Of a DNA stretch of 64,000 nucleotides, positions 1 to 64,000 are shown piece after piece (the stretch's first letter is position 1; each line of letters opens with the position of its first letter). The stretch is from positions 5,518,001-5,582,000 of the forward strand of contig CM120642.1 in NCBI GenBank assembly GCA_051362555.1, given 5' to 3'. The notes below the pieces were generated by a model. The model was not told where the DNA came from. It ran no database searches and saw only the letters and a program-made list of their open reading frames with translations. Source of the DNA: Lingula anatina (lineage: Eukaryota; Animalia; Brachiopoda). The position numbers and the translations under genes were made by a program.

Positions 1-1301
1 ATTTCTACAGACGGCTTTCCAAAAGTCATATGTGTAGATTTCAAATATGCCCTTGGATTTGACCTTTGACCTTTATTTCAAGGTCAAACGGGCCAAAATT
101 TTCAAAAAAATGATTTTTTTACGAAAAAAAAATTATTTGCCCTGTTATTCAGACACCACACAGACTTAACCAATAATATTATTGGAAAGTGTAACCCTTC
201 AGGTCATCTTTCATCTCCGTGAATTTGGGGTCAATCGGTGCATTTTCACGGGAGTAGCGGCCATAAGATACCGAAACTGAAAACTGTCTCTAATTCGGGA
301 ACCGTTAATGCTAGAGACCCATTCTTTTTTGCATTCTGTAGAACATGTAAAGCCCAACACTGATAGTGGTCTCGGTTTTTTTGTATTCCATACGGTTTTC
401 GAGTTACGCTGTATCAAAAAGTACATATTGGTGGTGAAAGCAAAATGTGCAGTACGGTAATGGATAATAAATTTTGAAATCCGGAAAAATAAAACATAAG
501 GCTTGGCAAAGCAGACAACTTGTGGTCAAAAATGACATTATTTCATCAATTTTGAAAATCTGGAACTTCAGAACACTTCCCATTTCAAGAATTTTGACCG
601 AAATGACCTTTTCTTTATTTTATTTAATTTTTTCTGTAGGAAATTTATGGCACATTATGGTAACTCCAAAATTATAACATTTAATCCCTTATATCTCCAA
701 AACTGGCAGAGATAGGTCCATAGTTACTATTGAAGTTGAATAGGAAGTCATATACTGGCAATCTAAATGTGACCTTAAAATTGACTTTTGACCTACTTTT
801 CACCATGAACTGAACTTTGCAAACTTTGCTTCCATTTTATCTCCAAAACTGGCAGAGATAGGTCCATAGTTGCTATTGAACATGAATAGGGAGTCATGTA
901 CTGGCAATCTAAATGTGACCTTGAAATTGACCTTTGACCTACTTTTCACCATGAACTGATCTTTGCAAATTTTGCTTCCCTTTTATCTCCAAAACTGGCA
1001 GAGATAGGTCCATAGTTACTATTGAAGTTGAATAGGAAGTCATATACTGGCAATCTTACTGTGACCTTGAAATTGACCTTTGACCTACCTTACGATGAAC
1101 TTAACTTTGATTGTACCATTTTTAGTCATGTATATTTTTTGCATATTTTGAAAATTCTTGTTGATTGCATTTTTACAGCTTGTCAAGCACAAGACTGGTG
1201 GCTGTGTCCCTTATTTTGTGTATGTGGGGGTCTATACGAATGCGCTTGCTCCAGCTGGTGGTACAATATTCGGAGGCGGTATCGCCTCTCTGATGCTCTA
1301 G
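1..1301 (+). mobile_element. Helentron-type non-autonomous element (HINE), 3' part, with about 2.6 copies of a 146-bp repeat
   Basis: Inverted copy of 28078-30830. It ends with subTIR GCTGGTGGTACAATA, hairpin GAGGCG-gtat-CGCCTC (1273-1288) and CTAG|TT at 1298-1301. The 5' end lies outside the window. Confidence 0.8.
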
Positions 1302-1379
1302 TTGATTGTTAGATTTTGACGAATGACTAAAATGACCAAAACTAATTTAGTAGAATTAAGTTTAGATAGTTAAAGTAGG

Positions 1380-1643
1380 TTTTGGCTGTTAAATAGTGCC
1401 GATAGATTGTTGAATTGACGTCTGCATTTTTTGCGTGAATGGCGTTCCATAGAGTAACGGTGCGCGTATAACGGCAATTTTACAGGGGGTTTATCGATGC
1501 GGGGATCTATCGGTGTGGGGTCGTATCGATGAGCATAATGCAAAAATTTACTAAGGGGGAGTATCGGTGAGGGGGAGTAACGGTGCGGGGGAGTATCGGT
1601 GCGGGGGAGTAACGGTGCGGGGGAGTATCGGCATGAACCCCCT
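1380..1643 (-). mobile_element. Terminal fragment of an unclassified DNA transposon with 16-bp subterminal repeats
   Basis: Tandem 16-mer TACTCCCCCGCACCGT variants lie next to a GGGG(T)TCATGCC terminus. The same sequence occurs inverted at 3355-3472. The left boundary is approximate. Confidence 0.55.
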
Positions 1644-1751
1644 TTAAAGAGCACATAGGTGTCATGTTTATAGTGAATAAAAGTAAAGATATGTGTGTAC
1701 TGATTTGTCTCAAGGCTAGGAGACCAGACAAAGATTAGAATACATACAATA

Positions 1752-1865
1752 ATGCTAATTGAAATTACCTTGTTCAGCCTGTTCACTTCTCAGGCGGAGA
1801 GAGGATACAGTGCTCTCAAAAGAATTGAATCTGACTGGAGGTCGTTTAGGGAATATTATGCTTAA
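1752..1865 (+). pseudogene. hAT (ZNF862-like) transposase C-terminal dimerisation-domain remnant
   Basis: Translates MLIEITLFSLFTSQAERGYSALKRIESDWRS, matching the hATC motif S..ERxFS.MKRIKSDWR, and is followed by a stop. Confidence 0.65.
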
Positions 1866-3354
1866 GTTAACAAAATTTTGACAGCAGTTTTATAAGGGTC
1901 AAGTTCTGATGATCATTTAGTCAAGTAATCTATCATCCACTGGGTGCCAGGGTGGCTCTCTGGGAAAACAGCCCAATTTTGAACTTTGAACTTAAAATTG
2001 ATTTAGTTTTCTGATTGTCATATCCAGCAGGTGAATGACCTGGCCACTGAAGATTCTAAGGAAATAAAAAAAAAAAAAAAAAAAAATTGAAACATACTCG
2101 TATAATGAAGTTTTCTTTTTTTATTTTTATTTTTAATGCATTTTACTTTTATATGTATTTAATTACAAATCAAATTCAAGAAATTTCAGCCGGGGATGAT
2201 CTTAATTGTATGTCAGTTTTGGCTAAAGTAATATTCATAACTTGCTGGGGCAGGTGCTTCTCCTGCCCTCAGAATAGACAGATCAAGTTGGCCAACGAGT
2301 TTATTGGAGCCTTGTTAACTGCTTTAATTTAAAAGGCAAAAAGTTTCAAAAAAACTTTTAAAAAGTTCAGTGCATATTCATGAGGCTGAATGAACACTTC
2401 CCAGGAACAGTGCGTTAAGGGCATGAATTTTAAATGTTTACTTAGTGTTGTTTATCAAACAGATTTCAATATTTTGCACTTTTAAAAACAGAAATGTAAA
2501 TTTTAAATAGATTAGGGATATTTTTTCAAATTATAATTAAATTGGAAGGGTCTTATTTTAAATAGTTTAATATGTAAGAGACAAAAATAGTAGGCCTACT
2601 AGTACATAGAAATAAATCTTGAGCAGTAAAATAACAGAACAAGACAGAAGTGCATATCTTAATATAATGATTTAACCGGAGTTGAAGGATTTTTTATCAA
2701 AACCCTCCCAGGCTTTAAAAAGTACAACCTGGTCATAGGCCAGTACTTCATTGTAAATATTTATTCAATTAAAAAAATCTTGTTTTATTTATAACTAGAT
2801 CTAGCAATATATGTCTTTCTATATTGGTTAAAATTCACACTGGATTTCTTGTGGATTGGATCGTAACTATACCATTTTTGTTGTTTTAAGTATATAACTC
2901 TTGGAATATTTCTGATGTTAGAAGTACAGCACTTATTCGTATTTTAATTTTATTTTGACTTGTTTGATCTGATATTCAGAAAATTTAAGAAAACTTGTAG
3001 TTTTGCTAAGTCGGGTCAGTTCTTCAGGTTGGTCACGGGCCGCTATAAATTATGATGAAAATGGGGTTCCATTTTTGTCGTCGTTTTGGAGATGCACTAA
3101 TTTCCCCACACAAAATGGGTAAAAATTGTAGGAGACATACCTTATGATATATTATTTGAAAGTTTATGATCTCGTCTTTCTGCAGAATGTGATTGTTTGA
3201 AAATATTTTGCGTTTCCTGCGATACATAATGACAGTAACCTACTGCACTTGAAAAAATCGGTTTTGCCAACTTTTACACCGACTTCACGGGGTTATTAAC
3301 ACTTTGCCAACCAGATGGGAGCCGAACGCAACATATATTTCATATCAACACGAA

Positions 3355-3472
3355 GGGGTCATGCCGATACTCCCCCGCACCGTTACTCCCCCGCACCGTT
3401 ACTCCCCCGCATCGGTACTCCCCCTTTGTAAATTTTTGCATTATGCACATCGATACGACCCCACACCGATAG
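3355..3472 (+). mobile_element. Transposon terminal fragment replacing upstream sequence of gene copy 1
   Basis: Same 16-bp-repeat terminus as 1507-1643, inverted. It sits where copy 2 has an unrelated ~300 bp (60525-60830). Confidence 0.7.
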
Positions 3473-3573
3473 TGTCCTACTGTGTTTAGCCCATGCAAGT
3501 GTTCTATTCTGTAACGTTCTCTCGAGCGCGACGTTATCATTTTGCCAGAAAAGTGACGTCGTTGCCGATCCAG

Positions 3574-3581
3574 TGACGTCA
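3574..3581. promoter_or_regulatory. Candidate CRE/ATF site TGACGTCA about 50 bp upstream of the ATG
   Basis: Perfect palindrome, conserved at 60924-60931. A second TGACGTC at 3554-3560 is mutated in copy 2. Function is not shown. Confidence 0.35.
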
Positions 3582-3631
3582 CCATAGCGTTTCAAACAAC
3601 CAACTACAAAGACAGAAAAAAATCTGCAAAA

Positions 3632-4117
3632 ATGCACTGGTGCGCCTTATTTATCTGTTTGGCAGTTGCATTAACTGCATCAGATGCATACATTTACAAA
3701 AGAGCTGAGTGGGGCGCATGGGGCCCTTGTCTGAGGAAATGCTCTGAACCGTGGGCAAGTAGATGGAAAGTTGCAACTTGCCAGCGGTGCAACAGCGACG
3801 GTTCCGGGTGCATTAACGCCCCACCATTTTCAGGCAACAGAGGGAATTGCATGGGCAATGTTATGAAACACTTCTCACCTTGTCCTTACGATCCGGAGAA
3901 CTGCACAGGTAGTGGCCCTTACACAGGCACTTGGGGGAATTTTAAGAAGAAAGGCTTTTGCCGAGGGCGAAATTTCCTTGTCGTTCCCTGTGGAAAGTGG
4001 GGATTGCGGTATTGCATAGCGACAAAGTGCAAGAGAACCAGCAGATCCAATCCTGGCCCCGTCAAATGCCCTAGGCGCGGTAGGTACTATAAATGTCTTT
4101 GCCGAAGAACATGCTGA
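3632..4117 (+). CDS. Secreted cationic cysteine-rich protein with TSP1-like motifs, paralogue 1 (161 aa, single coding exon)
   Basis: AAAATG start context and a hydrophobic ~19-aa signal peptide (MHWCALFICLAVALTASDA). It has a WGAWGPCLRKC motif and 16 mature Cys. The ORF is conserved without indels in the paralogue, and AATAAA follows at 4344-4349. Confidence 0.9.
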   Translation: MHWCALFICLAVALTASDAYIYKRAEWGAWGPCLRKCSEPWASRWKVATCQRCNSDGSGCINAPPFSGNRGNCMGNVMKHFSPCPYDPENCTGSGPYTGTWGNFKKKGFCRGRNFLVVPCGKWGLRYCIATKCKRTSRSNPGPVKCPRRGRYYKCLCRRTC

Positions 4118-4814
4118 AAGGATATCCCCACCGTCTATGACAGATATGGATAAATGTAAGGTAAATACCGTCACGTGCATCAGTCGTTCGTATTAAAATT
4201 TAAACTGCCGCTTCCCCTTGAAGTTCTTAACAAGATTAAAAACAAAATTCGAAAAGGATTTGGAATGAAGTTTTAAAAAGTACGTATAATCTGATTTGTA
4301 TTTAACCAAAAATCTTTTCATCTGTACGCGTCAGAAAAAAAGTAATAAATCAAACGTGTTTTTTAATAAGCTAAAACATTTTAACGTTGACCCGGAATAG
4401 ATCCTGCAAGATATTCGTAATAGAGTTAAGAAGTTTAGATATTCATGAATTTTGTCTTACTTTGCAAAAAATCGTCTTTCAGGTGAAAATTCTAACGGGA
4501 GTCCATAGGGAGTGAAGAAGCATTTTCAAACAGCAAAAACCTGAATGGACAAGTTCCTAACGGCTTGAAGCACAACACGAAAAAGTCAATCTGCATTGCA
4601 AGCATGGATCGCATTCACCTTTTATAATTATTAACGACGTGAACTGTTTTTTTAATATATATACAGGGCTAGACACTAACTTTTGTGAGCACCTGTCCTT
4701 CGGACATATATTTGACCTGTCCGATTTTCAATCCAACCTGTCCACAAAACCAATATTTTTTTCTATTCATACCTTTTAACTTTGTCAATTAATACGTGTA
4801 GTCATACATTTAAA

Positions 4815-4818
<4 letters not shown>

Positions 4819-4873
<55 letters not shown>
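4819..4873. repeat. (TA)n microsatellite
   Basis: Pure TA run. Similar runs occur at 46641-46700 and 53821-53886. Confidence 0.95.
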
Positions 4874-4875
<2 letters not shown>

Positions 4876-5655
4876 CCAAAACATTCAATCATATGAGCCC
4901 CGAAAATGCACCTTAAAGTGAATTTATGTTCAGATAAAAAGTTGTTTTTTCATACTTGTGAACTCCTGAAGATTTAATCTTGCATATAAGTCTGATATTT
5001 AACATCAGGGCTTCTCCTAGGATTTGGGGTACAGGGTCTACTAATTGTAAGTCTGCAATTTGATAACAGATTCACATGAAGTTTAACCAAAGCTAAAAAA
5101 AAACCTGAGCGGGAAGTGGGGAGGGGTACTGTTAAATTAATTTTATTAAAATATTCAAATTTTATAATATTTGAATAAAATTCAATGAAAATTGAAGAAT
5201 ATTCATTTTATAACACTTTAGTTATATATATGTCAACAATTTAACTCCTTAAGGGGTTATCACGTGTTTGATTTTTTAGAAATGTATGAATTAAATAAAA
5301 TCAGCATAAAAAAGTTCCCCTTCTTTCTATTTAAATTCTCATATTTGTTATTACTTATTTCTTCCTTACATCAATATAACACTGGTATATGAGAGCAATG
5401 TTAATTTATCATATTCCAGCACTAAATTTTAAACTGTAAATAACAGAGGTGATGCTAGAGTCATTAAAGAAAGCATCATACAAAATTTCAGGTTATATTT
5501 GGGCAAATAAACAACATTTCAACAAGATCTTCAGTCCCAAAGATTTCACTTTCTATAGTGAGTAGATAGCATGCCACGAGTTTGATTGACAGGCAGTATG
5601 TTGCCTTGACGACGAACTAGATATAGCCAGTTCATCCAGTCCAATCTGGCACCAG

Positions 5656-6342
5656 GGGCCGGTTTCACAAAGCAGTAGTTAGTTAGAACAACTAACTACT
5701 GAACTACCTCGCTAACGAGCAAACTTAGCGATTTTCGAGGGGTGTTTCACGAAGCAGTCGTTAACTCATCGCTAAGTTCAGTCGTAAAGTTCGGTCGTTA
5801 GTTCTCTCGTTACTCACCGTAGTCTCGAAACTGTCTGCCGGAAGTGGAACTCTTGCGTAAAAGTGTCACAAAAGCACAAACTCTCCATTTTTTGGTGGCT
5901 GGAAATGCATAAGAACGTCTGCTTTGAGGTCGTCGTAAAAGATCTCCACCACCTTTTTGCCGCTCTTTTTGTCACAGCTAGGCGCAACCTCTCGTAAATT
6001 GCATCATCGTGTGTATATTCTAATAGATTCTGCCTTTCATGAAAACGTCGTAGTCTACGTTGCCGTCTGGCGGTACGGATAGCAAGAAAAGTAGCCGCCA
6101 TATTGGATACAAAGACAAAAGACAGACAACGGTAACTAAGCAACCTTTTTATTTCACTCATTACGCATGCGTACGATGAAACTCTAGAGTTAGCGACTGG
6201 TCTGACCAGTCGTTAAATATCCAAGGCAACAACGAGACAATAACGAGCGAGAGAACTAGCGACTGCTTCGTGAAACGGCACTCTAACTAGCGAGAGGCTA
6301 ACTACCGGTCGCTAACTAACTACTGCTTTGTGAAACCGGCCC
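5656..6342 (-). mobile_element. PIF/Harbinger internal-deletion derivative
   Basis: TIR GGGCCGGTTTCACAAAGCAGTAGTTAGTTAG with a CAG TSD on both sides. It retains a transposase-like N-terminus MAATFLAIRTARRQRRLRRFHERQNLLEYTHDDAIYERLRL on the minus strand. Confidence 0.85.
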
Positions 6343-8362
6343 CAGCACAGTACTTGTGTAGTTTCTGTTTTTGGAAGTGTCTTTATTACTAGAGCACGTA
6401 GATTTTAACTAAATAAATGTTCAGTAGTGAACCTGATATGTGAATAAATTTTGTCTGATGAAGTTCTGGAGGGTGTACACTTTCATAATTTGACGGTAAG
6501 TTTGCTCAGACTTCGTTTTGCGACTGCATGTGTTTTGTGCCAAAAGTAGGTCACTCTTTTCAATATTGTCTAGGAAGAGGCAAAAAGTATGCAACAAAAA
6601 ATGATTTTTTAAAGATTTTTGATCCAAATTTCTCATAAAACATGACCTGTCCGTCGGACAGCCAACCCTGCAACTTCACCTGTCCGAACTGAATTTTTAC
6701 CTGTCCCGGACAGGCTGACAGGCGCTAATGTCGAGCCCTGATATATTTTGGTTCTGTCTGTGTATAAATATAAATAATATATGCATAAAAAGGAATTGTA
6801 ACAAAAATTTAAGCAAATAATAATTAATTTAGAAAGCATGCAGGATGGGCATGCTATTATTCTGGGGCCGTATTCTCGAAAGGTTGTAACTTACAAATTC
6901 TTGTAACTTTTCACGTAGACTTGCCCTTCAAGAAATGTAAGTCTAAGATACAAATTCACGTAAATAGTTACAACTTGTTGTAAGTTACAAAGTTTTGAGA
7001 ATACGTAACTTTGACTTACACGGTATTCTCAAAACTCTTGTAAGTCGTGGACTTACAAACTCTTGTAACTTTTCACGCAACTTTCCGGAAGTGACGTTCG
7101 GTCCATGAATAACCCGCATCGACGTATTTCACTGCCGTGCTTTGCGGCGATAAAACGCTTATCTAGACATAAAAGTCTCTTGAAATGTATTGAGAATCAT
7201 TCAAAAAGACGTTTCTTAACATTTTCTTACAGGTTTTCGTCGGGAAATTCACGCATTTTAAATGTGCTTCCTCCGACATGCGAGCTCAGAAATCGGACTT
7301 GGCTCCTCTTGTGGGATTCCCCCAGCTGGGATTCCCCACGTTTACCGCTAGCAAAAAGCACTTTAATTCATCAAATTTGCAATAAAAACATTCGAATATA
7401 TCCCCTAAAGTAAGTAGCTTATAATAAACACTCACCTCATTGTTCAAATTTGATACTTGCTTGGATTTCATGCTATCTTAGGATACCAAAGCCACACAAA
7501 TAAGTTCACACAATTCCTCTCTATATATGGCATTCAATTAGATATAAAAGTGTAAATTTTATTTCAATATGAGTGAGTATATTTGTTTTTTTTTCTATGA
7601 TGAAGAGTTAATAAATGCTATCTTCATGTTAAGCCACAAATAATCACACAAATTAATTCACACAAATAAGTTGGACCAACTTTTCAAAAATGACATTCAA
7701 TTTAATATGAACATGTTATTTTAAAATAAAATTGATAACTGTGATCAATAAATAGTGTAAATTAGTAGATAAAAGTGAAAATATTCTTCCCGTACACCTT
7801 TGTTGTTACCATAAAGAGTGAGTATTTTTTAATGTCAGTATGAAATGCACATTGTACTGGTACAAATGAACATGTACCTACAGGTCGGCTAGTATAAGCA
7901 GTAAAAAATTGAAAATAAAGGATTCTGTAAGTAAATAAAAACATGATTATAATAATAAATTTGGTAACTGATTACTCAGTCACATTTTTAATAATTTCAG
8001 GTATTTTTTGTTTCATATATTATCTACTAATTTACACTCACTGAAACTTAAAAAATATTCTTTCCTTCTGGATTTTTTCACCAACAGTTGTCATATGAGA
8101 TGTAAATTCTTTACAAGTGCCTGTGTTCTTGTTTTATTTCACTGCAGCTGAGACTTACAACACCTTGACAAAGATTCATTTTAGGTGTATTAAATCATTT
8201 TGAACCTTGAAATGTGCTTGAATTTAGTTTTTAATCTGGGTGCATGAAGGCAGTAATTCACAGGAAGGGGAGATATTCCTTTTTGGACATTATTTAATTT
8301 CTATTTTTTAATGTTTCATCACCACTGTGTATAAAATTTAATTTAAATGATATATTACTTCC

Positions 8363-11122
8363 GGTCCTACGAAAATACGAAAACCGCAAAAACCGCGAAA
8401 ACCAGAAGTTGCTCGGCGAAAACCTCACTATAACTTACCAATTCTCGATGTTCTTGCCAAGTTGCTGTAATATTTGGATAACTTGGACCATATTACATAC
8501 ATCATGACCTTTGATAACGATGTTGTAATGAATTGAGTATGTAACAGCTGAGTTTTTTAGATCGGCAACTATAGTGCGTGGGAGCCATGTTTGGTTTACA
8601 ATTGGCATATATAAACAGCAGTGTCCCCTCAGGCCAGTATTGCCATATCAGGCCAGTATTGCCCTCTCAGGTTAGTAATGTTTTTCCAGGCAAGTAATAC
8701 TCTCTCAAGTACTATATGAAGTGGATAACACAGATTACCTGCATTCTTAGTAATAAAAAGTTTATTAATAAATAGGAATTAATGAATATGCACAAAGTAG
8801 AACTTTTTTTTTCATTCCAACCAGAAGTGAAACCACACATCAATGCTTGTAAAAAGTGCCCATTTTAATACACCATACATGTAGAGTCTATATTGTATGA
8901 GCTGTGAACCTGCATAGAATTTACACTCCTACTTTTCCAAATATAAAATGAGTAGCATTGTTTAATAAAGTGACCAGCATAGAGCAATTTATAAAGCATT
9001 ATGAAAATGTAGGTTCTAATTAACATAATTGATAATATTCAATATATATAATAATGGTGAATACAATTAAATTATTTTTATTAAAACATTTTTTCCTCTG
9101 AACTTGATCAATGGCCACTGATTTTGTTATTTAATCACATTTTATCTTACTCAGGAAGTTGATCAATAGTAAATAATAGTGTGTGCTTGTATATTTCATT
9201 GGCCATATATTTAAAGCATGTGATATACCAAACTTGGGCCAGTTTTGGGCCTTGCTTTGTCTTGGGCTTGCATTCTGCTTGGTATAATAAAAGGAATATG
9301 AAATAAAAAGTGTTAGTTTTCTTGTAAAGAATATTATTACCTCTGCCAAGGAGGCTATGTTTTTACCCCTGTTTGTATGTTTGTTTGTCATCATCATAAC
9401 TAAAAAGTTATGGATAAATTTCGATGGCATTTTCAGGGTAGGTCAGAAATGGGTTAACTTAGAAGTGATAAGTTTTTGGTGGTGATCTGGATCAATAATC
9501 AATCAATAATAAAAAACTAAATCATTATAGAATGAAAATTTAGGAGTGAAATGGCATTGGATGGACACTCTGCTGCCTTAGTGGAGGTCTGCGGTCTCTT
9601 AGTGCTTTTCTAGTTGCCATTATTAATAAACTATTGTGTACACTTTGTACTTTAAAAGTATTATAAGTTCTCAACCAATGCATTTCTCAATGGTGTATAA
9701 TATATTGGGAAAGGAAGGTAACATTTTTGAAACGGAGCATTAGTCCACTATTCTGAATGTGGCCTATATTTGTAAAATTGTCAGCTCTCTACCATATTAA
9801 TTCTCCTCTAAAACTTTATTCCTTTAAATATCTGGCCAAATAAGAATTATGCTTTGGCAATAGCATATAGCTCCCATATGATTTGAACTACTTTTGAAAG
9901 GGGACATTATTCTAGGTCAAAAACAAATGTTGCTTTAGTTCTAAATCCTTTAGCCATCATAAATGGGTTTAAACCCATAAAACTATAATCAATACTTAGA
10001 CAAATTATGAATCTACATATTTAAGGTCATAGATTGTGTTGTGCTTTACAGAGCACCCATACGTATTCATATGTAACATGTTCTAAGGCCAAAATAAAAA
10101 AAACTTCAGACAAATGCACTGAACGATTTGGATGTGTTTATTCTCAGAACTCGCTAGTCCGAAATGCAGACCGCATACACAGCACAAATTGCGTTTTCTT
10201 AAAAGAATTTTTGTATCTTTCTGATTACCATTGGGATTTACTACCTACTGAATTCATGTCATTGTTTATATGTTATGATTGGATCAGTCCAATAAGTATT
10301 GTGGTTAGGAGGGTTAAGTTGACAATGGCTAACTGTTATCCGCAGGTGTAAAAGAAATGACTGAATTGCATATATTAAATTTGGTGTGGTAAAATGGTTC
10401 AAATTTTGTGAAGACCTGGGATTTCTTTCACACAAACAAGTTAAAAAGCTAACAAACAGAAAAGTATTTTTTGAGACACACATTATAAATACTTATTTCA
10501 TCGAGTTAAAGATGCATCTAAAAATGCATATTCATCATATATTCTAATATCATAAAACAGCCAGAAGGCCAAACACACAGTTGGGTAGAATTCTTAAAGG
10601 AAAAAACATACAGTCTGTGTATTCTGGAAATTCAACACCTATGGGATCTTTAATTAACTGATGGTCATTATGATTGCATACTTTTCACAAACAAATGCAC
10701 CCTTGGATTCTAATTAAAATCAATTAATTAGATTCTGCTAACTTTAAGTGCTCTCTGACCTTTTTCTTTAATGAATTAACACAATCTATATACATCCATT
10801 TGAAAGAAACAGAAAATTGAAAAATTAAGTGATATACAACATAATCCCCATCAATTTTTATTTATCTACTTTAAGTAATACTGTTTATTGTAACTGCTCT
10901 CTGACTTTTTTTAACGAATTAACACAATATTAAATATATACATCCATTTGAAAGAAACAAAATCGAAAAATGAAGTGATATACAACATAATAACCATCGA
11001 TTTTTATTTATCTCCTCTAGATTTTCATGCATTTTGATGCAATAATACATAATCCTTAACAGCATTACCACCAACAATTTTATGGATAACTAATAAATGG
11101 GTTTCATGCCCATATTGAAAAT

Positions 11123-11163
<41 letters not shown>

Positions 11164-11209
11164 GAATGAAATTCCACCCTAAACTGCATAACTTTCAGAC
11201 AAAAAATAA

Positions 11210-11241
<32 letters not shown>

Positions 11242-12678
11242 AATGAGGTACAAGATAGAAAATATCAATGCTGATGCAATAATACATTTTGCTCGACAGC
11301 AGAGTCAGCAACAAATATCACATGGCTTCAGGCCCATTAATTCAAATTCTCAGCTCTGTTTGAAAATGACAAAATGTGTAAAAAATTCACCAAGAAATTG
11401 CAAAAATTCATGGAAAATAAGTAGCAGTGAACTTAAATTTGTTGACACTGACAGCTAGATGGACTTAATTAGTGACAGCTAAGACTGCAGCTGTAACTAG
11501 TTAAGTCTTGATCATTTCTTGATCATTATTGATTTAGCACTTACCTGAGGGCACAGAGCCACAGAAGCATACCGTTAATGACAACCAGATCCTAATGAGT
11601 GTAATGTCAAATGAACCTACAAGTTCTTTGATAAAACTGTTATTAATATATAAAATATACTACAATCCATGCATTAAAAATAAAAAGCACGCAAGTCCAC
11701 GGGTCAGTATTAACAATACACTGTAGTTGTCTCAGAATAAGACTTTAGTCCCTTTTCTTAAAAAATAAATTGCCAGTGCACAAATTGACTAAATATGTAT
11801 TGATAACTGTTTTGGTAAAATGGAATTTGGTATGTAGAGAGCCTTTATTTTAACATGATTTGAACAAACAAAAACAACTTTTTTATGATGAAAAACATTT
11901 AATGATTCAATATTTCTTTTATAAAGTTTAATGCAAATACAAAGTTCTTACAACTTCATGTACAGTTAGAAGGAATTTTTCTCATGCACAAATAACACAT
12001 TTACAAATAAAGCATTAATTAACTTAAAGTTGGTACAATGTTGTAAATGTTACTTGATAAATGTTTGTTAGTTTCTTATATGTATGTATTAAGTAAGCAG
12101 AAAATATTGTGCTGTTATCCACATTCATATGCCTGAGAGAGCATTACTGGCATGAGAGGGCAATACTGGCCTGATATGGCAATACTGGCCTGATATGGCA
12201 ATACTGGCCTGAGGGGACACTGCTGTTTATATATGCCAATTGTAAACCAAACATGGCTCCCACGCACTATTAGTTGCCGATCTAGAAAACTCAGCTGTTA
12301 CATACTCAATTCATTACAACATCGTTATCAAAGGTCATGATGTGTGTAATATGGTCCAAGTTATCCAAATATTACAGCAACTTGTCAAGAACATCGAGAA
12401 TTAGTAAGTTATAGTGAGGTTTTCGCCTAGCATGCCAATTGTAAACCAAACATGGCTCCCACGCACTATAGTTGCCGATCTAGAAAACTCAGCTGTTACA
12501 TACTCAATTCATTACAACATCGTTATCAAAGGCCATGATGTATGTAATATGGTCCAAGTTATCCAAATATTACAGCAACTTGTCAAGAACATCGAGAATT
12601 AGTAAGTTATAGTGAGGCTTTCGCCTAGCAACTTCTGGTTTTCGCGGTTTTCGCGGTTTTCGTATTTTCGTAGGACCC
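8363..12678. mobile_element. MULE/foldback-like non-autonomous element with ~330-bp TIRs
   Basis: 9-bp TSD ATTACTTCC (8354-8362, 12679-12687). Long TIRs start GGTCCTACGAAAATACG and have 21-bp repeats at their inner ends. The right TIR holds a ~198-bp tandem duplication. The element is absent from element B. Confidence 0.8.
9334..9615 (+). mobile_element. Short Helentron-type non-autonomous element
   Basis: Starts TTATTACCTCTGCCAAGGAGG, then a GTTT microsatellite and a subTIR-like CCTTAGTGGAGGT, and ends CTAG|TT. Confidence 0.65.
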
Positions 12679-13297
12679 ATTACTTCCTCTTTTCTTTGTT
12701 ATAGAAACTTATGAGTGACTTTACATTGCCCTCATTTGCATTTAAAGAGTCCTTGAAAAGCAACTGAATTAGTCTCAAAATTCTTATAAAATCATTGAAT
12801 TTGTTATTAGTGTTCATGTATGAACCTTGACATTGCACACTTTAATCATAGAAAGTTACACAAACATCCATGATAACTCACAAACAAAAAAAATAAAAAG
12901 TGAAAGGTAATGATTATCCCTAAAACTGACTTAAGAAAAAAAGAAAAGAAAGTCTGTTCTGTGACTACAAATTACAAGCCACGGCTGAAATATATTTCAT
13001 AGCGAATTATAAGATGTTTCTATTTATTTACTCAAATTAAACAAATCACTTTCCTGAAAATAGAGGGAAATTCACTGTACAGTGCATGCAATTTTAGTTT
13101 CAGCCATAACATGATGATAAGAAATACAAAATACTTCTTTATCCAAAACAAAACCCAAAATAATTCCTAATGAGCGATATATAATGGAAAGAGACATAAT
13201 CTCTTGTGTGCATGTATGTGTGAGTGCATCATAAAAGAGAAAATACAGAAAAAAATGATAAGCATTAAAACTTTCAGTTATTATTATTGTTATTCAT

Positions 13298-13707
13298 TAT
13301 TGTAGACGACGTTACACATAAAATCACTGAATCATTTATTGTCTTATAGATAGCACAATTTGTTACAGTTTCGTTATCACAATGAACACCTTATCTCGTT
13401 TGTCCGTTGTGTACGTTGGACTCTTGTACAAATCTAAAAAAATGAAAAAAATGACATAAGTATGCGGTAAACAATAAACTCATAAAAACTAATATAAACA
13501 AACTACAGTATATACGTTAAATAAAAAGAAATACATTTTACCATTACTTACATTATATGCTATCTAGGGTGACCGACCGGTATGGTTCCTACTTGTGTAC
13601 TGAATTCTCTATGCATTTCAATACCACACACACCCATAATCACGTGACTGATTAGTCTTCGCATTATAAAGAGTGACCACAAGGTCATGTGACATGGCGC
13701 ACTAACA
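13298..13707 (-). repeat. 3' LTR of BEL/Pao element
   Basis: Direct repeat of 19788-20196. The only differences seen are one substitution and one 1-bp indel in an A run. Confidence 0.95.
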
Positions 13708-13948
13708 TTCCCGGCTCCTAAATTAGTTAACGCAAACTAATTTAACTTAATTACGTTAGTGCACAGTTAAAATACAATATCATATGAAAATAAACTGAAC
13801 AACCGTTATGCCTTAACTAAATATGCATTAATAGGCCTAAACCTTAAATCATTACTACTCTTAAATCTTTTACTTAACAGTCACCGTCACTTAACACCAA
13901 AATAGAAAATGTCATAAGTCTACATTTAAATGCAGATATAACTGATGG

Positions 13949-16900
13949 TTAACAATCTTTGTCATTTGCGACCAGTAAAATAAGTTTGTTCACTGGCCTA
14001 CGTAAGTTGGAATTTTGTGTTTTTAATAGTACAGTACGCACTAGTCCATTGTTGTCCATCTCCACATCCTCAACACGACCCATCGGCCATACATTTCGGG
14101 CCACGTTATCATCTTTTATGATAACTACATCTCCGACTTTGAGATTTCTTTGCTGTTTATTCCATTTGTGACGCTTTTGAAGGTTCAGCAGGTATTCTTT
14201 GCGCCATCTGGACCAAAATACATTCGAAAGATACTGAACTTTTCGCCATCTCTTTCGCAGATATAAATCATGTTGCTGAAATACGCCTGGTGGGGGTACG
14301 TTAACATGTGATCTCGCAGTCAAAATGTGGTTTGGCGTAAGAGGCTCTGCATCGTCTGGATCTGAGGATATGCTGGTTATTGGCCGAGAATTCATTATTG
14401 CTTCCACTTCACATAGAAATGTATGCAAGCAATCAGTGTCCATACGAGTTCCATATTCATGCAACAAACCAGATAATACTTTCCTAACTGAACGAATCAT
14501 ACGCTCCCACGATCCGCCCATATTACTTGCCGTAGGCGGATTGAAATGCCAGTCGACTCCAGCTTTGCACATATCGTTGTGAATGATGCCATGATTCATG
14601 TCTTCAATTGCCTGCTGAAGTTCTTTGTGAGCACCTCTGAAGTTGGTTCCGTTATCACTCCATAGTTCTATAACGTTCCCCCGACGTGCAATAAAACGCC
14701 GCAAAACATTTATAAATGTGTCCGTTTCAAGATTGATCGCTACCTCCAAATGTACGGCTCGACTTGCTAAACACGTAAAAAGGACGCCATAGCGTTTTAC
14801 TTCTTTCCGACCCTCTTTGATAATAAATGGTCCAAAATAATCGACTCCAGAACGGCTAAATGGAGGCATTGTATCATCAACTCTGCAAACTGGTAGATTG
14901 GACATTTTTTGCTCTTGTGTTACACCTCTGGTACGGCGACAGATAACACACGTTGACAACACTGAACGCACTGACGCATTACCTTTTATGACCCAGTACT
15001 TGTTGCGGAGACTGGCGAGCACATGATTACGGCCTGCATGTCCGAGGGTTGCGTGTGCCTCACGAATCACTAGTGTTGTCACATGGCATTTGCGAGGTAA
15101 AATGATCGGATGCTTGGTATGCTCTGGTATATTTGCACGAGCTAGCCTCCCTCCTACTCTCAAAACACCATCCTCCAAGAAAGGATCCAACTTATAGAGA
15201 CTACTAGATCGTGGAAGTAACTTTACCCGGCTCCGTGTTGATCCCGATTCTGCCATAGAAAGCTGGGTCACTTCAGCATTGTAAATTCCCTTGTGTAACC
15301 ACCGTACGATTTTGAGCTCTGCTTCTTCAATGTCTCTGACACCAATTGTTGAGGAAAACGCCGTTAACCTTGACTGGGATTTCAACTGAAGATACCGTAA
15401 CATCTTTGTATAAACAGCAACGGCCTTCCTCAGCTTATACCAACTGGAAAAGTGATGAACTAATTGAGAAAACGGTTCCTCAGGGTCTTCCCTTACAGTG
15501 ACAGCTGTATAGAAACCACAATGCTGAAACACATCACTTGCTCTGTCATTCTGCAATTGTAGATTATCGTTGCTATCGATGACATTCCGTGGCCAGGTAT
15601 CCTCATCACCTTGTAAGAATTCTGGACCTTGTAACCACCTTGAACTTGAAAGCAGTTGCTCAACAGAAATACCTCGTGAAGCTTCATCCGCCGTATTTTT
15701 TGAGGATGGGACGTATCTCCACTGCTCAACTTCAGAAAAATCTCGTATAAATTGCACCCTGTTCGCAACATAAATTGGAAATCGCTTGGTCTCACTGCGT
15801 ATGAAACGAAGAACCGTAACCGAATCTGTATGAAAATAAACATTCAGGCTCTGATCAAGTTCTCGTTGAATCAATTTAGCTATGCGCACTGACGTCACTG
15901 CTGCTGTGAGCTCAAGTCTAGGAATTGTCGTGACCTTGATTGGTGCCAGTCTAGCTTTGCCTGCAACAAAAGCTACGGAGACTTTTCCCGACTGATCCTT
16001 GCTCCGCAAGTATGCAACTGACCCATATCCGGTTGAACTAGCGTCAGAAAAAACGTGCAGCTGTACCTCATCAGAAGCATGCGTTGACTTAAAGCAGCGG
16101 TCGATCTTGAGATTCTCCAAGTCCGGCAAAGATGATAACCATTGTTGCCATCTTTCTAGGTACTTCTCTGGTAGAACATCGTCCCAGTCCACTTTTCCTT
16201 CCCTACAGAGATCTTGGAGGATTCTCTTCGCAGGTAAAACCACTGGTGCAATAAAACCTAATGGGTCATATATACAAGAGATGAGCGACAGGATTCCCCT
16301 TCTGGTGGGCGGCTTCTCTCTCATCATGATCGAAAATCCAAATTGGTCTGCTCTAATGTCCCACCGCACTCCTAACGTTTTAATGACGGGCAAGTCATCA
16401 CAGCTTAAATTGACAGCAGACATTTCTTTGGAATGTTCAATCTGTGGAATGGAACACATCACTTCTATGCTGTTACTGGAAAATTTTGTCAGATGAAACC
16501 CTCCCTCAGCACAGGTATGACAGAGATTCTCTACAAGATGACATGCATCCACATGATTCACAACTGATTTCAGGCAATCATCAACGTAAAAGTTTCTAAG
16601 CACAGTGTTCCTTACCTCCGCGTTTGCTGCATGTATTCCAACTTTCTTCAAAACAAAATTGGCTACACTTGGTGACGAAATTGCCCCAAAAAGGTGAACG
16701 TTCATTCTGTACTCATGTAGCTCACCACTAAGATCTCCATTTTCCCACCAAAGAAATCTCAGAAAATTTCTCTGCTCAACAGGAACTCGGATCTGGAAAA
16801 ACATGGCTTCTATATCACCTATAAAAGCTATCTGATGCTGTCTAAATCGACTGAGAACACCAAACAGGTTATTGGCTAAATCTGGTCCTTGTAAGAGGTG

Positions 16901-19753
16901 ATCGTTTAAGCTAGTCCCTTGGTACTTGGCGCTGGCATCGAAAACAACCCGCATTTTTCCTGGTTTATTCGGATTGTAGATTCCGTGGTGTGGAAGGTAC
17001 CATACCCTTCCCTCTACAGGTGTGACATCATTGATAGGAATCCGTTCTGCATATCCACGATCAATGATTTTGGACATAAAGTCAATGTAATCTGATTGAA
17101 AGGTATAGTTTTTTAACATCTTTTTCTTTTGCCACATCACTCTCTGTACAGCTTGTGATCTATTGTTTGGAATTGACACAGCTTTGGACCTAAATGGCAA
17201 TGGTACTGTATAGTGTCCGTCTGCAAAGAAAATTCCCTCCTCTACCAGTTGTATGAATTTCCTGTCCTCTTGTGACATGCCCTTTTCGTCGGGATATAAC
17301 GGCTTGTGATCATTAAAGTCGAGTTCCATCATGTGCATCACAGTGGCAGGTGTGAATAATTCTTTACAAGTTTCTTCCACCATTATTCGGTTGCATGAAA
17401 TGTGATCCACATCACTGGAATATGCTGGCCCATGTACTGTCCATCCATGTCGTAGCCGCATGGCATACGGTTTATTACCATCTGTAGGCACAACGTTCAG
17501 AGGTTCTAAAGCTAACGGGCAGTTGTTACCGATCAAAATACCGATGTCAACTCCTTGCTGAAACTCCGGTATCTCAGAGGCAATATGTCGTAAATGATCC
17601 CATCTCTGGACTATTTCCGGCGTTGCAATTTGGTGATGGTCGATTGGAATAACATTTCTGGTAAATGTCTTGGGCATGTCAATTGCGTTGCTTCCGTTCA
17701 AATCTGTAATGACCAAGCCTTCTACCAAAGTGCTATCCACGCAGTCGGTTCCTTGCATAGTGGTCAGCTTGAGCCTCGTCGGTATACCACTGGCTTCAAG
17801 GTTTTGGAACAAATCATTGGTTATAAAACACCCGCTGCTGCCATTGTCATAAAAACAGTAAGTGGTAATAACTTTGCTGCTTCCTCTCTGACTCACCTTC
17901 ACCGGTAATACCCCATGTAAAACTGTCGAGTCTGGAGAAGCGGTAGCTGCACAGCTAGACTTAACTGTAGTATCATTGGTATTTACACGCGTTGTTGAGG
18001 AATCTCGTGTCTTTTTACCATCGGTGTTGGTCTGGCTACCAAGGGAAGTTCGAAGTTGGAAACCCTCTATGTGGAGTGAAGTCGGGTGTCGCTTATGGCA
18101 CTTCTGGCATACACGTTTTCCCAAACACCCCTTGGAAATGTGGTCGGGTCTATAACAGCCAAAGCAAAGACGTTTTTCTTTTAAGAATTGTCTTTTATCA
18201 GCCATGGACTTACTTGTAAACGTTGGGCAGTCATCCAGGTCATGGTGTTGCTGACAAAGCGGACAGTTTAATGATGACCCTACGTAACCTTGTGACGTCA
18301 TGGCAAAGCTGGTCATTTTCATCTGGCCCTTACCCTGCTGAATCGTAGCGTTGGCGGGGACATGTTGCTTAGCTGCCTTTCCGTAGATTGGATCATTGGC
18401 TGCGTCTGACGCTGATGCTATGAAAGTAACAAGATCCTGAAACTTTAAAATTATATGCTCTGTCTGTCGTACTCTAGACACCTGTTCGCGCCATTTATTT
18501 TGTAAATAAAATGGTAATTTCTGAACAACATTGAGCATATTTGGAGGGTGATCTAAAACATTCAAATATGACAAACATTTCATTGCATTACAACACTTTG
18601 TCAAGAACAAAGACAACTTTTTCAGACCTATACAATCATCTTGTTTAATAACAGGCCAAGCATTGACTTTATTGATATAAACTAAAGCAGTTTTGTATGG
18701 ATCCCCATATTCTTTATCAAGTAAGCGGCGAGCTTCTTGGTATCCGGTCTCTGGATCAAACAGGAAACAACCACTGACGATGTCTTTGGGTTCACCAACG
18801 AGATGCTGATCTAGGTAATAAAGTCTGTCAGAGGGAGAAGCTGTGCGCGATGCTATACGAGTGTCAAATGCCGTCATGAAGGTCCTGTAACTGATCAGAT
18901 CGCCTGAAAACTTCGGGATTTCTGGCTGTGGAAGAGAAAGCGCGGCAACAAGCGTGTTCGTAGAAACCAAGTGGCTTTCTTCAGTCATGCTGCTCGGATG
19001 CGTATGGGCTTGGTGTGGTCTAAATTCCGGAGCATCTACGTTCAACGGTGCGCTGCTCGGGCGTTGCGTTTCACCAAGGTTGACTGAGGATGGGTTTGAA
19101 TGGGATGCATCATGGGAAGAGGTGGGTGTGGCTGCCGCATGCGTCGTGACGTCATCTTCTGCATAAACGCGTTCACGGGCACGTGCTTTTGCTATTTCAC
19201 CTTCCACTCGTAGCTGTTCATTCTCCATCATCAATCGGTGTTTTTTCTGTAGTAATTCTTTTTCAACGGTGAGTTCCGCGATCTTTGCTTGTTCCTTTAC
19301 ACGCGCTGACACCTCAGTATGGGCTGACTGTGAAGAGCGAGAACGGCGTGACGATCGTGACCCGCTACTGTGGTTACTACCTTTGGCTGAACTGGTACAA
19401 TCAGCAGTTAGTGCCTGTTCTGCCTCGCTGGTCCAATTGAGCACATGTCGTCTAAACTCTAGCATAGAAATTTGTCTTTCTTCAAACGTATGAAGTTCCT
19501 TCGTCATTTCATCCTCAGAAAGTTTTTCACAGTATTTATTATATGCAGATTGGTACTTTGCAAATAATTCATCGTACTGTTCCAAATTTGTTTTCACGAT
19601 ATGAAGGTTATTAAAGTCAGTCATAGCATTCACTGTTTTGTTACGGCATACTGTAACTGAGCGTAGCGCTGCACTTTTTCTGTCCCTTAAAGTTTTAATG
19701 GTAGTTGAGTCTGTCATAGACTGTGGTACATCTGCGTTTGTTTCACCGTTCAT
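13949..19753 (-). CDS. BEL/Pao Gag-Pol polyprotein (1934 aa)
   Basis: Gag (IPKFSGD...), three zinc knuckles (CPLCQQHHDLDDC, CFGCYRPDHISKGC, CQKCHKRHPTSLH), protease FYDNGS, RT YVDD, RNase H FSDAS...TIPRLEL, and integrase H..GH..C..C, DYFGP, SDNGTNF, WER. Confidence 0.97.
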   Translation of the reverse strand: MNGETNADVPQSMTDSTTIKTLRDRKSAALRSVTVCRNKTVNAMTDFNNLHIVKTNLEQYDELFAKYQSAYNKYCEKLSEDEMTKELHTFEERQISMLEFRRHVLNWTSEAEQALTADCTSSAKGSNHSSGSRSSRRSRSSQSAHTEVSARVKEQAKIAELTVEKELLQKKHRLMMENEQLRVEGEIAKARARERVYAEDDVTTHAAATPTSSHDASHSNPSSVNLGETQRPSSAPLNVDAPEFRPHQAHTHPSSMTEESHLVSTNTLVAALSLPQPEIPKFSGDLISYRTFMTAFDTRIASRTASPSDRLYYLDQHLVGEPKDIVSGCFLFDPETGYQEARRLLDKEYGDPYKTALVYINKVNAWPVIKQDDCIGLKKLSLFLTKCCNAMKCLSYLNVLDHPPNMLNVVQKLPFYLQNKWREQVSRVRQTEHIILKFQDLVTFIASASDAANDPIYGKAAKQHVPANATIQQGKGQMKMTSFAMTSQGYVGSSLNCPLCQQHHDLDDCPTFTSKSMADKRQFLKEKRLCFGCYRPDHISKGCLGKRVCQKCHKRHPTSLHIEGFQLRTSLGSQTNTDGKKTRDSSTTRVNTNDTTVKSSCAATASPDSTVLHGVLPVKVSQRGSSKVITTYCFYDNGSSGCFITNDLFQNLEASGIPTRLKLTTMQGTDCVDSTLVEGLVITDLNGSNAIDMPKTFTRNVIPIDHHQIATPEIVQRWDHLRHIASEIPEFQQGVDIGILIGNNCPLALEPLNVVPTDGNKPYAMRLRHGWTVHGPAYSSDVDHISCNRIMVEETCKELFTPATVMHMMELDFNDHKPLYPDEKGMSQEDRKFIQLVEEGIFFADGHYTVPLPFRSKAVSIPNNRSQAVQRVMWQKKKMLKNYTFQSDYIDFMSKIIDRGYAERIPINDVTPVEGRVWYLPHHGIYNPNKPGKMRVVFDASAKYQGTSLNDHLLQGPDLANNLFGVLSRFRQHQIAFIGDIEAMFFQIRVPVEQRNFLRFLWWENGDLSGELHEYRMNVHLFGAISSPSVANFVLKKVGIHAANAEVRNTVLRNFYVDDCLKSVVNHVDACHLVENLCHTCAEGGFHLTKFSSNSIEVMCSIPQIEHSKEMSAVNLSCDDLPVIKTLGVRWDIRADQFGFSIMMREKPPTRRGILSLISCIYDPLGFIAPVVLPAKRILQDLCREGKVDWDDVLPEKYLERWQQWLSSLPDLENLKIDRCFKSTHASDEVQLHVFSDASSTGYGSVAYLRSKDQSGKVSVAFVAGKARLAPIKVTTIPRLELTAAVTSVRIAKLIQRELDQSLNVYFHTDSVTVLRFIRSETKRFPIYVANRVQFIRDFSEVEQWRYVPSSKNTADEASRGISVEQLLSSSRWLQGPEFLQGDEDTWPRNVIDSNDNLQLQNDRASDVFQHCGFYTAVTVREDPEEPFSQLVHHFSSWYKLRKAVAVYTKMLRYLQLKSQSRLTAFSSTIGVRDIEEAELKIVRWLHKGIYNAEVTQLSMAESGSTRSRVKLLPRSSSLYKLDPFLEDGVLRVGGRLARANIPEHTKHPIILPRKCHVTTLVIREAHATLGHAGRNHVLASLRNKYWVIKGNASVRSVLSTCVICRRTRGVTQEQKMSNLPVCRVDDTMPPFSRSGVDYFGPFIIKEGRKEVKRYGVLFTCLASRAVHLEVAINLETDTFINVLRRFIARRGNVIELWSDNGTNFRGAHKELQQAIEDMNHGIIHNDMCKAGVDWHFNPPTASNMGGSWERMIRSVRKVLSGLLHEYGTRMDTDCLHTFLCEVEAIMNSRPITSISSDPDDAEPLTPNHILTARSHVNVPPPGVFQQHDLYLRKRWRKVQYLSNVFWSRWRKEYLLNLQKRHKWNKQQRNLKVGDVVIIKDDNVARNVWPMGRVEDVEMDNNGLVRTVLLKTQNSNLRRPVNKLILLVANDKDC

Positions 19754-19787
19754 GATGTCAGTGTTCGGAGCAAAATATTTGTACTAA

Positions 19788-20196
19788 TATTGTAGACGAC
19801 GTTACACATAAAATCACTGAATCATTTATTGTCTTATAGATAGCACAATTTGTTACAGTTTCGTTATCACAATGAACACCTTATCTCGTTTGTCCGTTGT
19901 GTACGTTGGACTCTTGTACAAATCTAAAAAAATTAAAAAATGACATAAGTATGCGGTAAACAATAAACTCATAAAAACTAATATAAACAAACTACAGTAT
20001 ATACGTTAAATAAAAAGAAATACATTTTACCATTACTTACATTATATGCTATCTAGGGTGACCGACCGGTATGGTTCCTACTTGTGTACTGAATTCTCTA
20101 TGCATTTCAATACCACACACACCCATAATCACGTGACTGATTAGTCTTCGCATTATAAAGAGTGACCACAAGGTCATGTGACATGGCGCACTAACA
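19788..20196 (-). repeat. 5' LTR of BEL/Pao element
   Basis: Direct repeat of 13298-13707. On the minus strand it reads TGTTAG...TCTACAATA. Confidence 0.95.
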
Positions 20197-21924
20197 TTCA
20201 TTATTATTGTAACAAGACTAGATCTAAATATTTCTATTCTTTGAGGAACTTAAATAATGAAATATACTTATTTCTTTGGCAAAAAGTATTTTTTAATTTT
20301 AAAATTAATAAGGTATATATTGGTTTTACTTTCCCTTATCTTAGAACTGCAGCAAGTAGATGGGACTATGCAGGAATTATATTTTGCAATTGCAGTATGA
20401 AATCAATTTAAAAATGAAACAGTAGCAAGAAAACAGCTATAATTGTTATGATCAAAGTGCAATCTAAGCAAGTGTCAGTTTACTCTAAATAAGAATTTAC
20501 TCTGTAACTTTGTAATAAGTACAATGTTATATAAGGAAAGCCATAAGTGGAATACTATCAAAAATGCCAACATGTACAATATTTTACTAACTCACACATT
20601 ACTAGTAAGTCTTTTTTGGTATTTAAAAGTTTTAAGTCATTTGATAATTATCTCACTATTTGAACTGGACCTCCTTCATTTAAATGGATAAACCGAGCCT
20701 TTTAAATTAGTTAAAATACTGTTTAAATATCTAAAATCACTCGAAAGTAGATGATAAGTCATTATTATCATCATTGAACGCTGCCAATCCATTATTATTT
20801 ACAAAACCTACAAAATAAAGTTAATGAAACTTATGTATAGTTTTAAATGCAGCCATCAGCTGATCGAGGTCACCATGACGTGCCGAAAAGGGGGTCAACA
20901 TTTGTAACTTTTTATCTACACATTTCTATTCCTTTGGCAGCCTCTCGATACTTTTTGATACATAGTGTGCAGTATATCATTTTAAAGCATTTGAAATGTA
21001 CTTTTTTGTGATGTAGAAGGCATATATTTTCTCCACCACATGTATGGAATAGAGGCATAAGAACCTGAGTCAATGAATTGCAGATAAAAATGGCGATTTT
21101 CAGACACACCTTCACGACAAAATTTCACAGAAAATTTGTAAATAATATAATGACAGCAAACATTATACATCAGTTAAAAGATAACTTTTTTCCGAACAAA
21201 ACCCCATCTATTAACCTCGTTTTTTTAGTATAATTTTAATTTATTCACTGACTAAACATGTATCTTCATCCTAAAAAGGTCGGAAGCTTCAGAAACTGAA
21301 ATTCAACCGTCGTTCGATCGATTAATCTTGACTAACAACTAAAATGTTTTATATCGCCAAAAAGCTCATAAACTTGGCTTTCTCACAACACTAGTAATTC
21401 TCTCACATTTTTTAAAAAGTATCAGTTTTCATTTTAGTTTAAAAATTCGGACACCCTGCCAAACTGCCATGTTGCCATCGCGCGATCGATAGAAACATAT
21501 TTTTCTCATCTAAATCGTTAACTTTAGGCAACTAACCTGAAATATCCGAAAGGCTAACCTTTCTCGCTGATAATAATACATCCAAGGTTAAATAATTTTA
21601 CTTGCTGTCAAAAATATCCGACATTAAACACGAGCATAAAATTCCCGCAGACAACACTTTCTCCCCGACTTTTCACCAAGTGCGCATGCGTACAACTTTT
21701 TGTAGCGACTTACAACAGCTCGGAAGCAGTTGTAAATTTACGTGCATATTTACAAGAGTTTGTAACTTACAAACCTTCGAGAATACCAACTTACGTGAAC
21801 GATCGGACTTACGTGAAAAGTTACAAGAATTTGTAAAGTAAAAACCTTTCGAGAATACGGCCCCTGAATTTCATGGACCAAACGTCACTTCCGGAAAGTT
21901 GCGTGAAAAGTTACAAGAATTCAG

Positions 21925-23985
21925 GGGCCGTATTCTCAAAACTTTGTAACTTACAACAATTTGTAACTATTTACGTGAATTTGTATCTTAGACTTACACG
22001 GTATTCTCAAAACTCTTGTAGAACTAAGTCTCGGACTTACAAACTCTTGTAACTTTTCACGTAACTTTCCGGAAGTGACGTTCGGTTCATGAATAACCCG
22101 CATCGACGTATTTCACTGCCGTGCTTTGCGGCGATAAAACGCTTAGGCCACACTTTTTTATTTTTATGGATGACATCCTCTGGGTACCCCAAAACTGGTG
22201 CGAGAGGGCGAAAAAAAAAAAAAAAAAACAGTCCAAAAAAAAAAAAAAAAAAAAAAAAAAACTGCTTAAGTAAAGGAATGCTGTCAGTACACAGCTGGAA
22301 ACACAAATCTAACCACAGAAACACGTATCAAACTAACAATATGTCTTTATCCATGCTCTCAAAATATTAAAGCATTGTGAATACTTCGTAGAAATGTAAA
22401 AAAAAGTCATAAATTGATATACTTCATATTACCAAATCTATTTAAGGTTATTTTATGCATTCATTTGGTATAGCAATCAATAAAACAAATATCAATCAAA
22501 CAGTGTGTCTTTATTTGTATTCTCAGAATATTAAAGCATTTTGAACACTTCACAGAAATGTTTAAAAAATGATGCAAAGATATGCTTAATACTACCAAAT
22601 CTATAATAGGTCATTTCGGACGATGCCATTTTGTCAACTTCAACTCACACGAAGCAGCTAAACTGTCAGGTGGCCTGTCCGACCTTCAGCCCACCAAATA
22701 CCTCGACGCCCTTGTCGACCCTTTTTTCGCTACAGAAAACCTGGTATTAATGTGCTGCTTTGTACAGAATGTCACAGAAATGTTTCGGCCTCCGCCAGCC
22801 TTTCGCACAATTGTAAAAAGGTGATATCTCCATGCCCAATATTAATGGCATACCAGTCCAAAACGATGGCGCCCGTTCTCTTTATGACTTTTATTGTTGT
22901 GTAATTTGAAAGTAATCCTAGAGATGAATTTGACAGCAAAGTGGCTGCATTTCCACATGGCGAAAATACGCATGCGCAGAAAGCTCATTTTCTTGCAAAT
23001 TCAATAACGACGTTTGCGACAACCGACTTCGTTGGGGGCTGGGGGGGGGGCTTTTTTTTTTTTTTTTTTTGGAGAACGGGCGAAAATCCGTGCGCGCGCA
23101 GGATGTCATCCATAAAATTAAAAAAGTGTGGCCTTATCTAGACATAAAAGTCTGTTGAAATTGAGAATCATTCATAATGACGTTTTTTTAAATTTTCTTA
23201 CAAGTTTTCGTCGGAAAATTCACTCATTTTGAATGTGTTTCCTCCGACATGCGAGCTCAGAAATCGGACTTGGCTCCTCTTGTGGGATTCCCCAGCTGGG
23301 ATTCCCCAAGTTTGCCGCTAGCAAAAAGCGCTGTATTTCATTAAATTTACAATGAAAACGTGTGTGAATATTACCTACAGTAAGTAGCTTATAATAAATA
23401 CTCACCACATTGTTCAAATTTGATACTTACTCTGATTTCATGCTGTCTTAGGATACCAAAGCCATACAAATAAGTTCACACAATTCCTCTCTATACATGT
23501 ACTGTACATTCAATTAGATATTAAAGTGTAATTTTTATTTTAATATAAAAACTTTGTTATTAAATATGAGTGAGTATATTTGTTTCTCTATTCACGTTTA
23601 CTGTGATTTTTTTATGATGAAGAGTTAGTAAATGATATTTTCATGTTAAGCCATAAATAATAACACTAATTAATTCACACAAATAAGTTGGCCCAATTTT
23701 TCAAAAATGACATTCAATTTAGTATGAACATGTTGCTTTCAAATAAAATTGATAACTGTGAGTAATTAATGGGTGTTGGTATAAAAGTGAAAATATTTTT
23801 TCAATGCACCTTTGTTGTTAGCATAAAGAGTATTTTTTTTTCATGTCAGTATGAAATGCACATTATACTGGTACAAATGAACATGTACCTACAGGTTGGC
23901 TAGTATAAGCAGTAAAAAAAATGAAAATAAATGATTTTGTAAATAAATAAAAACATAATACTACTACTAATAATAATAGTAATAA

Positions 23986-24032
<47 letters not shown>

Positions 24033-26682
24033 ATTTGGTCACTGATTACTCAGTTACATTTTCAATAACGTCAGGTATTTTTTGTTTCATATCATATCTA
24101 CTAATTTACACTTACTAAAAACTAAAAAATATTCTTTCCTTCTGGATTTTTTCACCAAAGGTTGTCATATGAAATGTAAATTCTTTACAAGTGTTCTTGT
24201 CTTATTTCAATGCAGCTGAGACTTAAAAAACCTTGACAAAGCTTTAAGTAGTGTGTGTATATTTATGTGTGTGTGTGACACAGTATACATTAATGACACA
24301 TGACTCTGTTGCTGTGTACACCCAAAATTATGTCATTTGAGGTGTATTCAATCATTTTTGTCCTTGAAAAGTGCTTGAATTTGATCTTACATAGTTTCTA
24401 ACCTGGATGCATGAAGACAGTAATTCACAGGAAGGGAGATAACCCTTTTTGGACATCATTTAATTTCTATTTTTTTAATGTTCCATCACCAGTGTGTAAA
24501 AAAAAAATGTTAATGATATATTTCTTGTTTTTTTCTTTGTTATAGACACTTATGAGTGACTTTACATTGCCCTCATTTGCATTTAAAGAGTCTGTGAAAA
24601 GCAATTGAATTAAAGTCTCAAAATTCTTATAAAATCCTTGAATTTGTCCTTAGAATTCCTGTATGAATCTTGACTTTGCACACTTTAATCATAGAAAGTT
24701 ATACAAACATCCATGATCACTCATAAAAAAATGAAATATAAAGTGAAAGGTGGTAATTATCCCCAAAACCAACTTGTTTTATGACTACTAATTATAAGCC
24801 ACAGCTGAAATACATTTCAAAGCATAATTATAAGATGTTTTTTATTTGTTTACTCAAATTGAATAATTCAGTTACCTGAAAATAGAATGAAATTCACTGT
24901 ACAGTTCATGCAATTTTAGTTTTAGCCATAACAATTGTGATAAGAAATGCAAATTAATTCTTTATCCAAAACAAACCCCAAAATAATTCCTTATAAGCAA
25001 TATATATGAGGGAAAGAGACACAATGGGCATCATAAAAGATAAATGTTCCAGTATGTTCTTTTTCTTTTTAATGATAAGCATTTAAACTTAAGAGTTATT
25101 ATTATTGTTATTATTATGATTATTAATTTTTTACATTAATTATTATTGTGACAAGACTGAAATGTTTTATTTCATGAGGAAAATTGAAGTTTAATAATGA
25201 AATACAGTGATTCCTTGGTCAAAACGATTTAATCAAGGTGTATTCTGGTTTTATTTTGCCTAGGACTGCAGCAAGTACACGGTACTAAATAAATGCAGGG
25301 AATTTATTTTGCAATATGGAATCAATTTCAAAATGAAACAGTAGCAAGAAAACAGCTACAATTGTCATTATCATGTACAATCTTTTACTAACCCACACAT
25401 TACTACTAAGTCTTTTGGGGTATTTAAAACAGTTTTAAATCATCTATCATCTATTTATTCAATGATGATTACCTTAGTATTTGAACTGGATCTCCTTCAT
25501 TTAAACGGATAAACCGAGCCTTTTAAATTAGTTAAAATACTGTTTAAATATCTAAAATCATTCGAAAGTAGATGATAAGTCAGTATAATCATCACTGAAT
25601 GTTGCTAATTCATTATTATTTACAAAACCTTCAAAATAAAATTAATGAAACTAATGCATATTTTAAATGCAGTCATCAGCTGATCGAGGTCACCATGACG
25701 TGCCGAAAAGGGGGTCAACATTTGCAACTTTTTATACACACGTTTCTATTCCTTTGGCAGCCTCTCGATACTTTTTGATACATAGTGTGCAGCATATCAT
25801 TTTAAAGCATTTGAAACGGACTTCTTAGTGATGTGCAGGACATGTAATGTTTACATCAAATGTATTGAAAAGGACCAAAAGAAATTGGGTCAAAGAATTG
25901 CCGATAAAAATGGCGATTTTTAGATACACCTTCACGACAAAATCTCACAGACTTTTTGTAAATAATATAATGACAGCAAACATTATACATCAGTTGAAAG
26001 CCAATTTTCTCCCGAACAAAACCACACCTATTAAACTTGGTGTTTTGGTATAATTTTAATTTATTCACTGACTAAACATGTATCTTCATCCTAAAAAAGT
26101 CGGAAGATTCAAAATCTGAAATTCAGGCGCGGCTCAATTTATTAATTTTGAGTAACAACTTAAGTGCTTTATATCGCCAAAAAGCTTATTAACTTGGCTT
26201 TCTCACAACACTAATAGTAATTTCACGTTCTTTAAAAAATGTAAGTTTTCGTTTAAATTTAAAAATTCGGACACCCTGCCAAACTTCCATGTTGCCATTA
26301 CGCGATCGACAGAAACGTATTATTCTAATCTAAATCGTTAATTTTAGGCAACTAACCTGAAATACCCGAAAGGTTAACCTTTCTCGCTGATAATAATAGA
26401 TCCATGGTTTAATAATTTTACTTGCCGTCAAAAATATCCAACAATAAACACGAGCATAAAATTCCCGCAGACAACACTCTCTCCCCCACTTTTCACCAAA
26501 TGCGCATGCGTACAACTTTTTGTAGCGACTTACAACAGGTCGGAGGCAGTTGTAAATTTACGTGCATATTTACAAGAGTTTGTAACTTACAAACCTTCGA
26601 GAATACCAACTTACGTGAACGATCGGACTTAAGTGAAAAGTTACAAGAATTTGTAAGTTACAACCTTTCGAGAATACGGCCC
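21925..26682. mobile_element. Harbinger-like non-autonomous element B (same family as A)
   Basis: GGGCCGTATTCTC TIRs and a body colinear with element A. The flanks are CAG / CTG, which is not a matching TSD. Confidence 0.8.
22146..23133. mobile_element. MITE with TTA TSD (Harbinger-like) nested in element B
   Basis: TIR GGCCACACTTTTTTA..TTTATGGATGACATCCT with TTA on both sides. The empty site CGCTTATCTAG is present in element A (~7157). Confidence 0.85.
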
Positions 26683-26689
26683 CTGAATT

Positions 26690-26795
26690 TCATGGACCAA
26701 ACGTCACTTCCGGAAAGTTGCGTGAAAAGTTACAAGAATTCATGAATTCTTGTTACTTTTCACGCAACTTTCCGGAAGTGACGTTTGGTCCATGA
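26690..26795. repeat. 106-bp spacerless palindrome (one mismatch)
   Basis: 53-bp arms centred on GAATTCA|TGAATTC at 26742/26743. Confidence 0.9.
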
Positions 26796-27196
26796 TTAAC
26801 CCACAACGACGTATTCCACTACCGTCCGTTGCGTCGATAAAACGATTATTTAGACATAAAAGTCTCTAGAAAATATTGAAAATTGTTCAGAAAGACGTTT
26901 CCCTACATTTTCTTTCAGGTTTTCATCGGAAAATTCACTCATTTTAAATGAGTTTCCTTCGACACGTAAGCTCAAGAATCGGATTTGGCTCCTCTTGTGG
27001 GATTCCCTCAGCTGGGATTCCCCAAGTTTGCCGCTAGCGAAAAGCGCTTTAATTCATCAAATTTGCAATGACAACGTTCAAAAGTAAAGTAAAAATCATA
27101 TTGAACACAATAATTGAACACATTGCTTTTCAATTACAAAACACATAATGAATAGATGATTTGAAACGGTACACAAATAATCTTAATCTGGATCAG

Positions 27197-27480
27197 GGGC
27201 CGGTTTCACAAGTCAGTAGTTAGTTAGAACAACTAACTACTGAACTACCTCACTAACGAGCAAACTTAGCGATTTTTGAGGGGTGTTTCACGAAGCAGTC
27301 GTTTACTCATTGCTAAGTTCAGTCGTAAGGTTTGGTCGTTAGTTCTCTCGTTACTCACCGTAGTCTCGAAACCGTCTGACGGAAGTGGAACTCTTGCGTA
27401 AAAGTGTCACGAAAGAATTAACTCTCCAATTTTTGTTGGCTGGAAATGCATAAGAACGTCTGCTTTGAGGTCGTCGTAAA
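27197..27480. mobile_element. Left part of the 5656-6342 Harbinger derivative, interrupted by the EnSpm terminus
   Basis: Near-identical to 5656-5939 and preceded by CAG. The remainder is not found in the window. Confidence 0.85.
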
Positions 27481-28077
27481 CCCAGCAGGCACACAACGTT
27501 GATTCAACGTTGAATCAACGTTGATTCTCAACGTTGAATCAACGTTGAATTTATGTTTGAAAACGGAAGTTTGTGTCAACGTTGAAAAGTCAACGTTGAA
27601 TCAACGTTGAAAAGTCAACGTTGAATCAACGTTGAAAAGTCAACGTTGAATCAACGTTGGCAATTCAACGTTGAACCATGATTGATAGTTCAACGTTGTT
27701 TCAACATTAGAAATCTCAATTAACGTTGATTATATATGTTGATTTAGCATTGATTATATCTTGATTTAACATTAAATAAAAGTTGAGACAAATAGCATTT
27801 TCAATGTCTTTATTTTGTCACTGCATAAAAGGAAAAATGCTGCTAATTTAAGTAGTTAAAATATACATAGTTTACAACATAGCAATAATAAATAAAAAAA
27901 CTAAGAACAACACTTTTTTTTACAAAACAAAGCTGCACATCGAATCTGAACTAACACAAAAATTGTAATTAATTATGCATGTACATGGTGGGGGGGAGAG
28001 ATTTTTGCACACCTTAACCTAAATTATACTATACATTGTCATTTTTAAAGTAAATTATAATTCAAACATATCATTAA

Positions 28078-31000
28078 CTAGAGGATCAGAGAGGCGATAC
28101 CGCCTCCGAATATTGTACCACCAGCTGGAGCAAGCGCATTCGTATAGACCCCCACATACACAAAATAAGGGACACAGCCACCAGTTTTGTGCTTGACAAG
28201 CTGTAAAAATGCAATCAACAAGAATTTTTAAACTATTGCAAAAAATATATATGGTACAATCAAATTTAAGTTCTTCGTAAGGTAGGTCAAGGGTCAATTT
28301 CAAGGTCACAGTAAATTGCCAGTATATGACTTCCTATTCAAGTTCAAGAGTAACTATGGACCTATCTCTGTCAAGTTTGAAGTTAAAAGAGAAAGAAATT
28401 AGCAGAGTTCAGTTCATGATAAAAAGTAGGTCAAAGGTCAATTTCAAGGTCACATTTAGATTGCCAGTATATGACTTTCTATTCAAGTTCAATAGTAACT
28501 ATGGACCTATCTCTGCCAGTTTTGGAGATAAAAGGGAAGCAAAATTTGCAAAGTTCAGTTTATGGTGAAAAGTAGGACAAAGGTCAATTTTAATGTCATA
28601 TTTATAATGCCAGTATATGACTTCCTATTCAAGTTCAATAGTAACTACGGACCTATCTCAGCCAGTTTTGGAGATAAAAGGAAAGCAAAATTTGCAAAAT
28701 TCAGTTTATTGTGTAAAGTAGGTCAAAGGTCAATTTTAAGGTCACATTTAGATTGCCAGTATATGACTTCCTTTTCAAGTTCAATAGTAACTATGGACCT
28801 ATCTCTGCCAGTTTTGGAGATAAAAGGAAAGCAAAATTTGCAAAATTCAGTTCATGGTGAAAAGTAGGTCAAAGGTCAATTTCAAGGTCACATTTAGATT
28901 GCCAGTATATGACTTCCTATTCAAGTTCAATAGTAACTATGGACCTATCTCAGCCAGTTTTGGAGATAAAAGGGAAGCAAAATTTGCAAAATTCAGTTCA
29001 TGGTGAAAAGTAGGTCAAAGGTCAATTTCAAGGTCACATTTAGATTGCCAGTATATGACTTCCTATTCAAGTTCAATAGTAACTATGGACCTATTTCAGC
29101 CAGTTTTGGAGATAAAAGGGAAGCAAAATTTGCAAAATTCAGTTCATGGTGAAAAGTAGGTCAAAGGTCAATTTCAAAGTCACATTTAGATTGCCAGTAT
29201 ATGACTTCCTATTCATGTTCAATAGTAACTATGGACCTATCTCTGCCAGTTTTGGAGATAAAAGGGAAGCAAAATTTGCAAAGTTCAGTTTATGGTGAAA
29301 AGTAGGTCAAAGGTCAATTTTGAGGTCACATTTAGATTGCCAGTATATGACTTCCTATTCAAGTTCAATAGTAACTACGGACCTATCTCAGCCAGTTTTG
29401 GAGATAAAAGGAAAGCAAAATTTGCAAAATTCAGTTCATTGTGTAAAGTAGGTCAAAGGTCAATTTTAAGGTCACATTTAGATTGCCTGTATATGACTTC
29501 CTATTCAAGTTCAATAGTAACTACGAACCTATCTCAGCCAGTTTTGGAGATAAAAGGAAAGCAAAATTTGCAAAATTCAGTTCATGGTGTAAAGTAGGTC
29601 AAAGGTCAATTTTAAGGTCACATTTAGATTGCCAGTATATGACTTCCTATTCAAGTTCAATAGTAACTATAGACCTATCTCTGCCAGTTTTGGAGATAAA
29701 AGGGAAGCAAATTTTGCAAAGTTCAGTTTATGGGGAAAAGTAGGTCAAAGGTCAATTTTAAGGTCACATTTAGATTGCCAGTATATGACTTCCTATTCAA
29801 GTTCAATAGTAACTATGGACCTATCTCTGCCAGTTTTGGAGATAAAAGGGAAGAAAAATTTGCAAAGTTCAGTTCATGGTGAAAAGTAGGTCAAAGGTCA
29901 CTTTCAAGGTCATAGTAAGATTGCCAGTATATGACTTCCTATTCAACTTCAATAGTAACTATGGACCTATCTCTGCCAGTTTTGGAGATAAAAGGGAAGA
30001 AAAATTTGCAAAGTTCAGTTCATGGTGAAAAGTAGGTCAAAGGTCACTTTCAAGGTCATAGTAAGATTGCCAGTATATGACTTCCTATTCAACTTCAATA
30101 GTAACTATGGACCTATCTCTGCCAGTTTTGGAGATATAAGGGACTAAATGTTATAATTTTGGAGCTACCATAATGTGCCTTAAATTTCGTACAGAAAAAA
30201 TTAATTAAAATAAAGAAAATGTCATTTTGGTCAAAATTCTTGAAATAGGAGGTGCTCTGAAGTTTCAGAAGTTCAAATTTGATGAAGTAATGTCATTTTT
30301 GAACACAAGTTGTCTGCTTTGCCAAGCCTTATGTTTTTTTTTCCAGAGTTCAAAATTTATTATCCATTACCGTACTGCACATTTTGCTTTTACCACCAAT
30401 ATGTACTTTTTGATACAGCGTAACTCGAAAACCGTATGGAATACAAAAAAAACGAGACCACTTCCAGTGTTGGGCTTTACATGCTCTACAAAATGCAAAA
30501 AAGAATGGGTCTCTAGCATTAACGGTTCCCGAATTAGAGACAGTTTTCAGTTTCGGTATCTTATGGCCGCTACTCCCGTGAAAATGCACCGATTGACCCC
30601 AAATTCATGGAGATGAAAGATGACCTGAAGGGTAACACCTTCCAATAATATTATTGGTTAAGTCTGTGTGGTGTCTGAATAACAGGGCAAAAAAAATTTT
30701 TTTCGTAAAAAATTTCATTTTTTTGAAAATTTTGGCCCATTTGACCTTGAAGTAAAGGTCAAAGGTCAAATCGAAGGGTATATTTGAAATCTACACATAT
30801 GACTTTTGGAAAGCCGTCTATAGAAATTTTTCCCATAACTCCTTCCGTAGGGTAGATAATTAGCATTTAATTTTGCCATTTTTAGACAAGGGTGCATTGC
30901 AATGAGTGCCACACCCAGACCCCAATACCGACAAAGCCCAAATTTTACGTGGAACGAGTTGAGATTATGGGTGACCTAAATCCATGAGATGGGTACGGGG

Positions 31001-31143
31001 GCCCTTACCGTCTAGGAGGAGAAGCGGTAACGGTAGCCGTCCGGCGGAGCCGGCGGAGCCAACGGAGCCGGCGGAGCCGGCGGAACGATCCGGACAGGAC
31101 CGAAACCATGTGTACCGCCAGCGCTAACGCTGGTGGTACAATA
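28078..31143 (-). mobile_element. Complete Helentron-type non-autonomous element (HINE) with internal satellite
   Basis: subTIRs TATTGTACCACCAGC (28111-28125) and GCTGGTGGTACAATA (31129-31143), a 5' internal inverted repeat (31111-31140), a GGCGGAGCC microsatellite, and a 3' hairpin (28091-28106) then CTAG. Both flanks are TT on the element strand. Confidence 0.85.
28280..30137. repeat. Tandem array of about 12.7 x 146-bp units
   Basis: GCCAGTATATGACTT recurs every 146 bp from ~28318 to ~30069. Most units contain AGGTCAAAGGTCA. Confidence 0.95.
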
Positions 31144-31731
31144 ATCATAATCGCTATAATTCTGTAATAAATAAATCTTGAATAATGAATGAAAAAACAT
31201 TGTTTTTTAGATGACGGAGAGTTCATTATAACAAAATTATAAATAATTAACCATGCAGTAATTAACTGTTTCAATTCAACTTGCATGCTGTCTACAAACT
31301 CTGAAAAAATAATTATGTATGGTACCCCAGCATAAAACCTCATGTCTCATATCAAACCCCATGTCCCTTTCACTACTACAAATTCAAAAAAGGGCTATGG
31401 AAGTTAAATGTCAAGCAACATATCTTGTCAAAACACTGTATACAGTACGTATGACAACAGAACCAAATTGTAGAGTGAGTGAGTTACTGGCTGCGATCGG
31501 AGCAGATTCTTACATCTTGACGCATGTGCAGTTAAGTTAGAGAGATAGAAATGGCTGTCGTGGTTGCTTTGATAAATGTTTGTCGACTTTTGTGCAACAA
31601 GACGTAGAAGATGAGGTGCTTATACACACGACAGATATGAGTGCAATCTGATGAACTCTACAGTTTAGAGATATAACTGTAAGCATTCTAGCAACGTCCT
31701 TCACAAAAATAATAGTTCAACTTCCCAATTG

Positions 31732-34700
31732 CTACTTTCTTCCTCCTCCATCTTTTCTTTCTGGTGCCCATTTTAGATACAATGCTGTCAGAGACTTCCT
31801 TTTCTGTAGATCTATATTTTGACATCATGACATCTGGAAAAAAAAGTGAAGTAGAAATGTAAGCATTTATGTATCGAACGTATGCTGGCAGGTGTGCCTA
31901 TCATAGCTCATTGAGGGATTCTAAGAATGAGGTTAAGATTGGGTGTTAAATTCCAACTAGGGTGCAAAATGTAAGAACTATTTTTTTAGGCTTAGCTGCC
32001 CAAATTGTAGCTGATAGAAAGCTGATAAGTTTATTACAAAAATCAAATCGGGCACAAATTACAGCAGTAAATGTAAAACACAATGCAACATTAATTTAAT
32101 TACCTTTGATCACCCTACAAAAGTTGGTGTGCCCAAAAGGAAATTTATTTTTCTTTCCTGAGAAATTCATCGTAGACATGATTCTGTTTGTCATACACCT
32201 ACAAATAATATTTATAAAATAAAGGATATATTGAATAAAATCAGAAATGTCTTGATTTGATCAAGAAAAGTCCAAAAAATTGGAATAATAACCTGCACTT
32301 ATTTTTAAAATTCTGATAAAAAGGTTTTTACTGCCAAACGAACCAGTATAACGTAGCTATACACATGTGTAGGTTCGACTTTTTAATGTAATTAATTTAC
32401 TAACATGGACAGAAATGTGTCAAGTGTAAAAGTATTAGTTATCATTTCATAAAGGTTTGATCATTTCTTATACCCGAGTTCTAGGTTTCAGATAATGAAA
32501 TGTATTTTACACATTAAACACAGGAAAAAATTAAGTAAATGCATATATATAAGTATTTGTCCTACCTTTGCATGGCCTTCTTAGTGTGATCACACATGTT
32601 AATCCCTCCTATTGCAGCAACTGTGGCTTTCTATCAAATGGAAAAAATAAATGTCATTATCATAAAATAATAACTAGTTTTTGTAATTATATTATTGAAA
32701 CTGTGTGACAAAACTTGCAAATATACAGGCATCAAACAGCAAAACATGCTTTTTTTTGGTAATTTTAGGTACTGATGTTATATATGAAATGCCCACAGTC
32801 ACAAGATGGACAGAGACATACATATGTAACATTGATCCATATTGCATGAACTAATAAAAAAGGGAAAAAATCTTCATATTTGAGTTTTGAAAGAGTAAAT
32901 CTTTTAAATTTTTAGCTACATGTACTTGTTTGAAATAATTGAATCAAATAAAAACCATAAGTACTAGCATGAAGTTCACTGATTATGTTGCCATTTTCTG
33001 CCTAAAATTAACTGAAATGTGATGAACTTTAACTGTTATAAGTATGTACACAAATAAGCATTTGTGAGGCTAATGTTCAAAATAAAAAATGCATCTTCCT
33101 CTCACAGATTTGGCTTGTTGGATCAAATCAGTACAACACAAAGACGGTGGTGATTATTATTAAAGCAAGTGAAGAATGATTCAATTCAGTGAAAGATTTA
33201 AGTAGTTTTCAAGTTGTAGTTATACTGATCCTGATGTTACTCCATATCATTCTCATCATTTTTATCAAGTCCACCTGATCAATGATACATAGCATGGACA
33301 TAATTTGAACAGAAAAGTAGTATACTTACACAAATTTCATATTCTTCTTTGTCCTTCAATGCATTATCAAATTCACTGAAGGAATCCATGGTATCATGTT
33401 GTTGCATTTGCATTGTTCTCATCTCTGTGTTGTTATTAGATTGATTTTTCTTCATTAGATCTCTTATTTCTGCTAATATGTATAATACTCTTCTCTGAAA
33501 ACCTGTGGAAAAAATTTACACTACATATACAAAAAAGACAATTGAGGAATTAACAAATTTGTCCTCATCCTATGTTACAGGGTACAATTAGGCACTGAAA
33601 CTTACATAAAATTTTTCCTTAGGTAAATTGCTATTTTTGCCCTTTCTAGTCATTGCCTGTCTCAAATATTCATTCAAATTCACCCTATTGCAAAGTCTCC
33701 ATAAGTAAGTGTTTAAATTTTGACTTAACAAAATGAAAATTAGTGTCAAAGAAAGAACCTGTGCATTATGTTAAGATTAGTTTCATATTCCCTAATTATT
33801 ATATCAAGTTCTATATATGGCATTAACCTAATTCTAACATTTGAGAATAATAAATGACAACTTCATGTATGCCTTCTGCAAAAAAAAAAAAAAAAAGGTT
33901 CACTCTTGGGGGTTGACATATACAGATTTTGTCATGAAATTGAAAAAAAAAGTACATACGCTCTTCGGACATTGGAAATGTCGATCTCCTTGGTATTGGG
34001 CTACTTCTGCTATGATGACCCCCTCGACTCATACTCATGCTTCTCTGAGCCATGCGGTCACTGCTTCTGCTACGTCTACCAACACGGTCCCTGCTTCTGC
34101 TACGTCTACCAACACGGTCACTGCTTCTGCTACGTCTACCAACACGGTCACTGCTTCTGCTACGTCTACCAACACGGTCACTGCTTCTGCTACGTCTACC
34201 AACACGGTCACTGCTTCTGCTACGTCTACCAACACGGTCACTGCTTCTGCTACGTCTACCAACACGGTCACTGCTTCTGCTACGTCTACCAAACCGGTCA
34301 CTGCTTCTGCTACGTCTACCAACACGGTCACTGCTTCTGCTACGTCTACCAACAGGCACGCTCCTGTCAGGGGGCGTTGGGCTCCTTGGTGGTGGGCTTA
34401 TTGTTCTAGGAGGAACCCTTCTGTCCATGTTAGCTGCCTCTAAAATGCCAATATACATTACGAGGCATCAGTTTTTCTATCTTTTACCTTTGGCAAAAAT
34501 GTTTAAAAGATGGTGCTTCTTAACATTGCATACTGAATTTCTTATTAAGCAATTTCTTATTAGCACTCTTACCGCTACTACTGCCCCCCGTGGTGAATTC
34601 TGATCCAAAGGTTTTTTTCTTGGGGATTCTCTTCCTAAAAACTCCTAAGTCTTCTTCATCAGTATCTTCGGTGCAGGTAATGTTAACTGTCTCGCAATCT

Positions 34701-35341
34701 TTCTTGTTGTCTGTATAATTAAAATATATTATTATCATATCTTTTGTTCCATCTTATGCATGTATCTAACGTAACTTTCTGCTTTGGTCAAGCAATCTTA
34801 TTTATAAAAATGAAAAGTGCAGTATTATTTTACAGTACTGAAAATATTCTGAATTCATAGTCAATGTAGACTAGCTACGGGCATAGGCAGGAGAGAGAAA
34901 TCTGCTCATTAACATGTCCCTTTGCCAATGGATAATTCCAAAACCCTGCATACATGTAGTATACTACCTTTACTAATTAATATTGCCAGGTATGAAATGT
35001 AATAACTCTGCAATTTTCTTAATATTAAAGACGGAGAAAATTTTCAAATGGCACAAACTAGATCTTTTGCAAACATATAAATGATATTGTTTATGAAGCT
35101 AAAGCATTAGTAGTGTGTGAAGATTAAACAGAATTCTGTACTGACCAGATGATTTCTTTACCCGCACGAGAGGGTACTTGATCCAAGTATTTTCAGGTAC
35201 CCATCTTTCTGTAATTGCTCTCATGGCACCAAGGTTAGTAACGTTAGGCGGCCACAGAACCGCATCATCCACCACCCAGTGGGAAGGGATAACCTCCTCT
35301 ACCTCCACATTGTCCTCCTCCCAAATAACTCTACTCCACAT
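31732..35341 (-). pseudogene. EnSpm accessory (DUF4806-like) gene, 7 exons, with a frameshift in the last exon
   Basis: Phase-compatible GT-AG exons 35341-35146, 34710-34573, 34439-33960, 33502-33330, 32630-32566, 32198-32104 and 31833-31732. The N-terminus has EVIPSHWV...LWPP, and the C-terminal YLKWAPERKDGGGRK* is reached only after a frameshift. Confidence 0.75.
34054..34353 (-). repeat. 30-bp coding minisatellite, about 10 copies (RRSRSSDRVG)
   Basis: AACACGGTCACTGCTTCTGCTACGTCTACC repeated within exon 34439-33960. Confidence 0.95.
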
Positions 35342-35383
35342 CTGTAATAAACAGAAAAAGTGTGATCTACTACATGCAGACCA

Positions 35384-36090
35384 TTATTACGTACAGACAC
35401 AGATGTGTCTGTACATATATCCATCATCTGCGTCTGTCGTCGCCGTCGTTGCCGTCGCCGTGCACTTTTACTGATAACACGATAAGTGGAAAACCATTTT
35501 ACCTTTTGACTTGAAACTTGCAGAACTGATGAATATTCATAATACACAGGTCAAGTTCGAAAATCAGCATGATCGTGTCACTTTTAGGGAATTTATGCTG
35601 TTTTTTCACTTTTTTCAGCATATATGCAGCACCGATAACACGATAAGTGGAAAACCATTTTACCTTTTGACTTGAAACTTGCAGAACTGATGAATATTCA
35701 TAATACACAGGTCAAGTTCGAAAATCAGCATGATCGTGTCACTTTTAGGGAATTTATGCTCTTTTTTCACTTTTTTCAGCATATATGCAGCACCGATAAC
35801 ACGATAAGTGGAAAACCATTTTACCTTTTGACTTGAAACTTACAGAACTGATGAATATTCATAATACGCCAGTCAAGTTCGAAAATCAGCATGATTGGGC
35901 CATTTTTAGGGAATTTATGCTGTTTTTTCACTTCTTTCAATATAAATGCAACACTGATAACACAATATAAGAAAAACGGATTGGCCAATTGTCATTATAC
36001 TCACAGGAGTGGTCAATCTTACTAAAACGCAGGTTGAGTTCGAAAATCAGCATAATCGGGACATTATTTTAGAAGTTCTACTGTTTTTTC
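35384..36090 (+). mobile_element. HINE-like element with 161-bp tandem repeats (about 3.6 copies)
   Basis: Starts TTATTACGTACAGACACAGATGTGTCTGTAC (hairpin), then a GTC microsatellite and repeats at ~35471, 35632, 35793 and 35953. The 3' end is not identified. Confidence 0.6.
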
Positions 36091-36827
36091 ACATTTCCTC
36101 AGATTCAATTATTAGGCACGTTAACAGTCTCATTATTGAACTAATAAGATGCGTAGAAGTGTTTGTTTGATATTTCCTGCATCTTTACAACATTGTTAGT
36201 TGATTATGTAAAAAACATGGTAGACTTGTTATCATGTATTGTGTAATAAAGTGTCAAAAATGGAAATAAACTCATATCATTGCAGTTTGTCAGATTCAAT
36301 CATCCACTATGTTCAGAATCTCAGAATGGAGGAAATTGGACATTTAACACTGTTCTATTGAAGAAACCCCTATTTTGGTCACTGCTCCCATGATGACCAT
36401 TTAAGGAAAATCATGTCACTTACTGTTCTCAAATTTACAGGAAAGAAACATGGGACTAACATACAGCTTCAGTAAGCAATGCAGTCTGTTTTGTAAATTT
36501 TTCTGGCAAAAGTGTTTGTTTGATATTTCCTGCATCTTTACAACATTGTTAGTTAATTATGTAAAAGGGACTCGGAGCTCCCATGGACATGAAGCCGTAT
36601 GGTAATCAAATTTTCTACATGTCCATGCTATTTATAGTCAATAATCAAAAATTTGTGATAATTATTCTATAATTTATTATGTAATGTTACATCAAAATTG
36701 ACAATAATCAAAATCTGATGCAGTAAATGTTATAGAAAACTTTTTCTGCATGCTCAATCCACTCGAGATAAAAGAATGAGAGTAGAAGGCGACACTTATT
36801 AGCTTGTAAATTAGCAATAACACACCT

Positions 36828-38750
36828 TCACCATCTCTCCATTGCATGTAACATAGGGAAAAAAACATATCCTCTGTCCCAAGGCAAACATATCAGTTTC
36901 TTTGCAATATCTGTATGATCTATGAGTTTTCGCTTGTAACGTACCCTAGAATTCCTCAAAACAGCAATATTTAATCGTTTAGAGTTGCATGGGCGCTCAA
37001 AAAAATTATCTAGCTTCTCCCTGCCTACAACATCACAAACATACACCCTGCCATCCCTTTTTTCATTAACAAATGCGACATCGTTGTTATTTAAAAGAAA
37101 GCAGCTGTCCTTTCTTCTTGTTGATACACAGATATAAATTTTCTTCGGTGTTTGTCTGCAGTTGCTCTTTTCAATGTCTACAATACGCTTTGCTATTTGA
37201 GCTATCGGATTCTGTGCTTTTCTAACACTTCTTTTTAATTTTTGGAGGTAATTTTCATAGGGGAAGGCACATAGCTCATTTAAAGAGATCCCATAGTGTT
37301 GAACATCATCGGCTATGTGAAGTAATGAGTGAACATTATATGTCAAAAAAGCCTCTCCATATATCAGTTTTGACTTTTGGACAAAATATTTCAACAGTTC
37401 TCGTGCATAGACTAAATGGTCATTACGGAATTTTTCATCGCCTTCTAGAAGTACTGACATTGCGACAGACAGAGATAGAAAATGTTCATAAATGACCTCA
37501 GGCACAACTGTACGTAATACCAAAGGCCCTGTATACAGTAGAAATTGTCTGAATTCTGTGGCTTTCCATCTATCAATATAGTACAGTGACCGAGGTTGTC
37601 TAACAAATTCTCTTGGTAGTTTTCCATTCAGGGCTGTCAACTGGTCTGAAAGCATCTGTAAGTACCTATGTGAAAGTCTGCATTCTCTTGGGCCACATTT
37701 AAGAAATGTTAAGATACGCTTGACTATGCCTAGGCATACCAAGTGCATGTAGTCCAGAGGAAAACATTTTATGCATGAAATACCGGCATCAATCAAAGGT
37801 GATTTTTCATTCTGATGGTCCTTGTAATCCAAACAATTAAACTGTGCATCTGACCTTAAGGCGGGTGTAGCATCATCATCATCAATAATAAAAACAACAC
37901 GTCCATTCCATTTGCCTTTGATCAGACATCTTTCACATGCGTGATATGCATTATGCCCTTTGATGCATTTTAAAAATGCTCTGGCAGGAGCATCGCATAT
38001 AAATGCATAAACTGACACTGTCATTATAGCATCCCCAACTGTTATGCCATTCTGGGTTAAATCATTCAACTCGTTCAATAAGTCTGCCAAATAGTCATGC
38101 ACTGAGATCGGTTTTGATGTACCACAATATAATGCTACTACAAACGGTTCAAAATCTTTAATACTGCACAATATTGGCCACATCTGTGTGTTTGAGCTCT
38201 TAAATAGAGGGACCCCGTCAACATTGAATGTCAAAATGATGTCATTTACATCTTTAAAGTACACCGGATGAGTTGAAACCACTTTAAGAATCCCACTCCT
38301 AATTCCTAAATACAGATAATCACCGCCACATTTTTGTATGTTATTGATGGATCGGGGAGTTTGCAGAAGTGTGCGCGCATCACAAGGAACCCTTAGGCCC
38401 TGTTTTCTAAGTATAGCTAGTAGTTCATTGATTGCAGAGCGAGTACGCCCATTCTTAGTGGCCCACTTGGATAAATCCTGCACTATATCAGGGGCAACAT
38501 CTTGAGCAGACAGGTTGTCAGATTCTGATGTAGAATGAGAAGTTGTCTCTCCATCAACTTCACTTGCAAAAGATGGGCAATGATCAGTCAAACTGTGGTC
38601 ACTGTCAGATTCAGCAACAACATTTTTAGAAACATCATGATTTCCGAAATGCATTTCAGGCATATTTTGTTCATCACTCTCATCTTCGCTAAGTTGTGCA
38701 ATTAATTCTACCTCTGCACGTAACCTTCTCCAATTCCTTTTATAAGCCAT
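36828..38750 (-). CDS. CMC/EnSpm-type DDE transposase (likely start MAYKRNW at 38750, 640 aa)
   Basis: Motifs FNVDGVPLFKSS, CDAPARAFLKCIKGHNAYHACERC, PLDYMHLVCLG, WKATEFRQFLLY, YNVHSLLH and AFPYENYL in an uninterrupted ORF. A polypyrimidine-CAG acceptor lies 11 nt upstream of this ATG. Confidence 0.9.
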   Translation of the reverse strand: MAYKRNWRRLRAEVELIAQLSEDESDEQNMPEMHFGNHDVSKNVVAESDSDHSLTDHCPSFASEVDGETTSHSTSESDNLSAQDVAPDIVQDLSKWATKNGRTRSAINELLAILRKQGLRVPCDARTLLQTPRSINNIQKCGGDYLYLGIRSGILKVVSTHPVYFKDVNDIILTFNVDGVPLFKSSNTQMWPILCSIKDFEPFVVALYCGTSKPISVHDYLADLLNELNDLTQNGITVGDAIMTVSVYAFICDAPARAFLKCIKGHNAYHACERCLIKGKWNGRVVFIIDDDDATPALRSDAQFNCLDYKDHQNEKSPLIDAGISCIKCFPLDYMHLVCLGIVKRILTFLKCGPRECRLSHRYLQMLSDQLTALNGKLPREFVRQPRSLYYIDRWKATEFRQFLLYTGPLVLRTVVPEVIYEHFLSLSVAMSVLLEGDEKFRNDHLVYARELLKYFVQKSKLIYGEAFLTYNVHSLLHIADDVQHYGISLNELCAFPYENYLQKLKRSVRKAQNPIAQIAKRIVDIEKSNCRQTPKKIYICVSTRRKDSCFLLNNNDVAFVNEKRDGRVYVCDVVGREKLDNFFERPCNSKRLNIAVLRNSRVRYKRKLIDHTDIAKKLICLPWDRGYVFFPMLHAMERW

Positions 38751-41492
38751 GTATGCATAAACTGCAACAAAACAAAATAATTTTTGAAATACAAAAAAAG
38801 AAAGACATGAATACCCAGCTAGAACAGAAGCCAGGGCTGCCAGAGAGACTGCCAGGGAGACTGCTCTTTTGCAGTCTGGGGCTCCAGTGTGCAGTCTTCT
38901 TGAGCAGGCAGACTGCAAAGGAGGCTGCAATATCTTAAACATTTTCACAATGTACTGCAAACTAAACTGAAATAACTGACATTTTCAATGTTGGGCCAAC
39001 CTATGCAATAAACAACCCAATAGTTATTTAAAAAGTGTTTTTCTTTGCAACTGAGAAGCACAATGTGCTAATCTTTTTATCCGTAACCTGCTATAGTTAT
39101 CAGGCTGAAAAAATTTATTTTATTTTATTTTATTTTTTTAATTTTTTTTGATGAAGAGCTTGTCAATATGACTTTAAATTGTTTGGGTTAATAGCAGTTT
39201 TTGGCTTTATCCTTCAAGTTATATACACACCTATAAAAATTTTGAGTGAACAGATTTACATTTTTTAAATAATGATGTGAAAATATTTATTATTATTATT
39301 GCTTTTATTATTATTGAAATCACATTGCAAGCAGACTGCAGAGGGGACTGCTTTTCTAGCTGGGTAGAGAAGTCGAGAAGAGATATAAAGAGAAAATAGA
39401 GCTTAGCATTTTTGTGATTTGTCATACAAATTTATCTGCATATACATGGGTGAACGATCGCAAGGATAGTGAAAGGAATGACCAGAGGGTGTGGAGTAGT
39501 ATTATAGATCCGTATAAATAATCTCTTTATCATAACCCCCCCCCCCCCAGAAATTGGATATTGTGGACATTCATCTTGATTTCCATGTTCTGTCTTAAAT
39601 ATGTATTTATATATTTTACTAAAGTAAATAAAAACGGTGCAATAAAAACCATTAAGAGATACAATTCAACCTCCTCACTTTTTTCACCATTGCTGAGCTT
39701 TTTGTGTACTCAAAATGACTTTATCAATTTAAATGTCAATCAGAAAAATCATTAACTTCAAATCAAGGTGGACAGACACAAGGACTCATTATAACTTTAT
39801 TGTAATTGAACTCAAAAACATGATGACCAGGCTTGAAACATGAACATGCAGTAAGATGTATGCTTATATATTAGGTATCAAATATTATTTAAAGCTACAT
39901 TTGTACTTATTCTTAATTCCAACAAAAACAATTTACCACCATGTTTCAGTCCCCCCCCCCTCCAAAAAGAAAATTTAATTGAATTAAATAAATAAATAAC
40001 ATAACATAGCTCAGTGTTTTATTTACAATTTGGAACTAGAGAGTCAGATGACTCGCTGACACTACAGAATACGAGTCATTTTTTTATTTTCAGGAGTCAA
40101 AATTTTCCCGCCTTTTTTTAATAGGTAATTTTTACTAGTAATGATGCATATATTATATAAATATATTATGTAAATAGATTGTATATGAATTGATGTTGTT
40201 TATTCGTAATTGTTGTATTCCAGACTAAAAGTATAGAATTCTATCGACAGGAACTGAAGCATTCAAAAAAAAAAAAAAAAAAAAAAAAAAGCTTTTGTAT
40301 AAGTAACCCAAGTGTATTCAACATATGACAACAAACACACTAACAGTCATACAACTTCAAAATGATATGGACAAAAGTATGCATTTTGATTCTTTTTCTA
40401 ACAAAAACCATTTAAACGAAGGATTATTAACATGATTAAACAAAAAATCATCAAGATAAACGATAAATTAAATTGATATGGATAAACTTTGTGTTGACTA
40501 GTATGTAAAAAAATTGTCAAAAATTATATGGACATAAATGGAAAACAAATTATATAGGAGGGAATAATATTGTCAAACACAAAAAAGAAGATAAATAAAG
40601 ACAAGGAATTTCAATAGAAAATTGCTATGGCAATTACAAATAATATTCCAATCTGGAAAAATTATGTTTTGACTATTAAACATAAAAACACAATACTAGA
40701 CTTTACCTGTGATTTTATACACATAGTGTGTAACATATTTTAAGCATTAAGAGTAATCTCTGTCACCAGTTTGCGGACTTAACTGTTTTTTAGGTCAAAC
40801 CATTTTCATTTGGGTCTTAAAACGCAATGAAACATTTAAATTGAATTTAAAAACCCGTATTGTGCCTAGCAGCATATTGTACTATTAGTGTACTATCGGT
40901 GGCAAGTTGACATACTTTTTTCAACACAACAACGATCGGAAATAGGCCTACTAGTAGGTTTTTAATCGGCAATATTACAACACTTTTGAAAGTAATTAGT
41001 TGTGGCTGTCATACATTAGGGTCAAATGACGCACTAAATAATATTTTTTTGCGTCAATTTTAGGATTCATGCGTATTTTACGCATGACGCAGAGGTAAAT
41101 AAAACACTGAATTGGCTAATAACAAGGGTTAAAACAGTGTCAGACAATGGCAAATATATACTAAATTTAATAAAATGTGCAGGATGTGATTTAATTTTGA
41201 TTGTTTCCCCACAAAAGTATTACTCAATCTTATGTAAAGAATGAGAGAGCACTCAATACTTAGTTCAAGATGAATAGACTGAAGGCTAGATTGACAATAC
41301 ATCTATTACTGCAAGGGGTCATTTTAGATTTCACAAAAACAATATCTGAAAAGTATCTTAAATTTCATATTGGAAAAAATTTATGATACATGTAGAATAG
41401 AACCACAAAGAAGAAATTGCATGTGATGATTTGCATTTTCAATAAGTTAATTTTACTCATCTCCCTCCCACGGCCCCTTTTTATTTGTTACT

Positions 41493-41535
<43 letters not shown>

Positions 41536-41538
41536 GCA

Positions 41539-42151
41539 TAGACTCGCCCTTCAAGAAATCGACGCCTTCAAGAAATCGACGAAAACCGGAAGTGCGTGTA
41601 TTTTGCACTGTTTTTCCTGTCATGCCCATCATAAACACTGTGTTGTCAAGGAAAATGAAGCGTCTGATACAAAGTATCAAACGCGGCATTCACGTGCTTG
41701 CTGGCGATGCGTTCAGTACACTTTGTTTACACTGACAAGTCGAGGTCAGAAAAGCACAATGTTTTTCTATGTAATTACGCAGTTTCAATTTTGATTAGTG
41801 AATTTTCTTTTATCTGCATGGTCATTTTCCGAACATTTGTATAAGCCACGAAATATTTCTCATCGGAAAATCACCCAGCAGCTTTCCAAGTACAAACGAG
41901 TGACGTCATGACGCACTTCCGGTTTTCGTCGAGATCTTGAAGGGATTAGCGTTACGGTTTGCTGCACATTGAAAGCGTTCTATCTCAAAATGTACTCAAC
42001 TGCTTGGATTGAAATTTACAGAACTTATTCTTCACATGATAACACACATATGTGCTTAATTTGAGAGCTTTAGCTGTTATATGTTTTTTACAGTGCCCAT
42101 TCAAATTTGAAAAAGAGCTATTTTCCGTCGATTTCTTGAAGGGCAAGTCTA
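41539..42151. mobile_element. Academ-like non-autonomous DNA transposon (613 bp)
   Basis: TIR TAGACTYGCCCTTCAAGAAATCGACG, 3-bp TSD GCA, and an additional internal inverted repeat (41566-41598 / 41911-41943). Confidence 0.75.
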
Positions 42152-45100
42152 GCATTGTAAATTTCACACTGAAAGGTCTAACTTGTTTATTTACCTAAAT
42201 TGTTCTATTTTTAACGTATTGACGTAATGTGTTTCCCACAATGCACTGTTGCTACACTGAAGTTCACGTGTTGAAGCTGCGTCCGTCAGTTGGAGTTGAG
42301 CGGGCACCTGCGTTAGACGTGTTTACATCGATTATCCGTGTTGATTACAGTATCACGGCGATGGAAGATAATTTCTTGTCATAGTGAAAGCATGGAGTAA
42401 TTGTTGCTAAACAAAACTTGTGCGAAATTGTACAGGGGGCACTTTTAAAGTTTTTAGATCAAAATATGCTTTTCTTGTAAGATGTCCCAGTACCGCATGG
42501 ACAAAATCGGCGCTGCTCTACCGAAACATTTGGCTGTTCAAGGCAACTCGTGAAAGGTATGATGCAATTTAGTAAACTGAAACGTTTAGAATCTATATCG
42601 TTGGTTAGGATACATTGTGGTTACTCATGTGTGGACGTAAAGTTTAATTTTTGCAGTAGGCCTATTCCCCCATCGCCATATAACGAAAAACTTTGATTTC
42701 TATCTCTCTTCTAAATGTATTTGTGTGGTGACTGAGCAGTAGGTTTTTACATTAAACTTAATGCCATTCAAATATTCTGAGATCTGTGGCCATCACTTGC
42801 GTCAAAATTTGCTGTGACCTCGTTGGTCAGAGGTTGAAGGTTTTATGAAAAAAGATAAAATTCGTGATTTCTAAACTGATCTATTGCAATAGCAGAAACA
42901 ATTATCACAGTCACCACATAACTTGTTTTGATAAACATTTTAAATGAGAGGTTTATATAAGTTTGTTTGGGGGACTGCTGCAAGTACTTGAACGTCTGTT
43001 TGCATATAGATCGAGTTGCCTGTCACTTTCCCACGCTAGTTTGTTACTTTGTTTCTAATTGTGGCATTCAATCTGTTATGGAATTTTCAAATTTGGTCTG
43101 TGAGTGAATGTTTGCTTGATTAAAGCAAGACCATTTATATTTCAGGGAAGGGGGCTGTATTTAAGACAATAAGTTTTTCTTCTGTTTTCCTTTCAGTTGA
43201 TAACAACAATAACTTTTTTTAATCTCAGAACCAAGCACCCCTGCACTTAAGCATTTGTTTTTATGGGAGGGGGGGGGGGGGGGCATTTCACTCCAGACCA
43301 TTTGACTTTTATAAATGCCCTCTGTAAATTAACAGATCATCATGGACTGAATTAAAAAACTATCTGCAGTGTTGCCAACTCTACATGTAAATGAACATTT
43401 AAAGTCTATGCCAAATTTTTTAAAGCCTGTTCTACTTCAGCCAAGCAGGGTCCAAAAACGAGCAAGTGCCCGAAAAAAAAAAATTATCTCACTTTCTAGC
43501 CCTGTGCCGCTAGAGGTGGGCAATTGCTAGTCTAATACGATATTATAATTGTGGGGTATGTAGACTTCATATTCACGTAGCCTTCTACTGAAATTTTGTC
43601 GTTTAGAGTGAGCTTGCGTTCGTCAAAGTCGCACTGAGCGGTAAAATTTGACCTTGGCAACATCGTAACTTTGGTCACTATTCCTCAACTAGAGAGTGTG
43701 CGGGAAATTCCGGATAAGACATGACGTATCTTTTAATCAATATTGTATGTATAAAAAATCATTAAAATCCATCTTTGGAAAAAAATTGTTGCAGAATTTT
43801 TTGTACCAAAAATCGTGCAAAATCCAGGTTTTTGCGTCATCCATGACCCAAGACGGGCCCAACTCGGCGTTTGTTTACATTTGCAGATGTACTTAATTTT
43901 GGCGATTATCACAGGTTATTTTGGATATTATTACAGTTTTCAATTGATAGTCAAACAATGCGTGTCAGTTTTATATCTAACTTGTAAATTTAATATTGTT
44001 CCACCTTCTTTTTCTATGCCCTACTACCGGTACATGTACCTTGCATATGTTTCAATGTTACTTATGAAATTATGTAGGTAATTGAACATTTCTGAATCCA
44101 AAACTTAAGTTTAAAATAAAACAAAGTTGTTTTCCTTTATTTTCCACAGACAAATTCATCGTTTCTTAAATGAATATTTTAAAGGGTTAACAACTGTTTG
44201 TATGAGATTCACATTTAAGAATAAATAGTGTAAAGAACCCATAGGAATACAATATATATTCCATTTTACCACCAAAATGGTAGTTTTCACAATTATTTTG
44301 GAAACTGTTCTTGCCATCCAATCACATGGTGGCTGTACTCTGTAATAATCTTTTGAAATATTAAAATAAATTAAAAAATTACAGTACAGACTAATTTTGC
44401 ATGTCAAAACTGATTCAGTACCCCAGTAACTATTGGTGAGAAGGGGGAAATTGTCATTTACTCCAGGAGAATCCATTTTGGGCTGATATGAACAGTTACC
44501 TCTTTTATATTCAATAAAAAACAGAGGGTAAAAAAACAACAGGATATAATTTTATTTTCAAAACAATGGTACAAGTATACATGCACAGGAAGTCCATATG
44601 CATGGGCGCTAGTAAGAATTCACAAAGTATTTAGTTATACAAAGTGTGTAAAAATGTAAAAAATACATAAATAAAAACAAAAAATATTTCCAAAATTAAT
44701 ATAAAATTTTCACTTTCATTGCACTAGGTTGAACTTAATGACTTTCCTATCTTTTTTTTTTTTTTTTTGCTGAAGAAATTTTCATACATGTTCCGTCTTC
44801 AAATGCGTTATCTCAAAATACATTAGCTATCCTTTAAAGACTGAAAATAAGAGAAAAATATGCTGATCACCAAGGGCAATTTATGTCTTTATTCAAAGCA
44901 GTTCCATATGCTTCTATTTGATATCTGATACAAAAATATGGAAATATGTATCTTGCTCCCTAAAAGGGCTCTACCTGTATTTGTGAACACCAGTCATTAT
45001 ATACTGGGTACAAATGAATGTGGAGTGCAAGTATCTTCAAAATACCTCTGTTATTATTTTGGGATCCTTTTTTTCTTTTTAAATTCTTGGTTGAATGTGA

Positions 45101-45241
45101 ATAGCAATCAGCTGGCTCCTGGTAATCCATGTGAAAAATGTGTCCATAATATACTTGTTTGCAAAACTCACCGTTCCGAGATGAGCGGATAAGCTCCGCC
45201 CCCTTAGATATTGTTGCTACGTGTAACAAGCTATAGTCAAA

Positions 45242-46637
45242 ATGGCGACCGAGCAGACGAACATCGTGTCAGATTCCTTAGAGAAAATACCTGAAAATAT
45301 CGCAGTTAATTTCCTTCCGAATAGTAAATCTTTATCGAAAAAAGCTTTTGGAAAAGGACTGAATTATTTTACACAAGGTTATATTCACAATGTTAAGATT
45401 TCTGAGAGAAACGGAACAACTTATGTTGACGCAAACTGTTGGCGGTCGATGAGGAAAAATGAAGAACCGCACAAACTCCAAATCAAAATCGACGATAACA
45501 TGTTATCAGATTCATTTTGTTCTTGTAAAGCCGGGTAAGTTTTTACATTTTCTCCTTTTTTTCTTTCAATTAAGATACTTTTAGAGGTACAAATGTTGCG
45601 TACGCCGTTCACGCCGTTCACGCCTTTCATTTGATCTATTGACCCATTAGAGCCTGCGTCACCAAAACAAACGGCAGCCATGCTGGAGGGAGACCGGAAT
45701 CGTCTGCTGCGCATGAACAAGCCATGTCTGTAGTTCAGTTTTCGTTTTCTGTATTTTCTTTGATATTTAACCGAGCAAAATGATGAATTACTGCAGGGTA
45801 TTTCATCGAGAGAAAATAACTAACTTTACAATCGTTCACAGACTGCCTACAGTGGTAACAATCCAAGGTGAAGGAACTAAAACCATAAACGGAGGAGAGA
45901 CGGCGAGGTGGCTTTCAATCAAAACTCTTCGGAAAAGTAAAGGACAAAACTAATTTATTTTGTAGCAAAGAATGAAGAGCCAGCTGTGCAGATTTTTTAC
46001 CATAAAAGAAAAAACAGTAGAAAACCAAAGACCTAGGTGTGTACGTTTGGGACGCACGTACACTGCATATATATTTAAAGTAGTGCCCAAAAAGTTTGGG
46101 TGGAGAGTGTGTTAATTTGTTAAAACGTGTGGAAATGCCCAGGCAGGGTTTCGACTTTTATAATGAAGACTCACCTATTGCCTTGGGTGTAATTTGTTAT
46201 CAGTTTACGGTGCTCTCTAGATTTTATCGGCTGTCACCTACCTCTTTAATACCTGGTTAGCATTATTGCCGATTAGTGTCAAGGCTATATTTGTACTGTA
46301 CACAGCTGAGCTGGGCCAATTAAATCAATTACCTGTATGAAGTGTATTTGGAAGTTAGTGGCTTAATTTTCGATTTGGTGTAGTGATAAGAGTAATTTTA
46401 TTTTGCAAGTAAATTCTACCTCAGGTGTAATTGACATATAACCTCATGAAATGAATTTGCACTTTCCTCTGTAAAAATGTTAAATTCTGCTCCTTTCAAC
46501 TGTAATGTTGTAAGTTACAATATAAATAAAAATCACTATTGTTATCTTTCTATTAATTTACATCTAGGAAATTGATCAGGCATTTCCCACCAAGCCCCAC
46601 TGATTGGGTGCAAGTAAATTATATATATACAGGGGAC

Positions 46638-46704
<67 letters not shown>

Positions 46705-49700
46705 CTTTTGATGACAGGTACAAAAGGCAGTTAGATGACACACAAGGTAGAAGCAGCAAAAAATATTCCAAGATCTCTGTGACCAGCTGAGGAGACAGGA
46801 TCTGAACAAAAGGAGAGTGAAAACCAGTGCATGACAGGAGTTATTTAATTGAAGTGACACTCAGAACTCAGCATTTCATGTTCACTTTTATTCATACAAA
46901 ATGTGCACTTTTCCTATATGTTTAAGCAAATGAAGATCAATTCATGAACTGAATTATTGTTATTTTACATTGGACATCATAAATACATAAGTGTAAAAAA
47001 TGCCTTGCTTCTGAGAATGACTGAATAATAATAAAATCCTAACAATTGTATGAATGGTTGCATTCATGGTGAATATTAAACTCTCACAAACAACAGTCTT
47101 GTTACATGTACTTTCTAATGAACCAAAAAGAAGTACAAGAATGCTGAAATAATTTCTGACAGCTTCACGATGTAGAGATAAGTCATAACTGACAGCAATA
47201 TTTCATGTCATAAGACAATCCTGCATACATTCTTCCTTGAGTCCACAAGGGTTTATCCTGATGATCAGCTCAAATTTCTCCTTATATCTATCCTTTATGA
47301 AAAAAGTTGCTTCTATGTAAGGTTTAACTTATGATTACACATTAAACTCTCTCAAACCATAACTGTTATTACCCAATGAACAAGAAAAATGAAGTACAAG
47401 ATAACTGAACTATCTTCTGACAACACGATGTTGGATAAGTAGCATTTGGTAGGATTTCACGTTTTTAGACTGTCTCGAGTTCATATCGGTCGATCCCGCT
47501 GATCAGCAGAAGCTTCAGCTTGTATGTGTTCTTTTCCCTTTGGTGTACTTGATCGCGATATGAAGTTTATTTTATTTTATTTGGTTCACCTATATTACCG
47601 CTACTATTCCCCGTCGTTCATTCCCTCCAGCATGGCCGCGGGACTAGTGTTACGGAGCAAATATGACGTCACTGTAATGGGTTAATTATATCTAGCCTAC
47701 TGTAGTACCACACTCGTGGACATGTTTATATTTGCGCAATGAAACTTCTGTAGAATGTGACACGATATTGAGTCATTCAGAATGTGATAAATATATTTTT
47801 TGGTCAAATGGTGTCAAAGTGAGTATAGCGAATCTATCAGTTACATGTACACATTAAAACACCAAAACAATGTATGTACAACAAAATGAAAGATAATAAT
47901 TATATAAACAACACTATTCAGCAATTTATGAAAATTAATAGCCGTATGGTAGTGTATCAAATGAGTCTTGCTGAATGACACGTTTAGTGTACACAACCCG
48001 GTAAACTTTATCAAGTATACAAGTACATAATTAGATTTCTGTGTTTTACACACAATGATTAGAAAACCACCCTTGAAAACGTGTAAGTGTTCTCTTGTAT
48101 TTGATTTTTTTTTTTGGGGGGGGGGGGGGAGTATACATTTGAGTAAAAAAAGATTTTTACAGTTTGGAAAAATAATTCTTACCATATGAGGTGTATTAAA
48201 TTTGAAGCAAAAATATTAGTATCACTGCATCAAGAAAAAAATTTAAAAAGTCTTCACCAGACAAAAATCCAAAACCACCCCCTAGAAAATCAAATGGTTG
48301 CTGTCTCAGTGAGTTTTTTTAATAGACTGTTAACTTGCATTTTTTTCATCCCTATTCCCAGTATGTTTTGAATAAATTTTTAAAAATATATAGATATTTA
48401 TTTTCATGAATCCAGCATTTTCAACCATGTGCTGAATGCTTTATTTTGCTTTTCCCCAGAAAAATCATGAAAATTATTAATTTTTCAGTTTGAATGGACA
48501 TTGTTCCCATATAGTTGGACTCCTCAAGACACTCCAGGGATTTAAACTTCACAATTTCACACATGTACCAGACCAACAAAGCTGTACTAGCATACCACAG
48601 CAATGGCATGTACCAAGGGGTGACAAAATTCAGCCAGTGCCATTGAACCATGTTGTAGTAGCAAGGTCTGTTGGAAATAGGAAAAGACGTCCTGTTTTGT
48701 GTCACATTCAGCCAGACTGTGTGTAAGTATGCATTGGATATTGTACACAGATATCATTTGGGACGAGGCCTTTAAGATCTAACTTAAATAACTCATATGC
48801 TTGAAAGCCCATACTATGGTTTTTATTACATACTTTTTAGCAATAAAATTCTACAGAGATAATATTTTTATGTACAGTACAGACATCGGGTAGTTTGTTT
48901 TCGACCCGAGTGTAGTGTTACATTGTGTAACACTCAAATTACACTAGATGATTTAATAGTATTATTTCAAACCCTGGGTGTTCAAGTTATGTGAAAATAT
49001 TGTTGAATTTCAGATTACCAAAGATAACCCATCAAGACATCAACATCCTCAAAAACTTGAAAGGGACCCCATTGGCCTATTGCTTCAGTGGATGTTCCAA
49101 AAGTAGATACACCATTAGGAGAAGTGCAACTTGGCTCATATCTATCTTATCAGGTAAAAATCTGTGTGATATCGAATTACATTTTCGACAACAAGTTCTC
49201 ATCAGCTTTTGGCCAAAAATTGGCAAAATTGGGGTTAAAAAATCACTGTATACAATAAAGCATTTTTCACTTCTATATATACACATTTTCATTTAAATAA
49301 GTACCATTAAAAGTTATTTCTACAATTATACTTCATTTTTTAATCATCAATTATCTTCATGTGAGCTTTTATCAGTGACAAAAGTATCTTGAAATAAAGT
49401 TAAAAAGCAACATATTGTCCATATCTTATTTACACTCTGAAATAAGTTAGTTGGTATAATGTTTGAAATAATTTGGTAATTTTTAACTTTTGCAATTAGT
49501 CTTTCAATGTGAACCCTGTGTTTAGCTATTTTTTGAGTCTGGTATGTTTGTGCTGCTGTCATTTGGGCCCCACTAGATGAAAATGGAGGAATGTTCAATC
49601 TGAGCCCTAATGTTTTTAATTCTTTTTCTATTGTAAATCCTTTGTCAGCCATGACAGAGTCTCCTTCAGCAATATAACCTTGTTGCTTAAGCTTATCTAA

Positions 49701-50465
49701 ATGTTCAAAAAATGCACTCTGTTCAGTTATGCATTTATCAGATATAGACCCAGTAAATAGTTCTAAAATGAAAATAACAGATCCACTGGGATCACAGCCA
49801 ATAAGACCCTTCAGCGTTGTATTGGACTTGTAATCACTATACATCTGACTTTGCAAACCAAGAGCAGATGGAGTTTGTGTTTTGAACTCTGTACCATCAA
49901 TAATAACCAATGTATTTGGAAAATCAGCTTTAAAGTCTTTTGGCATATTCTCAATAATGATATTTCTATGTGGCCAAATTGACAGTTGTCCAAACTTAAG
50001 ATGCATGTGGACTATCCATGTATTAAAAACAATTCCAGCAGACTGAACAGTTAAACCAAACCTAATGGCAATATCCTTTAAACCAAAATTATGACGTAAC
50101 TGTATCAACACAGAAAATAAGCAGTCCTCTTGTGTCAAAATTTTATTATCATTCCGCCCTTTTTCATACTGTAGTATATAGTTGTCTGGTAGCAAAAAAT
50201 TGAACAGACTTTTAAACCTCTCATGAGTAATTCCTGTGTAGTACTTAAAGAGTCCTTATATCTTCTGTTCTTTGTCTAAAATGCTTTCTATTCCAAATTT
50301 CATTTGATCATTAATTTTTTCCTTCAGCTGTTTATTTTCGTTTTTCAATTTCATGATCATTGACTCCAATTGCTTGATTTTGTTATTTTTCAAGTCTAAT
50401 TCACCACGCAATATGTGTAAATCTGTAGATGTAGCTAACATGTCCATTGGAGAAACCCCTGCAAT

Positions 50466-50505
<40 letters not shown>

Positions 50506-51382
50506 GATAGATAAATAGATAGATAGATAGATTTACAATTATAATAAATGTATATGCTGACATGAGTTCTTATTTAAATATACATTTAATTTTCAATTAT
50601 GACTGGTTTATTTCAGACAAGAAACATCAAAAGGACAGAGTGTGTGGTGACAATCTGTTTTCAAACCATCGCCAGTGATTTTACCCGAGGAATATGTTAT
50701 TTTGAACAATGAATATAATGACACAGATTTTGTTAAGCTGGAACTTAAAACCAGATATCAATCTTTGTCAAAAGATTGGTTTGAGGCACGCAAGACCAGA
50801 CTAACTGCCTCAAATTTTGGTCGTGTGATCAATAGAAAATCAGTACCTACTGAAAATTTTTTACGAAACTTATTTTCATCAAAACAGATTACAGCTCCAT
50901 CTTTAGAATATGGAAAACGTCATGAAAGTGAAGCTAAGAAGGGATACATGGAGCGACACAGAAATACCCATTTTCATGAATGTGGGTTAGTTATTAACAA
51001 GGACTACGCATTCCTGGGGGCAACTCCAGATGGAAAGTTGTGTGACAATGGACAAACCGGAATTGTAGAAATTAAATGTCCCTTCACAGCAAGAAACATG
51101 AAAATTTTGACTGCATGCGAAGACATTGCCAATTTTTGTTTTGAAAACAATAATGGGGAAATAAGATTAAAAACAACCCATGACTATTACGCTCAAATTC
51201 AAGGACAGCTCATGATAACAGGATGCGACTTCTGTGAATTTATTGTATTTACACAATGTGATATGCATATTCAGATGATTATGCCAGATCAAGCTTACAT
51301 GACAGAACTTCTACAAAAACTATCCAGATTTTTCAAAGACTTTGCAAAACCATTTTTGCCTAATACTTTAAGCTTGAAATAA
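45242..51382 (+). pseudogene. SWIM zinc finger + YqaJ/lambda-exonuclease-like gene of ISL2EU-1 (4 exons, frameshifted)
   Basis: Exons 45242-45534, 48489-48722, 49014-49153 and 50617-51382. Splicing builds CSCKAGLNGHCSH. YqaJ motifs WFEARKTRLTASNFG, LGATPDG, VEIKCP and YYAQIQGQL are present. Exons 3 and 4 appear frameshifted. Confidence 0.85.
45640..47684. mobile_element. Non-autonomous element with AT TSD (ISL2EU-like) in intron 1 of the YqaJ gene
   Basis: Ends AT|TGACCCATTA ... TAATGGGTTA|AT, plus the subterminal inverted repeat GCCATGCTGGAGGGA / TCCCTCCAGCATGGC. Confidence 0.7.
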
Positions 51383-52700
51383 ACTTACACTGTTCTTCTG
51401 TCTAAGTGCCTGTACCAGTTTCTGTTTCAACAGTTGATTCAGATGCATGTGAATTATCCTCATCACTGCAAGAACAAAAAATAATTTTAACTAAAAAAAA
51501 TTATAATCTATGAATTTTTTGTTATGTATACAGCTGAAATGGGCATAATGGGGACATTAAATAAAGAATGTTGTTCACAAATAAATGAAATTATTGAATG
51601 GGGGCCACAAGTCCAATTTTTTTAAACTTTATTTAAACATGGAACATTATCCATAAATTTTGTGATCACTTGTACACCAGAACCAATAAATTTCCCACTG
51701 AATGCATTTCAAAAGTTTTGAGCATGAGCAAAACATTAGGGTCAGCTATTCTAATATCCAGGAACGTACAAAGAATTGTATTTCAGACGGCATTCTTGCT
51801 CATTCCGTCTCGGGCCTATATCTGGAATGTGCAAGAATCATTTGATGTTCATTCTGAGCATTCTAGCGGCATTCTTTCAAAGCCGTAAGAATTAAGGTAA
51901 ATTTGAAATTCCCTCCCAAATGGTGCATGAAATTAAAATTCTATTCATTCCAGTTGGTTCTGCTTGATTCCTGCCGATTCCGAATAAGTGTGACAGGGGT
52001 ATTAGTTTGAACAAAGCATGTTCTGTTGTGTACATAATTCCTGATCAACTTTTTATCAAGAAATGAGTTATTGAAAATTATGCTTAATTTACATGTTCTC
52101 AGATGTTTTGATGTGTAATATAATAATATTACCTTTCAACCTCCTGCAATAGTCTTTTCCTTGCTTTCCTTGCTTTTCTGAAGGCACTGCTGTCAAAGGG
52201 AATAGGATCAGGATAATCTGATGTTGGGCCAATGGCATTTTTGAAATGCTACATGAATAAAAAAATGTATAGTTTTTATCATAAGGGTTTATGGTTTAAA
52301 TCGAAGACATAAACATCAAACATATTTCCATAACACCGGTGGTTTAACAAGGAAAAAGCCCCAGTAAATAGGGAAAATACACAATTTTACGATGCGTGGC
52401 TGTTACATTTCCTGTCCTGCAATAAAAACTTACTTAATCTGTCGCCATATTAATATTCGGCGCCATCTTCACGTTTTGAATACCGTTTACTGTAAATAAA
52501 TTGTTTTTGTAATGAACTGAATAAGTTAATACTTGCACTGCATAAATAAGAGCTTTAACTCACCTTTGAACATATGTACATGTATGTGTTTTTTTGTTAC
52601 ATTCTTAACGCTAAACTGCCTGTGTGGACGACCGCATGCACGAATCCAGGTTAGACACTTCTCCAGCTGTATATTTGGCTCCGGACAGATGATTGTTTGT
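49347..52700 (-). pseudogene. THAP-HTH-DDE (DDE_Tnp_4-type) transposase of ISL2EU-1
   Basis: Exons ~52700-52564 (EKCLTWIRACGRPH...ICSK, frameshifted, N-terminus missing), 52248-52133, 51465-51416 and 50458-49347. There is an in-frame TAA at 50256. Motifs IIDGTE, YSDYKSNTTLK, MADKGF and RVHIER are present. Confidence 0.88.
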
Positions 52701-53819
52701 CCGGTAAGATTGTGGCTGTTTACACATGCGTATCACGTGACATTAATTATACGGTTCTATTGGTTAAAACAATGCTGTCAATCACTCATCTCGGAACGGT
52801 GAATTACTGACTTTTCATGATTTACTGTAGTGAGTTCTTTGACTGTGTAACATATCACTGTCCGGAGGCTATCATTTTCTTTAATATCTTATCTTAAAGT
52901 TTATACTGACATCAAACTGTTGATATGGTTTTCTGGGGGCGTTCCTTTCTTTTGAATGGCATCTTATGTCAGATTTGATATTATTACCAAAATATCTCAC
53001 AACAGCAGACTGGATGTTATTATCACTAAGTGACATACTTTTTAATGACTCAAGCCAAAAAAAAAATTAATTAGCACTCAAAAATAGCAATGATAAAAAA
53101 TATTCCATATTAAGTAGCAACCCTGTATAGTATACAGTGTGTCACTGTCATAGTGAGAGTTGTTATGGAAAATAATACGTGAAAAAACGTCATCGGTGCT
53201 GCAGATCGACCATAACATGGTTTTAGAATGGAAAAATATGCCGTTTGCCTTTCAAGTTACATAGCTTTGGGTTTGCAGACTAAAAGGTGAGTCTTTTTTG
53301 CATTCACTAAGTTTCATATAAGCGCCGAAATGTAAAGAAATGATTTTGGAGTAACCTCCCTTCGCATAGTTCAGCACTTGTTGACGTTCAGTACCAGTGA
53401 AATGTTACATTTTGTTGCAAAGTTACAGTTGTACTTTGTGTAGGCCTGCTTGCGTACCTTTATCCGTTCTATTTCCTTTATTTGGAGTTGGATTCTAGAC
53501 CTTTTCCAAAATAGGGTGTGTGCGTGTCTATACACACCTGTTAACTAGCACATTGCGCAATCAGCATTACAGGTGTACATTACAGGTCTCTCTTGGGCAA
53601 GTTTTACATTATAAGCTTAAATATTGTGATTTTTAAACAATTTTTCTCAATTTATCTGAAATTGTTGGTAGTAAAGAAAAGTCTTCAAATTAAACAAGTT
53701 TTTAAAAAGTAGTTTGTCAAGGCACAGCCACACTTTATGACCAATGCACACTTTATGACCTATGCATTGTGCTTTTTCATTTTTAGTGAAATGTTGACAG
53801 CATCCTATCCCTGCCTAAG

Positions 53820-53888
<69 letters not shown>

Positions 53889-54183
53889 CCAATACTTCAT
53901 TATTTTTTATAACTAGCCTATTATTAGTAGGACCAAGGAACTATTAATACTATATACTATGGTAAGAAATTACTTTGATAAACAACTGGTGTGAGACTGT
54001 TTTTTTAATATATGGATTTTTTTTAATCTATGGAAATTTCAGTTTTTATCTGCTTTGTATAAATTTCTTGTTTCTACATACATGTATGATTTTATCATTA
54101 TATTATATTTATTTTTAACAGATTCCCGTATTTCATATCTGCTGACAATAAGGGAAGAGGTATTCTAGTCAAGACCAGGGAAA

Positions 54184-54264
54184 ATTTATTTCCATACGAT
54201 TTTGTGGGATGGTGCTGTTGATGCAGGTGTGACTGAACAAGAGATGGTGTTTTGTAGAGTCTAA
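54184..54264 (+). pseudogene. hAT (ZNF862-like) transposase remnant around the first catalytic Asp
   Basis: Translates YFHTILWDGAVDAGVTEQEMVFCRV*, resembling F.I..DGSTD....EQE.VY.R. Confidence 0.55.
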
Positions 54265-54334
54265 GATATTGTTTACCCTAGAAACCTTTCTCATAGCAGA
54301 CAAGTTCTGGAACATTATTTTCTCTAAGTATTAA

Positions 54335-54830
54335 CCCTCAATCACCTTTCAGGGGCCTCGCAGGCCCGGACCCATGTATCTTTTGCTCTCTCTTCGTTCG
54401 CATGAGGTTTTGAGCCTGTTCCTTTCATGTAATCCTCAAGCAACTTATACCCCATCAATGGATAAATAATTAGTTTTGAAATAATTTACAACATATGTAG
54501 AAATTAACTTTTCCAAAAGTTAGTCCCATTTCCTGGAAACCGGGCCTCTTAGGCCCGGTCGCTTGATAATTTTACTTCCACATGGGATAAATAAGTCCAT
54601 GTTACCTCAAATAGCTTTGCTATAAAATGTTTTACACAAGCAATATCATGTGTGCTATGACTATCAGTATGGTCAATGAAATCTGCCTGTGAAAAATTCA
54701 AGACCTGGAGAAATTATTATTTATGAGTAATCGGTCACCTTGGTCACCTGATATGCAGATATCAGTTTAAATCTATCATTATTACACACCTGATAGACTG
54801 CGCTATCTTTGCGAAACTTTCCATTTTGAG

Positions 54831-54883
<53 letters not shown>

Positions 54884-55900
54884 GTTTTTCTGCATTTTCC
54901 ATACACAGTGTATACTCATGCATCCAAGTGGAGGTAAAGGGAGCAAGGGACTGGTGTAACATGAAAATCTGAAAATCTGACTCCCCATGAAAATTTGACT
55001 CCCCCACCACAAATGTTCATAAATCTTATTTTATTTGAGTATATGACTGTGATATTGTAGTATGTAAAATGGAGGATACTTTGGCACTTTTTTTAAAGTT
55101 TGCAGGTGAATATTTTCATGAAAAAAAATATGAAAATTAAAAATGTGCACTTAACTGCCCATTGTCTCCCCTTTGAAAAAGCTATTTATTTGATATTGGA
55201 TGATCATTTCTACATCTTTCCTTTAAATTTACTTTATGAAGATTATATTGGAAATATTTGAAAGTTTGATGGTAAACTATTGGGTGAAAAAACTAAAAAA
55301 AAACATGAAAAATAAAAAACTAAAAATGTGCATTTTATCACCCAATAACTCCCCTATGAAAAAGCTATTTATTTGATATTTGATGATCATTCTGACATCT
55401 TTTCTATTAGGATACTTTATGAAAAATATATTGGAAATATTTAAAAGTTTGATGATAAAATAGTGAGTGAAAGAATGAAAAATAAATCATGAAAATCTTC
55501 ATTTTTATACCCATGAGATTTGGATTCTCATAAAGAAAAGGACCTATTTTATATTCGGTCACCATACCATTGTTTTCTACATAGTTTGCACAGAGATGTA
55601 CATTTTGTTATTATTTGAAAGTTTGGTGGTGAAAATTTTGGTGAATATTTTTAAAACAAGTATTCATCTTACTACCTGTAGGTTTTGCACTTCCATGTCA
55701 AAATGCTACATTTTTAACTCAAGAAATTGGCCCCATCCCCTTTTTACTGAATTCTTTCTTATATAGCATACCCAGTATTTTACCATTCAAACTTTCAAAT
55801 ATTTCCAATATATTCTTCATTAAGTATCCTTAAAGAAAAGATGTCAGAATGATCATCAAATATCAAATAGATAGCCTTTTCATAGGGGAGTCATTGGGTG
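54335..55900. mobile_element. Possible piggyBac-like non-autonomous element, one end only
   Basis: TTAA|CCCT start, subterminal GGCCTC..AGGCCCGG repeats and diverged internal ~180-bp repeats. No matching right end was found. Confidence 0.35.
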
Positions 55901-56129
55901 TTAGAATTGTATCTTAAAAGATTATTAGAGTACAGCAACATATGGGGGCCACTCGGCTTGTTGACAAGTACATATTCCAAAATAATTGCAGATGACTGCC
56001 ATATTGGTGTTAAAAAAGGATTTATTTTCTTTCTATAAGTTGTTTATTGTGAATCTCATACAAAGAGCTTTTATGCCTTTACACCATAAACCTTTATAAT
56101 AAAAACTATACAATTTTTCATTCATGTAG

Positions 56130-58378
56130 CATTTCAAAAATGCCAATGGCCCAACATCAGATTATCCTGATCCTGTTCCCTTTGACAACAGTGTCTTCAG
56201 AAAAGCAAGGAAATCAAGGAAAAGACTATTGCAGGAGGATGAAAGGTATTTTATTATACAACACAACTATGCAACAAAATATCTGAGAACATGTAAATTA
56301 GGCATAATGTTCAGTTACACATTTGAGAAATATGTGCGGAATATGTACACAAGAGAGCGTGCATTGTTCAAATTTAATATTTAATTTCATAACAGAGATG
56401 GGATGCCAGAGAAGAAACGTCTACATAAACAAGCAGAAACTGAAGGAAGAGAGATAGACACTTCTGATCATCAGGAAACAGGAAAAGGTGAAACAGAAAC
56501 AGGTGTCTTTATACTTATTACTTATTTGCTTTCAGCCTAAGATATGGCACACCATATGTTAGATAAAATAAAGGTAGTTTTGTTAACATCTCTGCATGTA
56601 ATACTGGATCAGGTGCAATTCGTTCAGTAAACATGTCACAGTTAGTAAACACAATAAAATCACAGAAAGGTGCAGATGTCACAAGCAACTACCCTTGTAC
56701 TTGATAGTAATAGTCATGAGTAGGTGAAAGATGGATATTCCCATTATTTTCAACTAAACAAAAGTGAGGTAATGCTAAGCAATCAGAAATAGATTTATCT
56801 CTACCAGCATATGGACACTTTATCTCAATAATACCAGTAATACTTTTATCACAAAGTTTTCCATCAGGTGAAGCCCCTAAAAATGAAAAGGCAGGGTTTA
56901 CTACCAGACAATATCATGTATGTGTACAGATGTATATTTTGAGGTGTATGCAGCTTTGGCTAGAGGCTCATGGGTTTTGCCATAAGTAGTAGCAGTTGAT
57001 GTAAAAAAACACTCATCAAAAATTGATGAAACAAATTTATCTGTAAAATCTTTTTTCATCTTAAGGATTTTACTGAACTGAGAAGCAGTTATTCTATTTT
57101 TTCTAGCACTAAACCATGAATCACATGCTGCTTGTCTGGTGGTATTACTTTCAAGCTTGTAGCAATCATCAAGGGTCATTGGCACTACAGCATTACACTC
57201 TTGTATTATGTTTGACGCGTATGTGGGGACATTCTGTGGGAATTTAACGTTGCCACATGGGTGAACTTCTGCTGATGGAACATCTTTATAGTTTTTCATC
57301 TGAAACAAAAAATAAGTAACATTCAAATACTAAAAGTCACCAATTTCTTTGCAGATAATAGTGGACTGGCTCTATTGGCTGCTGCAGTTAAAATCAAGGA
57401 ACAAGAAATGAAAATAGAAAATATGAAAATAGAAAATATGAATGCTAAACTAGCTCATATCATGGAGGAGCAGCAGATAAAGAAAAATAAAATGCATCAT
57501 AATGGAACACAGACTGATGCTTTTCCTTCTCAACATTTTTCAGTTGACACTGTTAAGGAGTCAAAAAATCTGATGGTTTTTTATACAGGCCTGAGCGGAG
57601 ATATGTTTGAAACTCTGCTTTCTTATTCAATACCAGACCAATCTGACAACCCATTACACTATCCACATCGCAGAAGAAATATTCGGAACTTGTCTGCTAG
57701 AAATCAACTTTTCTTGTACTTTGCCGATTACGAAATGGCTTTCATGTTAAAGATTTGGCATTTAGATTCAAAATTTCAGTTCAGTCTCTTAGTGACATAT
57801 TCAATGTTTGGATTAAGCACATGTACATGAAATTGGGCTATCTTAACTGGTGGCCTCCAAGCAATGTCATTGTAGATAATATGCCTGCAACCTATAGGCA
57901 CGATTTTCCAACATTAGTTGCCATTATTGACTGCACAGAAATAAAAACGGAGAAACCATCATCTATGAAAAGTCAGAGTCAGTGTTATTCAGAATACAAG
58001 TCAACTACAACTTTAAAATCTCTAGTATGTGTGGATCCTCGAGGCTCCATTATGTTTGTTTCTAATCTTTTCTGAGGATCCATTTCAGATAATGAAATAT
58101 GTGAGAAAAGTGGATTTTTTGACCATTTAAAAACATTTATTGAGCATGGTAGTTTGTCACAAGGTGATGCTATTATGGCAGACAAGGGATTTCGTATAGA
58201 AAAGGAATTGTCCAAACTTGGCTTGGAACTAAATATTCCTCCTTTTTCAACACAATCAGCTCAAATGTCACCAGGAGATGTTGCTTTGACAAGAAAAATT
58301 GCTGCACACAGAATTCATGTTGAATGGGCAATAAACAGAATTAAGAATTTCAAATTAGTTGCAAGAAAAATTAACGTA
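56130..58378 (+). pseudogene. DDE transposase of ISL2EU-2 (frameshift, stop, truncated)
   Basis: Exons 56130-56245, 56396-56502 and 57355-~58378. Motifs IIDCTEI, YSEYKSTTTLK, MADKGF and RIHVE are present. There is a frameshift near 57720 and TGA at 58073. Confidence 0.85.
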
Positions 58379-59270
58379 CTGGGGTATATAATAATTTTTT
58401 TAATATTCAAAGCAGTACATACTTTTCTTGTAATATGGCAGTATATACAGGCTTTCTTTTCCTGTCAGTGGCAGATTTGGCCTTGGACATGACCATTTCC
58501 ATCACTGGTGCAGGGGAGATCTTTTTTCCTCTAGGTTTGTGCCACTGTTGAGGTAAACTGGTGGCTGACAGCTCAGCAGGCACTTCCTTCAAACCATACT
58601 GCTGGTAGTGTGCCAGAGTGTGCACTAGACCGTATATGTGAGAGCAATCCCCACTCATTCTGAAAGCAATAACAATAGTTTCTCCTATTTAGAAGAAATG
58701 TTTTCAGTTAATCAAAATTTTCACCAAACAGTTTAGTGATCCTACGTTCAGAAAAAAAGTGTATCAGACCATATGGGCCTTTAACTATTTATTGGTTTGA
58801 TATATCGATACAGACTGTGACCAAACTAAAATGCATGAGATATTTATGAAGGACCCTCCATTATCCATAGTCTAGACGATAGCTAATCATGCACATAAAC
58901 CAGATGGCACTAGAAGTATCTTAAATTGTGACTCAAAGACACGTTCTTCTGGAGAAATCTAGATGTAAAGTCCAAAATAATAAGGTACCTACCCAGCAAC
59001 ATAGCTGCACTGACTGTTAACGATCTTATTGTCAGTGCACGATAAAGTCAATGGAAGGCCATGCGGCGGGTCGCTCTTCCCCATTGACCGGTAGCACTTT
59101 GCACGCACGTCCACCTCTCCCTTCTCCTTCTGCTCACAGAAACACACCGCGTGGATATACCCCTCCACAAAATATGAGTATCCCTTTTGTTTACTACGCT
59201 TAGATAAAGTATTAGTGAAGCAACACAACGAAATTTCTCCCGGCAGAACCTCTAAACGAGTAGTCGCCAT
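56518..59270 (-). pseudogene. SWIM-YqaJ gene of ISL2EU-2 (exon 3 deleted, frameshift)
   Basis: Exons 59270-~58992, ~58659-58423 and 57299-56518. Motifs GYSYFVEGYIH, GDCSHI, TSLPQQWHKPRG, WFSARKNRITASQF, LGASPDG, IEIKCP and YYYQVQG are present. Confidence 0.82.
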
Positions 59271-59353
59271 GTTTACACAAGTATGTGCTTTTTGTCCTAC
59301 TTTCGGTCGTCGCTAGGCAAAAATTGAAGTGGGCGGAGCTAAGGGATCGGTGT

Positions 59354-62143
59354 ATTGTATGTCAGTTTTGGCTAAAGTAATATTCATAACTTGCTGGGGC
59401 AGGTGCTTCTCCTGCCCTCAGAATAGACAGATCAAGTTGGCCAACGAGTTTATTGGAGCCTTGTTAACTGCTTTAATTTAAAAGGCAAAAAGTTTCAAAA
59501 AAACTTTTAAAAAGTTCAGTGCATATTCATGAGGCTGAATGAACACTTCCCAGGACAAGTGCTTTAAGGACATGAATTTTAAATGTTTACTTAGTGTTGT
59601 TTATCACACAGATTTCAATATTTTGCACTTTTAAAAACAAAAATGTAAATTTTAAATAGATTAGGGGTATTTTTTCAAATTATAATTAAATTGGAAGGGT
59701 CTTATTTTAAATAATTTAATATGTAAGAGACAAAAATAGTACTAGTACATAGAAATAAATCTTGAGCAGTAAAATAACAGAACAAGACAGAAGTGCATAT
59801 AATATAATGATTAAACCGGAGTTGAAGGATTTTTTATCAAAACCCTCTCAGGCTTTAAAAAGTACAACCTGGTCATAGGCCAGTACTTCATTGTAAATAT
59901 TTATTCAATTAAAAAAAATCTTGTTTTATTTATAACTAGATCTAGCAATAGGCCTATATGTCTTTCTATATTGGTCAAAATTCACACTGGATTTCTTGTG
60001 GATTGGATCGTAGGCTAACTATACCATTTTCGTTGTTTTAAGAATGAAGTATAGCCTATAACTCTTGGAATATTTCTGATGTTAGAAGTACAGCACTTAT
60101 TCGTATTTTAGTTTTATTTTGACTTGTTTGCTCTGATATTCAGAATATTTAAGAAAACTTGTAGTTTTGCTAAGTCGGGTCAGTTCTTCAGGTTGGTCAC
60201 GGGACGCTATAAATTAGGCCTATGATGAAAATGGGGTTCCATTTTTGTCGTCGTTTTGGAGATGCACTAATTTCCCCACACAAAATGGGTAAAAATTGTA
60301 GGAGACATACCTTATGATATATTATTTGAAAGTTTATGATCTCGTCTTTCTGCAGAATGTGATTGTTTGAAAATATTTTGCGTTTCCTGCGATACATAAT
60401 GAGAGTAACCTACTGCAGTTGAAAAAATCGGTTTTGCCAACTTTAACACCGACTTCACGGGATTATTAACACTTTGCCAACCAGATGGGAGTCGAACGCA
60501 ACATATATTTCATATCAACACGAAGCCCACTTGTTTAGCTTTTAGAATTTATATAAAACGCTGGTGATATAAACATTATAGCAATTTTGTTATAATTTAA
60601 ACGCCCCAATGTTATACGCTTCAAAAATGCGAGTGTTGGCGTCGCGTTCACCTCGCGCTTAAAAAATGTATCTATCGTTTAATCACACCAACTGTTGACA
60701 AAAATACACATGAAAATACGAAGAGCTCAAAAGTCGTCCATTTTCACTCGATTTTGCTGAACGTAGAGCGAAAATGGCCGTCGCTTCAGCCAGTGTGCAC
60801 GCGCAGCTCGAAATCTGCGGACAGACTGTTCTGTTTAGGCGCATGCAAGTGTTCTATTCTGTAACGTTCTCTCGAGCGCGACGTTATCATTTTGCCGGAA
60901 GAGTGATGTCGTTGCCGATCCAGTGACGTCACCATAGCGTTTCAAACAACCAACTACAAAGACAGAAAAAAATCTGCAAAAATGCACTGGTGCGCCTTAT
61001 TTATCTGTTTGGCAGTTGCATTAACTGCATCAGATGCATACATTTACAAAAGAGCTGAGTGGAGCCCATGGAGCTCTTGTGCGAGGAAATGCTCTGAAAT
61101 GTGGGCACGTAGATGGAGAGTTGCAACTTGCCAGCGGTGCAACAGCGACGGTTCCGGTTGCGTTAACGCCCCACCATTTTCAGGCTACAGAGGGAATTGC
61201 TGGCGCAGTGTTATGAAACACTCGGATTTGTGTCCTTTCGATCCGGAGGACTGCACAGGTAGTGGCCCTTACACAGGCGCTTGGGGGAATTTTAAGAAGA
61301 GGGGCCATTGCCGAGCGCCAAATTTCTCTCTCGCTCCCTGTGGAGAGAAGGGAAAACAGCTTTGCGTGGCGACAAAGTGCAAGAGAACCAGCAGATCCGA
61401 TCCTGGCCCCGTCAAATGCTCTTGGCGCGGTAGGTACAAGAAATGTCCTTGCCTAGGACCATGCGGAAAGGATATCCCCACCGTCTATGACAGATATGGA
61501 TAAATGTAAGGTAAATACCGTCACGTGCATCAGTCGTTCGTATTGAAATTTAAACTGCCGCTTCCCCTTGAAGTTCTTAACAAGATTAAAAACGAAATTC
61601 GAAAAGGATTTGGAATGAAGTTTAAAAAAGTTCGTATAATCTGATTTGTATTTAACCAAAAATCTTTTCATCTGGACGCGTCAGAAAAAAAGTAATAAAT
61701 CAAACGTGTTTTTTAATAAGCTAAAACATTTTAACGTTGACCCGGAATAGATCCTGCAAGATATTCGTAATAGAGTTAAGAAGTTTAGATATTCATGAAT
61801 TCATGAATTTTGTCTTACTTTGTAAAAAAATCGTCTTTCAGGTGAAAATTCTAACGGGAGTCCATAGGGAGTGAAGAAGCATTTTCAAACAGCAAAAACC
61901 TGAATGGACAAGTTCCTATCGGCTTGAAGCACAACACGAAAAAGTCAATCTGCATTGCAAGCATGGATCGCATTCACCTTTTATAATTATTAACGTTACG
62001 TGAACTGTTTTTTTAATATATATATTTTGGTTCTGTCTGTGTATAAATATAAATAATATATGCATAAAAAGGAATTGTAACAAAAATTCAAGCAAATAAT
62101 AATTAATTTAGAAAGCTTGCAGGATGGGCATGCTATTATTCTG
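59354..62143 (+). repeat. Segmental duplication copy 2 (partner 2205-6863)
   Basis: Colinear and near-identical to copy 1. Similarity resumes at 62845-63257 versus 26745-27149. Confidence 0.95.
60982..61503 (+). CDS. Secreted cationic cysteine-rich protein with TSP1-like motifs, paralogue 2 (173 aa, single coding exon)
   Basis: Signal peptide identical to copy 1, a WSPWSSCARKC TSP1-like motif, the same 16 Cys, a 12-aa C-terminal extension and AATAAA at 61694-61699. Confidence 0.9.
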   Translation: MHWCALFICLAVALTASDAYIYKRAEWSPWSSCARKCSEMWARRWRVATCQRCNSDGSGCVNAPPFSGYRGNCWRSVMKHSDLCPFDPEDCTGSGPYTGAWGNFKKRGHCRAPNFSLAPCGEKGKQLCVATKCKRTSRSDPGPVKCSWRGRYKKCPCLGPCGKDIPTVYDRYG

Positions 62144-62482
62144 ACCTACGAACAGAACAGTGACTTTGCTCCACTGATTTTTTTTTTCAATTACAAACTT
62201 CAGAAGATACACGTCAATATGTATAGGCCTAACGTGACGGTGCGATATATAACTTACGTGAAATGCTTTTACAGTCTACCGTGGCAAGGAAGACATTAGG
62301 CCAGATAATACATGTACAATTACCTCAGTGTTTCTTCAAAAGGTCAATTTACTGTAAAAGGGGAGGATCATCATGGAGGGGGTACCGCTTCTTTTGTCTA
62401 ACATATGATTGTTTACAATCACACCAAAGTTTATCTCACCGCTTAACTAGAATATTTTATGAGTAATTAAACTAGTACATCT

Positions 62483-63257
62483 GGGCCGTATTCTCAAAAC
62501 ATTGTAACTTACAACAATTTGCAACTATTTACGTGAACACGGTAATCTCGAAACTCTTGTAAGTCGTGGACTTACAAGAGTAAGGGGGGGGGGGGGGGCA
62601 GCTGCCCCCTGCCCCCCCCCCCCTGGGATTTGAGGTGCAAATATGGCAAAATGGCAATATGAACCCACAATTTTTGACTTCTGATTGAGCAATAAATAAC
62701 AGTTAAAATGCACCAGAATGCAGTATTTTACATACAGTTTTTAAAAAATTTCCACACCCACACCCCTTCCACTCGGGTGCTTCGCCCCCTCGTGTCCGCT
62801 TACTGCCCCCCCCCCCCCCCTGGCATTTTGCTCAGGCTAATGCCAATTCTTGTAACTTTTCACGCAACTTTCCGGGAGTGACGTTTGGTCCATGATTAAC
62901 CCACAACGACGTATTCCACTCCCGTCCGTTGCGTCGATAAAACGCTTATTTAGACATAAAAGTCTCTAGAAATATATTGAAAATTGTTCAGAAAGACGTT
63001 TCCCTACATTTTCTTTCAGGTTTTCATCGGAAAATTCACTCATTTTAAATGAGTTTCCTCCGACACGTAAGCTCAAGAATCGGATTTGGCTCCTCTTGTG
63101 GGATTCCCTCAGCTGGGATTCCCCAAGTTTGCCGCTAGCGAAAAGCGCTTTAATTCATCAAATTTGCAATGACAACGTTCAAAGATACTTCCTAAAGAAA
63201 AAATCATATTGAACACAATAATTGAACACATTACTTTACAATTACGAAACACATAAT
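62483..63257. mobile_element. Left part of a Harbinger-like element related to A/B, with a G/C-run-bounded insertion at ~62580-62845
   Basis: Starts GGGCCGTATTCTCAAAAC. The segment 62845-63257 matches 26745-27149. Confidence 0.65.
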
Positions 63258-63378
63258 CAGCCCGGGAGCCACCGGCTGATTTGACGGTTATTTAGGAGCC
63301 TCGTTTTCAAAACATGGAGCGGACGCACTAGCAGAAAGTGGCGGGAAACAGATGCATAGAGGTAGGTAAGTAGGCCAG

Positions 63379-64000
63379 GCCCCCGTTTCACAAAGAATCT
63401 TAAATCCATAGTCGACTAGCTCGAGCTGGATGGCCTAGCTAGGTCGACTTAGCTGAAGTCGACTAGGAGTGTTTCACAAAGAATCTAACGTCTTAGCTCG
63501 GCGTGCTTACCGTAGTCGACGCGCACGAGAAACTCTTCAAGAAAAGGAGGTGTAAAATTGCAAAAGTTTCACAAGACATGACGTTTCATTCGCCTTATTC
63601 ATATAGACCATAATCCTTTGCGCGCAACAGGAGTTCCGGTATTTTTTTCCCATAGCAATTCTATAGACGCGTGAATTAAATGCCGCACAGGTAAGTGAAA
63701 AATGATTATTTAATTTCAAATAAAATAGATATGAATAAAACTAATATTTCTCCTCATGATTATCACATTTTGCCATGAAATTAGTCGTTTTTTAATAATT
63801 TTTTTTTATTTAGACGATAGGCTGACTTGGAGCGCATTTGCGCACCGCAGTGTGTTAGATGTGTTGAGAGGAGATTGCGTTCGTGCTTGTCTTGTTTGAC
63901 CCATTTTTAAAGTCACGTTGGTTTGTTTTGATTTTCTGCGAGTCCGATATGAGTCGGATGTCCATTTTGTAAACCATAGCCAGGCCAAATTTACCCAACT
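63379..64000. mobile_element. Left end of a further Harbinger-like element
   Basis: CAG|GCCCCCGTTTCACAAAG terminus with repeated GTTTCACAAAGAATCT and GTCGACT motifs, organised like 5656-6342. It runs off the window. Confidence 0.5.

Follow-up and report, generated by a model that had tools for sequence, protein, structure and literature searches.

A cysteine-rich, putatively secreted gene pair of Lingula anatina with 40 residue-changing codons and one silent codon between its copies

The mussel myticins (PMC7356231) and the MgCRP-I peptides (PMC4558851) are reported to combine a conserved signal region and invariant cysteines with a positively selected mature region and gene duplication. Their mature peptides, as described there, are 25-40 aa long with 6-8 Cys and come from multi-exon genes. 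The MgCRP-I peptides are reported to show very low expression in naive adults and no antimicrobial or toxic activity on testing (PMC4558851). We observed the same evolutionary pattern in two gene copies, A and B, located in a 64-kb window (the whole stretch of DNA analysed) of Lingula anatina. Both have the invariant Cys scaffold and the positively selected mature region known from MgCRP-I, myticins and conotoxins, and they have next to no reads in the four partly sampled RNA runs, a level that recalls MgCRP-I in naive adults. However, the predicted mature part is 142-154 aa long, contains 16 Cys and is encoded by a single uninterrupted ORF, and the short mature peptide cut from a propeptide, typical of the three systems, is not found in A and B. 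No sequence similarity to MgCRP-I or myticins was found.

Midkine and pleiotrophin are conserved growth factors and are not known to be hypervariable. They are described as small, basic, secreted proteins with two TSR-like domains, and the W*W*W motif of strand A is given as a criterion for TSRs (PMC2173040). In the Atlas search they appeared at rank 21 (score 0.82), but A and B have a different Cys count and no PTN_MK_N or PTN_MK_C match in Pfam. With TSR proteins in general (PF00090/PF19028) the gene pair shares the WxxWxxC start, a basic strand-B-like stretch and the layout of a Cys-rich secreted module. Unlike them, A and B have neither a Pfam match nor the CSxTCG-type motif or the group 1/group 2 Cys pattern (each half has 8 Cys), and their product would consist of two modules that stand alone and diversify under strong selection.

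Table 1. Features of the gene pair in the window
Feature	Position	Counterpart at copy B	Strand	Remarks
Duplicated block around copy A	2205-4663		+	non-coding parts 1.3-2.7% different from the B block
Duplicated block around copy B	59354-62024		+	
Insert upstream of A only	3356-3482			16-bp minisatellite element, with a relative at 1507-1640
Insert upstream of B only	60526-60831			
Palindromic consensus	3574-3581	60924-60931	+	about 50 bp 5' of the ATG; consensus match only, presumably CRE-type
Copy A ORF	3632-4117		+	uninterrupted, 161 aa, 16 Cys in mature part
Copy B ORF	60982-61503		+	uninterrupted, 173 aa; scaffold as in A plus 12-residue tail
Hypervariable segment 1	3851-3880	61201-61230	+	codons 74-83
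Hypervariable segment 2	3950-4018	61300-61368	+	codons 107-129
Hypervariable segment 3	4070-4117	61420-61467	+	codons 147-162, including the stop/Gly difference
Untranslated counterpart in A of the 12-codon tail of B	4118-4153		+	identical in reading
Candidate polyadenylation signal (AATAAA)	4344-4349	61694-61699	+	

The two copies lie in a shared block of only about 2.5 kb, beyond which the sequences at A and B are unrelated, and this favours paralogues over alleles. Were A and B alleles, selection would still be required. The flanks differ at 33 of 1837 positions (1.8%). Over 546 aligned bases 3' of the ORFs we counted 7 substitutions and 3 gap events, in agreement with an earlier note on this DNA, which had given about seven substitutions and a few indels. 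The insert found only upstream of B is likely a dispersed repeat, because RNA reads of related sequences stack on 60700-60831. No third gene copy was detected in the window by tblastn and relaxed blastn, and Rfam gave no match in it. The B locus was also present in DNA runs of two studies beyond the one that supplied the best-matching run. A transposon ORF that neighbours the gene pair has a 100% match in Lingula anatina, which confirms the host.

The product of copy A has a net charge of about +22 (pI 9.8) and that of copy B about +17 (pI 9.4). Hydropathy predicts a signal peptide at about codons 1-18 of copy A. The Cys positions are the same in both products, 16 in the mature part and 2 in the signal. 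Codon 162 is TGA (stop) in A and GGA (Gly) in B.

Next, we compared the ORFs without gaps. All 59 nucleotide differences fall into codons 28-162, where they change 40 residues and the stop and leave one purely silent codon (Gly59). This count had been made in the earlier note, together with the identity of codons 1-27 and of the 16 mature Cys codons, and it was fully reproduced. With 59 of 405 nt different, the mature region shows a roughly tenfold excess over the flanks. By codon position the differences split 30/21/8. The four-fold sites differ at 1 of 49, which is the level of the flanks and argues against conversion from an old paralogue, a source that the note had expected to bring many synonymous changes. 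Random placement of 58 substitutions gave about 10.9 silent codons (P(<=1)=1e-4), and at the flank rate about 5.7 nonsynonymous differences were expected, whereas at least 50 were observed.

The NG86 omega was 2.8 (Fisher p 0.010). Under GY94 we obtained an omega of 7.5 (LRT p 1.3e-4), which was 10.9 without the 14 multi-nucleotide codons (p 9e-4). A two-class codon model was better than the neutral one (LRT 54); in its free form omega2 hit its bound (300), so no size estimate can be taken from it. Diversifying selection on the mature region, as the note had claimed, is supported by every test run for this pair. These tests compare two sequences and bear on the pair as a whole. The contrast of 40 to 1 is right as a count of codons but not as a count of substitutions, since 2 to 8 of the 58 steps are synonymous, depending on the path, and NG86 gives 2.8, not 40.

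Not a single Cys codon was changed (P=4e-4 under random placement), and the positions common to both distant relatives (described below) vary less often than the others (4 of 32 vs 29 of 84, p 0.02). The BLOSUM62 score is negative for 23 of the 40 replacements. The frozen signal peptide and Cys codons, which had been presented as special evidence, were overstated because young duplicates give the same: identity of the first 81 nt has P=0.25 at the flank rate, and at the Cys third positions only 0.29 changes were expected (P0=0.75). The unusual feature is the tenfold excess of change in the mature part.

To our searches the pair belongs to no named family, as the note had also judged: Pfam returned no family for A or B at E<=1, and there was no PDB structure match of note and no annotated match. 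The best PDB matches were TSRs with weak scores (E 0.8 and 1.7), and the ten best Atlas matches with a family belong to the TSR family or clan (best 0.89, a lead only). Two nameless relatives, P0121 and P0122 (172-175 aa, 28-31% identity), are more informative. P0121 was found at E 1.8e-5 among 1.84 billion proteins, and the local scores of the two were 126-143 compared with a maximum of 71 in 2000 shuffles. They retain the signal, WxxW, the Cys spacing and the linker motif, are less basic than A and B, and match no TSR-type Pfam family. Their C-termini resemble read-through into an intron, and both may be parts of longer proteins.

The relatives carry the W*W*W and GxQxRxRxC motifs of TSRs. 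The strand A motif is complete in P0122 (WTEWTKW). In A and B, half 1 has a WxxWxxC and half 2 no WxxW; where half 1 has two Trp, the corresponding stretch of half 2 has one. For the strand B motif R*R*R, half 1 of A and B offers RWR/RWK. GxQxRxRxC is located in half 2 of P0121 and P0122 and is absent from A and B. Since the relatives keep the whole architecture with clearer TSR motifs, the scaffold likely consists of two degenerate thrombospondin-type-1 repeats. No internal repeat between the halves was detected by blastp, and for the three-stranded, CWR-layered fold of TSRs AlphaFold2 returned unusable models (mean pLDDT 36.2 from the single sequence and 34.3 from four sequences). The label TSP1-like, used in the earlier note, is a fair lead through the PDB and Atlas matches and the motifs of the relatives, and no more than a lead, given the negative Pfam search and the unusable models.

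A single-sequence homologue search gave no homologue among 4 candidates, and none of the 118 pattern matches from JGI metagenome scans proved to be a relative. A 17-residue metagenome match (L001) was dismissed as chance. With PDB profiles, the zinc finger of MYT1, a nuclear protein, was matched at E 1e-4 to 0.015 through a single short stretch, CxGxGxxTG, and we put this down to convergence or chance.

To look at expression, we compared four of the nine listed RNA runs (6-25% of each, about 41 million records, without tissue labels). In these partial samples no reads fell on 61096-62000, and a single read in one run covers about 60900-61052. Among the indexed runs no RNA run was listed with the gene, which is not evidence either way. 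Neither A nor B was in the protein collection, which includes the NCBI Lingula models, and it contained no close paralogue between 95 and 303 aa in length. The terms "family" and "effector" are inferred, since the comparison covers two copies and the four runs contain next to no transcript.

We propose that the pair encodes a cationic defence protein that binds a ligand, is made on induction or in certain cells only, and takes part in an arms race, a predicted role to which we assign a probability of roughly 45%. The product would be secreted, disulfide-braced and cationic, and built of two degenerate TSR-like halves. The segments exposed on it would bind a foreign target that keeps changing, for example the surface of a microbe or parasite. 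The pair may have originated by duplication followed by divergent selection, or the copies may be long-kept variants whose neutral sites were homogenised by conversion. Expression would be inducible or restricted to certain cells. A microbial target is not favoured by these data over a gamete or matrix partner.

The main rival is a protein for gamete recognition or spawning. It would be a secreted ligand restricted to the gonad and shaped by sperm-egg coevolution as in lysin or bindin, and we consider it rather unlikely. The near absence from the four RNA runs and from the protein collection fits a restricted tissue, and such selection is described as frequent in broadcast spawners. The tissues named in the consulted supplement of the Lingula genome paper (mantle, lophophore, gut, digestive cecum, pedicle, regenerated pedicle and embryos, a list short of all seven adult tissues) include no gonad. 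However, that paper has fertilised egg among its RNA samples, and profile, PDB and homologue searches revealed no similarity to any known gamete protein.

A shell, pedicle or mucus matrix protein with a binding surface retuned after duplication is improbable. TSP_1 is reported among the commonest domains in Lingula shell proteins (PMC13425148), young extracellular-matrix duplicates are reported under positive selection (PMC4595640), and the Magellania shell proteome includes a small secreted protein with two TSP1 domains. Yet the latter, compared by layout alone, is arranged differently (211 aa, TSP1 at 23-67 and 161-210), and in the supplements searched for both Lingula papers, files that may list ids only, two 7-residue motifs of A and B did not occur. 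Moreover, a tenfold replacement excess would be extreme for a structural protein.

Very improbable, and largely refuted for these two sequences, is an origin without selection, be it through decay to a pseudogene, conversion of a tract from an old paralogue, a local mutator or the tandem assembly of two alleles. The scarcity of RNA and the stop in A where B reads 12 further codons would suit it, the differences cluster (17 adjacent pairs vs 8.5 expected, p 0.002), the divergence of the flanks is at the level of heterozygosity reported for the species (1.6%, PMC4595640), and AID-like deaminases are reported from Lingula (PMC5956068). But neutral processes do not produce the observed codon-position split or the near-identity of four-fold sites, stops interrupt the other five frames, in which silent codons are also more numerous, and omega exceeds 10 even without multi-nucleotide codons. 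Only 4 of 30 transitions lie in WRC/GYW (background 26%), which argues against a deaminase, and tandem alleles agree less well than paralogues with a small block between unrelated outer flanks. Most improbable is a predator- or fouling-deterrent toxin of the conotoxin-like mode, because the described venom peptides do combine a signal peptide with a Cys scaffold and hypervariable loops, but Pfam and PDB searches matched no toxin family and Lingula feeds by filtering and is not known to have a venom organ.

Returning to a variable defence or recognition protein, the selection signal is unusually clean, with the residue changes lying between copies otherwise alike as two alleles. Genes of such a pattern usually mark molecules that decide host-parasite or sperm-egg specificity. 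We found no such gene described for brachiopods and no paper on this gene family, and the annotated proteins that we searched lack the gene; a 2018 review of Lingula immune genes could bear on the novelty. The pair is likely to represent a new family of proteins for defence or recognition. A further-reaching version, which we regard as somewhat doubtful, would make it the first case in brachiopods of a hypervariable family of effectors or recognition proteins. The product would be a secreted binder of two modules derived from TSRs, and other organisms would have unnamed relatives of it. At about a fifth to a quarter of its codons, turnover would run tens of times above that of neutral sites, the rest would be kept at allele-level identity by gene conversion or very recent duplication, and the germline would carry a set of specific ligands that serve against parasites or in gamete matching. 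If expressed, the gene pair would open a direct way into the immunity or fertilisation of brachiopods and would suggest that a TSR-like scaffold has been reused as a variable binder.

Copy A and copy B, an unnamed Cys-rich gene pair, lie 57 kb apart and align without gaps. They differ at 59 nucleotides, every one within codons 28-162, giving 40 residue replacements and 1 silent codon, in agreement with the counts of the earlier note. All 18 Cys positions are the same. Codon 162 is Gly in B and a stop in A, and B's 12-codon tail is recovered when A is translated past its stop; the +1 frame of A is likewise open through the tail. In B the tail (61468-61503) ends in Tyr-Gly-stop, which we take to be a possible amidation signal; this end is missing from A. 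Strong GT donor-like sites stand at 4156 and 4161 (A-block coordinates), directly past B's stop position, and a TTTCAG acceptor-like site ends at 4482, with a matching part in the B block. A 3' intron at 4156-4482 is possible, judging from these sites. Beyond the duplicated blocks the surroundings are unrelated, and upstream of the ORFs differing inserts occupy one equivalent point of the block. No third copy was found within the window. The B locus is real DNA, and at least half of its words are present in 9 of the 21 listed DNA runs, from three studies.

Features of the window and their coordinates
Feature	Coordinates	Strand	Remarks
Copy A, ORF	3632-4117	+	161 aa
Copy B, ORF	60982-61503	+	173 aa
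Duplicated block of A	2205-4663		
Duplicated block of B	59354-62024		
BEL/Pao LTR retrotransposon, young	13298-20199	-	intact 1934-aa ORF
Intact 704-aa ORF	36828-38942	-	weak Transposase_21 and DUF4218 matches, below cut-off
DDE_Tnp_4 (Harbinger-like) and YqaJ-domain ORFs, two pairs	49347-51382 and 56901-58492		
Inverted repeat between these pairs	52006-52300 / 56078-56372		
Tandem satellite	28282-30143		146-bp unit, 12.8 copies
Inverted array related to the 146-bp satellite	685-1109		near window start
Tandem repeat	34055-34354		30-bp unit, 10 copies; several frames open, both strands

The 55 kb separating the copies hold transposon ORFs and satellites. The BEL/Pao terminal repeats (413 bp) are 99.5% identical, and a 501-residue stretch of its ORF matches an NCBI Lingula anatina model at 100% identity, the other 119 matches among those listed being at 62% or less. 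The 704-aa ORF is likely a CACTA-type DNA transposon by its domain matches. ORFs within the 30-bp tandem repeat are spurious products of that repeat.

In the flanks of A and B, 33 of 1837 aligned bases differ (1.8%), which is near the heterozygosity of the species, given as 1.6% in an excerpt of PMC4595640. The first 27 codons (81 nucleotides) are identical and a single four-fold site in 49 is changed, while the mature region carries 59 differences over 405 nucleotides (30/21/8 by codon position). The flank rate predicts about 5.7 nonsynonymous differences; path counting gave 50 to 56/58 nonsynonymous steps. The dN/dS above 1 that had been proposed was borne out for the pair (NG86 omega 2.8, p 0.010; GY94 omega 7.5, p 1.3e-4). 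Without the 14 multiply changed codons GY94 omega was 10.9 (p 9e-4), so multi-nucleotide mutations do not explain the excess. A two-class codon model outperformed the nearly neutral one (LRT 54), its omega reaching the bound; when neutral divergence was set to values from 0.018 to 0.08, the model placed 17-25% of codons at omega 30-123, values that rest on one sequence pair and indicate only a large, concentrated excess. Changes are dense in codons 74-83, 107-129 and 147-162, avoid Cys codons (P=4e-4) and are rarer at positions common to distant relatives (4/32 variable vs 29/84 elsewhere, p 0.02). That the signal peptide and the third positions of the Cys codons are identical, previously read as a frozen scaffold, is expected at such youth (P=0.25 and P=0.75) and lends that reading no support.

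Taken by itself, diversifying selection on the pair is very probable. Two histories would account for it: recent duplication followed by very fast divergence, or retention of older selected variants with conversion homogenising neutral sites. Differences are clustered (17 adjacent pairs, 8.5 expected), as either history would allow, and both require selection. That the pattern arose without selection is very improbable. A tract converted from an old paralogue, one of the cases raised against selection in the earlier note, would carry many silent changes, and these stand at flank level. In a pseudogene, or under a local mutator, changes would ignore codon position; the other five frames have stops and more silent codons. 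WRC/GYW is the deaminase target motif, and transitions there showed no enrichment (4/30 vs 26% background). AID-like enzymes are present in Lingula, according to part of PMC5956068.

The hydrophobic N-terminus (hydropathy) suggests a signal peptide. The mature protein contains 16 Cys along with 6-7 Trp and is cationic (net charge +17 to +22). Pfam profiles gave no match, and word search found no relatives. When 1.84 billion proteins were searched without a filter, one relative came up, P0121 (E 1.8e-5); P0122 emerged from a profile search. They align from the signal peptide to about residues 147 and 105, respectively, at 28-31% identity, far exceeding shuffled sequences. At the C-terminus each has Cys-Lys-Val and then a hydrophobic run, which we infer to be what a gene caller would give on reading past a splice donor; each relative may represent just the first exon of a longer protein.

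The label TSP1-like stood in part. The best PDB matches are two thrombospondin type 1 repeat (TSR) chains (E 0.8 and 1.7), Atlas features lead to TSR clusters (scores 0.89 or less, a lead only), and the relatives carry W*W*W or WxxW plus GxQxRxRxC; W*W*W- and R*R*R-type motifs are TSR hallmarks in an excerpt of PMC2173040. Against membership of the TSR family, no profile matched, CSxTCG is absent and each half has eight Cys. The protein probably consists of two degenerate TSR-like halves. AlphaFold2 models (pLDDT 36.2 and 34.3) were unusable.

We propose, with a probability of about 0.45, a secreted, disulfide-braced, cationic binder that would be produced on induction or by few cells, its variable segments contacting a microbial or parasite surface that itself changes. 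Through a basic groove, TSR faces bind glycans (PMC2173040, in part). Gamete recognition seems rather unlikely, a matrix protein improbable and a deterrent toxin hardly likely at all. The duplication, the pattern of substitutions, the charge and the two relatives rest on direct observation; that the protein is secreted, its fold, its expression and its target are inferred. Of nine listed raw RNA runs, four from three studies (tissues not stated) were mapped at 80% likeness, a setting that should pick up copy A too; the reads covered 6-25% of each run, about 41 million records. None of these reads lay over 61096-62000; a lone read from run X18 spans about 60900-61052 and all others fall on the insert upstream of B. 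The sampled RNA therefore shows a gene that is silent or expressed at a very low level, which counts against our reading. The pair is also missing from the protein collection, though this contains Lingula models. Since the frame is intact and under strong selection, expression somewhere is argued for. About 50 bp before the ORF stands a CRE-type palindrome, perfect but a consensus match only, which is compatible with induction. Very low expression in naive animals is also described for the mussel MgCRP-I genes (PMC4558851, in part).

No account of the family was found in the literature searched; a Lingula immune-gene review and Magellania supplements, outside that scope, may bear on novelty. 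Two motifs of the pair were not found in the supplements of two Lingula papers. The family is unnamed and its mode of evolution already known, conotoxins being one example. Excerpts on mussel myticins (PMC7356231) and MgCRP-I (PMC4558851) describe others, and the Lingula genome paper already records, in general terms, that young extracellular duplicates have been under positive selection (PMC4595640).
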